Shown piece after piece: positions 1 to 64,000 of a stretch of DNA of 64,000 nt. The stretch spans positions 192,001 to 256,000 of the forward strand of contig JBGPQV010000001.1 in NCBI GenBank assembly GCA_041489255.1, given 5' to 3'. Each line of letters opens with the position of its first letter. Within the stretch, counting starts at the first letter, position 1. The stretch comes from Thermoplasmata archaeon (GTDB lineage: Archaea > Thermoplasmatota > Thermoplasmata > RBG-16-68-12 > JAFNFQ01). The notes under the pieces are model-generated. The model searched no databases. It was not told the origin of the DNA and saw nothing but the letters and a program-made list of their open reading frames with translations. The position numbers and the translations under genes were made by a program.

Positions 1-1
1 C

Positions 2-394
2 GGGGCGCTGGTGGGCGCGGCGATCTGGGCGGGGATCGGTTTAGCCACAGGCAACATCTTCTATCTGGTTGGCCTGGTCAACGGATTCATAGTTGCCGCA
101 GCCATGCAGTGGGGGGCGAAGAAAGTCACGGGCCCCATGATTCTCATGATGATACTATTCGCCTTGTTCTCCACGTTCCTTGGCATGTGGTTGTGGATAA
201 CGGCAGTCGGAGCCCAGCTAGGCTACGGATTCGACTTGATTGACGGTCTGCGTGTGTACTTCATCTATATGGGCGATGTGGGCGGCGAGGCGTTTCTCGC
301 GTACTTTTTCACTCTCGTGCCAACTCTCTTCATTGCCTGGAACGTCGCCAAGCGGGCGAAAGCGGCGAAACCAAAACTTGACATCCAAGCATGA
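2..394 (+). CDS. Multi-pass membrane protein, 5'-truncated by window edge
   Basis: Frame is open from position 2; several hydrophobic helices; basic C-terminus; stop TGA at 392-394. Confidence 0.7.
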   Translation, partial: GALVGAAIWAGIGLATGNIFYLVGLVNGFIVAAAMQWGAKKVTGPMILMMILFALFSTFLGMWLWITAVGAQLGYGFDLIDGLRVYFIYMGDVGGEAFLAYFFTLVPTLFIAWNVAKRAKAAKPKLDIQA

Positions 395-466
395 AGCCGC
401 AGAAGGGAATCGAACCCTCGACCTGCGCCTTACCAAGGCGCCGCTCTACCACTAAGCCACTGCGGC
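395..466 (-). tRNA. tRNA-Thr(GGT)
   Basis: Reverse complement GCCGCAG-TGGCTTAGTGGTAGAGC-GGCGCCTTGGTAAGGCG-...GGTTCGATTCC-CTTCTGCGGC-T folds as a cloverleaf with anticodon GGT; CCA not encoded. Confidence 0.95.
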
Positions 467-562
467 ATTTGGCGAGCTAAGCTAGGAGGCATAATAAACG
501 TTGTTCCGAGCCATCATGGCGGGGGCTCATGATTAAGTAAGGCGGCATTGTTTCCACGAGCA

Positions 563-2467
563 ATGAAAGAGGCGGTCTCCAGCTTCGACCTCATCGCTAT
601 CGTCGCAGAGATGCAAGGTCTGGTTGGCGGTCACATCGACAAGATCTACCAGAGCGATGACAATTTCTATCTCAAGATCAACCTCCCCGGCGGAGGGAAA
701 CAGGAAGTCTACCTGAGGCCAGGGAAGTGGCTGTGTCTCCAAGAGGCCCGGGAAAAGCCAGAGACGCCCCCGCCATTTGCGCAGGCGCTGAGGCGCTACA
801 TCTCCAATCCGACAATCGCCGCCATCACCCAGAGAGGATTCGACCGCGTCGTCGTCTTCGACCTGGAAACCGAGAAGAAATACATGCTCGTGGTCGAACT
901 CTTTGGCGGGGGAAACCTCGTCCTAGTCGAGGACGGGAAGACAGTTCTTTGCCAGCGCGCTCAGGTCCTCAGGAACAGACAGATTAAGCCTGGACAAGAT
1001 TACGACTTCCCGCCGCCGAGCCTCAACCCGCTCGACATCGATAGAGAGGAATTCCATGCGAAGCTCAAAGCGGGGAAGGGGGCGGTCTCGAGAGCCCTCG
1101 CATCGGAGTTCAACCTGGGGGGCCTTTACGCGGAGGAACTGTGCCTCTTGGCGGGAGTCGACAAGAAGTCCAAGGCTTCAATTCTGACGGAGGAGCAGCT
1201 CGACGGATTTTTCACCGCCCTGAACAACCTCGTTGTGGCGGTGACCGAGGACCGAAGACCTGCCCTCATAGTGCAAGACGGCAAGGCGATTGATGCCGTC
1301 CCGATCGACCTGCAAGTCTACGCCGACAAGGAAAGAATCCAGTGCTCGACCTGCAGCGAGGCGCTCTCCAAGTATCTCGATACCGCCAAGGGCGAGGAGC
1401 AGGTGAAGGAGGTCGAACCTGGAGAAGACGCCGCCGGGCGCTTCCAGAGAAGAATCCAGCAGCAAGAGGAGAGCATCAAGGCGCTCAAGGATGAACAGGT
1501 GAAGTGCGAGTTCCTTGCGTTCTTCCTCTTTGAACACTTCCAGGAATTCGAAGAGCTACTCAAGATGGTGAGAGAGGGACGACAAACCAAGAACGTTCGG
1601 GTCAAGTCGATCGACCACGAGATGCACACGATCACGGTGATGATAGGAGAGGAGGATTCGATCGAGCTCGACTATCGGGAAGATGTGAACGGGAACACTC
1701 AGCTGCTCTACGAGAAGCGCCGCAAGGCGCAGGAACAGTCCGCAAAGGTCGGGGCCGCCTTGGCCGAGACGAAGAAGGAGATGGAACGGGCGGTGAAGAA
1801 GGCGAAGAAGACCGCCGCGCATCCGAAAATCAAGCCGACCAAGCAGTTCTGGTTCGAGGCCTATCGCTGGTTCATTTCATCGGAGGGTTTCCTTGTGATT
1901 GGCGGGAGGGACGCGAGGTCGAACGAGAGCCTCGTCAGGAAGCACCTGAAAGACGGGGACAGGTACGCGCACGCCGAGGTTCACGGCGCCCCGAGCGTGG
2001 TCGTCAAGGATGGAGCGAAGGCGGGTGAGCAGACCCTGCGCGAGGTATGCGAGTTCGCCCTCCTCCACAGCAAGGCGTGGTCGTCCAAGCTCGCGTCCGG
2101 GTCAGCTTACTGGGTCACGCCTGAACAGGTGAGCAAGACGCCCGAGAGCGGCGAGTACGTTCCCAAAGGTGCGTTCATCATCCGCGGGAAGAGGAACCAC
2201 TTCAAGGATCTCCAGGTCCGAGTGGCCATAGGCGAAATCGAATATGAAGGGCACAGGAAGGCGATGGCAGGTCCTCCATCCGCGGTCACCGTCAAATCCC
2301 GCCGCTACGCCATCCTGGAGCCCGGGGACATTTCCAAGGAGAAGCTGACTGGCCGCCTGGCCCGCATCTTCGAGGTGCCCGTGGAGGAGGTCACAAGGAT
2401 ACTCCCGCCAGGGCCGTTCGGCGTCAGGGAAGCGGTTGGGATCGACCTGCAAGCAGGCGTGAGGTAG
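563..2467 (+). CDS. rqcH: Ribosome quality-control protein Rqc2/NEMF homolog (NFACT family)
   Basis: N-terminal SSFDL, FDRVV and ELFGGGN motifs; coiled coil; C-terminal WFEAYRWFISSEGFLVIGGRDA and HAEVHGAP NFACT-R motifs. Confidence 0.9.
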   Translation: MKEAVSSFDLIAIVAEMQGLVGGHIDKIYQSDDNFYLKINLPGGGKQEVYLRPGKWLCLQEAREKPETPPPFAQALRRYISNPTIAAITQRGFDRVVVFDLETEKKYMLVVELFGGGNLVLVEDGKTVLCQRAQVLRNRQIKPGQDYDFPPPSLNPLDIDREEFHAKLKAGKGAVSRALASEFNLGGLYAEELCLLAGVDKKSKASILTEEQLDGFFTALNNLVVAVTEDRRPALIVQDGKAIDAVPIDLQVYADKERIQCSTCSEALSKYLDTAKGEEQVKEVEPGEDAAGRFQRRIQQQEESIKALKDEQVKCEFLAFFLFEHFQEFEELLKMVREGRQTKNVRVKSIDHEMHTITVMIGEEDSIELDYREDVNGNTQLLYEKRRKAQEQSAKVGAALAETKKEMERAVKKAKKTAAHPKIKPTKQFWFEAYRWFISSEGFLVIGGRDARSNESLVRKHLKDGDRYAHAEVHGAPSVVVKDGAKAGEQTLREVCEFALLHSKAWSSKLASGSAYWVTPEQVSKTPESGEYVPKGAFIIRGKRNHFKDLQVRVAIGEIEYEGHRKAMAGPPSAVTVKSRRYAILEPGDISKEKLTGRLARIFEVPVEEVTRILPPGPFGVREAVGIDLQAGVR

Positions 2468-2540
2468 GAGCGGACTCTCGATGTTCAGCTTCGAAATAAC
2501 GAAAGCGTCTTAACTGACGATGTGATGGAATATTATCCCC

Positions 2541-5500
2541 ATGGAGCCCGCATACAGCCGACCCCATCCAAACCTGCGTCTGTTCGCAATGTTCACAGTG
2601 CTAATGCTGATCTTCGTCGCGATAGGATGGATCATCGGTGCAGTTTTCTTCGACGATTGGATCGCCGGTTCGCTCTTCTTCCTCATACTGGCGGGAGTGC
2701 TGAACCTGGTCAGCTACCTCTTTTCCGACAAGATCGTGCTGTGGTCCTACCGCGCCAAAATCGTGAGCGAAAATGAGGCACCACGCCTCTTCAAGATCGT
2801 GCGTTACGTCGCAGGCTTGAACGGCCTGCCCATGCCCAAGATCGCGATCGTCCCGTCCAAGACGCCCAACGCCTTCGCGACAGGCAGGAACCCGGAAAGG
2901 GCTGTCGTCGCAGCGACGGAGGGCATCCTCGAACTCCTGAACGACAATGAGCTCTCCGGCGTCATCGCGCACGAGATGGCTCACGTCAAGGACAGGGACA
3001 TCCTCGTCATGAGCGTCGCGGCGACGGTGGCGGGCGCGATAGCTTTCATGGCGCGGATGTTCGTTTGGAACATGTTCCTCGGCGGCAGGGGTCGAAGGGA
3101 AGGCAGTGGGGACATTCTCATAGTGATTCTGGTCGCAATCACCGCTCCAATCGCGGCAGTTGCGGTTCAGTTGGCGATCTCGCGGAGCAGGGAGTATAAA
3201 GCCGACTTCGTCGGAGCGCGAACAATCGGGAAGCCCAACTACCTCGCCGACGCCCTCGAGAAGCTGGAGGTCGCGAACAGGCGCAGGCCGATGCGGCGAG
3301 GCAACCCTGCATCGTCGTCCCTGTTCATTGTCAACCCGTTCAACGGGAGCTTCTTCTTCACGCTGTTCTCCACTCACCCGCCAATGGAAAAGAGAGTGAG
3401 GAGACTCAGGGACATGGCGAGCGCCTCAATCATCGGTTCCACGATAGAGTACCTCTGGGGAGATGACCTCTATACCCGAGAATATGTCCCAAGCGGATTG
3501 GTGATATGGTCTGACAATGTCTCCGTCGACTCCTCTCAAATAAGGGACGCGGAGGCGTCGGCTGTATGGATCAGCGGGGGCTCTCCGTCCATCTCCAGAA
3601 CTTGGATCGCGCATACGGGTGGAGGGGCGGTCTACATGGACCTCACGAACGCGAGCTTCATCGGGAACACCATTGAGTTCACAGGCGAAAGTGGAGTTTC
3701 GTCAGGCGGGCTTGCAGCTGTTAGAGGACACGCAAAGATAATCGGCAATACGATCCGAGACACTGTCGCGGTCGGCGGTTCCGTGGGGTTAAGCGCGCCT
3801 CTTGTCTTGGACAACACAATTGAGAGCGCGATAGGGGTTTACGCCTTTGACGGCGACTCTCAAATCGTCGGCAACACGATTCTGTCAGACACCATCGGCA
3901 TCGTTTTCGGCGATAGGGGAGATCCTCTGATAGAGAATAACACCATGATTTGGACGGGCACAGTTTCTAACGAAACCGGATCTGCGGGGATATCTAATGA
4001 GAATTCATATGGTGCGCTCTCCCACGGAAGGGTCATTGGGAATACAATCATCGGCTTCCCGACCGGAATCTGGTCTCTGGGGGGAACCGAGACCCTGTTT
4101 CTCGGAAACACAGTCAGAGGGGCGAACAGAAGTGTCAGATGCTGGCCCGAATCGACTTCAAGCTTCATAGGAAACACGTTCGAGAATCAGTACATCGGTT
4201 TCGACGCGGGAGCATGTCAGGCGAAGGAGATCGCGAACAACACATTCAGAAACACCAAGGCATGGGATTTTTACATAGTCACTGGCGGGCTACCTTGGCA
4301 CGCCGTGGCTGTCAACAACTCATTTGATTCCGACAAGGTTCTCATTGCCGAGGCAGGCTCGGACCTCACGATTGAGAATTACCTCGACGCACGCGTCCTC
4401 GACAAGAACCTCCGTCCCCTCCCTGCTGCGACGGTCCAGGTGGGCACAATCGGACAGTCCACTCAACTGGCTACCACGGATTCGGAGGGAGAAGCCAGGT
4501 GGTTCCGTGTCCCGTACGTCAGATACGACTACGACGATTACAACCGCGTGCTTCACATTGGGAATCCTTTCAAACTGTTCTGGTTTTCCTCGTCTGCGGC
4601 GGCCACCTATCCCGCCAAGGACTTGAACAATCTCCCCGACTACCCGAGCCCCCGTTCTGTCAACATGTCCAAGTCCCACTGGGAGTACTTCATCGAGGTT
4701 GGCGCTCCTGACATGGTCGAGCTGGCCATGGAGAGCGTTCAGGCAACACCCGACCCAGTGTTTCTGGGAACACCTGTCTCCATAACCGCCACCGTGAGGA
4801 ACTGGGGCATCGTGAACGCGACGAACGTGTACGTCGAGTTCCGGAACGGAGGATTGAGCGGGACTCCGATTGGGTCTGTTCTCCTGGGCGGGATAACACG
4901 CCTTGGCGGCAGCCGAACGGTCGGGATGTCCTGGACGCCCCCGGCGGCGGGTGACTACACCCTCTGCGTGATCGCGGACCCGCTGAACGCGATTCCTGAG
5001 CTCGATGAGAACAACAACGGTGCCTGCACGAACCTGACCGTGGTCGCCCTACCTGACCTGGCCGTCACGCCGTCGGATGTTTCGTTCCTGCCGGCCCCGC
5101 CATTCGCAAACGGTTCCACGATCCTGATTACTGCTGCAATCTGGAACGCGGGCCTCGCTAGCTCACCCGCCACTTTCGTCCGCTTCCACGACGGGGTGCC
5201 GCCTTCCCCGGCGATTGACGGGGATGTGCCCGTCGGTCCGATCCCTGTTGGCGGGAGCGATATCGCTCAGGTCCAGTGGATTGCATCTGGAGTCGGGGGC
5301 CACGAGATATGCGTAGTGGCGGACCCGGGCAGCACTGTCGCGGAGACAGACGAGAACAACAACATGGCGTGCGTGCCCGTTCAGGTCCTCTCCCTGCCTG
5401 ACCTGGCGCCGACCTCAATCGTGACAGTCCCTCCATCGCCGATCCCCGAGGGCACGCTCTCCAAGGTCAACGTGACAATCGTCAACGCTGGCGACGTGTC

Positions 5501-7505
5501 TGCGGGAGGGTTCGACCTGCTGCTGTTCGACGACTCGAACGGCAACCTCGCTCCCGATCCCGGCGAGGACGTCGGCGTGCATGCAATGACTGGAATCTCC
5601 GGTCATTCTCAGTCGTACGAGGAGTTCTCCTGGTCGGCCGCTCCCGCGGGCGCTCACAGCCTCTGCGCCTACGCCGACCCGCCACCCGGCATGGTGACCG
5701 AGTCTAACGAGACGAACAACGTGATGTGCATCGACATCCTCGTACAGCCGGGCCTAATCCTCAGGCCAGACTACGCTCCGGACTCTCCTCTCCCCATCCC
5801 GCCGATCAGGGTGGGCATGTCCTCTCCCGTCTCCCTCTCGATCCAGGTGCTCAACCAGGGGAACGGCACCGCCACCGGCGACGCGACGGTCGCCTTCCAC
5901 GAGCAGTCATCACCGCCATTCCTCACTTTTGTCCTGAGTCCTCTTGCTCCCGCTGCCGTTTCCTCGCGGTTCACCGCTACGTGGACATCACCCGCCGTCC
6001 CGGGCACATACCTCGTGTCCGTCGATGTGGACTACTACGACAACGTGACCGAGTGGGACGAGACGAACAACGTCTACACGTGGGCGATTGAGGTGGTGGC
6101 TGGTCCAATTACATCTCTCGTGATTGGCTCTCCGAACTACACCACCACGGTGACGTACGTCAAGTCCGTCACTCCCCTCGACTTCTCCGTCATCGACCAG
6201 AGCGGGCTCGGGATAAGGAACACCACGTACACGATCGACGGCGGGGCACCTGTCAACTACACCGCCCCGGGGATGTTCTTCCTGGCGGGAGAAGGAGAGC
6301 ACGCCGTCGAGTGGCGCTCGCTGGACTGGGCGGGGAACCTGGAGGACCTCAATTCAAGGGTGCTGAGGGTGGACGACATTCCCCCCGCAACGACTCTCTC
6401 CATTGGTGATCCCAAGTACCTCGTCGGCGGGAACTTCGTCACCTCGTCCACTCCGCTCGCTCTGCTGGCGGTCGATGGCGGCGTTACCCCCGTCGGACTG
6501 GACTACACGGAGTACAGGGTGGATGGCGGGAACTGGAAGACGTACTCATCGTCATTCGCCATGGCGGGAGAGGGAATGCACGTTCTGGGGTACCGCTCGC
6601 GCGACCTGCTCGGGAACAGCGAGGCGATCCAGTCGATACAGATAGTGGTCGACAACACTCCTCCCGCCACCGCCATCTCGACCGGTGAACCCAAGTACCT
6701 GACCGGCGGCAATTTCGTCAATTCCTCGACTCCCCTCACCCTCTCGGCGGCGGATGGCGGTGTCGGTTCCAACTCCACCTTCTACCGCCTCTGGGGCGGT
6801 TCCTGGTCTCCGTGGCGGGACTACTCCACATCGTTCAGCCTGGCGGGAAGGGACGGGACCTGGTACGTCGAATTCCGTTCATTCGACTACCTCGGGAACA
6901 TGGAGGCCGTCCGGAACGAGACATTGATCCTCGACGACACGCCGCCTGTCACGACGATCTCCCCCGCCGCTCCGTTCACCCTCGCCGCCGCGGATTCCGG
7001 TTGCGGGGTGAACGTCACGATGTACCGGATAGATGGCGGGAGCTGGACGGTCTACACCGGCGGCTTCACCCTCGCCGAGGGGGAGCACACCATATACTAC
7101 TACTCGATCGACAACCTAGGCAACGTCGAGCAGGAAAGGTCGCTGGTCGTCAAGCCGGCGGTCGAAGTGGCGGTGAACTACAAGCCTCTCATCGCTCTCG
7201 TCTTTGCCATCATCCTGGCGGTTATCGGACTTTTATCGTCCAAGAAAAGGCCCTGGAAGAGCGGGAATGACAGGATGGCGGTGGCGAAGGCCTTCGCGTT
7301 CACCTCGCTGCCATTCGTCCTCGCCGAGGCGGGGACGGGGATGGTCTCGCTGCTGACAGGTCAGTTGTCAATACCGCCACTGGCGGGAGTCGGCACAGCG
7401 ATAGACTTGGCCATCCTCTTGGTGGGGCTGGGAGCCGCTGTAATGAGGACGAAGAAGAAGGAACCGGCGAAAGCCGAACAGATGGACGTGCCCAAAGGCC
7501 AGTGA
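2541..7505 (+). CDS. htpX: Chimeric ORF: HtpX (M48 Zn protease, aa 1-294) fused to the beta-helix/CARDB/Ig-like body of a surface glycoprotein with a C-terminal membrane anchor
   Basis: PNAFATGRNP, AHEMAH (HEXXH), SRSREYKAD and STHPP motifs; followed by GNTI beta-helix repeats, four CARDB-like repeats (DPxNxIxExDENNN), D(D/N)TPPxT Ig-like repeats, many NxS/T sequons and 3 C-terminal TM segments. Confidence 0.85.
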   Translation: MEPAYSRPHPNLRLFAMFTVLMLIFVAIGWIIGAVFFDDWIAGSLFFLILAGVLNLVSYLFSDKIVLWSYRAKIVSENEAPRLFKIVRYVAGLNGLPMPKIAIVPSKTPNAFATGRNPERAVVAATEGILELLNDNELSGVIAHEMAHVKDRDILVMSVAATVAGAIAFMARMFVWNMFLGGRGRREGSGDILIVILVAITAPIAAVAVQLAISRSREYKADFVGARTIGKPNYLADALEKLEVANRRRPMRRGNPASSSLFIVNPFNGSFFFTLFSTHPPMEKRVRRLRDMASASIIGSTIEYLWGDDLYTREYVPSGLVIWSDNVSVDSSQIRDAEASAVWISGGSPSISRTWIAHTGGGAVYMDLTNASFIGNTIEFTGESGVSSGGLAAVRGHAKIIGNTIRDTVAVGGSVGLSAPLVLDNTIESAIGVYAFDGDSQIVGNTILSDTIGIVFGDRGDPLIENNTMIWTGTVSNETGSAGISNENSYGALSHGRVIGNTIIGFPTGIWSLGGTETLFLGNTVRGANRSVRCWPESTSSFIGNTFENQYIGFDAGACQAKEIANNTFRNTKAWDFYIVTGGLPWHAVAVNNSFDSDKVLIAEAGSDLTIENYLDARVLDKNLRPLPAATVQVGTIGQSTQLATTDSEGEARWFRVPYVRYDYDDYNRVLHIGNPFKLFWFSSSAAATYPAKDLNNLPDYPSPRSVNMSKSHWEYFIEVGAPDMVELAMESVQATPDPVFLGTPVSITATVRNWGIVNATNVYVEFRNGGLSGTPIGSVLLGGITRLGGSRTVGMSWTPPAAGDYTLCVIADPLNAIPELDENNNGACTNLTVVALPDLAVTPSDVSFLPAPPFANGSTILITAAIWNAGLASSPATFVRFHDGVPPSPAIDGDVPVGPIPVGGSDIAQVQWIASGVGGHEICVVADPGSTVAETDENNNMACVPVQVLSLPDLAPTSIVTVPPSPIPEGTLSKVNVTIVNAGDVSAGGFDLLLFDDSNGNLAPDPGEDVGVHAMTGISGHSQSYEEFSWSAAPAGAHSLCAYADPPPGMVTESNETNNVMCIDILVQPGLILRPDYAPDSPLPIPPIRVGMSSPVSLSIQVLNQGNGTATGDATVAFHEQSSPPFLTFVLSPLAPAAVSSRFTATWTSPAVPGTYLVSVDVDYYDNVTEWDETNNVYTWAIEVVAGPITSLVIGSPNYTTTVTYVKSVTPLDFSVIDQSGLGIRNTTYTIDGGAPVNYTAPGMFFLAGEGEHAVEWRSLDWAGNLEDLNSRVLRVDDIPPATTLSIGDPKYLVGGNFVTSSTPLALLAVDGGVTPVGLDYTEYRVDGGNWKTYSSSFAMAGEGMHVLGYRSRDLLGNSEAIQSIQIVVDNTPPATAISTGEPKYLTGGNFVNSSTPLTLSAADGGVGSNSTFYRLWGGSWSPWRDYSTSFSLAGRDGTWYVEFRSFDYLGNMEAVRNETLILDDTPPVTTISPAAPFTLAAADSGCGVNVTMYRIDGGSWTVYTGGFTLAEGEHTIYYYSIDNLGNVEQERSLVVKPAVEVAVNYKPLIALVFAIILAVIGLLSSKKRPWKSGNDRMAVAKAFAFTSLPFVLAEAGTGMVSLLTGQLSIPPLAGVGTAIDLAILLVGLGAAVMRTKKKEPAKAEQMDVPKGQ

Positions 7506-7617
7506 CGGCCGAGATGGCTGTCGGTCAAGATTGACGTTCGCTGCAAGAAGGGCCTCTTTCACCTCGCCATCGTCGCATCATGCCGTGTCGGCAGTCCTGC
7601 CCCGCCGTCGCAGAGGC

Positions 7618-8061
7618 TCACACCCGGAATCCATCAGCCCTCAGCGTCTCGATTAACTCGCTGGTCGTGAAGCACCTCACACGCGTCTGTCTCTTGAGAT
7701 GCGGATCATCCGACCATACCCCGTCGCACCGGACTGACAGGGCCATCGCGAGATAGACCGCGTCCCTCGGGTCTATCCCGGTCATGGCCTTCTCCGCCTC
7801 GTCCAGGCTGCCGGAGAAGACGGCCTCAGGCAGGACGACGAAGTACTTGCCGAGGGTGGCCAGGAGCGCCTCAGCCTGCCTCCTCTCCAGTCCGGCCCTC
7901 CGGCTCAGCTTGGGGAGGTGCCGGCGGACCTCCTCGAAGAGGTACTCGGGCACGAGCAGCCGGAGCCCTGAGAGCGTGACGATCCTTCGTACGGTGGAGT
8001 CTCTCAGGAATGCGGCGACGAAGACGTTCGCGTCGGCGACGAGCCTCAGCGGTGCCGCCAC
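7618..8061 (-). CDS. PIN-domain toxin (VapC-like)
   Basis: LVADANVF N-terminus, EE motif, DPRDAVY and WSDD acidic PIN residues; directly downstream of a small RHH gene. Confidence 0.85.
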   Translation of the reverse strand: MAAPLRLVADANVFVAAFLRDSTVRRIVTLSGLRLLVPEYLFEEVRRHLPKLSRRAGLERRQAEALLATLGKYFVVLPEAVFSGSLDEAEKAMTGIDPRDAVYLAMALSVRCDGVWSDDPHLKRQTRVRCFTTSELIETLRADGFRV

Positions 8062-8065
8062 GGAA

Positions 8066-8299
8066 TCACCCCTTGACGCCCTTTCCGTAACGCCTCAGCA
8101 GAGCTTCCTTCAGGAAGTGGTCAAGCTCGTCCACGTCGTCAGCCGAGAGCACGCTCTTCGCGGTCAGGCGGTCCATCAGCTCCAGGTCGCGTATCCTCTC
8201 GGCGAGCACACGCCTCACCACCTCGCTCCACTTCACCTCGGGGTGCTTCTTCATCTTCCGGTGCAGGCTCTCCGGGACCGACAGGGTGATGTTGGCCAT
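8066..8299 (-). CDS. Ribbon-helix-helix antitoxin (VapB/CopG-like), 77 aa
   Basis: MANITLSVPESLHRKMKKHPEVKWSEVVR RHH pattern; operon arrangement with the PIN gene. Confidence 0.8.
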   Translation of the reverse strand: MANITLSVPESLHRKMKKHPEVKWSEVVRRVLAERIRDLELMDRLTAKSVLSADDVDELDHFLKEALLRRYGKGVKG

Positions 8300-8450
8300 C
8301 GAATGACATATGTGCGCCCACATAATTGACCTTTTCGCCCTGGTTCTCCCTCGGGTCGACGGCAGGTGACGATGACGGCGATTCGCCATTCTTCTCATCG
8401 TCAGATGATGACTGTGGCCCAGACACGTTCACTCTCCGCCCTGTCGTCGC

Positions 8451-8737
8451 TAGAGCCGCTGGTGGCGGTGTTCGCAATCATCTTGGCGGTTGTCAGCCCT
8501 TGGTCTTCGAAGAGGAGGCCGTGGAAAGGCGGGAAGGACAGGATGACGGTGGCGAAGGGGTTCCTGGTCGCGTCCCTGCCATTCGTCCTCGCGGAGGCGG
8601 GGATGGTCTCGCTGCTGACAGGCCAGATGTCGATACCGCCGGCGGTCGGGATGGGGACGGCTGTACCTGGCCATCCTCTTGGCGGGGCTGGCCGTCGCGA
8701 TGCTCAGAGCGCTCAGGAAGACCGGGACGGAACCTGA
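8451..8737 (+). pseudogene. Degenerate remnant of a surface-protein C-terminal membrane anchor
   Basis: PLVAVFAIILAVV..SSKRRPWKGGKDRM..SLPFVLAEAG..SLLTGQMSIPP closely matches 7181-7440; has small deletions and a frameshift; no gene body upstream. Confidence 0.75.
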
Positions 8738-8972
8738 AGGACACAGCATGGTTCACTCAGATCCCTGAGATGGCTGCAAATAGCCATGCCTCGACCTCTC
8801 GATGCTCGCGGCATACCACCGCCTCCGTTCGAGCACCTTCGGTGAGGAGTTAAGAACCCGATTAACAACCTTCGCAATCAGGCAGCTGACGGATTACTAT
8901 GGATTAGATACTCATAACACCCGGGATTACGCGACTCCTATGCTGCTCTAACATCCCTCCGGACCAGCTCAC

Positions 8973-9164
8973 TTAGTACCTTCCGCCTCCGCCTCTGCGC
9001 GGGGGCCTGTGCTTCGCGAAGCAGTCACGGCAGTAGACCGGCCTGCCATCAGTCGGCTTGAAGGGGACTTCCGCTTCCTTGCCGCAGTCTGAGCAGACTA
9101 TCTTGTGCATTTCTCTTGGTCCTCTGTCGAATCCGCGACCGCCTCTGTCTTCGAACTCACTCAT
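8973..9164 (-). CDS. CxxC-x17-CxxC zinc-ribbon protein, 63 aa
   Basis: PREMHKIVCSDCGKEAEVPFKPTDGRPVYCRDCF; AGGAGA ribosome-binding site upstream of ATG 9164. Confidence 0.85.
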   Translation of the reverse strand: MSEFEDRGGRGFDRGPREMHKIVCSDCGKEAEVPFKPTDGRPVYCRDCFAKHRPPRRGGGGRY

Positions 9165-9273
9165 CTTCTGTCTATCTCCTATTGTCTGTGGCAGGCCCCT
9201 TGTGGGCCCCGCCACGCGAGAACAAATGCTGTTTCCATATATAGTTGTGCCCCAGAGGAGGCGGGAAAAGGGG

Positions 9274-9810
9274 CTACTTCCACTTCTTGACGATGTCTTC
9301 GGCCCTGACGATCTTGGCCCCGTAAATGTTCTTTAAATACTCCAGGCCCTGCTGCTGCGCCTGCTCGTCCATCGCCTCGACGCCGTCGTCGGGGATGATC
9401 GGCTCGTAGCCGCGGAAGAACGCGTCGGCGGTGGTGTGGCGGTCGCAGATGTTCGTGTGCAGGCCTGTTATGACGATCTTCCTCGCGTCGTGCGCCCTGA
9501 GGATAGTGTCCAGCTCCGTCTCGAAGAAGCAGCTGTAGGTCCTCTTCGGCACATTGTAGTCCTCCTTCTCGGGCCTCAGCTCGGGGATGACCTCGGCGCC
9601 CTTGGTGCCGCGCATGGCGTGAGCGCCCCAGACCTTGAGTTCAAAGTCGCTCTTGAGGTGCGAGTCGTTACAGTAGATCACGGGGACGTCGGCCTTCCTC
9701 GCGGCCACGGCCAGCTTCCTCAGGTTGGGGATGATCCTCTGGGCCCTGTCGCATCTCAGGCTCCCTGTCACGAAGTCGTTGAGCATGTCGACGACGAGTA
9801 TCGCGTCCAT
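9274..9810 (-). CDS. Isochorismatase/nicotinamidase-family cysteine hydrolase
   Basis: VVDMLNDF, KRTYSCF and GLHTNIC catalytic D-K-C motifs. Confidence 0.9.
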   Translation of the reverse strand: MDAILVVDMLNDFVTGSLRCDRAQRIIPNLRKLAVAARKADVPVIYCNDSHLKSDFELKVWGAHAMRGTKGAEVIPELRPEKEDYNVPKRTYSCFFETELDTILRAHDARKIVITGLHTNICDRHTTADAFFRGYEPIIPDDGVEAMDEQAQQQGLEYLKNIYGAKIVRAEDIVKKWK

Positions 9811-9906
9811 TCTCCTGCACCTGATTGAGGTTAGGACGGAGGGTGTTTAAGACTTTCGAAATCAGGGGCGTTTATCTGGAGCGCCGCCATGGTTTCATGT
9901 GAGAAC

Positions 9907-10038
9907 ATGAGGACGCTGACAGAACCCCAGATCACCGCAATGATGAAGAAAGTCCGCGGATGGACGCGGACGGAAGACGCGATCGAGCGGACCTGGAGGT
10001 TCAGGACCTTCATGGAAGCCGTGGCCTTCATGAACCGC
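9907..10038 (+). pseudogene. Pterin-4a-carbinolamine dehydratase, 5' fragment
   Basis: MRTLTEPQI...GW...IERTWRFRTFMEAVAFMNR is a typical PCD N-half; similarity is lost after this point. Confidence 0.7.
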
Positions 10039-10196
10039 GGTGGCACTTGCGCTCTGGAGTGCGCTCAAGTCCACAGTGAGTTATTCCGAACCGACATTTG
10101 ATAGGCTAGCACAGGTTTTCACCCCAACCGGTGTGGCATGGACGATTCTGTCAACGGGCTGCGCAGTAGCTAGGTTCTCGGAACACAACTAGTGGG

Positions 10197-10748
10197 TTGG
10201 TCATGAGTCAAATGGAGGAATCCCAATTGATGTACAAAGAAACGGTGTCAATCCCGATTCCAGGTTCCAACCTCCGGAGTCTAGGGAGTATAGTTAAATT
10301 CAGAATCCTCACTTGGGCAATCGTGATATTCTTGGCCTTTGGCTGGTCTCTCATCCTCTTCTGGATCTTGCTGGCAAGTGAAGCAAAGCTCGTGGTCTCA
10401 ATTCTAGTCGCTCTTGGTCTAATGGTGCTTGTGCATTCTGATATGGAGTCGCGTGAGTGGTGCTATTCCGCGATACCGATAGTCCTATACGACAAGGGCA
10501 TAGCTATGCCGGTTTTGGCTCTCGAAAGGATTCTTCTCCATAAGCCTTCGTTCGTGCCGACGGACGAGATTCAAGCCGTGAGGATTGTCGAGCGGGGCAA
10601 GGAAACGGACCGCAACCGTGTCCTCCTAGAGATGGTCATCGAGACGAAAGATGGAAGACGATATAGGTCAAGAAGCAAGCTAGAGTCTGAGGTTCGAAGA
10701 ATCGAGGAGGTCATCAGGGAAAAATGGCCTAGGGTCTTGATCGGCTAG
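10197..10748 (+). CDS. Hypothetical 2-TM membrane protein inserted within the PCD gene
   Basis: 183-aa ORF with two hydrophobic helices and a soluble C-domain; visibly more AT-rich than flanking genes. Confidence 0.6.
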   Translation: MVMSQMEESQLMYKETVSIPIPGSNLRSLGSIVKFRILTWAIVIFLAFGWSLILFWILLASEAKLVVSILVALGLMVLVHSDMESREWCYSAIPIVLYDKGIAMPVLALERILLHKPSFVPTDEIQAVRIVERGKETDRNRVLLEMVIETKDGRRYRSRSKLESEVRRIEEVIREKWPRVLIG

Positions 10749-10916
10749 GGACTCACTTCCAGTGGCTGGGAGAACTCCCTTTACATCAACCCGCTCGATG
10801 GCGTCACCCGCCGCCCCTCCTTTACGGGAAATCAGAACGTGGCCTCGTGCCAAGCGACGATTAACGGCTCTCAAGTTGAGTGAGTAGCCTCGAGGTGACG
10901 TTTTGGCGGTTCTCGC

Positions 10917-11039
10917 TTCCATGATCCGAACCTCACGAACGTCTGGGCGACAGTCACGATACGCTACACGACCCACGATGCTGGCGGTCTCACCAAGAAG
11001 GACTTCGAGATGGCCGTCAATATCAACAGGATTGCCTAG
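10917..11039 (+). pseudogene. Pterin-4a-carbinolamine dehydratase, 3' fragment
   Basis: Hand translation FHDPNLTNVWATVTIRYTTHDAGGLTKKDFEMAVNINRIA* contains the THDAGGLT-x-D hallmark. Confidence 0.8.
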
Positions 11040-12031
11040 GGACGGAGATACCTCTCGCCCATCTTCGAGAATGAACCGCGACCCGGGATGGTCTCTCGCT
11101 CCGAATCCCGCACGAACACGCCGTAGTAAGGAACGCGCTCTGCCGCCACCCGCCTGAAGGCCTCCCTGACCCCATCGTCGTCCAGCCCGCGCAGCTGGAC
11201 GAGATTGTCGTTCCTGTTGAGGCAACCTTTCAGCCGCGCGTCGTGAGTGAGGCGGATGCGGTGGCAGTTCGCGCAGAACTCGGGGTTCCTCACGGGGTCC
11301 ACGACCTCGACCTCAGCGCCGTTCAGGTGGTAGATCCTGCGGTGGTGCATCTCCCTCGTGATCACGCTGTCCGCTCTCTTTTCGAGCCACTCTTTCAACT
11401 CGTCCATGTCCGCGGACCACTCCTCGTGGCGGACGAGCTCTGGCATGAACTGGATCAGCTGCAGCTTCAGTCCCTTCGTCCCGCCAACGTAGTCGATCAT
11501 GGCGGGGATGTACTCCATCGTCTGTTTCATCACGACGAGGTTGAGCTTCACGGGTTTCAGCCCCGCCTCCAAGGCGGCCCTCACTCCCGCCAAGACCGGC
11601 TGGAGGCTCCCGTGCCTGATGTCTTTGAAGGCATCAGGATTGAGAGAATCGAGGCTGACGTTGATCCTCTTCAGTCCCGCCAAGCGCAAGGCGTTGGCCC
11701 GTCCCGCCAGCGCGGAACCATTCGTCGTGAGAGAAACATCCGATACATGCTGGACGCACCTATCAACAATCTCCTCTAAGTCTCTCCTCACCAGCGGCTC
11801 GCCGCCGGTGAGCTTGACGCTCCCTATTCCCAGCTCTCTCGCGATTCTGACATACCGCCCAATTTCGTCGGGGCTCATCTCGCCGTTCTTCCGGTCGGGG
11901 AGTAGTGGCGGGTGACCGAGGCCCTCGTTGTGGCAGTAGATACAGGAGAAGTTGCAGCGGCTCGTGACGGAGATTCGGAGGTCCGTCACCACCCGCCCAA
12001 ATGAGTCGACCAACATGCGCTGGCTGTCCAT
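11036..12031 (-). CDS. moaA: GTP 3',8-cyclase MoaA (radical SAM)
   Basis: DSFGR..LRISVTSRCNFSCIYCHNEG, TGGEPL and FCANCHRIRLT..LKGCL motifs; start set at ATG 12031. Confidence 0.93.
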   Translation of the reverse strand: MDSQRMLVDSFGRVVTDLRISVTSRCNFSCIYCHNEGLGHPPLLPDRKNGEMSPDEIGRYVRIARELGIGSVKLTGGEPLVRRDLEEIVDRCVQHVSDVSLTTNGSALAGRANALRLAGLKRINVSLDSLNPDAFKDIRHGSLQPVLAGVRAALEAGLKPVKLNLVVMKQTMEYIPAMIDYVGGTKGLKLQLIQFMPELVRHEEWSADMDELKEWLEKRADSVITREMHHRRIYHLNGAEVEVVDPVRNPEFCANCHRIRLTHDARLKGCLNRNDNLVQLRGLDDDGVREAFRRVAAERVPYYGVFVRDSERETIPGRGSFSKMGERYLRP

Positions 12032-12236
12032 GGCGGTGCCCGCTAAATAGTTGACGAACGAATCTTCATGGTGAAGAGAAGGGCTTGAAAGCCGCTCGAG
12101 TAGAGGAGACGGCGACGGGCAAGAATGTCGTCCCGCTGCCCTCTCCAAATGCAGGTTTATCGAGGAAACCCGGGACAGCGCGAAGGGATTGATTGCAGCG
12201 CCAGCGCAGTCTGCCACGGCAACGAGATGCGACGAG

Positions 12237-12473
12237 TCAGCCGCCGGAATTCCTTCCCCTTTGGGCTCGACGCTTTGATTCGACTGCACTTCCTCCGCCA
12301 GATATGATTCCAATAATGTCATCCACGTTCCCTTTCCCGCGTGGTCTGACAACTATCTTGTCATCTTCAATCGACCATTCTAGGACATCCCCTTCAAGAA
12401 TCCGCAGGGGTTTGCGGATCTCTTTGGGAACGATAGTGAGATGGCCTTTGGAAACCTTCGTTCTGCTAAGCAT
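12237..12473 (-). CDS. AbrB/MazE/SpoVT-family DNA-binding protein (antitoxin-like)
   Basis: TKVSKGHLTIVPKEIRKPLRILEGDVLEWSIEDDKIVVRP swapped-hairpin pattern. Confidence 0.8.
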   Translation of the reverse strand: MLSRTKVSKGHLTIVPKEIRKPLRILEGDVLEWSIEDDKIVVRPRGKGNVDDIIGIISGGGSAVESKRRAQRGRNSGG

Positions 12474-12764
12474 GCCAGAATCCGTATGGAGTCCGAGATG
12501 TTTAGTCATTGGCCTCGGGCTCGTCAAGACACACCGGGATTGACTCGTACATCCGCGGAACTGCTGCTCTCGATGCTTTGGGTCTTGATTACCAATGACA
12601 GCCGCCAATGGGTCACTCACACAAAACCAGCCGGTGCTCTTCCACCATACCTTAATGTACTAGTGCCGTCTATCAAACCGATAGCGCGAAGACTTTTCGG
12701 CTAAGGCGCAGGGTGTTTAACCCCTCAAAGCGTTGGCGAAGGACTTGCGTGCGAAAGTGAGAAC

Positions 12765-13283
12765 ATGGAAAAGGTATTCACGAAAGTGAAAGACTTGTCC
12801 CCGTCCACCAAGCAGGTGAACGTGAAGGCCAAGATTGTGAGCGTAGGCGAGAAGAGACAGATAGAGTCCAGATTCGGGGGCGCGAGGTCCCTGGCAGAGG
12901 CGGTCATCGGCGACGAGACCGCAACCGTCATCCTCTCGCTCTGGGAGGACCAGATAAACGCCGTTGGGGAGAACGACACCATCATGATCGACAACGGGTT
13001 CACGTCGTTGGTGAGGGGTCACCTCCGCCTGAACGTCGGGAAGTACGGCTCGCTTACAAAGAGCGAAGAGCAGATGCCCGAGGTCAACACGAAGGTTGAC
13101 ATCTCGGCAATCGAGCACGAGCGCGAGCCCCGCTACAGCAGCATGGGCGGCGGTGGCGGCGGCGGCGGGTACGGCGGCGGCGGACGAAGTGGCGGAAGTG
13201 GCGGCGGCGGATACCGCGGTGGCGGCCGAGGAGGCTATGGCGACCGTGGCGGCGACCGCGACAGAGGCAGAAGGCGCTTCTAG
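12765..13283 (+). CDS. Single-OB-fold ssDNA-binding protein (SSB/RPA-like) with Gly/Arg-rich tail
   Basis: KVKDL..VNVKAKIV, AVIGDETA..LSLW and LNVGKYGS motifs; C-terminal GGRGG repeats. Confidence 0.85.
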   Translation: MEKVFTKVKDLSPSTKQVNVKAKIVSVGEKRQIESRFGGARSLAEAVIGDETATVILSLWEDQINAVGENDTIMIDNGFTSLVRGHLRLNVGKYGSLTKSEEQMPEVNTKVDISAIEHEREPRYSSMGGGGGGGGYGGGGRSGGSGGGGYRGGGRGGYGDRGGDRDRGRRRF

Positions 13284-13306
13284 ACCTGCTCAGCTAGTGC
13301 AATCAA

Positions 13307-13332
13307 GGGGAAGGGCGCTCAAGCCGTTCCCC
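13307..13332. terminator. Hairpin between convergent genes
   Basis: GGGGAAGGGC-gctcaa-GCCGTTCCCC, with 9 of 10 stem pairs. Confidence 0.35.
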
Positions 13333-13334
13333 AC

Positions 13335-14255
13335 CTAACTTCTTTTCATTTCTTTTCGGGCGAGCTGCAGCTTTGGCGAATACCTGCCGGGGGGATTCAG
13401 GTGGAAATATCCTCTGATGAACCGCTGCCCGACCCTCGTCGGGACCAGGGAGCCCGCCAAGGAAAGCAGCCTATCTCTCGCTCTGACGGAGTACCGCGAC
13501 TTCGGGTTCTTCGCCCTGACCGCTCTCATGATGACCTTCGCGACGCGTTCTGCCGGCGCGCCGATCGGGCCATCGTTCTCGTACATCGTCCTGATGCTCG
13601 CATACGCGTTCGCGTAAGGGCCGTCGTTCCTGCGGATTATGTGCCCGCTAGCCTTGATTGCGTTCTCGGAGAACTTCGTGTTGACCGGGCCGGGCTCGAT
13701 GATGACCACGCGGATCCCGAACTGGTGCACCTCGGCTCGCATCGCGAGGCTCAGGGCCTCCACGCTGAACTTCGTCGAGCAGTACGCGCCCATCAGAGGC
13801 GCTGGAACTCGGCCTGCGACCGAACTGATGTTGACGATCGTTCCGCCGCCGCTCCGGCGCATCAAGGGCAGCGCGGCCTTCGACACATCGACCAGACCGA
13901 AGACATTCACGTCGAACTGCCGCCTCAGGTCTTCCGAGGGAATCTCCTCGATTGCGCCGAAGAGCGCATAGCCGGCGTTGTTGACGAGGACGTCAAGGCG
14001 CCCCGCCCCCGTCCCTATTTCGGAGATGACAGCGTCTATCTCTCCCTGTTTCGACACATCGAGGGGCCGTGCCTGCAGGAAGAGCCCTGATTCTAAGGCT
14101 CTCTTCCTCAGGGACTCAAGGTGTTCGACGTTCCTGGCGGTGGCGCAAACGCGATAACCCGCTTTGGCGAGCGCCCACGCGGTCGCCTCGCCTATCCCGC
14201 TTGAACAGCCTGTCACGAGAGCTACTTTCGTGCCTGCATTCATTTTCTCACGCAA
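13335..14255 (-). CDS. Short-chain dehydrogenase/reductase
   Basis: TGCSSGIG, NNAG and YCSTK motifs. Confidence 0.92.
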   Translation of the reverse strand: MREKMNAGTKVALVTGCSSGIGEATAWALAKAGYRVCATARNVEHLESLRKRALESGLFLQARPLDVSKQGEIDAVISEIGTGAGRLDVLVNNAGYALFGAIEEIPSEDLRRQFDVNVFGLVDVSKAALPLMRRSGGGTIVNISSVAGRVPAPLMGAYCSTKFSVEALSLAMRAEVHQFGIRVVIIEPGPVNTKFSENAIKASGHIIRRNDGPYANAYASIRTMYENDGPIGAPAERVAKVIMRAVRAKNPKSRYSVRARDRLLSLAGSLVPTRVGQRFIRGYFHLNPPGRYSPKLQLARKEMKRS

Positions 14256-14494
14256 CTTCTACAAACGTCTCACGTTCTGTAAGAACATTCTCGTTTCCGA
14301 TGAAGGATTTGAGAATCATCGCGCCAAATGAGCCGCGCTACTTGTGAGCATAGGACACGACAAACATAACCAGTGCACATCGGCACTAGTTCTTCGACTA
14401 TCAGCATTATACATATAGAAGCCTTTTGACGAAAGATATATCGGTAATATTCTGATAGCCGAGTTCCGCTTACAGTTCTACACGACGAGAAGGA

Positions 14495-14803
14495 ATGTTG
14501 ATGGTGCTCGAGAAGGCGCTTCCGGAGCAATCGCAGGCGAGGTACTGGAGGAAGCCTCTCGACATCGATGCGCAGAAGATTCCGAGGGGCAAGGTGCACA
14601 TAATCGACGTGAGGTGCAAGGAATGCGGCTTTTGCATCGAGTTCTGCCCCAAGGACGTGCTCGAGAAGTCCGACAAGTTCAACAAGAAGGGCTACAACAT
14701 CGTCAGAGTCGTCAAGGGGCGCGAGGACATGTGCGTCGCGTGCAAGCACTGCGAGGACATTTGCCCCGAGTTCGCATTATGGATTGAGGAGGTGAAAGTC
14801 TGA
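14495..14803 (+). CDS. korD: 2-oxoacid:ferredoxin oxidoreductase delta subunit (2x[4Fe-4S] ferredoxin)
   Basis: CKECGFCIEFCP and CVACKHCEDICP; first gene of the operon. Confidence 0.8.
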   Translation: MLMVLEKALPEQSQARYWRKPLDIDAQKIPRGKVHIIDVRCKECGFCIEFCPKDVLEKSDKFNKKGYNIVRVVKGREDMCVACKHCEDICPEFALWIEEVKV

Positions 14804-15948
14804 GAGGTGCAGTTCTGACCGGTGCTCACTTCATGAACGGCGACGTCGCAGCCGCCGAAGGTGCGATCGCCGCCGGATGCCGATTCTTTGCAGGATATCC
14901 GATTACTCCCGCAACCGAAGTCACGGAGAGGATGGCAGAGAGGTTGCCCGAGGTCAACGGGCGCTATATCCAGATGGAGGACGAGATTGGTTCCATGGCC
15001 GCAATCCTCGGAGCGAGCGCGGCAGGCATGAAGGCGATGACGTCCACGTCGGGTCCAGGCTTCAGCTTGATGATGGAGAATATCGGGCTTGGTGCGATGA
15101 TGGAGATTCCCTGCGTCGTGATCGATGTGCAGCGGGGCGGACCGAGCACGGGTCTCCCGACGCTCGTCGCCCAGCAGGACATGATGCAGGCCAGATGGGG
15201 GAGTCACGGCGACTACGCCCTCGTGGCCTACTGCCCGAACTCGCCGCAGGAGATGTTCAACCTCGCGATACAGGCCTTCAACACGGCGGAAAAGTATCGC
15301 ATACCCACCCTCGTCATGGCTGACGAGTCGATCGGCCACATGACCGAGAAGGTCATGATTCCAGAGCAGGGGGCGATCCATCTCGTCGGAAGGAAGAAGC
15401 CCACGGTCCCGCCGGAGCAGTATGTCCCGTTCAGACCGGATGCGGACCTGATCCCGCCGATGGCCTTGGCGGGTGAAGGATACTCCGTGCGCATGACAGG
15501 TCTGACTCACGATGAGTACGGTCGACCGGCAATCAATCTCGATGCGCAGACGCAACTGGTCCCCCGGCTAGCGGAGAAAATCCACAAGCACGCATCGGAA
15601 ATAATCAAGTACGAAGAATTGCACATGGACGACGCGGACGTGGTCGTCGTCGCCTATGGGATTACGAGTCGCTGCGTGAGGCGGTCCGTCGAGCTCGCAA
15701 GGAAGGACGGGGTCAAGGCTGGGCTGTTCCGTCTCATCACCGCTTGGCCATTCCCTGAAAAGAAGGTCAAGGAGCTCGCGTCCCAGGTCAAAGCATTCGT
15801 GGTCCCCGAGATCAACCTCGGGCAGATGGTCCTTGAGGTGGAGAGGGCAGTGGCGGGCCGCGTACCGGTCAGAAGCGTCACCTACCATGGCGGGGGAATG
15901 CCGAGTCCGGAGCTGACTTACGATACAGTCATGGAGGTTGCCAAGTGA
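14800..15948 (+). CDS. korA: 2-oxoacid:ferredoxin oxidoreductase alpha subunit
   Basis: FAGYPITPATE, QMEDE, TSGPG and QRGGPSTG motifs; start is probably CTG 14800 (first ATG is 14833). Confidence 0.9.
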   Translation: MRGAVLTGAHFMNGDVAAAEGAIAAGCRFFAGYPITPATEVTERMAERLPEVNGRYIQMEDEIGSMAAILGASAAGMKAMTSTSGPGFSLMMENIGLGAMMEIPCVVIDVQRGGPSTGLPTLVAQQDMMQARWGSHGDYALVAYCPNSPQEMFNLAIQAFNTAEKYRIPTLVMADESIGHMTEKVMIPEQGAIHLVGRKKPTVPPEQYVPFRPDADLIPPMALAGEGYSVRMTGLTHDEYGRPAINLDAQTQLVPRLAEKIHKHASEIIKYEELHMDDADVVVVAYGITSRCVRRSVELARKDGVKAGLFRLITAWPFPEKKVKELASQVKAFVVPEINLGQMVLEVERAVAGRVPVRSVTYHGGGMPSPELTYDTVMEVAK

Positions 15949-16868
15949 GCGCGCCTTTCGTCGACAAGTTGGAGGGGCTGGAGGACTTGCATCCGGCAGA
16001 CAAGTGGCTCCGAACGGACATGCTCCCTCACATCTGGTGTCCCGGCTGTGGCCTAGGCATAGTCCTCAACGCATACATCAAGGCGGTTGAGAAAGCGCAG
16101 ATTCCGAGGGAGAAGCGGGTCGTGGTCTCTGGGATCGGCTGTAGCGGACGCGCGGCGGGCTATTTGAACCAGGACTCCTACCACACCACCCATGGTCGTT
16201 CAATCGCTTTCGCGACAGGCATCAAGATTGCCCGGCCGGATCTCAATGTCGCCGTCATCAGCGGCGATGGCGACCTGTTCGCGATTGGCGGGAACCATTT
16301 CATCCATGCGGCGCGGAGGAATATGGACCTCAAAGTGATATGCGTCAACAACTTCAACTATGGGATGACGGGAGGCCAGGGCGGCCCGACGACACCCATC
16401 GGGGCGAAGACAACGACCACACCTTACGGGGGCTTCGAGCACCCGTTCAACCTCCCGTGGCTGGCGGCCACGTGCGGCGCGGTTTACGTTGCGAGATGGA
16501 CCACGCTCGACAGCAGGAGACTGCGCGATTCGATTGCCGAGGCGCTCACGAAGAAGGGGTTTGCCTTCGTGGAAGTCATCTCCCCATGTCCGATCGGCTT
16601 CGGCAGGCCCAACAAGATAGGCAGCGGCCTCGACGAGATGAAGATGTACATGGACAAGTGGGACCTCAAGCCGCCGAACTGGATCATCCAGGAAGGCTCG
16701 AACCCGAGGGAAGCGGACATCACCCTGGGGAAACCCATCGTGGTCGGCAAGTTCGTCGACATCGACAGGCCGACCTTCCTCGACCTCTACTGGAAGATAC
16801 TGCCTCACAAGGAGGAGACGCCTCTGAACGATGTCGAGAAGAAGCAGGTTGCGGGGGCGAAGGCATGA
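15945..16868 (+). CDS. korB: 2-oxoacid:ferredoxin oxidoreductase beta subunit (TPP-binding)
   Basis: WCPGCG, SGIGCS and GDGD...NN..YGMTGGQ motifs. Confidence 0.92.
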   Translation: MSAPFVDKLEGLEDLHPADKWLRTDMLPHIWCPGCGLGIVLNAYIKAVEKAQIPREKRVVVSGIGCSGRAAGYLNQDSYHTTHGRSIAFATGIKIARPDLNVAVISGDGDLFAIGGNHFIHAARRNMDLKVICVNNFNYGMTGGQGGPTTPIGAKTTTTPYGGFEHPFNLPWLAATCGAVYVARWTTLDSRRLRDSIAEALTKKGFAFVEVISPCPIGFGRPNKIGSGLDEMKMYMDKWDLKPPNWIIQEGSNPREADITLGKPIVVGKFVDIDRPTFLDLYWKILPHKEETPLNDVEKKQVAGAKA

Positions 16869-17416
16869 GGAAGGAGATCAGGTTCACGGGTTTCGGAGGG
16901 CAGGGGATCATTCTCAGCGGCTTCATCTATGGGAAGGCGGCGGCGATCTTTGGCGGGAAGAACGCGACCATGACCCAGAGTTACGGGCCGGAGGCGCGCG
17001 GCGGCGCATGCAGCTCGGACGTGGTCATAGAGGACGGACCCGTCTCGTTCCCCGAGGTCACCGCCCCGGAGATCATGGTCGTCATGTCGCGAGACGCCTA
17101 CAACACTCACAAGAAGCACATCAGGAAAGGGGTCAGGGTGTTCTACGACCAGGACCTCGTCCAGGTGGAGGAAGGCCTTGGTGCGGAATTCATCCCCATT
17201 CCTTCCTTGAAAATCGCGGAGGGCCTCGGCAAGAAGATAGTTGCCAACATCGTCATGCTCGGGGCGCTTGCGGCGGGGAGCGACATAGTCCCCAAGGACG
17301 CGGTGAAGCAGGCGATACTGAGCACGGTCCCGCCGGCCACGAAGGAGCTTAACGAGAAGGCGTTCGAGGCGGGCTACGCCCAGGCGAAGCAGGTTCTGGA
17401 GAAAATCAAGGCATGA
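16865..17416 (+). CDS. korC: 2-oxoacid:ferredoxin oxidoreductase gamma subunit
   Basis: GFGGQG and QSYGPEARGG motifs; ATGA overlap with the beta-subunit stop. Confidence 0.9.
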   Translation: MRKEIRFTGFGGQGIILSGFIYGKAAAIFGGKNATMTQSYGPEARGGACSSDVVIEDGPVSFPEVTAPEIMVVMSRDAYNTHKKHIRKGVRVFYDQDLVQVEEGLGAEFIPIPSLKIAEGLGKKIVANIVMLGALAAGSDIVPKDAVKQAILSTVPPATKELNEKAFEAGYAQAKQVLEKIKA

Positions 17417-17435
17417 GCCGGCTCACGGTCAATCC

Positions 17436-19880
17436 ATGGAGGTACGCCTGATGGCGACCGTGGAAGCCGCCCCGCCAAAGCCGAAGAAGGAAGAGTCGAG
17501 GGTCGGCGTATACATCTGCCATTGCGGGCTGAACATCGCGGGCAGCGTCGACGTCGTCGAGGTGGCGAAGGTAGCGGCGAAGTTCCCAGGCGTGGTCGTC
17601 TCGAAGGACTACAGGTACATGTGCTCAGACCCCGGGCAGGAGCTGTTGAAGAAGGACATCAAGGAGAACAACCTGAACAGGATCGTCGTCGCATCGTGCA
17701 CTCCCCGCCTCCATGAACCAACTTTCAGAGCGGCCATCCAAGAAGCCGGGCTGAACAAATACCTCTTCGAGATGGCGAACATCAGGGAGCACTGCAGCTG
17801 GGTGCATCTGAGGGACAGGGAGGGTGCCACCGCCAAGGCGATTGACCTGGTGAAGATGGCGGTGAGCAGGGCCGTGCTTCTGGAGACGCAGGTCGAGCAG
17901 AAGGTCCCCGTCATCAGGAGGACGCTGGTGATTGGCGGCGGCGTGGCGGGAATCCAGTCAGCGCTTGATCTGGCGGACGCGGGCTACCAGGTCTACATGG
18001 TCGAGAAGAACCCCTCGATCGGCGGGAGGATGGCCCAGATAGACAAGACCTTCCCCACCATGGACTGCTCAATATGCATCCTCGCGCCAAAGATGAGCGA
18101 GGCGGGCAGGCACCCACTCATAGAGATCATGACGAACAGCGAGGTCAAGAGCGTCATGGGATACGTCGGCAACTTCCAAGTCGAGATTCTCGAGAAGGCG
18201 CGGATGGTCAAGGACACATGCACCGCCTGCGGGGACTGCTCGAAGGTCTGTCCGGTGATCGCCCCGAACGAGTTCGACATGGGACTGGCGGCGAGGAAGG
18301 CAATCTACCAGCCCTTCGCCCAGGCGGTCCCGCCGACCTACATCATCGACAGGAACCTCTGCCTCAACAAAGGGCACGTGATTGCCTGCGAGCGGTGCGT
18401 CGAGGCGTGCCTGGCGAAGAGCATCGACTTCAGCCTGACCGACAAGACGACGAGGCTGGACGTAGGCACGATAGTCGTTGCAACTGGAGCAACCACGTTC
18501 GACCCGACGAAGCTCGCGGAGTTCGGCTACAGGAAATTCCCCAACGTCATCACGACACTCGAGTTCGAGAGGCTCATCAACGCCGGCGGTCCGACAAGGG
18601 GGCACCTCGTCCGCTTCACCGACTTCAAGGAGCCCGAACGCGTGGCCTTCGTCCAGTGCATCGGCTCGCGCAGCGAGAACAGGGGCAACCCCTACTGCTC
18701 CAACATCTGCTGCATGGAGACGATCAAGGACTCGCTGCTCATCAAGGAACACTGGCCCGACGTCGCGATCGACGTATATTACATGGACATCAGGGCATTC
18801 GGCAAGGGATTCGAGGATCTCTACAAGAGGGCGAAGGCGGAGGGCATCAGGTTCATCCGCGGCATCCCCGCGGAGGTCCGAGAGACGAATGGCGGGGATT
18901 TGAAGGTCATCGGTGAGAACACGCTGATGCAGCGCGTCTATGACGAGACGTACGGCATGGTGATTCTCTCCATCGGTCTCGAGCCGCAGGAGGACAGCAA
19001 CGTCATCCAGCGCCTGCTCGTGCTGAACAAGACTGCCGACGGCTTCTTCATGGAATCCCACCCGAAGCTCCTGCCGGTCGACACACCGACGAAGGGCGTG
19101 TTCTTGGCGGGTTGCGCCGAATATCCCAAGGACATCAAGGACAGCGTCACCCAGGCTTGCGCCGCCGCAAGCAGGGCGAACATCCTCATGGCGAGGGGCG
19201 AGATAAGCGTCGAAGCACTGACACCGATCATCGAGCTGGACAAGTGCACCGGCTGCGGCCTGTGCGTGAAGGTCTGCCCCTTCAATGCACTTCAATTCGT
19301 CGGCGAGGGCAAGGGACGCAAGGTTCAGGTCATCGAGGCCGCGTGCGCGGGCTGCGGCACATGCGGCGCGGAGTGCATGTTCGGGGCGATAACCAACAAG
19401 CACTACACCGACGCTCAGATCCTCGCGCAGATCGACGCTGCTCTGGAGGTGGGGGCAGAGAAGAAGGTCATGGCGTTCTGCTGTAACTGGTGCTCCTACG
19501 CGGGCGCTGATTTCGCAGGCGTGTCGAGGATGCAGTACGCCCCGGACGTGAGGATCGTCCGGACGATGTGCTCGGGCAGGATCGCCCCGAAGTTCATCCG
19601 CAGGGCTTTCGCCAAGGGCGCGGCGGTCGTCCTCGTGAGCGGCTGCCACCTGGGAGACTGTCACTACATCAACGCGAACCACCAGACCAAGAAGCGCGTC
19701 GAGAAGATGTGGGCGGAGCTGGACAGGAAGGGCGTGAGGAAGGAACGACTGCAGCTAGACTGGTTCACCGCCGCCGAAGGGCAGAAGTTCGCGGACAGGA
19801 TCAACGAGATATGCGGGATTGCGACGACAGTGACCGCGGAGGAAATCCAGAAGGCAGTCGCGGCTTACAAGGAGAACTAA
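17436..19880 (+). CDS. hdrA: Heterodisulfide reductase subunit A fused to an MvhD-like [2Fe-2S] domain
   Basis: GVYICHCGLNI, NIREHCSWVH, IGGGVAG, DKTFPTMDCS and YCSNICC motifs plus ferredoxin motifs; C-terminal FCCNWCSYAGAD..MCSGR..GCHLGDCHY (MvhD). Confidence 0.92.
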   Translation: MEVRLMATVEAAPPKPKKEESRVGVYICHCGLNIAGSVDVVEVAKVAAKFPGVVVSKDYRYMCSDPGQELLKKDIKENNLNRIVVASCTPRLHEPTFRAAIQEAGLNKYLFEMANIREHCSWVHLRDREGATAKAIDLVKMAVSRAVLLETQVEQKVPVIRRTLVIGGGVAGIQSALDLADAGYQVYMVEKNPSIGGRMAQIDKTFPTMDCSICILAPKMSEAGRHPLIEIMTNSEVKSVMGYVGNFQVEILEKARMVKDTCTACGDCSKVCPVIAPNEFDMGLAARKAIYQPFAQAVPPTYIIDRNLCLNKGHVIACERCVEACLAKSIDFSLTDKTTRLDVGTIVVATGATTFDPTKLAEFGYRKFPNVITTLEFERLINAGGPTRGHLVRFTDFKEPERVAFVQCIGSRSENRGNPYCSNICCMETIKDSLLIKEHWPDVAIDVYYMDIRAFGKGFEDLYKRAKAEGIRFIRGIPAEVRETNGGDLKVIGENTLMQRVYDETYGMVILSIGLEPQEDSNVIQRLLVLNKTADGFFMESHPKLLPVDTPTKGVFLAGCAEYPKDIKDSVTQACAAASRANILMARGEISVEALTPIIELDKCTGCGLCVKVCPFNALQFVGEGKGRKVQVIEAACAGCGTCGAECMFGAITNKHYTDAQILAQIDAALEVGAEKKVMAFCCNWCSYAGADFAGVSRMQYAPDVRIVRTMCSGRIAPKFIRRAFAKGAAVVLVSGCHLGDCHYINANHQTKKRVEKMWAELDRKGVRKERLQLDWFTAAEGQKFADRINEICGIATTVTAEEIQKAVAAYKEN

Positions 19881-19919
19881 CCGACGCGGTTTCATTGCGC
19901 CAATCCGCTCGGAGTCAAA

Positions 19920-20105
19920 TCATGCCGCAGGGTAATGGTCGTCCTCGATGTTCGCTCTGATTATAGAGTGCTTGAACTGGTCCGCCTCCGAGTTCGTCAC
20001 GAAGTACTCCAGGAACCTCGTGTTGCTCATGCAGACGGGGCACGAGCGGAGCAGCAGGTCTTCCTCCAGGAAGATGTGGGCGCAGTATCTGCAGACAAGC
20101 ACCAT
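19920..20105 (-). CDS. Small zinc-finger/rubredoxin-like protein
   Basis: CRYC-x13-CPVC in 61 aa. Confidence 0.55.
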   Translation of the reverse strand: MVLVCRYCAHIFLEEDLLLRSCPVCMSNTRFLEYFVTNSEADQFKHSIIRANIEDDHYPAA

Positions 20106-20219
20106 CGCACCGCTTGCGGGCGGTAGCTCCTCATGGTCAATTAAATGTGCCTAATGATAGTATGTATCACGTCTCATCTTGTCGCGTCAAGATTGAACAT
20201 ACCAGGTGCGTGAAGGCCG

Positions 20220-21704
20220 TTACGCGAGGTTCACGTTGATGAGTTTGACTTCGGTCATTTCCTGGACCGCGTACCTAACACCTTCCCGACCTAAGCCACT
20301 CATCTTCATGCCGCCGAAGGGCATGTTGTCGAACCTCAGCGTCGTCGGGTCGTTTATCATGACGCCGCCTGCACGAATCTCCCTCGCGATCCTCAGGCCA
20401 CGACCAATGTCTTTGGTGAAAATGCTGGATTGCAGGCCGTACACGGTGGAGTTCGCCGCCTCGATTGCCTCCCTCTCGTCCGCGACCGACTGCACAGGTC
20501 CTAGCGGTCCGAAAGGCTCCTCCTTCATCAGCTTCATGTGGCCAGTGACATCGCTCAGAACTGTCGGTGCGTAGAAATAGCCAGATTTGTGCGCGACGTC
20601 GACAATCCTCTTCCCGCCAATTGCGACCTTCGCACCTTCATCGACAGCTTCGAGGACCAGCGCGTGGATCCTGTTGAGCGAGCCTTCGTTGATGACTGGC
20701 CCCACATCAGTCTCCTCGCGCAAGGGGTCGCCCACCTTGAGCTTCTTGACCCTGTCGATCAGGAGGCGCGTGAATTTCCTCGAAACGCTTTCGATGATGA
20801 TCAGTCTCTTGCTTGCTGTGCACACCTGCCCGGAAAGTCCAAAGCATGCGCGGCTTGCCGCATCGGCCGCCCTGGAGAGATCCGCGTCGTCAAGGATGAT
20901 CATGGGATCCATCCCGCCCATCTCGAGGACGACTTTCTTGTTCCTCTTCGCCGCCAGCTGGTAGATGCCCAATCCCGTGGCGGTCGACCCGGTGAACGTC
21001 ACGAGGTCGGTGCCCGGGTTCTCCACAAGCTCTGTCCCCACAGTCGGGCCTGGGCCGGTCACGATGTTCACCGCGCCCGGCGGGCAGCCCGCTTCCATCA
21101 GGAGATGCCCGAACCTCAGAGCCACAATCGGGGTCTCGCTCGTGGGCTTCGCGATCACAGCATTCCCCGCCGCCAAGGCCGGAGCGACCTTGTGACAGAG
21201 CAGGTTCAACGGGAAGTTGAACGGGGATATCCCGACGACCACTCCGACCGGCTCCCTGACGGAGAAGCTGAGGCGTCTCTCGTTTCCTGGCGGGAGAGGA
21301 TAGGCGTCGGTCTGGAAGACCTCTCCAAAGATGCGCTTCGCCTCCTCCGCTGCCGACGTGAACGTGACGACCGCCCTCCTGACCTCCACACGAGAATCGC
21401 GAATCGGCTTGCCCGCCTCAATGCAGATTGTGCGGGCCAGACCCTCCATGTTCTCCTCGATGAGCTGGGCCGTCTTGAGCAGGAATCTGTACCGGTCGTA
21501 TGCCGCCATCTTGGCGATCTTGTTCTTTGCGGTGACCGCGGCATCGATGGCAGCCCGCGCATCCTCCTTCCCGCCAAGAGGGACTTCGGCAACGACTGAG
21601 CCATCAGCCGGGTTTCTCACTTCTATCATCCTGCCGCTGGCGGCCTGGACCCATTTCCCGCCGATCAACATTCCGAGCCGTTCCGTCCCGGTGTCGTGCT
21701 TCAT
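20220..21704 (-). CDS. NAD(P)-dependent aldehyde dehydrogenase
   Basis: PFNFP, FTGS, LEMGG, GQVCT, EEPFGP and PFGGMKMSGLGREG motifs. Confidence 0.95.
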   Translation of the reverse strand: MKHDTGTERLGMLIGGKWVQAASGRMIEVRNPADGSVVAEVPLGGKEDARAAIDAAVTAKNKIAKMAAYDRYRFLLKTAQLIEENMEGLARTICIEAGKPIRDSRVEVRRAVVTFTSAAEEAKRIFGEVFQTDAYPLPPGNERRLSFSVREPVGVVVGISPFNFPLNLLCHKVAPALAAGNAVIAKPTSETPIVALRFGHLLMEAGCPPGAVNIVTGPGPTVGTELVENPGTDLVTFTGSTATGLGIYQLAAKRNKKVVLEMGGMDPMIILDDADLSRAADAASRACFGLSGQVCTASKRLIIIESVSRKFTRLLIDRVKKLKVGDPLREETDVGPVINEGSLNRIHALVLEAVDEGAKVAIGGKRIVDVAHKSGYFYAPTVLSDVTGHMKLMKEEPFGPLGPVQSVADEREAIEAANSTVYGLQSSIFTKDIGRGLRIAREIRAGGVMINDPTTLRFDNMPFGGMKMSGLGREGVRYAVQEMTEVKLINVNLA

Positions 21705-21820
21705 CCGGTCACCGTCCCTGCGAACTGGAGGCGGGCAATAAAACGTTGCATGCGGAATCGGATGCGCTCGCCAGGCGGCAAGCTACATAAGCAAAGGGAA
21801 CTTCGTGGTCGCCGGAGACC

Positions 21821-23038
21821 TTGGCAGGCGAAGCTGTTGTCTCGACTGGCACCGCCACGAGCCGCAGGCGTGCGAGGATCAGTCTGTTCTTTCTCTACAC
21901 CGCAACGCTGGTAATGCGCGCGGCAGCCTTCATGACGATAGCGGTCGTCACTAGCGCGAAATACCAGGAGTCCATCAGCTACCTGACTGCGGGCATCCTC
22001 GTCTCTTTCTATCCAATTGCCGAGCTCATCACGGTGATGTACTTCGGCGTCTTGTGCGACAAGGTCGGCCGGAAACCGATTCTGATCTTCGCACATGCGA
22101 TTACGGCCGTGGCAACGTTCAGCTTCTCGACAACTAACTTCATCTATCCCCTGTTCGTCTTCACAGCCCTCTACGGAATCGGGGCCGCGGCAAAGACATC
22201 CTCCACGCTCACGATGATCGCCGATCTGGCGACTCCGCGCAACCGAGCGCGGCTGATGGCCCTGTTCGACATAGTCACGTTCCTCGGGCTGGCTGGCGGC
22301 TACATGCTGGGCTTCCTCCTCCTGAATTTCTACCATGTCCCGCCGGTGACTCTCTTCTATCTCCAGACAGCCGCTATCCTCATCTCGGTGGTCATGGTTT
22401 GGCTGTTTGTCGATGAGACGCGGGAGAAATCCGGCTTAGCGGTGAGGGGCTGGGATGCACTCAAATCGGTCGTCGCGCGAAAGGAGCTGCGCGATCTCTT
22501 GCCCGTTTACATACCCGTTATCGCCATCTACGGAATGGTCATCTCTTTCCTGGAAAAGATAGTGGAGGAAGCCGACATCATAGGCGACCCGAACCTGATG
22601 ATCATCCTCGTGGTCTTGGGCCTATCGCTCGTGGCCTCCATGGTGGTGAACGCGTGGCTCTCCGACAGGATGAGGAAGCGCCGACCGTTCATGCTGTTCG
22701 GGCTCTTCTTCTTCGGAGTGCTTGCTGTGCTTCTCGTGCAGAACCTGGACAACCTCTCAGGTCTCGTGGCGATCTGGCCGGTGGTCGTTCTGGTGAGTCT
22801 CGGGGCCGGCGCATTCCCTCCCGCAGTCCTCGCCTATCTCGCTGACATCACGAAGAAGGAGACCTCTGGCACTGCTTTCGGAATATACAGCCTAGTGCTG
22901 GGTTTCGGGTTCGCCTTCGGCCCGCCAATGGGCGGTGTGGTCCTCGAGACATTCGGCCTGCCAGGATTCCTGGTGCTCATCGGAGCATTCCTGGCCGTGG
23001 CTGGCGTGGGTGCATTCAGGCTGAAAGAACAGAATTGA
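21821..23038 (+). CDS. MFS transporter
   Basis: About 12 TM helices; GVLCDKVGRK and LSDRMRKRR motif A repeats. Confidence 0.9.
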   Translation: MAGEAVVSTGTATSRRRARISLFFLYTATLVMRAAAFMTIAVVTSAKYQESISYLTAGILVSFYPIAELITVMYFGVLCDKVGRKPILIFAHAITAVATFSFSTTNFIYPLFVFTALYGIGAAAKTSSTLTMIADLATPRNRARLMALFDIVTFLGLAGGYMLGFLLLNFYHVPPVTLFYLQTAAILISVVMVWLFVDETREKSGLAVRGWDALKSVVARKELRDLLPVYIPVIAIYGMVISFLEKIVEEADIIGDPNLMIILVVLGLSLVASMVVNAWLSDRMRKRRPFMLFGLFFFGVLAVLLVQNLDNLSGLVAIWPVVVLVSLGAGAFPPAVLAYLADITKKETSGTAFGIYSLVLGFGFAFGPPMGGVVLETFGLPGFLVLIGAFLAVAGVGAFRLKEQN

Positions 23039-23189
23039 AACGAGAAAAACGACCCGGTAAATCCACCCTCATGACGCGAATCGTATGAGTCGATTGGGGG
23101 CAATCCGACTCAAAATTATGGGGTCCGCCGAGATCTCCTGGGGGGAGGGCTCGGCGGATTGTATGTGTTTCCCTGAAAGTGAGAGGGTT

Positions 23190-23378
23190 CTAGGCCTTCT
23201 TCAGGTAGGGCAGGCCTGTGCGCTTGTTGACGCCGACCTTGTAGCCCTTCGGCATTTCGTCCATCATCCTGCCGCTCTTCGGTTTCCTCTTACTGAAGAA
23301 GTATATGTTGACCTTCGGTCCCCTCTTCAGTTTCACTTCTCGGGTATACAGAGTCCAACCTTGGTAGGTGTAGGGCAT
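23190..23378 (-). CDS. Small basic hypothetical protein (62 aa)
   Basis: WTLY.R.V.L....IYFFSK..PK.G....P.GY.V.VN.RTGLPYLKK; Lys/Arg-rich; clean ORF. Confidence 0.75.
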   Translation of the reverse strand: MPYTYQGWTLYTREVKLKRGPKVNIYFFSKRKPKSGRMMDEMPKGYKVGVNKRTGLPYLKKA

Positions 23379-23594
23379 AGTATCTCCGACTACCTGTATC
23401 GCTATCCTAAAGATATGGGTTTCGGTCTCTCAGGGAGAAAATCGGGCTTTTTTCCATGAAATGTCCCGATTTTTACCATCCGACCGCGGTTTCGGCTGCT
23501 TTTCTCTCCATGAATATCCCTCGTTTTTCTGATTATTCTCCATGGACTGCTGTTTCGGCAAGATCGGGCATCCGCCGGACGACGAGGGAGACAG

Positions 23595-23679
23595 TGCGGC
23601 GGCCAGGATTTGAACCTGGGGACCCCTTCGAGACGAGACCCTGAATCTCGCGCCGTTGGCCATGCTTGGCTACCGCCGC
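23595..23679 (-). tRNA. tRNA-Leu(CAG)
   Basis: Reverse complement GCGGCGGTAGCCAAGCATGGCCAACGGCG-CGAGATTCAGGGTCTCG-long variable arm-CCAGGTTCAAATCCTGG-CCGCCGCA. Confidence 0.95.
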
Positions 23680-23716
23680 GCGGATGCCGACCTGTAGGTG
23701 TCGTGCCTATAAATCT

Positions 23717-23775
23717 CTTGTTTCCACTGGACTGCCATATGAATATAGCCACTAATATATAAAAACTAAAAAAGG
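23717..23775 (-). promoter_or_regulatory. ORB-like motif plus AT-rich tract (candidate replication origin element; overlaps the tRNA-Leu promoter)
   Basis: Minus strand GTCCAGTGGAAACAAG resembles the archaeal ORB core TTCCAGTGGAAAC; adjacent to the AT-rich ACTAATATATAAAAACTAAAAAA. Confidence 0.35.
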
Positions 23776-23793
23776 AAGGGTGAGAAAGGGTTC

Positions 23794-24012
23794 TCACTTC
23801 TTCATTATCTTCATCCAGCCGCCGGACTCGTGGACCTGGAGTTTCCTTCTGTTGAGTACGTCCTTGAAGGTGTCCCAGTCGATGACTTCCAAGCGGGTGT
23901 TTCTTCCCTTCGTGAACTGTATTCCGTTGGTCCCTTTCACGCGTCCAGGCTTGAGGCCCTTTCTCTTCGCTATCTCCAGCGCCTTGTCGAACGATATGGG
24001 CTCCATTACCAT
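23794..24012 (-). CDS. Small basic hypothetical protein (~70 aa)
   Basis: Lys/Arg-rich ORF; GGAGG ribosome-binding site upstream. Confidence 0.7.
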   Translation of the reverse strand: MVMEPISFDKALEIAKRKGLKPGRVKGTNGIQFTKGRNTRLEVIDWDTFKDVLNRRKLQVHESGGWMKIMKK

Positions 24013-24163
24013 TTTCGTTCCCTCCTAGGGGGATCCTTGGCCAGCGAGCCAGTATCGTGGCCAGACCCGCATGCAGATGGATTGTATTTAAAAGCTTCCC
24101 CGGAGCCAGACATCTGCGAGGATTAGCCCGCAAAGATTTTTCCCGCGACCACGTTTAAGGTGC

Positions 24164-25468
24164 GTGGTCTCGTTCGGCTCTTCGGGAATTCGCGGAGTGT
24201 TCGGCACAGACATCACACCCGAGCTATTCGTCGAGATTGGCAGTGTCGTCGCGTCCAGATATGGAAGGATCTTGCTCGGCAGGGATGTCAGGACATCAAG
24301 CCTCTTACTCTCGAACGCGTTCGGCAGCGGAGCGCTTTCATCGGGAGGGATTGTGGACGACGGCGGAGTGCTCAGCACGCCGACGGTCGCTTTCGGCGCG
24401 AGGCGTTATGATTGCGGCGCCGTCATCACGGCGTCTCACAACCCGCCAGAGTACAACGGGATCAAGCTGTGGAACACATCTGGAATCGCTTTCGATGAGC
24501 AGCAGCAGAAGGAGATCGAGGAGGCCCTTGCCAGCCATTCCTTCGAGAGGAGATCATGGAATCGACTCGGAGAGCTGGGCAGGTGCCGCGATTTATCCTT
24601 GGATCACGCGGACGCCATTGCGGACTCTGTCGGCACTGTCAATCTCAAGGTGGTTGTGGATTGCGGGTGCGGATCGGCGAGCGCCATTACACCATTTGTT
24701 CTGAGGAAGATGGGCTGCAAAGTGGTCGCACTCAATGCGCAGTTCGACGGGCGCTTCCCCGGGAGGTCTCCAGAGCCAACTGAGCAGAACTTGGACGTTC
24801 TCCGCAAAGCGGTGCCCGCGACAGGTGCCGATCTCGGGCTGGCTCACGATGGTGACGGCGATAGAGTCGTGGCGGTGGATGAGAAAGGGGCTTACGTTGG
24901 AGGGGACAGACTCCTCCCTCTGCTCGCAACTAAGTTCGTGAAGAAGGCGGTCGTCGTTCCAGTCGACGCTTCCATGGCGGTGGATGATGCGCTGCCCGGA
25001 GCGAAGATTTGGAGAACACGGGTCGGTGACGTCTATGTCGCCCAGGAGGTCCAGCGCAGGAAGGCTGACTTTGGCGGCGAGCCGTCCGGCACTTTCATTT
25101 TCCCGACATGGGGTCTTTTCCCCGACGGGATTTACGGGGCGGCGCTCATCGCTTCCTTGGTGGCGAAAGAGAAGCTCTCAGAGCAGGTTGCTCGCCTGCC
25201 TTCCTACCCTTCGATGCGCACCTCATTCCAGTTTGAATCTTCCAGACGGGCAGACGTTTCGCGCATGCTCGAGCAGACGATGTCTTCCATTGAAGGCGAG
25301 CTCACGAAGGTGGATGGTTGGCGTGTCGGCTTGGAGGATGGGTGGTGTCTCGTGCGCATATCAGGAACGGAGCCCAAGGTCCGGCTCCAGGTCGAGGCGC
25401 GCACGGAATCGAGAACAAAGGAGATATACGAATCGCTGGTTTCCAAGGTCAAGGCTGTGCTGAGATGA
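24164..25468 (+). CDS. glmM: Phosphoglucosamine mutase / phosphohexomutase
   Basis: FGSSGIRG, TASHNP, HDGDGDR, GGEPSG and RISGTEP motifs. Confidence 0.88.
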   Translation: MVSFGSSGIRGVFGTDITPELFVEIGSVVASRYGRILLGRDVRTSSLLLSNAFGSGALSSGGIVDDGGVLSTPTVAFGARRYDCGAVITASHNPPEYNGIKLWNTSGIAFDEQQQKEIEEALASHSFERRSWNRLGELGRCRDLSLDHADAIADSVGTVNLKVVVDCGCGSASAITPFVLRKMGCKVVALNAQFDGRFPGRSPEPTEQNLDVLRKAVPATGADLGLAHDGDGDRVVAVDEKGAYVGGDRLLPLLATKFVKKAVVVPVDASMAVDDALPGAKIWRTRVGDVYVAQEVQRRKADFGGEPSGTFIFPTWGLFPDGIYGAALIASLVAKEKLSEQVARLPSYPSMRTSFQFESSRRADVSRMLEQTMSSIEGELTKVDGWRVGLEDGWCLVRISGTEPKVRLQVEARTESRTKEIYESLVSKVKAVLR

Positions 25469-26691
25469 AAGCGTTCATCCTCGCGGCGGGAGAGGGCACG
25501 AGGATGCGCCCGCTCACCGCGAACATCCCGAAGCCGCTGCTGCCGGTGGCGAACAAGCCGTTCCTCATACACACCCTGGACGCGCTGTCCGCTGCAGGGG
25601 TCAAGGAAGCGACCATACTCGTGGGCTGGAAGGGACACCGCATCCGCGACTTCCTCGCGCATCAGCCGGACCTAGGCGTGGCGGTTGACTTCGAGGAACA
25701 GGAGAAAAGGCTGGGGACGGCACATGCCATCGGACTCGCCAGGAATCACTTTGACGGTTCCTTCCTCAGCATAAACGGAGACGTCGTGGTCAGAGGCAAG
25801 TCGATCGCGGGCCTCCTGGAGTTCCACAAGCGCGTTGGCGGGACTGTGATGGCGATTGCGAAGGTCGGAGACCCTTCGCGCTTCGGCGTCGTGGAGATGA
25901 AGGACGACAAGGTCGTCGGTCTCGAGGAGAAACCATCTAAGCCCAAGTCCAACCTCATAAATGCGGGCATCTACGTCTTCAACCCAGACATATTCGACCT
26001 CATCGCGAAGACGCCGGCATCGGTCCGCGGCGAGTACGAGATCACGGACGCGCTCCAGATGCTCATAGAGAAGGGGGCTGTCTTCGGTCACAGGCTCGAG
26101 GAGGAATGGATAGACGTCGGGAGCTCGTGGGACCTGCTCAAGGCGAACGAGATACTCCTCATGGGACTGAAAACGAAGGTGGAGGGCGAGGTCGACGAGC
26201 ACGCGACCCTCATCGGCTCCGTGCAGCTAGGCCCGGGCACCAAGATACTCAGGGGCGCGTACATCCAGGGGCCCGTGATCATCGGCAAGGACTGCGAGAT
26301 AGGGCCGAATTGCAGGATACGCCCGAGCACCTACATCGGCGACAAGTGCAAGATAGGGAACGGGTCGGAGGTCAAGAACAGCATCTTCATGGAGGGAAGC
26401 AGGGCGCCTCACATCAACTACGTCGGGGACAGCATCCTGGGCGAGCGCGTCAACCTCGGCGCGGGGACGAAAATCGCCAACCTGAGGCTCGACGGGCGGC
26501 CGGTGTCTGTCACGCTCAAGGGCAAGACCGTCGACACGGGGCTCAGGAAGCTCGGGGCGATTATCGGCGATGATGTGAGAATAGGCATCAACGCGTCGAT
26601 CGACGCGGGAACGATAGTCGGAGAAGAGACGTTCATCGGCATGGGGGCGGTCGTGAGGGGCACTATAGCGCCCAGGAGCCGCATCCATTGA
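25465..26691 (+). CDS. glmU: Bifunctional sugar-1-phosphate nucleotidylyltransferase/acetyltransferase (archaeal GlmU-type)
   Basis: LAAGEGTRMRPLT..PKP motif; hexapeptide repeats; HINYVGDS. Confidence 0.88.
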   Translation: MKAFILAAGEGTRMRPLTANIPKPLLPVANKPFLIHTLDALSAAGVKEATILVGWKGHRIRDFLAHQPDLGVAVDFEEQEKRLGTAHAIGLARNHFDGSFLSINGDVVVRGKSIAGLLEFHKRVGGTVMAIAKVGDPSRFGVVEMKDDKVVGLEEKPSKPKSNLINAGIYVFNPDIFDLIAKTPASVRGEYEITDALQMLIEKGAVFGHRLEEEWIDVGSSWDLLKANEILLMGLKTKVEGEVDEHATLIGSVQLGPGTKILRGAYIQGPVIIGKDCEIGPNCRIRPSTYIGDKCKIGNGSEVKNSIFMEGSRAPHINYVGDSILGERVNLGAGTKIANLRLDGRPVSVTLKGKTVDTGLRKLGAIIGDDVRIGINASIDAGTIVGEETFIGMGAVVRGTIAPRSRIH

Positions 26692-26701
26692 GGGCATCCG
26701 G

Positions 26702-27865
26702 ATGAAGATAGTCCAAGTGTCGCCTTGGTTCCTCCCGCATCTTGGAGGAGTCGAGAGCCATGTCCATTCCATCTCGAGCGAGCTTGTGAGGCGCGGTCAC
26801 GAGGTCGAGGTGCTCACGTCCAGGCACGGCAGAGATGTCCCCGAGAAAGAGGTGATGGACGGTTTCCAGATCACGAGGCTCAAACCGTTCGCGACGCTGC
26901 TGAGAACGCCGATCGTGACAAGAACAAAGGGGGCGCTCAGGGAAAGGGACGTTGACATCTTCCACGCGCATTCGCCCCCGCCGCTTTCGGCCTACTACGC
27001 GTCCAAGGTGGCGGCCGAGAAGCGATTGCCCTTCGTGCTGACCTACCATTGCGACATAGAGATACCGAGCGTCTTCGGCCTCGTCATAGAGGAGGTATAC
27101 AGGAGAACGCTGGGCACTCGCACCATGCGCCGGGCGAACAGGATCATCGTCACGACGGAGACCTACGCCGCCACGTCCCGCGCCATCTGGAAATACTCCC
27201 CGGTGGTCATTCCCAACCCAGTGGACTTCGAGTTCTTCCGGCCTGATGTCGACGGCAGGGAAGTCAGGTCGAGTCTTGGTTTGAAAGGAGGCCAGCACCT
27301 CGTATTGTGGGTCGGGCGGGTCGTCCCGCACAAGGGCATAGAGAATCTCATCGAGGCCGCGCAGTATGTGGACGGCACCAAGTTCATCATCGGGGGGGAG
27401 GGCCCTCAACTCCCCGCCACCAGACGTCTCGCGAAGTCCTTCGGTGTCGAGGACAGGGTGATATTCTCGGGCAGGCTCGCCAGATCGGAGCTTCCAAAGT
27501 ACTATGCCGCGTGCGACGTGTTCGTGCTCCCATCGGTCTCGCGCCTGGAGGCCTTCGGCATCGTGGCCCTGGAGGCGATGTCGAGTGGGAGGCCGGTGGT
27601 CGTGACGGACATGCCCGGCGTGAGGGAAGTCGTGAGGGATGGTATCGAGGGGTTGCTCTGCGAGCCATTGAATGCTGAAGACCTTGCAGAGAAAATCAAC
27701 ACGCTGCTGGGCGACCCGGGGAAGCGTTCAGAAATGGGCAGGGCCGGGAGGAAAAAAGTCGTCGAGGACTTCGGCATTAAGAAAGTGGTCGACAAGCTCG
27801 AGGCGACCTACAGGGAAGTGCTGCCGGCCTGGTCCAGTCTTAGCCCAGACGGCGGCAAGGCCTAA
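26702..27865 (+). CDS. Glycosyltransferase family 4
   Basis: GGVESH, GRVVPHKG and EAFGIVALEAM motifs. Confidence 0.92.
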   Translation: MKIVQVSPWFLPHLGGVESHVHSISSELVRRGHEVEVLTSRHGRDVPEKEVMDGFQITRLKPFATLLRTPIVTRTKGALRERDVDIFHAHSPPPLSAYYASKVAAEKRLPFVLTYHCDIEIPSVFGLVIEEVYRRTLGTRTMRRANRIIVTTETYAATSRAIWKYSPVVIPNPVDFEFFRPDVDGREVRSSLGLKGGQHLVLWVGRVVPHKGIENLIEAAQYVDGTKFIIGGEGPQLPATRRLAKSFGVEDRVIFSGRLARSELPKYYAACDVFVLPSVSRLEAFGIVALEAMSSGRPVVVTDMPGVREVVRDGIEGLLCEPLNAEDLAEKINTLLGDPGKRSEMGRAGRKKVVEDFGIKKVVDKLEATYREVLPAWSSLSPDGGKA

Positions 27866-28245
27866 GGAAGAATCTGCAGGTCGAGGCGCTCCCCCGAATG
27901 CTTCCACGCCGCCCAAGTCGTCTCATCGTAGGGATAGCCCACAATCAAGTGAAGACCGCCGAACTTCCCGAAAAGTGCGAGGTCTTCGTCCGAAGGATGG
28001 AAATTCCCGGAAGGATGCGAATGAACCGTGCCGACCACGGTGAAGTCGGCAGGCAGCATGTGGAGCTGGAATATTGCGTGGCGGTTGCCGGAAACGGTTC
28101 CGGGAACCAAGAGTATCTCGGTAATCACGCCATCCTCCGCCCTGAGTATCGCGCCGAACTCCCTTGGGTACATGTCTCTCGACGCTTCAAGGATCATCCT
28201 CAGCACCTTGCGTCGGATCGCGCGGACAGGCTTGTTGAACGGCAT
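27862..28245 (-). CDS. JAMM/MPN+ (Mov34) metalloprotease
   Basis: YPREF and HSHPS....S..D JAMM motif. Confidence 0.88.
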   Translation of the reverse strand: MPFNKPVRAIRRKVLRMILEASRDMYPREFGAILRAEDGVITEILLVPGTVSGNRHAIFQLHMLPADFTVVGTVHSHPSGNFHPSDEDLALFGKFGGLHLIVGYPYDETTWAAWKHSGERLDLQILP

Positions 28246-28249
28246 GCGA

Positions 28250-29056
28250 TCACGGGTTTGCGAGTTTCTCCTGGATGCGGCGGTAGAAGTTGTCCCCGAA
28301 GCGGACGAGCCTGCCTGCTTTCTCGGAGCCGGTGATGACGACCTTCTCCTCGCCCTTCAAGGGCATCTCTGCTTGGCCGTCAAGCACGAGGAGCCCCGGC
28401 CGTGGCCTCACGAATGTGACTTGGATTTTGCTGTCCGGCGGCACGACGAAAGGATGGAACGAGGGCTTGAACGGAGCGATCGCCGCAACAACGAATGCTT
28501 TCACGCGAGGATCGAGGATCGGCCCGCCGACGCTCATCGCGTACGAGGTGCTCCCTGTCGGCGTCGCGACGATGACCCCGTCCGCCCTGACCTGTTCCGC
28601 GACGGCACCGTCGACCGCAATCTCGTAGTGACGTATCTTGGCGACCTGGGCGGTGTGCACGACCGCCTCGTTCACGCAATCGTACATGCGCCTGCCATCG
28701 ACGGTGACTTTCAACTTCAGGCGGTTCTCGACATGATAGTCTCCCCTGAGGAGCCTCTTGATTAGAATATCCAGGGACTCGCGATCTCCCTCGGCAAGGA
28801 ACCCAACGGAGCCCGTGTTAATTCCGAGCACCTTCTCGTTGGTTCTCTGCAGGGCCCTCAGCACCGTTCCATCGCCACCTATGGCCAGAATGAAATCGGC
28901 TTTGATCTTCTCGAGCGGCCCGCCATGCAGCTTGAGTGCCTTTGCGACATCGTCCTCCAGGAAGACCTCGTGCTTCCCTTTCAGCAGGCGGACGACCTGG
29001 CGCGTCGCGTCCAAGGCGTGCTTGTGCTCCGGGTTGGCGGTTATGCCGAACCTCAT
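28250..29056 (-). CDS. NAD kinase
   Basis: GGDGT, NE and DGVIVATPTGSTSYAMSVGGP motifs. Confidence 0.93.
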   Translation of the reverse strand: MRFGITANPEHKHALDATRQVVRLLKGKHEVFLEDDVAKALKLHGGPLEKIKADFILAIGGDGTVLRALQRTNEKVLGINTGSVGFLAEGDRESLDILIKRLLRGDYHVENRLKLKVTVDGRRMYDCVNEAVVHTAQVAKIRHYEIAVDGAVAEQVRADGVIVATPTGSTSYAMSVGGPILDPRVKAFVVAAIAPFKPSFHPFVVPPDSKIQVTFVRPRPGLLVLDGQAEMPLKGEEKVVITGSEKAGRLVRFGDNFYRRIQEKLANP

Positions 29057-29820
29057 GGAATCAGCTCCAGAACCCTTGCGTCACCGTAGGCTATTGAGTT
29101 TGATGTCGTTTTCGTGTCGAAGGGCATGTCGAGCCTCTTGCGATCCAAGTCGACAACCTCCCCTCCCGCCTCGCGGAGTATGAGCGCGCTCGCGGCTATG
29201 TCCACAACCCTAAGCTCCGCACGTTTGGCATTGCTGTTCATATAATAGAGGTCCGCCGCCCCGCTCGCGACCATGCACATGTCCAGCGAGGCCGCTCCGA
29301 GGCTTCTCGCCCGCCTCCCCTTGCTCGCCACGCGATACGCGTTCTCATGCGCGTTCATGCCGATGTAGACGGTGAAGAGTGTGTCATGCTCGTCAAGCTT
29401 CCTCACATGAATCCGTTTACCATCGAGGAACGCCCCTTCACCTTTCGAAGCGTAATAATTCCTGCCGGAAACGAGGTCCCTGACCAAGCCGTGCGTCGCG
29501 CCTGTCATCGAACCCTTGCCGATGGCCATCGATGTCGAGTAGAATGGCACGCCCCTTTCGGCGTTGTGCGTCCCATCAACCGGATCGAGGACGAGCGTGA
29601 GGTCTCCGCCCCTGTCGATAAATCCCGCCTCCTCGCTAAGGACGTTCAGCTTCTCCTCTCGTTTTTCCAGCTCAGCAAGGACGGCAGCCTCGGCAGCCCG
29701 GTCTATGGCGGAGGTGGGCAGACCGTAAGCCCCGGTGCCGACCTTCACATGGTAGTCTCCTTTGAAGTCGGCGACTGCATCCTGCACCCTGTCTGCAAGA
29801 CGCATCAGGAGATTCTTCAT
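29053..29820 (-). CDS. Inositol monophosphatase / FBPase family protein
   Basis: SEEAG, LDPVDGTHN and DIAASALILREAGG motifs. Confidence 0.9.
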   Translation of the reverse strand: MKNLLMRLADRVQDAVADFKGDYHVKVGTGAYGLPTSAIDRAAEAAVLAELEKREEKLNVLSEEAGFIDRGGDLTLVLDPVDGTHNAERGVPFYSTSMAIGKGSMTGATHGLVRDLVSGRNYYASKGEGAFLDGKRIHVRKLDEHDTLFTVYIGMNAHENAYRVASKGRRARSLGAASLDMCMVASGAADLYYMNSNAKRAELRVVDIAASALILREAGGEVVDLDRKRLDMPFDTKTTSNSIAYGDARVLELIP

Positions 29821-29998
29821 CCGGCATGCCAGAGGGTCGGCTGGATATAAGCGTATGCGGGAGCGGATGTAGTCAGGCATTTTTGATTCACTCACTGTCC
29901 TCTGGAAATGGCCTTGGCATGCATGGGAACGTTTATATAGAAGTCTTGACATAGGACACGGTACCTCAAATGCATTTCACGCAAAGGAGGAATAAGAA

Positions 29999-31648
29999 AT
30001 GATGACTCAAGGTGGCACACCGATATTGATCTTAAAGGAAGGAACGAAGAGGGAACGGGGAAAGGGAGCGCAATTCAACAACATAGCGGCCGCGAAGGCG
30101 GTTGCCGATGCTGTCCGCTCGACGCTTGGCCCGCGCGGAATGGACAAGATGCTCGTCGACAGCCTTGGTGACGTCGTCATCACCAACGACGGCGTGACCA
30201 TTCTGAAGGAGATGGACATAGAGCATCCCGCCGCCAAGATGCTGGTCGAGGTCGCGAAGACGCAGGACGCCGAGGCGGGAGACGGAACGACAACCGCGGT
30301 GATTTTGGCGGGAGAGCTGCTCAAGAAGGCGGAAGACCTCATCGAGCAGAACATCCACCCGACCGTGATCGCGAGCGGCTACAGGCAGGCAGCCGGGAAG
30401 GCCCGCGAAGTCCTAGAGAGGATCTCCACGAAAGTGACTATCAAGGACACCAACGTCCTTAGGGACGTGGCGATCACCGCCATGCAGAGCAAGAGCGCGA
30501 GCGGGCAGAAGGAGCACCTCGCGGACATCGCCGTCAAGGCGGTGACCACGGTCGCGGAGGAGCTGGCAAGCGGTCGCTACTTCGTCGATGAGGACAACAT
30601 CCAAATCGTCAAGAAGCAGGGCGGTTCGATTGCTGACACCGAGCTCGTCGAGGGGATAATCGTCGACAAGGAAAGAGTCCACCCCGGCATGCCAAGCCAG
30701 ATCGACAACGCCCGGATCGCGCTGGTTGACGCAGCCCTCGAGGTCAAGAAGACTGAGATCGACGCGAAAATCGAGATTACGGATCCGAGCCAGCTGCAGG
30801 CGTTCCTCTCGGAAGAGGAGAACATGCTCAAGGGCATGGTCGACAGGGTCAAGAAGTCCGGTGCGACGGTCTTGTTCTGCCAGAAGGGGATAGACGACCT
30901 CGCGCAGCACTACCTCTCCAAGGAAGGCATCTACGCGGTCAGGAGGGTCAAGAAGAGCGACATGGAGAAGCTGGCGAAGGCGACTGGCGGGAAGATCGCC
31001 ACGAAGCTGGACGAACTCACTAGGGACGACCTCGGAAACGCCAAGCTCGTGTTCGAGAAGAAGATCGGCGACGACGAGATGACGTTCGTCACCGGTTGCA
31101 AGAACCCAAAGGCGGTCTCAATAATGATTCGCGGCGGGACCGAGCACGTGGTCGACGAGGTCGAGAGATCCCTCGAGGACGCCGTGTCTGTGGCCGCTGT
31201 CACAATCGAGGACGGGAAGGTCATCTACGGTGGCGGTGCGGCAGCGACGGAGATTGCGTTCGGACTCAGAGACTTCGCCTCGACTGTTGGCGGGCGCGAG
31301 CAGATAGCGATCGAGGCCTTCGCGGACGCAATCGAGGTAATCCCGAGGACCCTCGCCGAGAATGCGGGCCTGGACCCGATCGACACCCTGATCGAACTGC
31401 GCAAGGAGCACAAGAAGGGCGGCAAGACAGCGGGAGTCGACGTGTTCACCGGCAAGATAACCGACATGAAGAAGAACAAGGTCATCGAACCCATACGAGT
31501 CGGAACGCAGGCGATCAGCTCCGCAACTGACGCGGCAGTCATGATACTCCGCATCGACGACGTCATCGCGGCCAAATCCGGCGGCAGGCCCGGTGCGCCC
31601 GGCGGCGCGGGCGGCGGGGAAGGCGGCGGAGAGAGCGACGAGTTCTAG
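29999..31648 (+). CDS. Thermosome (group II chaperonin) subunit
   Basis: [19 protein letters not shown] and GDGTTT motifs; TTTATATA box near 29932. Confidence 0.97.
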
Positions 31649-31682
31649 GCACAGAGGAGCATTCACCAGCCTAGCGAAATAA

Positions 31683-31709
31683 GCCCCGCCATGCCAACGC
31701 AGGCGGGGC
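31683..31709. other. GC-rich hairpin between thermosome and grpE
   Basis: GCCCCGCC-N11-GGCGGGGC, a perfect 8-bp inverted repeat. Confidence 0.4.
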
Positions 31710-31768
31710 ACCTACCACACTGCGCAAGCGACCGCGGGCGTTGGCAATCTCCAGGAGACGATGCCGAG

Positions 31769-32350
31769 ATGCCGGGGAAGAAAGAGTCGAAAGCGGACAA
31801 GGAAACCCCAGAGCAGGCGGAAGCTCCAGAGGATGCTAGCCAGCCTGTTGCAGCGACGGAGCAAGGGGCAGAGGCGAAGCCGGAAGCTCCGCCGCAGCCT
31901 GACGAGAAGGTCGTATTGCTGCGGAGGAACGAGGAACTCCTTTCTCGGATGATGTACCTTCAAGCGGAATTCGAAAATTATCAGAAGAGGGCGCTGAGGG
32001 AGAGACAGGACATCGTCGCGAACGCGCAGGAGGGGCTCCTGAGGTCACTCCTCCCGATATTGGATGACTTCGACAAGGCTGTCGAGATCGCCGGGGAAGG
32101 TGATTCCGGGCTGAGACTGCTGCATGCCAAGCTCCTGAAGATCCTGGAGGAGAGCGGCCTGGTTGAGATTCCCGCCAAGAGCCAGAAGTTCGACCCGTTC
32201 ATCCACGACGCGGTCGAGTTCGTGAACGAGAAAGATATGGAGCACGGGACGATCAAGGAAGTCATCCGCAAGGGATATAGATGCAACATGAAGGTATTGA
32301 GACCATCTCTTGTGATCGTTGTCAAGAACGAAGGTGAGAAGAATGCCTAA
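31769..32350 (+). CDS. grpE: Nucleotide exchange factor GrpE
   Basis: [27 protein letters not shown] and KGY..VLRPS motifs. Confidence 0.92.
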
Positions 32351-34187
32351 GATAATCGGAATAGACCTGGGAACGACGAATTCGGAAGCCGGATACATGG
32401 AGGCCGGAGTGCCGAAGATCATACCGAGCGCTGAGGGCAGCACGTACGGCGGCAAGATGTTCCCCTCCTTCGTGGCTTTCACGAAGGACGGGCAGGTGCT
32501 GGTGGGCGAACCCGCCAAGCGCCAAGCCGTCATGAACCCCGAGCGCACCGTCATGCAAATCAAGAGGAAGATGGGGACCGACTACACGGTCAACATCGAG
32601 GGGAAGACATACACTCCTCAAGAGATCAGCGCGATGATATTGAGGAAGATCAAGACCGACGCCGAGGCATTCCTCGGGGAGCCTGTGAACCAGGCGGTCA
32701 TAACCGTCCCCGCTTACTTCAACGACAACCAGCGTCAGGCCACCAAGGACGCGGGCAAGATTGCGGGACTGGAGGTCTTGAGGCTGGTGAACGAGCCAAC
32801 GGCAGCGGCTTTGGCCTATGGCCTGGACAAGAAGGGCGAGGGCAAGATATGCGTCCTGGACCTTGGCGGCGGGACGTTCGATGTCACCCTCATGGAGATG
32901 GGCGAGGGCGTTTTCGAGGTCGTCTCCACCAGCGGAGATACGCAGCTCGGCGGCATGGACATGGACAACAAGCTGGTCGACTGGATATCCTCCGAGTTCA
33001 GGAAGAAGGAAGGGGCGGACATCACCGGCGACCGTCAAGCCATGCAACGCCTCAGGGACGCCGCCGAGAAGGCGAAGATCGAGCTTTCCAGTACGCTCAA
33101 CACGACCCTCAACCTTCCTTTCATCACCCAGAAGGACGGAAAACCGGTGCACCTCGAGATGGCCCTCACAAGGGCGAAGCTCGAAGAGATCATCGAGCCG
33201 GTGCTCTCACGGTGCAGGGCCCCGATCGAACAGGCCTTCAAGGACGCGAAATGGAGCTACAACGACGTGAACCACATAATCCTCGTTGGAGGACCGACGC
33301 GCATGCCGGTTGTCCGCGAGAGATTCGAGAGTGTGATCGGAAGGAAGGCAGAGCGGGGCGTCGATCCGATGCAATGCGTCGCTCTCGGAGCTGGGATTCA
33401 AGGAGCGGTGCTGAGCGGCGAGGTGAAGGACATCCTCCTGCTCGACGTGACCCCGCTGAGCCTTGGAGTCGAGACCTTGGGCGGCGTCTTCACCAAGCTG
33501 ATAGAGAGGAACACGACGATACCAACGCGCAAGAGTCAGGTGTTCACGACCGCGGCGGACGGGCAGACCACAGTCGAGGTCCACGTGCTGCAGGGTGAGA
33601 GGCCGATGTCGGGCGACAATGTCTCCCTCGGCAAGTTCCACCTCGTCGGCGTTCCGCCTGCCCCGAGGAACGTACCCCAGATCGAGGTGACATTCGATAT
33701 CGACGCGAACGGGATCATCAACGTCTCCGCAAAGGACCTCGGAACCGGCAAGGAGCAGAAGATGATGATCACCGCCACGAAGAGGCTCGGCGAAAACGAG
33801 ATCGACCGCATGGTCAAGGACGCCGACAAGTACTCCGAGGATGACAGGAAACGGAAGGAGGCCGCGGAGATAAGGAACCAGGCGGACCAGGCGGTGTACA
33901 CGACAGAGAAGATGCTCAAGGAGATGGGCGACCAGATAAGCGAGGCGACGAAGGCGGGCGTCCAGGCGAAGGTCGAGGATCTGAAGAAGGCGCTCCAGAC
34001 CAGCGACATAGCGCAGATCAAGAAGAGCCTCGAGGCCTTGAACCAGGAAGCGCAGAAGATCGGGGTCGAGATATACCAGAAGGCGCAGTCGAGCCAGTCG
34101 ACTCCACCGCCTTCAGGCGAGGCGAAAGGGTCAAAGCCGGGCGACGACAATGTCGTGGACGCTGACTTCAAGGATGTGAAAGACTAG
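32343..34187 (+). CDS. dnaK: Hsp70 chaperone DnaK
   Basis: [27 protein letters not shown] and [11 protein letters not shown] motifs. Confidence 0.97.
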
Positions 34188-34221
34188 ACGGCGGGAACGC
34201 CAGATCGGATGCGCTGAGTGC

Positions 34222-35358
34222 ATGGCGAAACGTGACTACTACGAGGTGCTCGGGGTCACCCGCGAGGCCTCCAAGGATGAGATCAAGAGCGCATACCGGA
34301 AGGCCGCCAAGAAGCACCACCCCGACCTGAACAAGGACAATCCCCAGGCCGAGGAGAAGTTCAAGGAACTCTCCGAAGCGTACGAGGTCCTGATGGATGA
34401 TCAGAAGAAGCTGCTCTACGACCAGTACGGCTTCTCCGGGGTCCAGAGGCAGTGGGGCGGCGAGGGCTTCGACTGGTCACGGTTCACACACTTCAATGAC
34501 ATCGAGGACATTTTCGCCGACTTCTTCGGAGGTGGCGGCTTCAGTGGAAGCCTGTTCGACCAGCTTTTCATGTCGCGCGCGAAGGCTGGACCGTCGAGAG
34601 GCGCCGACCTGAGGTATGACATCGAGATTCCGCTGAAGGAGGCGCTCGATGGGGTCAAGAAGACAATCCAACTGCCGATGCGCGTCGCGTGCGACAAGTG
34701 CGGCGGGAGCGGTGCGGAGGGTGGGAAGATGACCGTCTGCCCGGAGTGCGGCGGGCGCGGTCAGATAAGCAGGAGCCAGCGGAGGGGTTACAGCCAGTTC
34801 GTCACGATCACCACCTGTCCACGCTGCCGCGGTCGGGGTCAGTGGCCCGACAAGAGGTGCGCGGCCTGCTCGGGACTTGGGGAGATCGAGAAGATATCGA
34901 CAATCTCCGTGAGCATCCCGCCGGGCGCCTACGAGGGTCTCAAGTTGAGGCTGCAGGGCAAGGGCGAGCCTGGAGTCAGAGGTGTCGCGCCAGGCGACCT
35001 CTACATCGTTGTCCACCTTGCGGAGGACAAGAGGTTCGAGCGCGACGGGAACGACGTGATCGTGGAGGTCCCAATCACATACAGCCAAGCCGCGCTCGGT
35101 GCGGAGATAGAGGTCCCCACGCTCGAAGGGACGGCGATGCTCACCGTCCCTGCGGGGACCCAGAGTCACACAGTTTTTAAGCTCCGGGGGAAGGGCATGC
35201 CCGCCCTCGGCGGGCGGGGCAGAGGGGACGAATACGTCCGCGTGACGGTGAAGACTCCAGTGAGACTCTCCTCCGAAGAACGAGGCCTACTGGAAAGACT
35301 CGACGAACTGGAAGGTTCAGCGTCTACCAAGCCTCGGTTTTTCGGGAAATCGAAGTAG
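34222..35358 (+). CDS. dnaJ: Chaperone DnaJ
   Basis: J-domain HPD; four CxxCxGxG repeats. Confidence 0.97.
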
Positions 35359-35361
35359 CGC

Positions 35362-35523
35362 TCACGGGAGGTTCGCAATGATCGAGAACGCCTTCACCAA
35401 GAAGTAGAAGGCAATGATTGCCCCGCTCGCAATCGCAATCACAAGAACATCCTTGAGGATGATCTTCCCTAGTCCCGGTTCCGAACTGTTTGCGGCCACG
35501 TCGCCGTGTTGCGTCGAATGCAT
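35362..35523 (-). CDS. Small single-TM protein (53 aa; below ORF-track cutoff)
   Basis: Hand translation MHSTQHGDVAANSSEPGLGKIILKDVLVIAIASGAIIAFYFLVKAFSIIANLP*; fills the gap, convergent with dnaJ. Confidence 0.45.
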   Translation of the reverse strand: MHSTQHGDVAANSSEPGLGKIILKDVLVIAIASGAIIAFYFLVKAFSIIANLP

Positions 35524-35638
35524 CCTCAACGCCAATAATGGCCTCGCGGCTTAATAAAAATTGTTGTTTGCCTCTCGAAACTTGAAACTCAACTGGGCGC
35601 TAACCATATCTAAGCAGAGCGCGCTTCACTCTGTGAGC

Positions 35639-36388
35639 ATGAAGAAGGTCCTTGGCATCCTGACGGAGGACTTCCGCCTCTATCATGACCTGGTCGCAAC
35701 GCTGAAGGCGAGGGACATACCGTTCGTGAGCCTTTCATTCTCCGAGCGAATACCTTCCAACGTCGGGGCGATACTCACTTCCGTCGCCGAATCGCCGCGG
35801 ATCCGCTTCCCTCACAAGGCCGAGTGCGGGGACATCGAAGATTCAGTGATGAGAGCCCTGCAGTTGCTGAGAGGGAAGACCGGGTGGAAGGAGGTCATTA
35901 TAGGCATCGACCCTGGGAGCGAGCCCGGGCTGGCGGTGATCGGGGACGGGGAGGTTCTGGACGCACGGAGCGTCAATTCCCCGGAGGCGGTCGCACCCGC
36001 CGTTGTCTCGGCGATCAGCAACTTCCCGGCTGACATGTGCACTATCAGAATCGGTCACGGGGACGCGACGAACCGCAACAGGATCATCAACACCTTGGCG
36101 GAAAACGATCTCAGGGTCGACATCGTCGACGAGAAGGGAACGACCAGGCGCACAGAACACCCGGATGCGGATGCGGCAATCCGGATCGCCTTCACCCCGG
36201 GAGTGAGGGCCGCAAGGCACTATGACATCCGACCGACCGAGGGGGAGCTGAAGGAGATACAGAGAAGGAGCCGCCTGAAGAGCGAGGGGGAGATGACTAT
36301 ATCCCAGAGCCTTGCCAGGTCGGTTGCCAGAGGGGAGATGACCCTGGCAGAGGCCATCTCGGTCCACCGTCGCAGGAAGGAGCGCTAG
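35639..36388 (+). CDS. Conserved hypothetical protein with RNase H-like (YqgF/RuvC-like) motifs
   Basis: VIIGIDPG..PGLAV, IRIGHG, IVDEKGTT and DADAA..IA motifs. Confidence 0.7.
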   Translation: MKKVLGILTEDFRLYHDLVATLKARDIPFVSLSFSERIPSNVGAILTSVAESPRIRFPHKAECGDIEDSVMRALQLLRGKTGWKEVIIGIDPGSEPGLAVIGDGEVLDARSVNSPEAVAPAVVSAISNFPADMCTIRIGHGDATNRNRIINTLAENDLRVDIVDEKGTTRRTEHPDADAAIRIAFTPGVRAARHYDIRPTEGELKEIQRRSRLKSEGEMTISQSLARSVARGEMTLAEAISVHRRRKER

Positions 36389-36453
36389 CAGTTTTCAAAG
36401 TCAGCTAAAGGTATCCTAAGACTCATATAGTTCGTTTGACTTGAATTCAAGCC

Positions 36454-38682
36454 GTGACCGAAAAGGTCGTTCTCAAGGTTGCGGAGGCGCCACAGTCCGA
36501 CGTGGGACTTGGCAGGGCGCGAGTGGACACGAAGACCAGGATGGCCCTGGGACTCGATGTCGGTGAGATCGTCGAGATCATCGGCAAGAAAAGCACGTCC
36601 GCCAAGATCTTCAGGGTCATGCAGGAAGACGAAGGGAAGGGCATCATCAGGATAGACGGCTTGGTGAGGAGAAACGTCGGCTGCTCCATCGGTGACAGGG
36701 TCGAGGCGAAGAAGGCCGAGGTTCTGACGGCCGAGCGCGTCACGATTGCGCCGATAATCTCCGAGGGCCACAGGATCTCGTTCGGCCAGGGAATAGAGAA
36801 CTTCGCCAAGCGCGGGCTGCTGAAGAGGCCGCTCATGAAGGGGGACGTCGTCATAGTGCCCGGCATAGCGCTGATGGGCGGTGCACTGCCGTTCATGGTC
36901 GTGAAGACCACGCCTAAGGGCGTCGTCCAGATCAACGACGAGACAATCATCGAGATGAAGGAGGAACCCGTGAGGGAGGGGGAGGTGCTCACCACCGCCA
37001 TCACCTACGAGGACATAGGCGGGCTGAAGGAGGAGTTGCTCAAGGTCCGCGAGATGATCGAGCTGCCGCTGAAACACGCGGAGCTGTTCGAACGCCTCGG
37101 TATCAACCCGCCAAAGGGAGTCCTGCTCTACGGACCGCCGGGCACCGGCAAGACGCTGATCGCGAAGGCGGTAGCGAATGAGGCGGGTGCGAATTTCTAT
37201 TCCATACAGGGCCCGGAGATAATGAGCAAGTACTACGGGCAGAGCGAAGAGAGGCTCAGGGAGAAGTTCGACGAGGCGCAGAAGAACGCGCCGAGCGTGC
37301 TGTTCATCGACGAGCTGGACAGCATTGCCCCGAGGAGGGAAGAGGTCACGGGAGAGGTGGAGAGGCGGGTCGTCGCCCAACTGCTGACGCTCATGGACGG
37401 GCTGTCCGACCGCGGGCAGGTCATAGTCATCGCAGCGACCAACCGCGAGGAAGCAATCGACCCGGCTCTGAGGCGCGGGGGACGGTTCGACCGGGAAATC
37501 GAGATAGGCGTCCCGGACCGCATAGGCAGGAAGGAGATACTGCAGATCCATTCGCGAGGCATGCCGATAGAAGGCAACGAGGAGGACAGGGAGAACCTCC
37601 TCACAGAGCTGGCGAACGTCACCCACGGCTTCGTCGGGGCGGATATGGCCGCGCTGGCGCGGGAGGCGGCTATGAGGACGTTGCGGCGCTATCTCCCCGA
37701 GATAGACTTGGACAAGCCGATACCGTCCGAGATACTGGAAAAGATGCGGGTGACCCCGGGCGATTTCAAGGAAGCGCTGAAGGAGGTCGAGCCGAGCGCT
37801 ATGAGGGAGGTCCTCGTGGAGATACCGCACACCACCTGGGATGACGTCGGCGGTCTGGAGGACCTGAAAGCGAAGTTGAAAGAGGCGGTCGAGATGCCGC
37901 TCAAGGACCCCGAGTCGTTCAAGCGCATGGGCATAACCCCGCCGAGGGGTATACTGCTCTACGGCGCCCCGGGGACCGGCAAGACGCTGATCGCCAAGGC
38001 GGTCGCGACGGAATCGGAGTCGAACTTCATCAGCATCAAGGGTCCCGAGGTCATGAGCAAGTGGGTGGGGGAGAGCGAGAAGGCGGTGCGCATGATCTTC
38101 AAGAAGGCGAGGCAGGTGGCGCCCTGCATAGTCTTCCTCGACGAGATTGACGCGATAGCACACAGGCGCGGCGGGGGGGAAGGCGACTCGGGTGTCACGG
38201 AGCGGGTGGTCAACCAGCTGCTCACGTCCATGGACGGCTTGGAGAGCAGGGAGGGCGTGCTGGTGATCGCCGCCACGAACAGACCGGACATGGTGGATCC
38301 GGCGCTGCTGAGGGCGGGCCGGTTCGACAAGCTGATTCTGGTCCCTGTGCCCGACGAGAGGACCCGTCTGGAGATACTCAAGGTCCACACGAAGAGCATG
38401 CCTCTGGACGGCGACGTCTCGATCAGCGAGTTGGCCAAGGAGATTGAGGGCTACACCGGCGCAGACATCGAGGGGCTGTGCCGCGAGGCGGCCTTGTCCG
38501 CCCTGAGGGAGAACAGGAAGGCCAAGAAGGTCTCCATGAAGCACTTCGAGGAGGCCAAGAAGAGCGTGCACCCTTCGATGGACGAGGAGACGGCGAGGGT
38601 CTACGAGAGGATGGGGCAGGAGATGGAGAAAGGCATCTCCAAGAAGGAGCGCGAAGAGATCAGCATGGGGTACTATAGGTAA
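36454..38682 (+). CDS. cdc48: CDC48/VAT AAA+ ATPase
   Basis: N-domain plus two AAA modules ([33 protein letters not shown]). Confidence 0.96.
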
Positions 38683-38755
38683 CCGGGCCCCGCCATCGCA
38701 GAGCTAAAATACGTCTGGCGTGTTACTGGCTCAAAGAAAGCCAGGAGGCGATGGG

Positions 38756-39001
38756 ATGAAAAAGTTTGTCAGCGAGCTCCGCGGCAAGACCGTTATGACG
38801 CAGGATGGCCAGATTCTTGGCATGATCGAGAACCTCATGGTCGACACGAGGTCTGGCAAGATCCAGGACGTGCTGGTCATTCCCGCAGAGGAGGTCGAGA
38901 CGAAGCTCTACAAGACCGACGCCCAGGGTCGCATAATCCTGCCCTTCACGGGCATGAAGTCGGTCAAGGACGTCGTCGTGATGACGGTAAAGCCAGAGTG
39001 A
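38756..39001 (+). CDS. PRC-barrel domain protein
   Basis: LRGKTVMTQDGQILGMIENLMVDTRSGKI...KSVKDVVV. Confidence 0.85.
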   Translation: MKKFVSELRGKTVMTQDGQILGMIENLMVDTRSGKIQDVLVIPAEEVETKLYKTDAQGRIILPFTGMKSVKDVVVMTVKPE

Positions 39002-39097
39002 ACCGCAAGCTCCCGTTTCAGCATTTTTCGCCCGGACTTGGGCGAGCGCCCCAATAAATGATATATCACCGAAGCTATACGGGAGCAGAGAGGACTG

Positions 39098-39580
39098 ATG
39101 GTAGCGGAATTCACCCTTGGACTCGTGTTCCTAGTCATCGGAGTGATAATGCTCGTTATTGAGGCGGCCTCTCCCGGCTTCTTCATGGCGGTCCCGGCCA
39201 CGGTGCTAATCGTCATTGGTCTGCTCGGCATGTTTGTGGAAGGTTTCCTGTTCTCGGTCTGGAGCCCAATACTGGCCATGCTCATCGGCATCCCGATAAC
39301 GCTCTTCACGATGTGGTTCTACTCGCGGTTCTCCCCGCCATCACCGCCGACGACCACGGTCGGAGAGAGCCTGATTAGCCGCCAGGGTATCGTCACCGCC
39401 TTGGTGAGACCGCATTCCTTGAGGGGCAAGGTGAGGATCGAGAACGAGAGCTGGAGCGCGACCTCCGACGAAATCATACCCGTGGGGGAGCGGGTCTTGG
39501 TGATCGGGAGCGAGGGTGTGCATGTCATCGTCCGGCGGCTGACAACCCCGGACACAGGGAAAGGAGGAGGGTCGAAATGA
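39098..39580 (+). CDS. NfeD-family membrane protein
   Basis: N-terminal TMs plus C-terminal OB fold (GKVRIENESWSA); paired with an SPFH gene. Confidence 0.88.
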   Translation: MVAEFTLGLVFLVIGVIMLVIEAASPGFFMAVPATVLIVIGLLGMFVEGFLFSVWSPILAMLIGIPITLFTMWFYSRFSPPSPPTTTVGESLISRQGIVTALVRPHSLRGKVRIENESWSATSDEIIPVGERVLVIGSEGVHVIVRRLTTPDTGKGGGSK

Positions 39581-40824
39581 AGGAAAACGATGTGAGGTCG
39601 GGCAAGAGGGAGATTGGCGCAACGATCATGCTCGGAACTCTCGGTCTGATGTCGCTGGACATGTTCGGGCTGACGGCGCAGGTGGAAATCGGGATCGTGG
39701 TCGGGCTGTTCATCCTGATCCTGATCGCCGTCATGATACTGCTGGCGAGCTCGATGAAGATAGTCCAGCCGTATCAGCAGGGACTGCTCATAGTCCTGGG
39801 GAGCTTCCGCAGGGTGCTCAATCCCGGCATGAACTTCGTCCCGCCGATGATTTCCGAGGTGAGGAGAATAGACCTGAGGACGCAGGTGCTCGATGTTCCC
39901 CGCCAGGAAGTCATCACCAAGGATAACTCGCCGACGAACGTCGACGCGGTCATCTACATCAAGGTCATAGACCCCAAGAAGTCGTTCTTCGAAGTCACGG
40001 ACTACCATATCGCAACTTTAGCACTCGCGCAGACCACGCTCAGGTCGATCATCGGTGACATGGAGCTGGACGAGGTTCTGTACAACCGAGACAGGATCAA
40101 CCTGAGGCTCAGGGACGTGCTCGACGAGGCGACTGATAAATGGGGCGTGAAGGTGGACGCCGTCGAGATAAGGGAAGTCGACCCGGTGGGCCCGGTCAAG
40201 GCCGCGATGGAGGAGCAGACATCTGCAGAGAGGCAGAGGAGAGCAGCGATCCTCCGAGCTGACGGTGAGAAGAGGTCTGCCATACTCGTGGCGGAAGGGC
40301 AGAAGAGATCCCGCATCTTGCAGGCCGAGGGTCTTCGGCAGGCGAAGATACTCGAGTCCGACGGACAGAGGCTTTCGATCATCCTGGAAGGGCAAGGAGA
40401 GGCGCAGAAGCTGCGCATACTCGCGCTTGGCGCGGCTGCTCTCGACACGAAGGCGCTCTCGGTCCTGAGCATGGACACCGTGAAGGAAATGTCCCGTGGG
40501 CAGGCGACCAAGATAATCTTCCCGTTCGAAATCAGCAAGATGATCGAGGGCATCAGCTCCTATCTCGGCGCAGCGACGGCGAGAGTCCCGGAAAGGGGGA
40601 TATCGGATCTCCCTTCATTGGAGAAGGCCCTGGGCAGGATTGACCAGGTTCTCGGCCCCTTGCCGAACCCCGAGGAGATCAGGGAGGAGATGAGATACAT
40701 CAAGGAGGAGATGAGGGGGATATCGCCTTCCACCGGGGCCAGCATGCCCGAAGAGGTCAAGAAGCGCAAGACCGTCGAAGAGATCTTGAAAGAAGAGGAA
40801 GACGAGGCGATAAAGGGCAGGTAG
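39577..40824 (+). CDS. SPFH/stomatin-like (QmcA-type) protein
   Basis: IDLRTQVLDVPRQEVITKDN, QTTLRSIIG and AERQRRAAILRADG motifs. Confidence 0.92.
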   Translation: MKENDVRSGKREIGATIMLGTLGLMSLDMFGLTAQVEIGIVVGLFILILIAVMILLASSMKIVQPYQQGLLIVLGSFRRVLNPGMNFVPPMISEVRRIDLRTQVLDVPRQEVITKDNSPTNVDAVIYIKVIDPKKSFFEVTDYHIATLALAQTTLRSIIGDMELDEVLYNRDRINLRLRDVLDEATDKWGVKVDAVEIREVDPVGPVKAAMEEQTSAERQRRAAILRADGEKRSAILVAEGQKRSRILQAEGLRQAKILESDGQRLSIILEGQGEAQKLRILALGAAALDTKALSVLSMDTVKEMSRGQATKIIFPFEISKMIEGISSYLGAATARVPERGISDLPSLEKALGRIDQVLGPLPNPEEIREEMRYIKEEMRGISPSTGASMPEEVKKRKTVEEILKEEEDEAIKGR

Positions 40825-40907
40825 CTGGCAAGCGATCGGCTCTTGGCAATCAGTTTCACCTCTCCCTCGGGCGAGGCTAATACCAGCCTTGGAGTTCATG
40901 GGCTCGG

Positions 40908-41372
40908 ATGTACTGGACAGAGGAGCTCATGTGCCGCCCCGTCTTGGCGCACTTCCGGTCCTTGGGCTACCGTGTCTACCGCGAGGCGAAGGTTGCGGGA
41001 AGGTGGGTGGACATCCTCGCGGTGGGCAAGGAGATCGTGGCGGTGGAACTCAAGATTCGAAACTGGCGGGAGGCCCTCAAGCAGGCGATGTCCTACCAGC
41101 TCGGCGCGCACTACGCGCTCGTCGCCATGCCCCTCGACCACGTGTTTCCCGCGATGAGATCCCGGCACCTGTTCGAGCGCGAGGGAGTCGGGCTTATGGC
41201 GGTGAGTTCGGCCGCGGGCGACGTGCGGGTCTTGATCGAACCGGAAGCGTCGCCCAGGCTTCTGCCGTTCGTCCTTGACGGGGTGCTTTCTGGCGGGGAC
41301 GGGAAATCGGGAAAGCCGGTGAGGAGAAGGAAGGTCCCTGTGATCGAGATACCGGGGTTCTCGGCGCCTTAG
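40908..41372 (+). CDS. Putative PD-(D/E)XK nuclease-fold protein
   Basis: E...VDILAV....AVELK......QA..Y motif arrangement. Confidence 0.65.
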   Translation: MYWTEELMCRPVLAHFRSLGYRVYREAKVAGRWVDILAVGKEIVAVELKIRNWREALKQAMSYQLGAHYALVAMPLDHVFPAMRSRHLFEREGVGLMAVSSAAGDVRVLIEPEASPRLLPFVLDGVLSGGDGKSGKPVRRRKVPVIEIPGFSAP

Positions 41373-41454
41373 ATATTCGTCAGCGATTCTGCCGAGACTG
41401 AGCAACTTTATTACCGGTCATCGCGATGCCGTCGCGTCCCCCGGGGGTTCTGTT

Positions 41455-42792
41455 ATGGCTGATGACAGTCCAACAAACAGAGTGCTTGAGGCCGTTAAGA
41501 AGGAGAAGGTCAACTTCGTCCAGATGCAGTTCATGGATTTGCTGGGATTCGTCAAGACGGTCACAATCCCCACGACCAAGATCGAGAGTGCCATGGAGAA
41601 TGGCGTAGTTTTCGATGGCTCCTCTGTCACCGGCTACGCTGAAATAGAGGAGAGCGACATGCGCGTGCGGCCGGACCCCACGACGTTCAAAATCTATCCG
41701 TGGATATCCGGCGACCTCAAGACGGCCGCGATGGTCTGCAACGTGTACGACTCGAGCGGCAAGAGGTTCAGCGGCGACCCCCGGTACATCCTCGAACAGA
41801 CCATGAAGAAGGCGAGGGAACTGGGATACATCTGCTACACCGGTCCCGAGTACGAGTTCTTCCTCTTCAAGATGGACGGCGGGGGCCAGGTGACGAGCAT
41901 CCCCTGCGATTCGGGTCGATACTTCGAGCAGCTGCCCCTGGACAAGGGCGAGGTCGTGAGGAAGAAGACGATCCTGTACTTCAACGAGATGGGGTTCGAT
42001 GCGGAGGCAGGGCATCACGAGGTAGCGCCGGGCCAGCACGAGATAGACCTGCGGTACACCGATGCGTTATCCTCGGCGGACAGGGTGCTGACCCTGAAAC
42101 ACGCCATCAAGACGGTGGCGCTGGAGCAGGGTCTGCACGCGAGCTTCATGCCGAAGCCGATATTCGGGGTGAACGGCAGCGGGATGCACGTGCATCAGAG
42201 CCTCATGACGCCTGAGGGCGAGAACATATTCTACGAGCCTACGGCGAAGTGGGAGCTCAGCGACAAGTGCATGTGGTACATCGGGGGCCTGCTGATGTTC
42301 GCAAGGGAGAACTGTGCCGTGCTCGCCTCCTGGGTGAACAGTTACAAGCGACTGGTGCCCGGGTACGAGGCGCCGGTCTACATCAGCTGGGCGAACAAGA
42401 ACAGGTCGGCGCTGATACGAGTCCCGGCGGGCAGAGGGATGAGCACCCGCCTGGAGGTGAGGAATCCCGATCCCAGCGGCAACCCTTACCTGCAGTATGC
42501 GGTGATGCTCGCGGCGGGGTTGAGGGGGATGTACAAGCAGGTAGAGCCGCCGAGCCCGGTGGAGACCAACATCTACGCCCTCGGGGCTCTTGAAAGGAAG
42601 AAACTCTCCATAGGCAGCCTTCCCGCCGACTTGGAGGAGGCGCTGGACGAGCTGGAGAAGAGCGACCTGATGCGGGAGACGCTGGGGGCGCACGTCTGGA
42701 CCAACTACCTGTATCTCAAGAGGCAGGAGTGCGAGGAGTACAGGACGCAGGTGACGGACTGGGAGCTGAAGAAGTACCTGGCGGTCCTCTGA
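41455..42792 (+). CDS. glnA: Glutamine synthetase type I
   Basis: FDGSS, EYEFF, HHEVAPGQHEI, FMPKP..NGSGMH, NSYKRLVPGYEAP and NRSALIR motifs. Confidence 0.96.
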   Translation: MADDSPTNRVLEAVKKEKVNFVQMQFMDLLGFVKTVTIPTTKIESAMENGVVFDGSSVTGYAEIEESDMRVRPDPTTFKIYPWISGDLKTAAMVCNVYDSSGKRFSGDPRYILEQTMKKARELGYICYTGPEYEFFLFKMDGGGQVTSIPCDSGRYFEQLPLDKGEVVRKKTILYFNEMGFDAEAGHHEVAPGQHEIDLRYTDALSSADRVLTLKHAIKTVALEQGLHASFMPKPIFGVNGSGMHVHQSLMTPEGENIFYEPTAKWELSDKCMWYIGGLLMFARENCAVLASWVNSYKRLVPGYEAPVYISWANKNRSALIRVPAGRGMSTRLEVRNPDPSGNPYLQYAVMLAAGLRGMYKQVEPPSPVETNIYALGALERKKLSIGSLPADLEEALDELEKSDLMRETLGAHVWTNYLYLKRQECEEYRTQVTDWELKKYLAVL

Positions 42793-42798
42793 GGAATC

Positions 42799-43332
42799 TC
42801 AGTACATAGGGATCTTGCCGCTCCCCAGGATGTCGAAGTGGTACCTCAGGCCGTACACGGTGTACTGCATGGGCGGGACAGGACCCGTGTGAACGGTGGT
42901 AGTCGTCTTGTCATACGCCGTGATTGTCGAACTCTTGACCAAGAGTCGCCCATCAGCATAAACGAGTATCCCGTACTGCCCGTCAATGGTCGAATTGATC
43001 ATCAACGTCACATTGTCAAGGGCGAGACTGCCGCCACCCTGGACCGTTAGGTTGCCCTTCAGGACGATGGTCTCGTTGGACCTCTGCTCCACCTGGCCCG
43101 GACCAATCGTCCAATCCGAATCCATCTCGACGGACGGGTTCGCATCCGAGCGTGAATCGAGCTTCGCGGCATGAGGATGACCTGCCGCGGAGCGATTCAA
43201 TTGCGTGCCGCCTGCGCCCAAGTCAAGAATCGAAGCGAACCCTAGGAGAACAAGCATTCCAATGAGGACTGCGCTCGATGCTCGTCTCCGCCCATGCCCG
43301 GTTGACCTCCACTTGATCAATCTAGGTCCCAT
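42799..43332 (-). pseudogene. N-terminal part (signal peptide plus first beta-helix turns) of a surface glycoprotein, ending in a foreign GKIPMY tail
   Basis: Basic n-region plus hydrophobic h-region; NETIVLKGNLTVQGGGSLALDNVTL repeats; ends abruptly at ..FDILGS|GKIPMY*. Confidence 0.75.
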
Positions 43333-43896
43333 ACCCCATTGGCCGCGACGAGTATTTATGCTGTGTTGAGCGGCGTTGTAATCCTTCTTATATCTAACGG
43401 AGCGGCCCATCGGGCTACCTCTGGGCTGGCTGGTGCGTGTGCATCACTTCTCCGCCGCAGCGCGTGTCAATCTTCTCACTCAGGGCGTCACGATTATCGT
43501 GTAGAAGTACACATAGCCGTCGTCGCATCCGGCGGCAATCTGCGGCTGTATTCGTGCGATATCGCGACGACTTGCACAATGCCTCCGGTCCTGTCCCTGC
43601 TGACGCTGGAATCCCCCTCCCTGAATGGCGAAACGTAGTAGTCATAGCCTCCCGCGACGCTGAAGCACGAGGTCCCCGACGGGCAATCCGCCACAGACAT
43701 GTCCACGGACAAGCTGAAAGAGCTCATGGTCCATTGACTGCTGGGGCTGTCGTCGCAGACGATGTACTGTTCAGCTTAGCTATCGCTGCCTTGGCTCCTG
43801 CCCACCAGCGACCTGACTGAAATCTGCGTGGCGTTCTGTTTTTACGCGTTCGTGACGCCGAATCCGGTTGCACCACTGTTGTCTAGCCCTTCGATT

Positions 43897-44006
43897 CGAG
43901 CGTTTGACGAAGATGGTACGAGCGTGGTACGAGCGTGGTACGAGCGTGGTACGAGCGTGGAACGAACATGGTACGAACAACTGACGAACAAAGGTCGAAC
44001 AAGCGC
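43897..44006. repeat. Tandem array of ten 11-bp units (consensus CGAGCGTGGTA grading to CGAACA-)
   Basis: CGA recurs exactly every 11 bp from 43897 to 43996; three identical CGAGCGTGGTA units at 43919-43951. Confidence 0.9.
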
Positions 44007-44093
44007 CCATACGAACAGGGCGTTTCCCTCCATGGGCGGCACCTCGCCCAAAAAGCCTTTAGCGCGACTGCGGATGCAAGCGCGGGTATTCAG

Positions 44094-45131
44094 ATGAAGG
44101 CTGTCGTTTTCCACAGGCATGGCGGGCCTGAGGTCCTCCAGTATGAAGAAGCCCCAGACCCCAAGGTCGGTCCGAAGGACGTCCTCGTCCGCGTCAAGGC
44201 GGCGAGCTGCAACCACAACGACATCTGGGCGAGGAAGGGACTTCCGGGAATGAAGTTCGACCTCCCGCACATCTCAGGCAGCGACGTCTCCGGCGAGGTC
44301 ATCGAGGTCGGGAGTGCCGCGACCGGCATCCAGGTCGGCCAGAAGGTCCTCTCTCATCCCGTGCTCAGCTGCCGCACATGCGAGTGGTGCACGTCCGGAC
44401 AGGAGTATTTCTGCCGCCAGCTCAAGATCTGGGGCTTCCAGACCGAACCCTACGATGGCGGGTATGCGGAGCTTGCGAGGCTACCCGAGGTGAACGTCAT
44501 CCCGGTACCGCCAAACCTCAGCTGGGAAGAGGCCGCCGCGATACCGCTAGTCCTGCTCACCGCCTATCACATGCTCGTCACGAGAGCGCAGCTGAAGGCG
44601 GGAGAGGACCTGCTCCTTTGGGGATCCTCAAGCGGCATAGGCCACGTCGGCATCCAGGTAGCGAAGATCATCGGCGCTCGAGTGATCGCGGTGGCGGGAA
44701 CTGACGAGAAGTGCAGCAAGGCGAAGGCACTCGGAGCGGACGAAGTGATCAACTACAACACGCAGGATGTCGCGGCTGAAGTGAAGAAGCTCACGAACAA
44801 GAAAGGCGTGGAGGTCGTCTTCGAGCACACCGGCCAAGCGACCTGGGAGAGGTCGATAGCCTCCATGGCCTGGGGCGGTCGCCTGGTGATCTGCGGCAAC
44901 ACCACCGGCTTCGAGGCGAAGACAGACCTGCGCTTCCTCTTCAACAAGCAACTGTCCCTTCTCGGCTCTCACGAGGGCAACAAGGCGGAGATGATCAGGG
45001 GTTTGAAATGGGTCGAGGCCGGGAAGGTCAAGCCCGTCATAGACAAGACGTTCGCCCTGAAAGATGCGGCGAGAGCTCAAGAGGCCATGGAAAAAGGACA
45101 GCACTTCGGGAAGATCGTGCTCAAGCCGTAG
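44094..45131 (+). CDS. Zinc-binding alcohol dehydrogenase / quinone oxidoreductase (MDR family)
   Basis: MKAVVFHRHGGPEVL, CRTCEWC..C structural Zn site and GKIVL motifs. Confidence 0.92.
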   Translation: MKAVVFHRHGGPEVLQYEEAPDPKVGPKDVLVRVKAASCNHNDIWARKGLPGMKFDLPHISGSDVSGEVIEVGSAATGIQVGQKVLSHPVLSCRTCEWCTSGQEYFCRQLKIWGFQTEPYDGGYAELARLPEVNVIPVPPNLSWEEAAAIPLVLLTAYHMLVTRAQLKAGEDLLLWGSSSGIGHVGIQVAKIIGARVIAVAGTDEKCSKAKALGADEVINYNTQDVAAEVKKLTNKKGVEVVFEHTGQATWERSIASMAWGGRLVICGNTTGFEAKTDLRFLFNKQLSLLGSHEGNKAEMIRGLKWVEAGKVKPVIDKTFALKDAARAQEAMEKGQHFGKIVLKP

Positions 45132-45369
45132 ACCTGAGCGCCTTCTTCACCGCCGCCTGCAGCACCTCGTAGTCCGGGAACCTTCTCGCCTTCGTGCTCG
45201 AGTAGACCAGCTTCCCGCCGACCTTGATGTCGTAGACGCCCTGGTCGCCCGGTACCAGTTTCACCGCCGTGATATCCTCGCCGAACTCGGTAAGGAGCTG
45301 CTCGGTGTGCTTCATCGCGAGGGGCAGGTACTTGCAGGGGACGCAGTATTTTATCTCGACCGTGACCAT
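45121..45369 (-). CDS. Rdx (SelT/SelW/SelH-like) family protein, Cys form
   Basis: EIKYCVPC, G.YDIKV.G..VYS and RFP motifs. Confidence 0.8.
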   Translation of the reverse strand: MVTVEIKYCVPCKYLPLAMKHTEQLLTEFGEDITAVKLVPGDQGVYDIKVGGKLVYSSTKARRFPDYEVLQAAVKKALRSTA

Positions 45370-45485
45370 TTCTCTTGCCTTATATTATCAAACCTCTCTG
45401 GACTAGTTAAAGTTGTCCCGCCCATGGAAGATGAATGAGCCTCATTTTCAAAAGCCATTAAGAGGATGATTGCCCTCTTCTTGCC

Positions 45486-46094
45486 GTGTTCGACTGGCGG
45501 CGGGCGGGCAGCTGGTGCGGGCTCGCGGGATCATCGATATTTCTCGTGGCCTGGGCCACGGCGATTGCGGCGACCCCCCGCTACAGCTTCGGAGGTCAGT
45601 GGGTCAGCGATCTCGGCGTTGGGGCGGGTGCCTCGTTCTTCAACGCCGGTGCGATCATGGCGGGAATGCTCTCAATCCCGTTTGCGGTCACATTGGCGCT
45701 CGTTCTCCGTCCTTCTCGCCTCGGGATTGCAGGCTCGATGTTCCTAGCTCTGGCGGGAGTCTTCCTCATGGGAGTCGGCGTTTTCACCGAGAACGCGGGC
45801 GAGACGCATTGGATCGTCTCGATATCATTCTTCTCTCTCATGCTGATATCGATGACCCTGCTGTCATACCCGCTGTTCCGCTCCGCCACCATGGGTCCGT
45901 GGAGCGGCCAGTTCACCGCCACGATCATGATGATTGGCATCGGCTTCGTGGCTCTCTACGGAATGGAATCCCTTGCGGAAACGGTCGCCGTCCTGCTCAT
46001 CGCCATCTGGTCGCTGGCGATCGCGTGGAAGCTCCGCTGGTACCTATGTGTCGTCTTCCCGCAAGGGGCTCCTGGCGGGCGCTCCATGCGTTGA
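45486..46094 (+). CDS. DUF998-like membrane protein
   Basis: WVSDLG, FN.G.I, GVGVFTE and H motifs; about 6 TMs. Confidence 0.7.
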   Translation: MFDWRRAGSWCGLAGSSIFLVAWATAIAATPRYSFGGQWVSDLGVGAGASFFNAGAIMAGMLSIPFAVTLALVLRPSRLGIAGSMFLALAGVFLMGVGVFTENAGETHWIVSISFFSLMLISMTLLSYPLFRSATMGPWSGQFTATIMMIGIGFVALYGMESLAETVAVLLIAIWSLAIAWKLRWYLCVVFPQGAPGGRSMR

Positions 46095-46108
46095 CTGCTT
46101 CAGCTTGG

Positions 46109-46504
46109 CTACTGCTTCCCGGCGGTCTTCTGGAGATACGCGCCCATCCGCTCGAATTCATTCTTGAAGGTGGCATAGTCGTAGTCCTGCGCGTGGATCA
46201 TCGCGCTCCAGAACGAAGTCCAGCCTGCGAGCGTGGCGACCTCCGCGAGTTCCTTCTCTGTCGCGCCGTTCATCTTGGCCGCCCCCATGTGAAACAGCTG
46301 GCAATAGGGGCACTTGATGTTTGCGGCGACTGCGAGCCCGATCAGCTCCCGGTACTTGGGCGGGATGTCCGATTCCTCGATCGAATACTTCCTGAACAAC
46401 GGCCACTCCGCGACAAGAACGTCCTTGGGCAGGGCTTTCATGAATCCTGGCACAAATCCGAATGTCTTCTTCACGTCATCTAGTGTCTTTTCGTATTGGT
46501 CCAT
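46109..46504 (-). CDS. Carboxymuconolactone decarboxylase/AhpD-family protein
   Basis: FGFVP and RELIGLAVAANIKCPYCQLFH motifs. Confidence 0.88.
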   Translation of the reverse strand: MDQYEKTLDDVKKTFGFVPGFMKALPKDVLVAEWPLFRKYSIEESDIPPKYRELIGLAVAANIKCPYCQLFHMGAAKMNGATEKELAEVATLAGWTSFWSAMIHAQDYDYATFKNEFERMGAYLQKTAGKQ

Positions 46505-46687
46505 GTCATCACTCCCTTGTCTTCAGGGATTTTGGTATACCTAACAAATGGTGCCGTATAAACATTCGCCATATGGCCGCGGCAGTGTCAGCCTCATCCT
46601 GGCTCAGTTCGACCCAGTGCCCAATGGGAGGATTGGTCCTTAACAAGATTGATGTGCCCCTTCGCACATAGCGGTTGGGAGAGCAGA

Positions 46688-46846
46688 ATGGCCTTCTACC
46701 AGACAGGGGAGAGAGTCCGCGCGGGCAGGTTCCGATGCGCGGGATGCGGAGTCGATTTGAAGATTGACAAAGACGGCGAGCGCCTCCCTGAATGCCCGTG
46801 CGGATCGCGCAGCTACGAAGGACACGCGTCCCTGAAGGCCCGATAG
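46688..46846 (+). CDS. Small zinc-ribbon protein
   Basis: YQTGE...G.FRCAGCG....LPECPCG. Confidence 0.65.
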   Translation: MAFYQTGERVRAGRFRCAGCGVDLKIDKDGERLPECPCGSRSYEGHASLKAR

Positions 46847-46848
46847 GA

Positions 46849-47787
46849 TCATTCGAGGTTCTCGACATACCTCTGCGCGTCGACCGCCGCCTGGCAGCCG
46901 TATCCTGCGGCGGTGACCGCCTGCCTGTACCTGTGGTCGTGCACGTCCCCCGCCGTGAACACCCCGGGGACGCTGGTCATCGTGTTCTCCTTCTTGACGA
47001 CGTAGCCCTTTTCATCCATCTCGACATGCCCCTTCAAGAAGGCGGTGTCCGGGTCGTGGCCAATCGACAGGAACACCCCGTCAGCTTTCAACTCGGTCAC
47101 ATTCCCCGTCTTGACGTTCTTCAGTCGGATGCCCTCCACCTTCGTCGAGCCCAGGATCTCCTCGATAACCGTGTCCCACATCCAGTGGATCTTCGGGTTC
47201 TTCATCGCCCTCTTCTGCATGATCGGGCTGGCCCTGAGCTTGTCCCGCCGGTGGATCACGGTCACCTTCATGCACATGTTCGTCAGGTAGATCGAGTCCT
47301 CCATCGCGACATCCCCGCCGCCGATGACGACGACCTCCTTGTCCTTGAACAGGAACCCGTCGCACGTCGCGCAGGCCGAGACGCCCTTGCCCCGCAACCT
47401 CTTCTCGCTCGTAAGCCCGAGCCACTTCGCCTTCGCTCCGGTGGCGACTATGACAGCTTTCCCCTCGTAAGCGGCATCGCCGATGAAGACCTTCAGCGGT
47501 CTGCCTGAAAAGTCGACGGTGGTCACGTTGTCGTCGACGAACTCCGTCCCGAACTTCTCCGCCTGCTTCCTCATGAGGGTCATCAGGTTGGGCCCCATGA
47601 TCCCGTCGGGGAATCCAGGGAAGTTCTCCACCGTGGTCGTGAGCATGAGCTGCCCGCCGGGGAGGCGGTAGCTGTCGTCGACCGTGGGGCCGCCTGCGAT
47701 GCAGAGGACTTTAAGATTCGCTCGGCAGGCATAGATTGCGGCTGTGAGACCTGCGGGACCGGAGCCGATGATGAGGACGTCGTACAT
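46849..47787 (-). CDS. trxB: Thioredoxin reductase
   Basis: IIGSGPAG, ENFPGF, CATCDG, GGGDVA and GDV..YRQAVTAAG motifs. Confidence 0.95.
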   Translation of the reverse strand: MYDVLIIGSGPAGLTAAIYACRANLKVLCIAGGPTVDDSYRLPGGQLMLTTTVENFPGFPDGIMGPNLMTLMRKQAEKFGTEFVDDNVTTVDFSGRPLKVFIGDAAYEGKAVIVATGAKAKWLGLTSEKRLRGKGVSACATCDGFLFKDKEVVVIGGGDVAMEDSIYLTNMCMKVTVIHRRDKLRASPIMQKRAMKNPKIHWMWDTVIEEILGSTKVEGIRLKNVKTGNVTELKADGVFLSIGHDPDTAFLKGHVEMDEKGYVVKKENTMTSVPGVFTAGDVHDHRYRQAVTAAGYGCQAAVDAQRYVENLE

Positions 47788-47890
47788 GTCGCGACTTAGA
47801 GCGCACTCTCCGTCAAAAACCTTCCCCGACAGCCGGGGTCGTTCGAAGAGCATCAGGCTTAAAGCCCCCTGAGAATAATATCCAGCTCAC

Positions 47891-48664
47891 ATGGCTCAGC
47901 AGAAGACCATGGCCGTATGCCCCGAATGCGGGGCGAAGGTCCGCAAGGAGAACCTCAAGGGGCACATCGACAAAGTGCACAAGAAGGCGGCCGTGGCGAA
48001 GGAGAAGACTCCGGAGCAGACGGCAAGGCCGACCCGCCCGAGAGTCAAAGATCAGCGCAAGGTAAGCCCCTGGCCCGCCATCGCCCTTGCAGCCCTCATG
48101 GCCCTCTCGAGCCTGGGAGCGTACGCCATCTTGACGCAGACACCTAGCAACCCGAGCAACAACCCGCCGCCGTCCAGCAATCGCAGGGCGGCAATCGCCA
48201 CGAGCATGGGCACATTCACGATTGAACTCTACGAGGATAAAGCTCCGCGGACCGCCGGGAACTTCATACGCCTGGCACAGGCGGGCTTCTACAACGGCCT
48301 GATCTTCCACAGGGTCGTGGCCGACTTCGTCATACAGGGCGGGGACCCAAACGGTGACGGCACGGGAAATTCGGGGCAGACCGTTGATTGGGAGAACACA
48401 GGGCTGACGAACGTCAAGTACACGGTCGCAATGGCCCGCTCGGGGGATCCGAACTCGCCCCAAGGCGCGAACACAGCTACCAGCCAGTTCTTCGTGAACC
48501 TGAAGGACAACCCGAGTCTGGACAGCTACACCTATCGCTTCGTCGTCTTCGGAAAGGTCATCAGCGGGCAGTCAGTCGTCGACGCGATTGGACAGGTGAG
48601 CGTGGACTCGAACGACAAGCCGTATACTCCTGTAGTGATGAACACGGTCACCATCACGAGCTGA
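47891..48664 (+). CDS. Membrane-anchored cyclophilin-type PPIase with N-terminal C2H2 zinc finger
   Basis: CPECG..NLKGHIDKVH, a TM helix, then FHRVVADFVIQGGD, AMAR, SQFFVN and VFGKV. Confidence 0.88.
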   Translation: MAQQKTMAVCPECGAKVRKENLKGHIDKVHKKAAVAKEKTPEQTARPTRPRVKDQRKVSPWPAIALAALMALSSLGAYAILTQTPSNPSNNPPPSSNRRAAIATSMGTFTIELYEDKAPRTAGNFIRLAQAGFYNGLIFHRVVADFVIQGGDPNGDGTGNSGQTVDWENTGLTNVKYTVAMARSGDPNSPQGANTATSQFFVNLKDNPSLDSYTYRFVVFGKVISGQSVVDAIGQVSVDSNDKPYTPVVMNTVTITS

Positions 48665-48718
48665 ACGCTCTCACATACGTGAGGAACGTTTATTCACGCC
48701 TCTTTCAATGTCCTCGCG

Positions 48719-49633
48719 GTGCAGAGAACCCAGCAGCTCGGTCAAGGAGAAGAGAGACCCAGGATTGCCGTCGTCGGCTGCGGCGGTGCGGGATGCAACA
48801 CGGTCCATCATCTCCCCGCCACTCCGGGTCTGGAGATCATCGGCCTCAACGACGTCCCTCACCCGTCTCTCCTTGGCATCAAGCACCGCGTCCTCATCTC
48901 AGAAGACGAGCTCAAGACGATCGCAACGCTGGACGACTCGGTCGCCCGCGGACTTGAGACCGATGCCGAGAGGCTGATTGCGCGCGAACTCATCGGGTTC
49001 GACATGGTCGTCGTCGTGGCCGGTCTTGGCGGGAACACGGGTGGAGACGGGGCGAACGCTGTCGCGCGCGTAGCCCGCATCCACAACATCCCGGTGTGGG
49101 GGATCGTGACCCAGCCCTTCAAGGCGGAGGGGCTCAGGAGGAGAATGGCGAGCCAGGAAAGCCTCGACAGATTGCGCAAGAGGTGCCCCGGGGTCCTCGC
49201 CTTCACCAACGACGAGCTCCTGGAAATCGCGCCGGAGATACCGATCATGAGGGCATTCGCGATCATGGGGCAGATAATGGTCAAGCCCCTGGAGGCGATG
49301 TCGAAGCTGATCACGAAGAGCGACATCCGCCTCATGCGTGAGTTCTTCGCAGGGTGTCGCGAGCTCAGGCTCGGGATCGGCGAGGCGAAAGGCCCTCACA
49401 GGTCATTCGAGTCCGTGATAGACGCGTTCGCGTCGCCCTGGATGAAGTTCGATGCGGAAAGGGCAAGGCAGGCGATGGTCTTCATCAGCGGCTCGAAGGT
49501 CGACGAGGACATCGTCAAGGATGTCTTGCACAACGTCTCGCTCCGCGCGCCGATCGCAGAGGTGCTGTACGGCACCTACACGGAGGGAGAGGGCGAGATG
49601 ATCAGGGTCAGCGTCATGGTCCCGCCGCCATGA
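48719..49633 (+). CDS. Divergent FtsZ/tubulin-family protein
   Basis: VVGCGGAGCN, AGLGGNTGG, PFKAEG..R and ND.L motifs; C-terminal IRVSVM. Confidence 0.8.
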   Translation: MQRTQQLGQGEERPRIAVVGCGGAGCNTVHHLPATPGLEIIGLNDVPHPSLLGIKHRVLISEDELKTIATLDDSVARGLETDAERLIARELIGFDMVVVVAGLGGNTGGDGANAVARVARIHNIPVWGIVTQPFKAEGLRRRMASQESLDRLRKRCPGVLAFTNDELLEIAPEIPIMRAFAIMGQIMVKPLEAMSKLITKSDIRLMREFFAGCRELRLGIGEAKGPHRSFESVIDAFASPWMKFDAERARQAMVFISGSKVDEDIVKDVLHNVSLRAPIAEVLYGTYTEGEGEMIRVSVMVPPP

Positions 49634-50108
49634 GCGACCTGCCCATCACGTGCCTTTCCATTTTGAAACCCATCTTCAGGTAGAGGGGTCTCGCGCTTTC
49701 ATTGCCATCAGCGACCTCGAGCTTGACCTTCTCCAGTCCCTGCTCCTGGAACCACTTGAACGCGAACTCTATCAGCTGCCTGCCAACGCCCTGCCGCCTC
49801 GCCCATTCAGCCACGTAGATGTCGAAGATGAACCCGTACGGCCTAGACGAATAGAACGGCATCGTCTGCCCGAGGAGAATGTGCCCCGCGGATGTTCCCC
49901 TCTCATCTTCCGCGATGAATAGACTGTTTCTGGGGTCGTCCAGGTAGGGGCCGGCGGCCTGTCTGAAGTGGCTCTCGAACTCCCGCCTGTCCATCCCTGC
50001 CCTCTCATCCTCAGGTATGTCCCGCCATGCCGTCTCCAGAGTCGCCTTCCAGAAAGCCTCGCGGTCGGCAGCCTTGCCTTCCCTTATCCTCACTCGCATG
50101 ATTGCCAC
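49614..50108 (-). CDS. GNAT acetyltransferase
   Basis: IYVAEWARRQGVG and N..A..LY.KMGF motifs. Confidence 0.88.
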   Translation of the reverse strand: MAIMRVRIREGKAADREAFWKATLETAWRDIPEDERAGMDRREFESHFRQAAGPYLDDPRNSLFIAEDERGTSAGHILLGQTMPFYSSRPYGFIFDIYVAEWARRQGVGRQLIEFAFKWFQEQGLEKVKLEVADGNESARPLYLKMGFKMERHVMGRSLMAAGP

Positions 50109-50227
50109 CAGGCAATGGAGGATATTAGACAGTTGGTGGAATCCGCCGACCCCTCCCGCCAGCTCTTTTTCGGCGGTGATAACCAGCGCGGTGCTATCTA
50201 ATAGCCTCGCCCGCGCTAGATTCGGAC

Positions 50228-52573
50228 ATGCTCCAGCCCCAGTGCCTTCGCTGCGGGGCTATATCCCAGGCGCCTCTGTGCAGCAGGTGCCTTTCATTCC
50301 TCGCGGCGCACAGACCCCTCCTCTTCGATCCAAAGGTGGAACGGGGGACATCGGTGGTCGAGCTGTTGGGAAAGGGCGGGAGGCTCATGGCGACCCTCGA
50401 CCCGAAGAAGCCGCTATTGGCTTTCGACGAACCGCCCCTAGACTGGAAGTCCGAGGCGGCGGCCGAGTTCATCCTGAAACACATGGGCTTCAATGGCGGC
50501 GCTCCAGACAAGCTGACGCTGGGCGACGCCGAACTTCTCCATGATATCCTGTTCCATTTCTCGCAGAGGCCCCTGAACCCGGGGAAACTCGAATCCAGAC
50601 TTCAGGCGTTGAAGAAGCGCCTTGCCGAGGTCCCTTATCTCCCGCAAGTCGAGGCGAACCTCAAGAGTCAGGCGCCGCCAGTGTTCGCACAGGCGGTCGC
50701 CTCGGCGGTCTCGATCACACAGCCGGTCATCGAGCGACTGGAGGAGGCGCGGGGGGTGATTGAGCTTCCTTCACCGCCCCCCGACGAGCCCGAACCCTTG
50801 CCGCCAGAGCCTCCAGATTCCCCCGAGCCGGAGATACCGCCGTTGGAACCGCCGCCGCCAGCGGACGTGCCCCCTGAGCCGGAAGAGCGGCACCCCCAGA
50901 CCCCGCCAGTTCCCGAAATCGTCACCGCGGCCGCCGAGCTCGAGCAGCTTCAAGCGGAGATCCAGAGGCTGTCCATGCTCAAGGCGCAGATGGGGAGGCA
51001 GAGGGACGAGATTCAGAACGTGCTCCAGGTCGAGAGGTCCGCGCTGGAGGAGCGCGAGGTCCTCGTGACCGCCCAGGCGGCCACCTTGCAGTCACGGGCG
51101 AGAGAACTCACGGAGAAGGAGAAGGATCTGAGCTCGAGGGAGGCGGAAACGGCTAGGCAGAGGCGCCGCCTTGACCTGACCGAGTTCCTGATGTCCGTCC
51201 CAGAGCTGGAGAGGAAAGACCTCCAAGTTCTGCGCGCGAACTACCAGGACCTGGAATCGCTCAAGTCCGCGACACTCGACGACCTCATGGCGGTCGGGGA
51301 GCTCGGCGAGGCGAAGTCCAGAGAGCTGTACGCCGCACTGCACCCAAGCTGGTCAGACGAGGACGAGGACCTCGCCACCAGGGCTCAGGCGCTCCTTGAG
51401 GTAGGCGACTACCACGGGGCGCTCCAATGCTACGATTTCATGCTGAGGAAATCCCCCGAGAGCGAGAACCTCTGGTTCAACAAGGCAGAGGTGCTCGGGA
51501 TGATCAATGACCGCGAGGGAGCGCTCCAAGCCTACTCGCGCGTGCTCGAGATCAACAAGAACAATGCGGTCGCGTGGCAGGAGAAGGCAGACCTCCTCTT
51601 CGAAGCGAGCAGGATCGAGGAAGGGATACGGGCCCTCCGCAGCCTCATCGAGGTTGACCACGAGAAGGTCGAGATCGTTCTCGCGAAGGCGGAGCAAGTC
51701 GCTGCACGAGGGATGGAAAGGGACGCGGTCCTGCTCTACAACGCGATCCTGGAGGCGGACCCGGGGAACGTGAAGGCGCACCTCGGACTGGGAGACTGCC
51801 TGGTGAAGCTCGGCGACTGCGACATGGCGGACAAGATGTATACCCGGGCCCTCGGCAGGGACCCTCAGAACCCGCGCGCCCTCTACAGGAAAGGCTCGAT
51901 GCTCAACCGCAGGGGGAGGTGGGGAGCGGCACTGCAACTCTTCAACAGGGCGATCGCTCTGGACTGGAACTACGCCGACCCATGGATCGGCAAGGGCGAG
52001 TTGCTGCTCAAGCAGGGAAAACCGTCTGAGGCCTTGGACTGCTACCAGAAGGCAATCGAATTCGGACCTGAAAGGGCAGACGCCTGGGCGGGCAAGGCCT
52101 TGGTGCATCTGGCCAGAGAGGAGACCGAGCAGGCCAACGCCGCGATGGCGAAAGCGGAGGAGCTCGAGCCCGAGAGCGAATCGCTCAAGGAAATCAAGAA
52201 GGTCGTCGAGCGCGGCGCTCGAAAGGGCGGTCACGAGCCGCGCAGAGTCATCATCAGGGAGGATTCCGACGAGATCCTGAAGGCCGTCCTGAAGGACTCG
52301 AAGGGAATCAGCGAGTCGCAGATACTGAGGAGACTGGCGGACATGGCCCTCGATGCGGGGGACCTCGAGGAGGCTCTCAAGAGCTACTCGGAGGCCCTCG
52401 CGACGGATGAGAACGATGCCGACGCCTGGTGCGGCAAGGGCCTGGTCCTCCGCAAGATGGGGCGGTTCGAGGAGGCGGCGGAGGCATACGACCGTGCCCT
52501 CAGAATCGACCCGAACAGGGAAGACGCGAGACATGGCCGCGAGGCCTGCGCAAAGGAGGAGGCTGCAAAATGA
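50228..52573 (+). CDS. TPR-repeat protein with N-terminal Zn finger, Pro-rich linker, coiled coil and HhH-like motif
   Basis: CLRC..CSRC; PPPDEPEP tract; ATLDDLMAVGELGEAKS; many W..KG/A..Y..AL TPRs. Confidence 0.85.
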   Translation: MLQPQCLRCGAISQAPLCSRCLSFLAAHRPLLFDPKVERGTSVVELLGKGGRLMATLDPKKPLLAFDEPPLDWKSEAAAEFILKHMGFNGGAPDKLTLGDAELLHDILFHFSQRPLNPGKLESRLQALKKRLAEVPYLPQVEANLKSQAPPVFAQAVASAVSITQPVIERLEEARGVIELPSPPPDEPEPLPPEPPDSPEPEIPPLEPPPPADVPPEPEERHPQTPPVPEIVTAAAELEQLQAEIQRLSMLKAQMGRQRDEIQNVLQVERSALEEREVLVTAQAATLQSRARELTEKEKDLSSREAETARQRRRLDLTEFLMSVPELERKDLQVLRANYQDLESLKSATLDDLMAVGELGEAKSRELYAALHPSWSDEDEDLATRAQALLEVGDYHGALQCYDFMLRKSPESENLWFNKAEVLGMINDREGALQAYSRVLEINKNNAVAWQEKADLLFEASRIEEGIRALRSLIEVDHEKVEIVLAKAEQVAARGMERDAVLLYNAILEADPGNVKAHLGLGDCLVKLGDCDMADKMYTRALGRDPQNPRALYRKGSMLNRRGRWGAALQLFNRAIALDWNYADPWIGKGELLLKQGKPSEALDCYQKAIEFGPERADAWAGKALVHLAREETEQANAAMAKAEELEPESESLKEIKKVVERGARKGGHEPRRVIIREDSDEILKAVLKDSKGISESQILRRLADMALDAGDLEEALKSYSEALATDENDADAWCGKGLVLRKMGRFEEAAEAYDRALRIDPNREDARHGREACAKEEAAK

Positions 52574-54471
52574 GCGAGACAGGCAGTAGCCTCCCCAGCG
52601 TCGTCAGGCTCGAAGAGGCCATGGAAGCCGGCCACAAAGCCATGCGCTTGGAACGCTGGAAGGACGCCATGGGCTTCTTCCGGATGTCCACGGAACTCAA
52701 GCCGCTATACGTCGAGGCGTGGCTCGGCCTGGCGATGGCCCTGAGGCGCAGCGGGAATCTCCGCGGAGCGGTCGATTCCTACCGCAGGTCACTCGATATC
52801 GATTTCAGCAACAGGGATGCTTGGACCGGTCTCATCGAGGTGCTCCACGAACTGGGGATGTACAAGCAGGAGATCGAGGCGTGCGACTGCTTCCTGCGTT
52901 TCAACTCGAGAGCTGATGGCGCTCTTTTGAACAAGGGCGTGGCGCTGCATTCCCTCGGGAAACTGGAGGCCGCCCTGGATTGCTTCACGCAGGCCGCCGA
53001 TCGCAGGCCGGACAATGTGGCGGCGCTCAACAACAAGGGCGCCGTACTGCTCAGGCTCGGACGGCTTGAGGATGCTCTGGAGGCTTTCGATTGGGCGCTG
53101 ACATTCGAACCTCATCACGACGATGTCCTGAGGAACCGCTGCCTGCTGCTGATCCGCCTCGGGCGTTACAGCGAGGCTGTGCGCGCGGCGGAACAGATGC
53201 TCGCGGTGAAAGAGGAAGGATGGCTCTGGATGCTGAAGGGGCTCGCCCACGCCGAGCTCAGGGAAGTGCCTCTCGCGCTGCAATCGCTCGAGAGAGCGAG
53301 GGAACTCGACTCGAATCTCGAAGGACTGGAAGAGGCCCTCGAAAGGACTCGCAAGCTCAAGGCGACCATGGAGGAAGCGGAGAGGAGACTGCCCGACGGA
53401 GTGTCGGAGCAAAGGAAGGGAGCGGAGACTCCTGTCGCCGATCAACTTCAGATTCCTCCTCAAGGAATCGCCGTGGTCCTCCTCCATCTCGGCTACCCGA
53501 CGGAGGCCCTGAGCATCTGGCAACAGTCGATGGACAAGGACTGCCCCGACGACTGGCTCGGGCTGGGAAAGGCGTTGATGGCGGGCGGAGAGAGACATGC
53601 AGGGGAGAGGTGCCTCTCCGAGGCCGCCAAGCGGGCCTGGGGGGATGGAAACGCGACCGAGTTCCCCACCGACGAACTCCCTTCACTTTGGCGGGAAATC
53701 TCGAAGCATGTCTCCGAGGAACGCAAGAATGAGGCCATGGATCTGCTCTCCCGGGCACTGGAGTACAGGGGAGATCTGGAGCACGGCTGGGAGTGGCTCG
53801 GGGTGCTGAGGGCCTTGGACGGCCAGCTGGTCGCGTCGGAGGCAGCCCTGCGCCAAGCGACGGATGTTGAGCCCGACTATGCTACGGCTTGGAGCAACCT
53901 AGGCGCGGTCCTCATAAGTCAATGTAAACTGAACGAAGCATCAAACGCCCTCCGCACCGCCCTGGTGATCGATCCGAATCACGCCGAAGCGCTCAACAAC
54001 CTGGGCCTCGTCGAGTTGAGGCTCGGCAACTGCACCGAAGCACGGGAATCGCTGCGCAGGGCGATCAAGATCAAGGAGCACCCGCAGACCTGGCTGATCC
54101 TCGCCGCAGTGATGGAGAAGATGAACCGGTGGCGGGAAGCGGAGCACTGCTACGAGAAGACCCTCGCACTCGATCCGAAGAATGCGATGGCGGTGGCAGG
54201 ACTCGCGAGGACAAGGGGCAAGATCGGCTCTCGCACGAAAGCCATGATCGACAAGGGCAGCAGGCGGCTGATGCACATCAGAGGCGTGGGACCGAGCAGG
54301 GCCAGGGCGCTGGCCAAGGCGGGATACACATCGCCCAAGGCTATTGTCGAAGCTCCGCTCGCCGACATCTCAACGCTGCCCGGTTTCAACAAATCCGTCG
54401 CGGCGGAAATCAGGAAGACCGCGCGTCAGCTCCTCATGAAGCGGAACCCGCGAAGGTCCCCGGGCAGGTAG
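52570..54471 (+). CDS. TPR-repeat protein with C-terminal tandem HhH motifs
   Basis: ALNNKG TPRs; LMHIRGVGPSRARALAKAGY..DISTLPGFNKSVA; ATGA overlap with the upstream gene. Confidence 0.85.
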   Translation: MSETGSSLPSVVRLEEAMEAGHKAMRLERWKDAMGFFRMSTELKPLYVEAWLGLAMALRRSGNLRGAVDSYRRSLDIDFSNRDAWTGLIEVLHELGMYKQEIEACDCFLRFNSRADGALLNKGVALHSLGKLEAALDCFTQAADRRPDNVAALNNKGAVLLRLGRLEDALEAFDWALTFEPHHDDVLRNRCLLLIRLGRYSEAVRAAEQMLAVKEEGWLWMLKGLAHAELREVPLALQSLERARELDSNLEGLEEALERTRKLKATMEEAERRLPDGVSEQRKGAETPVADQLQIPPQGIAVVLLHLGYPTEALSIWQQSMDKDCPDDWLGLGKALMAGGERHAGERCLSEAAKRAWGDGNATEFPTDELPSLWREISKHVSEERKNEAMDLLSRALEYRGDLEHGWEWLGVLRALDGQLVASEAALRQATDVEPDYATAWSNLGAVLISQCKLNEASNALRTALVIDPNHAEALNNLGLVELRLGNCTEARESLRRAIKIKEHPQTWLILAAVMEKMNRWREAEHCYEKTLALDPKNAMAVAGLARTRGKIGSRTKAMIDKGSRRLMHIRGVGPSRARALAKAGYTSPKAIVEAPLADISTLPGFNKSVAAEIRKTARQLLMKRNPRRSPGR

Positions 54472-54734
54472 CTCCTGAGCCTCCCTATCTGTTCGTAGTC
54501 CGCCACGAGGCCTTTTATCTGCTCCTTCGAGAGGCCGGAGTGCTTCAGCTGTCTCCTGAAGACCCTGACGCCCTTCTTGCGCCTCGCCTTCATTCGGAGG
54601 AGGGCCAGGCCTGCCTTGAGCACGAGGACTGGGATGAAAGCGACGATCTCGACGATATCGCCGCTACTTCTCCTCGTCGACCTTGCTCCGGATTCGCTGC
54701 TTGAGCTTCTCTTCGATCTCTCGTCCGATGTCAT
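54426..54734 (-). CDS. Small basic hypothetical protein (start uncertain)
   Basis: Hydrophobic segment followed by RKKGVRVFRRQLKHSGLSKEQIKGL..Y; third gene of a small operon. Confidence 0.55.
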   Translation of the reverse strand: MTSDERSKRSSSSESGARSTRRSSGDIVEIVAFIPVLVLKAGLALLRMKARRKKGVRVFRRQLKHSGLSKEQIKGLVADYEQIGRLRSYLPGDLRGFRFMRS

Positions 54735-55029
54735 CGTCCTCGTCCCCGTGCTCGTGCTTCCCGCCGCCGCTAACCGCCTTGCCTATGATACCCGCCAAGT
54801 CCAGCGAAGACATGTACGTCTTCGTCAGCTCATAGGCCTGCTGGTCTGTCATCCCGCTGTCCTTCAGGGACTTATAGAAGCCAGCGATTGCCTGTCCGTA
54901 CTTGGCGGCGGACTCCTTGCCGTAGAGCACGTCGGTCAGTGCGTTCAGGAGCGCGGGGATCTTCTGGGAAACGACCTCGAGGATCTCCTTCACTTCTTCC
55001 GCGTCATGCTTCTCTTCTGACATTTTCAT
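54664..55029 (-). CDS. Conserved hypothetical protein
   Basis: EILEVVSQKIPALL..GQAIAGFYKSLKDSGM..QAYELTK; overlaps the HTH gene stop. Confidence 0.75.
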   Translation of the reverse strand: MKMSEEKHDAEEVKEILEVVSQKIPALLNALTDVLYGKESAAKYGQAIAGFYKSLKDSGMTDQQAYELTKTYMSSLDLAGIIGKAVSGGGKHEHGDEDDDIGREIEEKLKQRIRSKVDEEK

Positions 55030-55526
55030 TCACCTTCCTTTTTGCCTTGATTACCACTAGGTTGACCCTCATACTTCTGGAGACCGAGCAACTGTGACCA
55101 CTTTTGCACGACCTCGTCAGAGATGTTGAACCGCCTCTGCTTGCTGTCGGTCGACACCGTCACGACCCCGTTCTCCACCAGCTTGTCGAGGCGTTCCCTG
55201 ACGATGCGCCTCGAGGCGGAGCCCCTCCTCTGCCTCATCTGCTCGGCTATCTGGGATATGTTCCTATCTCCCTTGTCGAACAGTATCTTCACGATCTCCT
55301 GGGATATCGGATTCTTCAGACCGGGGATGACAACCTCGGGCGATATCTCTCCGTACCTTTGATAGAGTTCCAGGAGCCCGAAGTACCGCTTCGCGACCCC
55401 CTGAAGCTCCTCCAGCTGGCCGAGCACCTTCTGATATGGCCTGACTGCCATCTCCAGCGCCTCGGAGAGCTGGGCGATCTGCGCCCTCAGCTCCCTGATC
55501 TCGTCGCGGAGGTCCTCCTCGCCCAT
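55026..55526 (-). CDS. Winged-helix transcriptional regulator with N-terminal coiled coil
   Basis: NISQIAEQMRQRRGSASRRIVRERLDKLVENGVV. Confidence 0.75.
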   Translation of the reverse strand: MGEEDLRDEIRELRAQIAQLSEALEMAVRPYQKVLGQLEELQGVAKRYFGLLELYQRYGEISPEVVIPGLKNPISQEIVKILFDKGDRNISQIAEQMRQRRGSASRRIVRERLDKLVENGVVTVSTDSKQRRFNISDEVVQKWSQLLGLQKYEGQPSGNQGKKEGE

Positions 55527-55620
55527 TCGCGCTCTTATCGGCTAACGCCTATTAATCTGTAGCCGTCCGGGACCATGCGGGCTGAGGAGTCATTAAGAGC
55601 GGACAGGGCGTTCCCGCGGC

Positions 55621-56298
55621 GTGGTCGAACTCAAGCCCACCCACTACGACGGCGTGTTCTCCGACGGGCGGGACTTCTTCACGCGGAATCTCACGGCGGG
55701 AGTCAAGGTCTACGGCGAGAAACTCCTGACCTGCGGCGGGAAGGAGTACAGGCGTTGGGATCCCTACAGGAGCAAGCTCGCGGCGCTTCTGCAGAGGGGT
55801 TGCCCTGAATGGCCTTTCAAGGAGGACACGGAAGTGCTCTATCTCGGTGCCGCCAGCGGGACCACGGCGAGCCACCTCTCTGACATCTGTATGGAAGGGA
55901 GGCTGTACTGCATCGAGATATCCTCGAGGGTCTTCCGCAAGCTGCTCGACGTGGCGGTAAGGAGGCCGAATATGATGCCATTCCTCGGCGACGCGGACCG
56001 ACCGGATGCTTACAAGAGCCTCTTCGGCTTGGTCGAGGTGGTCTACCAGGACGTAGCACAGAGAGACCAGGTCCCGATCTTCTTGAAGAATGTCTCCTTC
56101 CTGGGCCCCGGGGGGCTCGGGTTCCTCATGGTCAAGGCGAGGAGCATCGACGTGGCGGCGCAGCCCGCAGACATTTATCGCCAAGTGTCAAAGGATCTCT
56201 CCGCGGCTGGGCTCAGCCTCCTCGGCACCGTCCGGCTCGACCCATTTCAGAAAGACCACGCGGCGGTCGTCGTCCAAAAGCCTTCGGGGCAAGCTTAA
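55621..56298 (+). CDS. flpA: Fibrillarin-like rRNA/tRNA 2'-O-methyltransferase
   Basis: YRRWDPYRSKLAA, VLYLGAASGTTASH, YQDVAQ and KARSID motifs. Confidence 0.95.
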   Translation: MVELKPTHYDGVFSDGRDFFTRNLTAGVKVYGEKLLTCGGKEYRRWDPYRSKLAALLQRGCPEWPFKEDTEVLYLGAASGTTASHLSDICMEGRLYCIEISSRVFRKLLDVAVRRPNMMPFLGDADRPDAYKSLFGLVEVVYQDVAQRDQVPIFLKNVSFLGPGGLGFLMVKARSIDVAAQPADIYRQVSKDLSAAGLSLLGTVRLDPFQKDHAAVVVQKPSGQA

Positions 56299-56338
56299 AT
56301 AACGGCGCAGTTATCGTCATCCTCCCCCGAGGCGGAAC

Positions 56339-56794
56339 ATGGCCAGATTGTATGCGAAGAGGAAGGGCAAGTCGGGCAGCAGGAGGCCTCAGGTCAAGGA
56401 GAGCCCCGCCTGGGTCCAGCTCAAGAAGGACGAGATAGAGAGCCTCATAGTCAAGCTGTCAGGGACCGGTCTGGCCTCGGCGCAGATAGGCCTGAAGCTG
56501 AGGGACTCCTACGGCGTGCCGGACGTGCGCCTCGCGACAGGGAAGACCGTCGTGAAGATCATGAAGGAGAAGGGCGTGAAGATCGACATCCCCGAGGATG
56601 TCACGTCGCTCATGAAAAAGGCGGTGCATCTCCAGACGCACATCAAAGCGAACCCGGCCGATCTCTCCAACAAGCGCTCCCTCGGGCTGGTCGAGAGCAG
56701 GATACGCCGCCTCTCGCGCTACTACAAGCGCGAAGGAGTGATTCCGCAGGATTGGGACTACAAGGTCATGCTGGCCGAGATCGGGGCAAAGTAA
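56339..56794 (+). CDS. rps15: 30S ribosomal protein S15 (uS15/S13e)
   Basis: MARLYAKRKGKSGS, IGLKLRDSYGVP and ESRIRRLSRYYK motifs. Confidence 0.95.
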   Translation: MARLYAKRKGKSGSRRPQVKESPAWVQLKKDEIESLIVKLSGTGLASAQIGLKLRDSYGVPDVRLATGKTVVKIMKEKGVKIDIPEDVTSLMKKAVHLQTHIKANPADLSNKRSLGLVESRIRRLSRYYKREGVIPQDWDYKVMLAEIGAK

Positions 56795-58167
56795 GGCGGG
56801 GGTGGAGCACGTCGAAGCTCTCGGACATCGTCCCGGCGCCGCTCCTTTCTAGGATACAGCAGGGCGCGCAGTTGCTCGAACGGTCCCGCCGCGCGAGGAT
56901 CCTTTGTCACTATGATCCAGACGGTGCGGCCGCCGCCGCGACGATCGCGAAGACCCTGATAAGGAAGGGCAAGGAGTTCCACATCACACTCAGCTCAGTG
57001 CTGGACGAGGAGCTCCTCTCCAAGTTCAGGGAGGAGGGGAACGACCTGACGATAGTCGCGGACATGGGCAGCGGGCAGCTCGACATGCTCGAGAGGCTCG
57101 ATGGCGGGACGATTGTTCTCGATCATCACAAGCCTCACGGCGATTCTGAGAAGGTCGTCCATGTGAACCCTCACCTTGCCGGCATCGACGGAGTGCGCGA
57201 GGTGTGCGGCGCCAGCATGGCTTGGATCTTCTCCTTGATTGTTGACGAGGCGAACTGGGACCTCGCAGGGATCGCCATGGCGGGAGCGATAGGGGACAGG
57301 CAGCACGTCGACGGCTTCATCGGACTGAACGCCGGACTCTTCAAGGAGGCCGAGGCGCGCAAGGTCCTCGTAAAGGAAAGAATGCTCTCACTTCGCGATA
57401 TGCCTCTCGCCGACGCCTTGTCATGCTCGCTGAGCCCCTATATGGTCGGGCTCACGGGCAGGCGCGAGGCCTGCGTGGATTTCATCAAGTCCCTTGGCCT
57501 GGATCCAGAAGTCTCCCCGCGGAAGCTCCCCGCCAAAGAGAGGAGAACCCTGACCTCGATGCTCGCAATCCGCATGTTAAAGCAGGGGGCCCAGCCCGAG
57601 GCGATGAGGACGCTGGTGGAAGAGAAGTACTGGATTCCTGACAGGGGAATCTACGCAGAGGAGATGAGCGCATTGATAAACAGCTGCTCGAGGCTCGGGC
57701 GGGAAGGGCTCGGCGTCTCCCTCGCCCTTGGAGACGGCGGAGCGCTGAGGGAAGCCGAAGTCCTGCGGGACGACTATTTCAGGCAGATCATAGGCTACCT
57801 GCACGAGCTCGAGAAAGGGATGTTCACGAAGAAGCGCGTCCAGTTCTTCTACTGCCCCGAACCGACCCTGGCGGGAGCAGTGGCCGGCATCGGGATGCAG
57901 TACTACTTCAACGGCGAGATGCCGTCGCTGGGCTTCTCCGTGCTCGAGAAGACGACGAAGGTCTCGTCGAGGGGGAACAGGCAGCTCGTCGCCCGGGGGC
58001 TCGACCTCTCGTCGGCGATGAACGAGGCCGCCGCAGAAGTAGGCGGTCAAGGCGGTGGGCACAACATAGCCTCCGGCGCGACGATCCCAAAGGGCAAGGA
58101 GGAGAAGTTCATCTCCCTCGTGGACGACATCGTCGACCGCCAGCTGAAAGTCAAAGCCGAAGCGTGA
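56752..58167 (+). CDS. DHH/DHHA1 phosphoesterase (archaeal RecJ-like); start uncertain
   Basis: HYDPDG, ADMGSG, LDHH, GAIGD and GGGH..ASGA motifs; follows rps15 as is common in archaea. Confidence 0.88.
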   Translation: MGLQGHAGRDRGKVRRGWSTSKLSDIVPAPLLSRIQQGAQLLERSRRARILCHYDPDGAAAAATIAKTLIRKGKEFHITLSSVLDEELLSKFREEGNDLTIVADMGSGQLDMLERLDGGTIVLDHHKPHGDSEKVVHVNPHLAGIDGVREVCGASMAWIFSLIVDEANWDLAGIAMAGAIGDRQHVDGFIGLNAGLFKEAEARKVLVKERMLSLRDMPLADALSCSLSPYMVGLTGRREACVDFIKSLGLDPEVSPRKLPAKERRTLTSMLAIRMLKQGAQPEAMRTLVEEKYWIPDRGIYAEEMSALINSCSRLGREGLGVSLALGDGGALREAEVLRDDYFRQIIGYLHELEKGMFTKKRVQFFYCPEPTLAGAVAGIGMQYYFNGEMPSLGFSVLEKTTKVSSRGNRQLVARGLDLSSAMNEAAAEVGGQGGGHNIASGATIPKGKEEKFISLVDDIVDRQLKVKAEA

Positions 58168-59137
58168 ATTCGTCGGAAGTGACCTGCCACTGCGCCTCTC
58201 GAGAATAGTAGACCCATGTCCCGAGGAACTCCGCCGCCACTCCTCCCGCCATCCCGCGCTTGTCCGTCGACCAGTCCCAGCCGAAGATCATGCACGAGAT
58301 GTAGTATCTCTCGCCGCCAGCCGCATCGGCGAGGGTGAACGAGGTGCCGATGATTTCCCCCGCCAAAGTCTCCACCCCGAGCACTGCAATGTACCTTCCA
58401 GCCCATGCATCCGGCGTTACCGCCAGGTCGTGGATTGTGACGACCGCGTAGGATTCCGGAATGTCAGCAGGGTGCGGTGCAATCGCGTCATTCTCGCCCG
58501 CCACCTTAATCTCGAACCGCCTTCGCTCCTCGTTGTAGAGCAGCAGACCGAATACATCCACGTTCCCTCGTGCCCCTTTCCTCCCCTGATCATCGACCCA
58601 GAACGAGTCCCCATCAGAGTGTATGAGTGTCTTGTCCCAATCCACCGCGCTCGCGATCTCGGCGACCTCGCCGCCGACAAGGACCTGCATACCATCGAAC
58701 ATCTCCGGATTCGATGCCAACGTGTCCAGCCCCAATCGGTTCTCCTCAGCTCCCGCCAGGAGCTGCACCATCGACGCATCCGATACCGCGATTTCCACCT
58801 CCCCGCCAAACTCCTGAACTTCCCCCGCTACCCTCAGTTTCGCACCCGGGACGATTCTCTCCATGAACTCGATGGATCTGGCGATTTTTCCCGGGAGAAA
58901 GACCGTTATGGCGGCGAAGTCCGAGTAGTCCACGAGTTCGATCTGCAGACCACCGCCACCAACCGCAGAGATCTCCCTCACGTGCCCTTGGGTCCGGACG
59001 AACGACCCCACGTCATCAGACCCTATCTCCCCGATGTTCACAGTCCTGGGGTTCACCGTCCAAGCATAGGCATAGAGGGCGAGTGTGCTCAGCATGCTTG
59101 CCGCCAGCGACAGCGCGAGGAGCTTTCTGCTATCCAC
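58151..59137 (-). CDS. Membrane-anchored OB-fold protein
   Basis: N-terminal hydrophobic helix; IGEI..DDVGSFVRTQGHV and RVAGEVQEFGGEVEI OB-like repeats. Confidence 0.7.
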   Translation of the reverse strand: MDSRKLLALSLAASMLSTLALYAYAWTVNPRTVNIGEIGSDDVGSFVRTQGHVREISAVGGGGLQIELVDYSDFAAITVFLPGKIARSIEFMERIVPGAKLRVAGEVQEFGGEVEIAVSDASMVQLLAGAEENRLGLDTLASNPEMFDGMQVLVGGEVAEIASAVDWDKTLIHSDGDSFWVDDQGRKGARGNVDVFGLLLYNEERRRFEIKVAGENDAIAPHPADIPESYAVVTIHDLAVTPDAWAGRYIAVLGVETLAGEIIGTSFTLADAAGGERYYISCMIFGWDWSTDKRGMAGGVAAEFLGTWVYYSREAQWQVTSDEFTLRL

Positions 59138-59169
59138 GAAGCAACCCGCTGTATGAGACCGGCGAGGGG

Positions 59170-59787
59170 TTACTTACCCTCATAGGTGTCAAGTAGCTTG
59201 CTGACCTGCTTAGTCTCCATGTCCATCTTTATTGTCGGGGCCTCGACCACCTCGAGGTTCCTCTCAAGCAGGGCGAGTTCCTTCTCCTCCAAGGCCTCCG
59301 GGCTGACCGGCAGGATCACTATCGCCTTCCTCTGCATGACGAACTCGTTGACCTGTTCGACGAACATCAGCGTCTGGAGGAAGCCGTTGTTGACCATGAT
59401 GTACTCGAGCCCGTCTATCAGGACGACGGCCTCGCCTCCGGATTCCTCGATGAACTTGCAGATCGCCTTCGTGAGCACCCCGAGCGCGGTCGGATTGTGG
59501 TAGTCGTCCCCGGGCGTGTGGCTGAGCCAGATGACCCTTATGTCCCTCAGGCTGTGCTCGCGCCTCACCCTGTCGGGATACTGGCGGGTGACGCAGAGCG
59601 CGGGGAGCCCAGTCTTGACGAGCGAGCCGAATAGGTAGAACGAGAAATCCGGCTTCTTCTCCTTGACGAGGTGACAGACGCCCCTGGACAGCTCCAGCGG
59701 CGGACCCGCCTCGAAAGGAACGATTTCAGGACTCACTGATACCCCTTCTCTGGGCGCATCCTGCCCTTCTCTGGTGAATCCATCCAC
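59170..59787 (-). CDS. DUF835-domain protein
   Basis: LCVTRQYP, IWLS, VVLIDGLEYIMVNNGF and ALEEKELALLER motifs. Confidence 0.82.
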   Translation of the reverse strand: MDGFTREGQDAPREGVSVSPEIVPFEAGPPLELSRGVCHLVKEKKPDFSFYLFGSLVKTGLPALCVTRQYPDRVRREHSLRDIRVIWLSHTPGDDYHNPTALGVLTKAICKFIEESGGEAVVLIDGLEYIMVNNGFLQTLMFVEQVNEFVMQRKAIVILPVSPEALEEKELALLERNLEVVEAPTIKMDMETKQVSKLLDTYEGK

Positions 59788-59817
59788 CGTCGCGGCTTAA
59801 GGGTTTTGACCTGATTA

Positions 59818-61002
59818 TCACTTGGCGGTCTTTGATTTCCTGCTGCCCAGTATCTCCACCAGCATCCCCTCGAGGGTCTTGGCGGGAATTTCGGGCAGGG
59901 ATATCAGGGTGGTCTTGCCGACGACCCCCTCCCCCGATATCTTCGCGTCAATCAAGCCGAGTGCGTCGAGGTCTCTGAGGTACTTCCAGTACTGCGTGTG
60001 CCCTCTCTGCATCTCCCCGTACTCCTCGCAGACCAGGGCGTAGGCCTCCTCCGCCGCGCCCGTGGATATATAGGCCTTCCTCCTGATCTTGCGTGCAACC
60101 GCCAGGAGGACTATGGCCTTCGATTTGTCCAGCGCCTTCAACCTCTCTTCCATTCCCGTAGGGTGCACCGAGGCCTTGGCCCCCCGGACGTGCTCCGCCG
60201 CGATCTCCTCCAAAGACTCCTCATCTGCCAACAGACCAGCGTTCCAGAGTATCTCGATGGCGTACCTCGCGTCACCGAACTCCGAGGCGATGTCGGAGAT
60301 AAGGTCGAGGACGTCTCCGCCGACGCAGCCGGGGTGGATCGCCAGTTCCGCCCTGATCTGGATTATGTCCCTGAGCTCCTCGCGAGCGTACTTGCCGAAC
60401 TCGACCACGCTCGTCCTCCTGAATGTGCTCAAGGCCGCCTTATCGAGGTGGTCCAGCGCGTCGGTCTTCTGCGAGATGAGGATGAGCGAGATGTGACCCC
60501 GCCCGCCGGAATGCTCCTCCCCGAACCGCGAGAAAGTGTAGATGAGGTTGGAGCCGCTCTTCTTCAGGAGGGCGTCGACCTCGTCGAGGATGATTACGAT
60601 GTTCGTTTTCCTCTTCTCCAGCCAGGTCCTCAGCACATTGAGCTTCTCCGAGATCGAGAAGCCCCTGTCGGGGAATCTCTCGTCGTAGCTCTTGAGGATG
60701 GCCAGCAGTACCGCGTCGTCGCCCATTCTCTGGCGGCAGTTGACGAGCACGCTGTCGAGAGCCCTGTCGCCCTCCTGAGCTTTCTTGATCAACTCGAGAC
60801 AGAACCGCCTGGAAAGGTGCGTCTTCCCCGTACCGACGGCGCCATGGACGAACGCATTGCTCGGAACATTCGCCTCGAGGAGCGGGCGGAACAGCTGGAA
60901 GAGTCTCTGCATCTGCTTCTCCCTGTGCGGCATCTTCTCAGGGAGGTAGTCGAACGATAGCTTCCCCAGATCCTTGAACACCGTGCCGCCCTTCAGGCCC
61001 AT
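59818..61002 (-). CDS. cdc6: Orc1/Cdc6 replication initiator
   Basis: LSFDYLPEKMPHRE, GAVGTGKT, VNC, ILDEVD and GDARYAI motifs; C-terminal winged helix. Confidence 0.93.
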   Translation of the reverse strand: MGLKGGTVFKDLGKLSFDYLPEKMPHREKQMQRLFQLFRPLLEANVPSNAFVHGAVGTGKTHLSRRFCLELIKKAQEGDRALDSVLVNCRQRMGDDAVLLAILKSYDERFPDRGFSISEKLNVLRTWLEKRKTNIVIILDEVDALLKKSGSNLIYTFSRFGEEHSGGRGHISLILISQKTDALDHLDKAALSTFRRTSVVEFGKYAREELRDIIQIRAELAIHPGCVGGDVLDLISDIASEFGDARYAIEILWNAGLLADEESLEEIAAEHVRGAKASVHPTGMEERLKALDKSKAIVLLAVARKIRRKAYISTGAAEEAYALVCEEYGEMQRGHTQYWKYLRDLDALGLIDAKISGEGVVGKTTLISLPEIPAKTLEGMLVEILGSRKSKTAK

Positions 61003-61279
61003 CGACCGCGTATCCCCCCCGTCACGTTTAAACCCTTCTTGCGGGAGGGGTGGAACGAATCTCTCAGCGCTTTCAATGTCCTGTACCATCCCCATTCTGA
61101 CTGCTTGACGGACGGTTTCACGGTCTGGATGACGACGGTGGCGCTGAAGATAGTCAGATGGCTGTTCGTGGCCGAAATGACATTGAGATTCGGCACGTAG
61201 GCGATACTCTGGATTCCGTCGCCTATGTTACGGCTGCTCGCGATGTCTTGAAGCCGCATGACGAACGATGCTGTTTCCG

Positions 61280-61380
61280 AGGCGGGGCCGGGCTTATGAA
61301 CATGTCCGTGCCCATCTCGGACTCGTTCCTCATGGGGATAGTGTCCAGTGAGGATAGGGGGTTGGCCAGCGCGATCATTC
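61280..61380 (+). pseudogene. MFS transporter fragment
   Basis: GLMNMSVPISDSFLMGIVSSEDRGLASAII resembles an MFS TM10-11 segment; no flanking gene body. Confidence 0.45.
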
Positions 61381-61911
61381 CTTCAGTCTCTCTCGGAACT
61401 CCTTGCGGAACTTCCTCACCTTGGGGGAAATCACCGCGATGCAGTAACCACCGTATGGATTCTTCCTGAAGTAGTCCTGGTGATAATCCTCGGCGCGATA
61501 GAAAGCTGCGGAGGGCACCACCTCCGTGACTATCGGGCGGCTCCAAAGGCCATCATTGCTCAGCTCGGCAATCAGGCTCTTCACCACTTTCATTTGATCA
61601 GCGGAATGATAGAATATTGCCGATCGATATTGGGGTCCCAAGTCAGCACCTTGGCGGTTCAGGGTCGTGGAATCGTGGACTTTGAAGAAGACGCGGAGCA
61701 AATCCTCGAACGAAATCGTGGCGGGGTCGAAGACTATCTGCACGGCTTCCGCGTGCCCGGTCGTGCCGGTACAGACCTGCTCGTAGCCGGGGTCCGGGAC
61801 ACGGCCCCCCGAGTAGCCGCACTCGACACTTTGCACGCCCTTCAGCTCCTGGAAAATCGGCTGGAGACACCAGAAGCAGCCACCGGCGAGAGTGGCGGTT
61901 TCAATGGCCAT
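61375..61911 (-). CDS. msrA: Peptide methionine sulfoxide reductase A
   Basis: AGGCFWC, GYSGG, YEQVC.G.TGHAE, QYRSAIF and AEDYHQDY motifs. Confidence 0.95.
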   Translation of the reverse strand: MAIETATLAGGCFWCLQPIFQELKGVQSVECGYSGGRVPDPGYEQVCTGTTGHAEAVQIVFDPATISFEDLLRVFFKVHDSTTLNRQGADLGPQYRSAIFYHSADQMKVVKSLIAELSNDGLWSRPIVTEVVPSAAFYRAEDYHQDYFRKNPYGGYCIAVISPKVRKFRKEFRERLKE

Positions 61912-62032
61912 GGTGTATCCTACGCAATGGCGGTAGTTGGCTTTTTGGGATGAATCGAAAGGATGGCGGCTGGTCGGGGGGGTAAGGGATTGAACGTGGG
62001 AGTGGAGGGAGACGAAACCTGCTCCAGCAGCG

Positions 62033-63286
62033 TTAGCGACCGCCCCGCCATCTTCCTCTGTGCTGGCCCCCGCCCCTTTCACGCCCACGCCCGTGGTATC
62101 CCGGCCCTGGCCCTCCCCGCCCACCGCCCCTCGCCCGCGGCGGCGGTTCAGCCCGGTAATTGAAGTCCGGGAAGGTGATCCGCGGGATGGACTGCCCGAG
62201 TATCTGTTCGATTCCCCGGAAGTCATTCTCCTCCTCCGGCGCGATTAGAGTCATCGCCTCGCCCTCAGCATCCGCCCGGGCCGTGCGCCCGACTCGGTGC
62301 ACGTAGTCAATTGCCACCGTGGGGACGTCGTAGTTGATTACGTGCGTGATGCCGAGTACGTCGATGCCGCGAGCCGCCACGTCAGTCGCGATGAGCACCT
62401 GGTGGCGGCCATCCCGGAACCCGCCGAGCGCCGCCTCCCGCTGGCTCTGACTCCGATCCCCGTGGATCCTCGCCACGGCGAAGCCTGCCTGCTCGACTTG
62501 ACGCGAGACGCGATCCGCGCGGCGCTTCGTCCTGACGAAAACGAGAACGGACAACATGTCCTCCCGACCGAGCAGGCGCACCAGCAGTTGAGTCTTCAGA
62601 TGCTGTGGCACCGGATACGACTCGTGGCGGATCGTGGTGGGCGGGCGATGAGGCGGGGAGACCGAGATGCGGACTGGATTCCGGAGGATGCTCCGAGCAA
62701 GTCCTTCGACCTCGGGGGACATCGTCGCGGAGAACAGCAGGGTCTGGCGGTCCTTCGGGAGCGCACCAATGATGCGCCGAACGTCTGGGAGAAAGCCCAT
62801 ATCGAGCATCCGATCAGCCTCGTCGAGGACGAGAACCTGAAGGTTCCGGAAGTCCACATTGCGGCGCTCCATGTGGTCGAGGAGCCGCCCGGGCGTGGCG
62901 ACGACGACGTCGACCCCGCCGCGAAGCGCATCTTGCTGTGGACCCATTCCAACACCGCCATAGACAGCCTTCCCTCGGACCTTCCCTCCTCGACCAAGGT
63001 CATGCAGCGCCTTATCGATCTGCGCTGCGAGCTCGCGCGTCGGTGTAAGGACGAGCACGCGGGTCTTTCCAGGTGGCTGGCGGTGGAGTCGCTGGAGGAT
63101 CGGCAGAAGAAAGGCAGCCGTCTTCCCGGAACCTGTCTGCGCAGTCCCGATCACATCTCGCCCCGCAAGCAAGACCGGAATCCCTTCGCGTTGGATCGGC
63201 GTCGGAGACTCATAGCCAAGGGCTTGAATGGCTCGAAGCAGGATTGGGTCCAAGCCCAGCTGTTCGAATGTCTTGGGTTGTTCCAT
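62033..63286 (-). CDS. DEAD-box RNA helicase (RhlE-like)
   Basis: PTPIQ, AQTGSGKT, PTRELA, DEAD, SAT and HRVGRTAR motifs; RGG tail. Confidence 0.95.
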   Translation of the reverse strand: MEQPKTFEQLGLDPILLRAIQALGYESPTPIQREGIPVLLAGRDVIGTAQTGSGKTAAFLLPILQRLHRQPPGKTRVLVLTPTRELAAQIDKALHDLGRGGKVRGKAVYGGVGMGPQQDALRGGVDVVVATPGRLLDHMERRNVDFRNLQVLVLDEADRMLDMGFLPDVRRIIGALPKDRQTLLFSATMSPEVEGLARSILRNPVRISVSPPHRPPTTIRHESYPVPQHLKTQLLVRLLGREDMLSVLVFVRTKRRADRVSRQVEQAGFAVARIHGDRSQSQREAALGGFRDGRHQVLIATDVAARGIDVLGITHVINYDVPTVAIDYVHRVGRTARADAEGEAMTLIAPEEENDFRGIEQILGQSIPRITFPDFNYRAEPPPRARGGGRGGPGPGYHGRGRERGGGQHRGRWRGGR

Positions 63287-63339
63287 GCACTCTGTAAGGC
63301 GTTAGGCTCATAAGGATTACTTGACCGCCAGAACGATAG

Positions 63340-63412
63340 TGGACCGGGTGGGATTTGAACCCACGGCCTCTACCATGCCAAGATAGCGATCTTCCAGCTG
63401 ATCTACCGGCCC
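63340..63412 (-). tRNA. tRNA-Ala(GGC)
   Basis: Reverse complement GGGCCGGTAGATCAGCTGGAAGATCG-CTATCTTGGCATGGTAG-AGGCC-GTGGGTTCAAATCCCAC-CCGGTCCA. Confidence 0.95.
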
Positions 63413-63438
63413 GCGGGCGGTTCCTATCATACCAGTCC

Positions 63439-64000
63439 TTAAATACGTTTCTTCGAGGTCTTCTTCCGCGGTCTGGCGAGTTTGGGCGGCTCCTCCGCGA
63501 ACTCCTCCAGCGGCTTCTCGAGCCTGACCCTCTCGCCGGGAATCTTCACGGGATATTCCCCGGTCAAACAGCCGAGGCACAAGTCCTCCCGCGCCTGCCG
63601 CAACGACCTTATCATTCCCTGAATGGAGATGTAACCGAGCGTGTCGGCGGTGATGTACTTGGTAATTTCAGGCACCGTCTTCTTGTTCGCAATGAACTGG
63701 TCCCTCGTCTTCATGTCGATGCCGAGGTAGCATGGTGCCTTGATTGGCGGGCAACCGATCCTCAGATGGATCTCCTTCGCCCCGGCTTCCCTGATGATCT
63801 GCACGATCTTGCGAATCGTGGTGCCTCTGACGATGCTGTCATCCACCAGGACAACCCTCTTGCCCTTGATTGCGGAGCGCACGGGGTTCAGCTTGAGCAG
63901 CACCCCGATTTCCCTCTCCGATTGATCCGGCATGATGAACGTCCGCTCGATGTACCTGTTCTTGATGAGGCCCTCGACAAGCGGCAGGTCGGAGGCCCTG
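63439..64000 (-). CDS. purF: Amidophosphoribosyltransferase, C-terminal part (5' end outside window)
   Basis: KNRYIERTFIMP, VLVDDSIVRGTT, PCYLGIDM and CLGCLTGEYP motifs. Confidence 0.93.
   Translation of the reverse strand, partial: RASDLPLVEGLIKNRYIERTFIMPDQSEREIGVLLKLNPVRSAIKGKRVVLVDDSIVRGTTIRKIVQIIREAGAKEIHLRIGCPPIKAPCYLGIDMKTRDQFIANKKTVPEITKYITADTLGYISIQGMIRSLRQAREDLCLGCLTGEYPVKIPGERVRLEKPLEEFAEEPPKLARPRKKTSKKRI

Follow-up and report, generated by a model that had tools for sequence, protein, structure and literature searches.

A 39.4-kb chromosomal inversion, very probably a one-off event, that exchanged gene tails between htpX and a surface-protein gene in an uncultured sediment archaeon

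Long inverted repeats, for instance IS elements or rRNA operons, underlie most of the chromosomal inversions described. Inversions have been treated as structural variants in prokaryote genome evolution by Repar and Warnecke (2017; PMC5850607). The locus reported here resembles the cases covered by the parts of that work used for comparison, in that core genes are flipped as a block with respect to close relatives, the two breakpoints are reciprocal and the new order is inherited within a lineage. Unlike usual prokaryote inversions, it has its breakpoints in two unrelated genes at a match of 5 bp, so that both genes have become in-frame chimeras, and it was caught while still polymorphic within the species in environmental samples. 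A second reference point is provided by invertons, in which a site-specific recombinase acts on a pair of inverted repeats and both orientations occur in one population (10.1101/2023.03.11.532203). As in the shufflon-like 'partial intergenic' invertons described in the sections of that source considered here, one end of the segment lies in a surface-protein gene and the coding sequence is changed without loss of DNA. Unlike invertons, the segment contains 39 kb of housekeeping genes, has no repeat longer than 5 bp and no nearby recombinase, and appears in one orientation per assembly or run (at the level of contigs). A literature search turned up no description of the organism or of a comparable archaeal case, although published accounts may exist.

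The window analysed is a stretch of 64,000 nucleotides from a Thermoplasmata archaeon (GCA_041489255.1, contig JBGPQV010000001.1, positions 192,001 to 256,000; genome G000), and all positions are given relative to its first base. A preliminary description of this DNA, made from the letters alone, had proposed a 39.4-kb inversion with an in-frame tail swap between htpX and a large surface-protein gene, and had placed the junctions correctly to the base. The features concerned are as follows.

2541-7505, plus strand: chimeric ORF of 1654 aa, consisting of HtpX residues 1-294 and the 1360 C-terminal residues of a beta-helix/CARDB surface protein
2541..3422, plus strand: htpX codons 1-294, with the entire M48 protease core (PF01435, E 2.1e-31, residues 79-292)
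3419-3423, plus strand: left crossover core GAGCG, within TGGCGAGCG (3415-3423)
3424..7505, plus strand: 3' part of the surface gene, chimera residues 295-1654 (CARDB E 3.1e-49, NosD E 2.7e-08)
3424..42818, no strand assigned: inverted segment between the cores, 39,395 bp, in the orientation opposite to G001 contig C65, L037 and L038
inside 3424..42818 (Pfam), part 1 of the housekeeping genes: MoaA-like, SDR, PFOR subunits, HdrA/MvhD-like, aldehyde dehydrogenase, MFS, PGM
inside 3424..42818 (Pfam), part 2: GlmU-like, GT4, NAD kinase, IMPase, thermosome
inside 3424..42818 (Pfam), part 3: grpE-dnaK-dnaJ, cdc48, nfeD-SPFH, glnA
41455-42792, plus strand: glnA, 6 bp from the stop of the stub ORF; ancestral convergent neighbour of htpX, carried inside the segment
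42799-43410, minus strand: truncated surface-protein ORF (stub) of 203 aa, ending HFDILGSGKIPMY and a stop, i.e. with the HtpX tail GKIPMY
42799..42818, minus strand: original htpX tail (G)KIPMY and stop, now the 3' end of the stub ORF; same as the htpX 3' end in L038
42820..43410, minus strand: 5' part of the surface gene, residues 1-197 from the first ATG, with a hydrophobic signal/anchor and the first beta-helix rungs
42823-42819, minus strand: right crossover core GAGCG, within TGGGGAGCG (42827-42819)

Read directly from the window, the left junction is GAC ATG GCG AGC G/CC TCA ATC on the plus strand, and the right junction is ATC CTG GGG AGC G/GC AAG ATC CCT ATG TAC TGA on the minus strand (the slash marks the join). 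Comparison of the two sites bore out the inverted GAGCG core proposed earlier, with 8/9 bases identical between the 9-mers 3415-3423 and 42827-42819 and the AGC serine codon in the same frame at both. The junctions are exactly reciprocal and the exchange is conservative, with no base lost or gained on the htpX side and no codon on the surface-gene side. The 5 bp of GAGCG are the only exact identity at the breakpoints. This microhomology exceeds chance, because, when 200,000 breakpoint pairs were picked at random in the window, an identity run of at least 5 bp across the break arose with P = 0.006. A longer inverted repeat was not found: for the best local inverted alignments within 50, 100 and 200 bp on either side, 43, 52 and 131 of 300 shuffles, respectively, scored as well or better.

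HtpX is a heat-shock membrane protease of peptidase family M48, usually of about 290-330 aa and with an HExxH zinc motif. The domains of the 1654-aa ORF follow one another in the order Peptidase_M48, NosD, four CARDB stretches and Big_13 (Pfam). Its HtpX part carries the zinc motif as HEMAH, has four hydrophobic segments (hydropathy peaks at residues 14-32, 43-61, 153-171 and 191-209) and is 98% identical over residues 1-294 to the 300-aa HtpX of genome G001. It thus has the M48 domain of an ordinary HtpX, at a length of 1654 aa versus 284-300 aa in the 12 stand-alone members of its 90% cluster; the last 6 residues have been exchanged for 1360 unrelated ones. The protease core would accordingly be intact, the loss being confined to these 6 residues, and the gained portion would lack a signal of its own. 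This portion consists of beta-helix repeats, the four CARDB stretches, Ig-like repeats and a C-terminal membrane anchor, with hydrophobic segments at the C-terminus, all severed from the original signal/anchor.

The missing front end lies in the stub, whose hydropathy peaks at residues 44-62. Signal/anchor, beta-helix, CARDB and C-terminal anchor are therefore all present in the window, but over two ORFs 39 kb apart. Archaeal beta-helix/CARDB surface proteins with the same architecture (a paralog on contig C7 of the same genome, P0025, P0004 and P0005) are 55-95% identical; by comparison, the window gene is split, with its 5' stub and 3' part on opposite strands. P0025 (1467 aa), an intact ortholog encoded on a 31,138-nt contig, is continuous over the join at 94-95% identity, reading HFDILGSASIIGSTIEYLWG and YHFDILGSASIIGSTIEYLWG: its residues 1-105 align to stub residues 96-200, and its residues 84-1467 to chimera residues 280-1654 (94.3%). 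The C7 paralog is 75% identical to the stub and 76% to the 3' part, and its residue 186 pairs with both Ser197 of the stub and Ser294 of the fusion, leaving no gap over the join. P0004 and P0005, homologs that are more distant at 55-56% identity, are likewise full-length single proteins, unbroken at this point. The surface protein rebuilt across the join in the preliminary description thus has real counterparts; its stated length of 1531 aa applies if translation starts at the second methionine (M27), whereas the first ATG gives 1557 aa. In a structural model of the C7 paralog, the join position falls inside a continuous all-beta domain. The top matches in a fold search with this model were all right-handed parallel beta-helices; weak as they are (best E 3.2e-4; TM 0.14-0.33 among the first ten), they would support the predicted fold class and nothing finer.

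Database searches recovered these proteins unevenly. No homolog of the 203-aa stub was obtained at 'near' lengths, nor did its 203-aa and 177-aa forms have an exact match; in predicted gene sets it begins at a methionine further along (108 aa), and exact look-up of this form does find it. A search of 5.8 billion proteins contained no intact ortholog above 72% identity, P0025 having emerged only through a cluster look-up, and a search for the ortholog in G001 returned only paralogs of 34-46% identity. The inversion appears to have cut the surface protein down to a stub of about 200 aa; since the cut lies in the middle of the beta-helix, one of many surface paralogs would have been lost.

The opposite gene order was found in all three other DNA assemblies recovered (G001, L037 and L038; 95-99% DNA identity), in which htpX and glnA lie tail to tail. 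All three align to position 3423 and then resume at 42827. Contig C65 of G001 is colinear through the join, with L036 1-9158 corresponding to window 33682-42827 (97.3%) and L036 9150-12000 to window 3423-573 (96.7%); the join is likewise un-inverted in L037 and L038, the latter being 99.3% and 99.1% identical on its two sides. At the other end, G001 contigs C51 and C22 terminate in a way consistent with the un-inverted order, both breaking inside the accessory tract. The 300-aa HtpX that had been predicted to lie tail to tail with glnA across 6 bp occurs in G001, ending RLRDMASGKIPMY and a stop, next to a glnA 99.8% identical to that of the window. The predicted GKIPMY-type tail, or a one-residue variant of it, is present in all stand-alone HtpX sequences of the 90% cluster (12 of its 15 members), which end SGKIPMY, SGKIPLY or SGKIQMY. 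Among the relatives' loci, HtpX stops no more than about 40 codons away from its conserved C-terminal motif in 14/14 and glnA is convergent beside it in 4/14; a fusion of HtpX to a surface protein was seen neither in these 14 loci nor in the cluster's 12 other HtpX sequences.

Along the inverted segment, the 3' part of the surface gene is followed by a small accessory tract and then by core housekeeping genes (Pfam). The tracts 3424-8453 and 42828-44041, which had looked accessory from the letters alone, can be regarded as such because both are missing from G001. An ADH-like gene is located at 43935-45131. GC and AT skew over the window track gene direction and are uninformative on the inversion.

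We consider it highly probable that the 39.4-kb chromosomal inversion seen in the window is genuine, recent and a one-off event, and that it has become fixed in a single strain lineage of this uncultured archaeon from sediment. The ancestral order would have had htpX on the plus strand, tail to tail with glnA, and an intact surface gene (roughly 1530-1557 aa) about 39 kb away on the opposite strand, inside a small variable island. A GAGCG match, by chance inverted between the two genes and read in the same frame in both, would have allowed a single reciprocal, conservative exchange that flipped all DNA between them and was then inherited clonally. The mechanism appears to have been illegitimate short-homology recombination rather than a dedicated system, the exchange possibly being due to a type II topoisomerase, to a replication-associated process or to a recombinase of the genome acting off target. 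The cell seems to have tolerated the event, because the cut spared all but the final 6 codons of htpX and because the surface protein is redundant. In E. coli HtpX, the C-terminus lies on the same side of the membrane as the active site. The 1360 residues added to HtpX should for this reason, and judging from the hydropathy profile, stay on the cytoplasmic side, where they are probably useless or unstable.

Site-specific or homologous recombination, as opposed to the end joining of two breaks, typically gives conservative reciprocity of the kind observed here, which counts against this reading. The presence of both orientations among strains about 99% identical is a further point on that side, as a switch would also produce it.

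Of the three readings in the preliminary description, a microhomology-mediated inversion is the one supported; an assembly chimera is rejected because contigs from 4/4 runs bridge the left junction, and a reversible switch is without positive evidence. Under this last reading, a recombinase encoded elsewhere would flip the segment at TGGSGAGCGSC in a programmed, phase-variable manner, turning a surface glycoprotein ON and OFF, with htpX as the other half-site. Surface-protein genes are the usual objects of invertons (10.1101/2023.03.11.532203, in the sections considered here), and besides the conservative, in-frame exchange at both junctions and the two orientations among close strains, this reading can draw on the four tyrosine (Phage_integrase, PF00589) and ten serine (Resolvase, PF00239) recombinase domains on other contigs of G000. 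As the preliminary description had noted for the window, no recombinase or transposase was found among its 41 ORFs scanned with Pfam; PF00589 and PF00239 likewise gave no hits on the entire 388-kb contig C1, although a recombinase could act in trans. There is no inverted repeat beyond the 5-bp core with its 8/9 identical bases, and the motif is not enriched in the genome (13 observed versus 15.4 expected). The segment consists of 39 kb of housekeeping genes, and its OFF state harms a conserved protease gene while yielding no alternative functional product. Logan contigs from 4/4 runs (X1-X4) show the inverted left junction alone, with no loose end there; being assembled contigs, they drop rare variants, so that a minor fraction in the ancestral orientation could go unseen. 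An extra contig with the ancestral join was sought in G000 and not found. The inverted assemblies are near-identical, with 1 change in 1654 aa, which fits a single inherited event. In the second of them, the serine codon of the stub junction has become isoleucine, and the two cores there therefore no longer match. Programmed, reversible inversion is thus not supported and we regard it as very improbable. Specifically, an archaeon that toggles a glycosylated surface protein by a 39-kb flip, through a recombinase acting in trans on a site of about 11 bp, seems very doubtful. In a milder version, one of the 14 recombinases of the genome may have made an off-target, conservative exchange at a pseudo-site, which would account for the absence of any lost base at either junction.

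It is similarly unlikely that selection has made a new gene of the fusion of HtpX to the surface protein, such as a membrane protease bearing a large extra binding domain. Two distinct assemblies keep the 1654-aa frame open, and several sediment runs contain the lineage; with 1 aa change in 1654, the event is too recent for an open frame to be informative on selection. The added part lacks a signal segment and carries 22 N-x-S/T sequons for N-glycosylation that are meant for the outside, and no such fusion occurs in the relatives and cluster members described above.

That the contig was misjoined and the organism retains the ancestral order is hardly credible, even though G000 is a draft of 41 contigs and the three other DNA assemblies have the ancestral order. 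The independent Logan contigs cross the left junction at 3423/3424 with 0 differences in 4/4 runs (X1 2600-4300, X2 3299-4085, X3 2600-3674, X4 3319-3534; X2-X4 come from one year and one habitat and may represent one campaign), which refutes a chimera for this junction. A 5-bp match should not mislead a k-mer assembler, and the two junctions are exactly reciprocal. Support for the right junction comes from predicted proteins of three assemblies, the stub product ending HFDILGSGKIPMY also being present in two others. Both fusion products occur together on a 400,906-nt contig (P0001 with P0033) and on a 295,341-nt contig (P0030 with P0032). The latter assembly has substitutions of its own (H1022R in the fusion and the serine-to-isoleucine change in the stub) and so represents a distinct sequence to which the inversion was passed on. 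The comparison with run contigs covered X1-X4 out of the runs X1-X22; some of the others (X6-X9) are older and contain about half of the sampled words. The converse polarity, in which the window order is ancestral and the short HtpX and intact surface gene elsewhere arose by a reverse inversion, can be dismissed as next to impossible: two states alone give no polarity, but the outgroups contradict it, with a short HtpX in 14/14 relatives across the order, glnA convergent beside it in four, and the C7 paralog, P0004 and P0005 as full-length single proteins across the join.

The one-off inversion favoured here is an ordinary rearrangement and reveals no new kind of system. For annotators, it identifies the 1654-aa 'HtpX' as a rearrangement product, not a new protease family, and the unique junction sequences provide a ready strain marker. 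It contributes one small case to what is recorded of illegitimate recombination in archaea, and shows cleanly, in nature, that a handful of shared bases can suffice to rearrange an archaeal chromosome while producing two in-frame chimeric genes in one step; the ancestral and derived orders still coexist in sediment populations that are closely related.

Base-level reading of both sites and of the open reading frames (ORFs) reproduced the junctions and gene products of the preliminary description exactly. In the draft genome (G000; 2.74 Mb in 41 contigs), the left site reads ...AGG GAC ATG GCG AGC G/CC TCA ATC ATC GGT... on the + strand and the right site ...GAC ATC CTG GGG AGC G/GC AAG ATC CCT ATG TAC TGA on the - strand (slash, junction). 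The core and its left flank are identical at 8 of 9 bases, with the AGC Ser codon in the same frame at both sites. The features concerned are:

2541-7505, + strand: fusion ORF (HtpX joined to a surface protein), 1654 aa
Fusion residues 79-292: Peptidase_M48 (Pfam E 2.1e-31)
Fusion, after M48: NosD/beta-helix
Fusion: CARDB, four stretches (E 3.1e-49)
Fusion, C-terminal part: Ig-like repeats and hydrophobic anchor
3419-3423 (+ strand) and 42823-42819 (- strand): GAGCG core common to both sites
3424-42818: DNA between the cores, 39,395 bp
41455-42792, + strand: glnA, stop codon 6 bp from the stub stop
42799-43410, - strand: stub ORF, 203 aa, C-terminus HFDILGSGKIPMY followed by the stop; no Pfam family matched

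The un-inverted arrangement was found in all three other DNA assemblies recovered. The same-genus genome G001 contains the predicted 300-aa HtpX (98% identical, ending RLRDMASGKIPMY before the stop), tail to tail with glnA across a 6-bp gap. In DNA alignments, its contig C65 matches window 33682-42827 (97.3%) and continues directly as window 3423-573 (96.7%), with a 9-base overlap between the two alignments. Further DNA assemblies were sought in metagenome contigs by scanning for a 26-base word from htpX, which yielded two more contigs, each with the un-inverted join (identities on the two sides 97.8% and 95.3% for L037, 99.3% and 99.1% for L038). At 90% identity, the protein cluster containing the fusion (n = 15) comprised 12 stand-alone HtpX proteins, two fusions of 1654 aa and one intact surface protein (P0025). 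All 12 stand-alone members (284-300 aa) ended in SGKIPMY, SGKIPLY or SGKIQMY, as anticipated from the displaced GKIPMY tail. P0025 (1467 aa; 95% identical to the stub, 94% to the fusion tail) reads ...GLRYHFDILGSASIIGSTIEYLWGDDLYTRE... over the join, exactly as expected for the rebuilt surface protein, and both pieces also aligned head to tail with a G000 paralog (contig C7, open frame 86039-81425, - strand), whose residue 186 corresponds gap-free to stub Ser197 and fusion Ser294. Across the order, HtpX stopped no more than ~40 codons from its conserved C-terminal motif at 14 of 14 relatives' loci, and glnA was convergent with and directly adjoined htpX at four of these 14; judged by such sequence comparison, the un-inverted order is ancestral.

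The inverted block carries genes for a MoaA-like radical SAM protein, SDR, PFOR subunits, an HdrA/MvhD-like protein, aldehyde dehydrogenase, an MFS transporter, PGM, a GlmU-like protein, GT4, NAD kinase, IMPase, thermosome, GrpE-DnaK-DnaJ, Cdc48, NfeD, SPFH and GlnA. In the ancestral order, htpX is terminal in a protein-quality-control cluster (window 29999-42792: thermosome, grpE-dnaK-dnaJ, cdc48, nfeD-SPFH, glnA); the inversion relocated it (2541-3422) to the far end, ~27-39 kb off those genes. Tracts 3424-8453 and 42828-44041 had no counterpart in G001; together they form a small variable island, split in two, in which the surface gene lies, in line with the earlier guess that the flip rejoins two accessory tracts. 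Adjoining the surface gene in its accessory tract, a PIN_2-domain gene (7618-8061, - strand, E 1.9e-20) overlaps an unannotated + strand ORF (7784-8329) and may be a toxin-antitoxin remnant. Elsewhere in the window, a 304-aa ORF (48719-49633, + strand) matched only part of the Tubulin/FtsZ GTPase domain (E 1.7e-15, profile positions 81-189) and may be a CetZ-like or truncated tubulin-family gene.

The exchange was conservative, with no bases lost or gained on the htpX side (L038 versus both window junctions) and no codons on the surface-gene side (versus P0025 and the contig C7 paralog). The left junction retains htpX GGCGAGCG and the right junction surface-gene GGGGAGCG; the crossover therefore lay inside GAGCG. 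For breakpoint pairs placed at random, an uninterrupted 5-bp match has P = 0.006, so that this short match was probably used. The in-frame outcome requires no special explanation, because the cores share frame and one in-frame junction implies the other. We conclude that a single illegitimate, short-homology, reciprocal exchange occurred, which supports the recent microhomology-mediated inversion proposed first in the preliminary description; because the exchange was conservative, its chemistry may have been that of a topoisomerase or of a recombinase acting off target.

A reversible switch of a surface glycoprotein, proposed as an alternative, is unsupported. Invertons, as characterized in a preprint (10.1101/2023.03.11.532203), are defined by inverted repeats and a nearby recombinase, and the only likeness of the window event to them is that a surface-protein gene is touched. 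Beyond the 5-bp core, inverted repeats were not detected: inverted local alignments around the sites were not better than shuffles (observed score reached by 43, 52 and 131 of 300). The 11-mer TGGSGAGCGSC showed no genome-wide enrichment (13 occurrences versus 15.4 expected). Nor was a recombinase nearby; the Pfam scan of 41 window ORFs returned no recombinase or transposase, as noted before, and of the recombinase domains in the genome (4 tyrosine, 10 serine) none lay on contig C1, of which the window is positions 192001-256000. Coexistence of both orientations was assessed on contigs only, and those from four sequencing runs (X1-X4) bridge the inverted left junction. The ten Resolvase-domain (PF00239) genes of the genome include clusters of three on contigs C28 (14922-17872) and C25 (26748-29659), alike in spacing and strands, which may represent a single mobile element present twice; others lie on C18, C14 and C4.

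An assembly chimera, the remaining alternative, was rejected, as the left junction was bridged in four of four runs and the right-junction product occurred in three assemblies. For window 2600-4300, 22 public runs were listed; nine of those listed contained at least half of the sampled words, all of them sediment metagenomes. The best four of the 22 were examined via Logan contigs, assembled independently of G000, and each had a contig over 3423/3424 with 0 differences (X1, 2600-4300; X2, 3299-4085; X3, 2600-3674; X4, 3319-3534). X1 may be the source sample; X2-X4 share year and habitat and may represent a single campaign. No loose ends at the left junction were reported among these contigs, and no additional contig of G000 carried the ancestral join. 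The right-junction product was matched exactly by look-up on a 388,098-nt contig (contig C1 itself), a 400,906-nt contig (P0033, with the identical fusion P0001) and a 295,341-nt contig (P0032, with fusion P0030). Relative to P0001, P0030 has the substitution H1022R, and P0032 ends in ...HFDILGIGKIPMY, its junction codon changed from Ser to Ile; by these changes in its predicted proteins, the 295,341-nt assembly is distinct in sequence and has both junctions by inheritance. The junctions are thus real DNA, the left on Logan contigs and the right on predicted products. X4 also contained contigs of a second htpX variant (window 2629-3005; 10 and 6 differences), none reaching the junction, and hence more than one strain of the group.

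In how it works as well as in kind, the short-homology event is an ordinary inversion, one of those by which prokaryote genomes are shaped (PMC5850607). It belongs to a known type of rearrangement; a literature search at the level of result listings returned no published report of this case.

The fusion retains the entire M48 core and four hydrophobic segments of HtpX, of which only the last 6 residues were replaced. The appended 1360 residues have no signal/anchor segment of their own, this remaining on the stub (residues 44-62), and carry 22 N-x-S/T sequons versus 1 in the HtpX part. The HtpX C-terminus would lie on the same membrane side as the catalytic site, which in E. coli HtpX is the cytoplasm, so that mislocalisation of the appended part is probable. 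In a model of the first 480 paralog residues (mean pLDDT 76.3), an all-beta domain spanned residues ~38-460, and a fold search gave as best matches only right-handed parallel beta-helices, all weak (best E 3.2e-4; TM 0.14-0.33 in the first ten). The join-equivalent position (142/143) falls between two strands of this modelled domain, suggesting that the stub is cut in mid-domain.

The anchor-coding DNA (window 7166-7431) recurs ~1 kb downstream (8454-8713) in a 175-aa ORF (8326-8853, + strand) that had no Pfam match and may be a remnant of another surface gene. Anchor-like stretches (70-84% identical) occur on many G001 contigs, adjoining large CARDB genes in the four checked (C4, C6, C68, C81), and the repeat looks like a shared anchor module. 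Just before the anchor (window ~7090-7230, fusion residues ~1518-1548), the window protein (...EGEHTIYYYSIDNLGNVEQERSLVVKPAVEVAVNYKP...) is nearer the contig C7 paralog (74-76%) than its 94% ortholog P0025 (...EGVHNISFFSNDNLNNTERERWLVVTAGGQPPPPEVTVNYKP...), which hints at gene conversion among paralogs.

The genome encodes many CARDB paralogs (39 matches to fusion residues 295-953, window 3423-5400, covering the beta-helix and first CARDB stretches) and a second M48 gene (contig C8, 31% identity), and the loss was therefore likely cheap.
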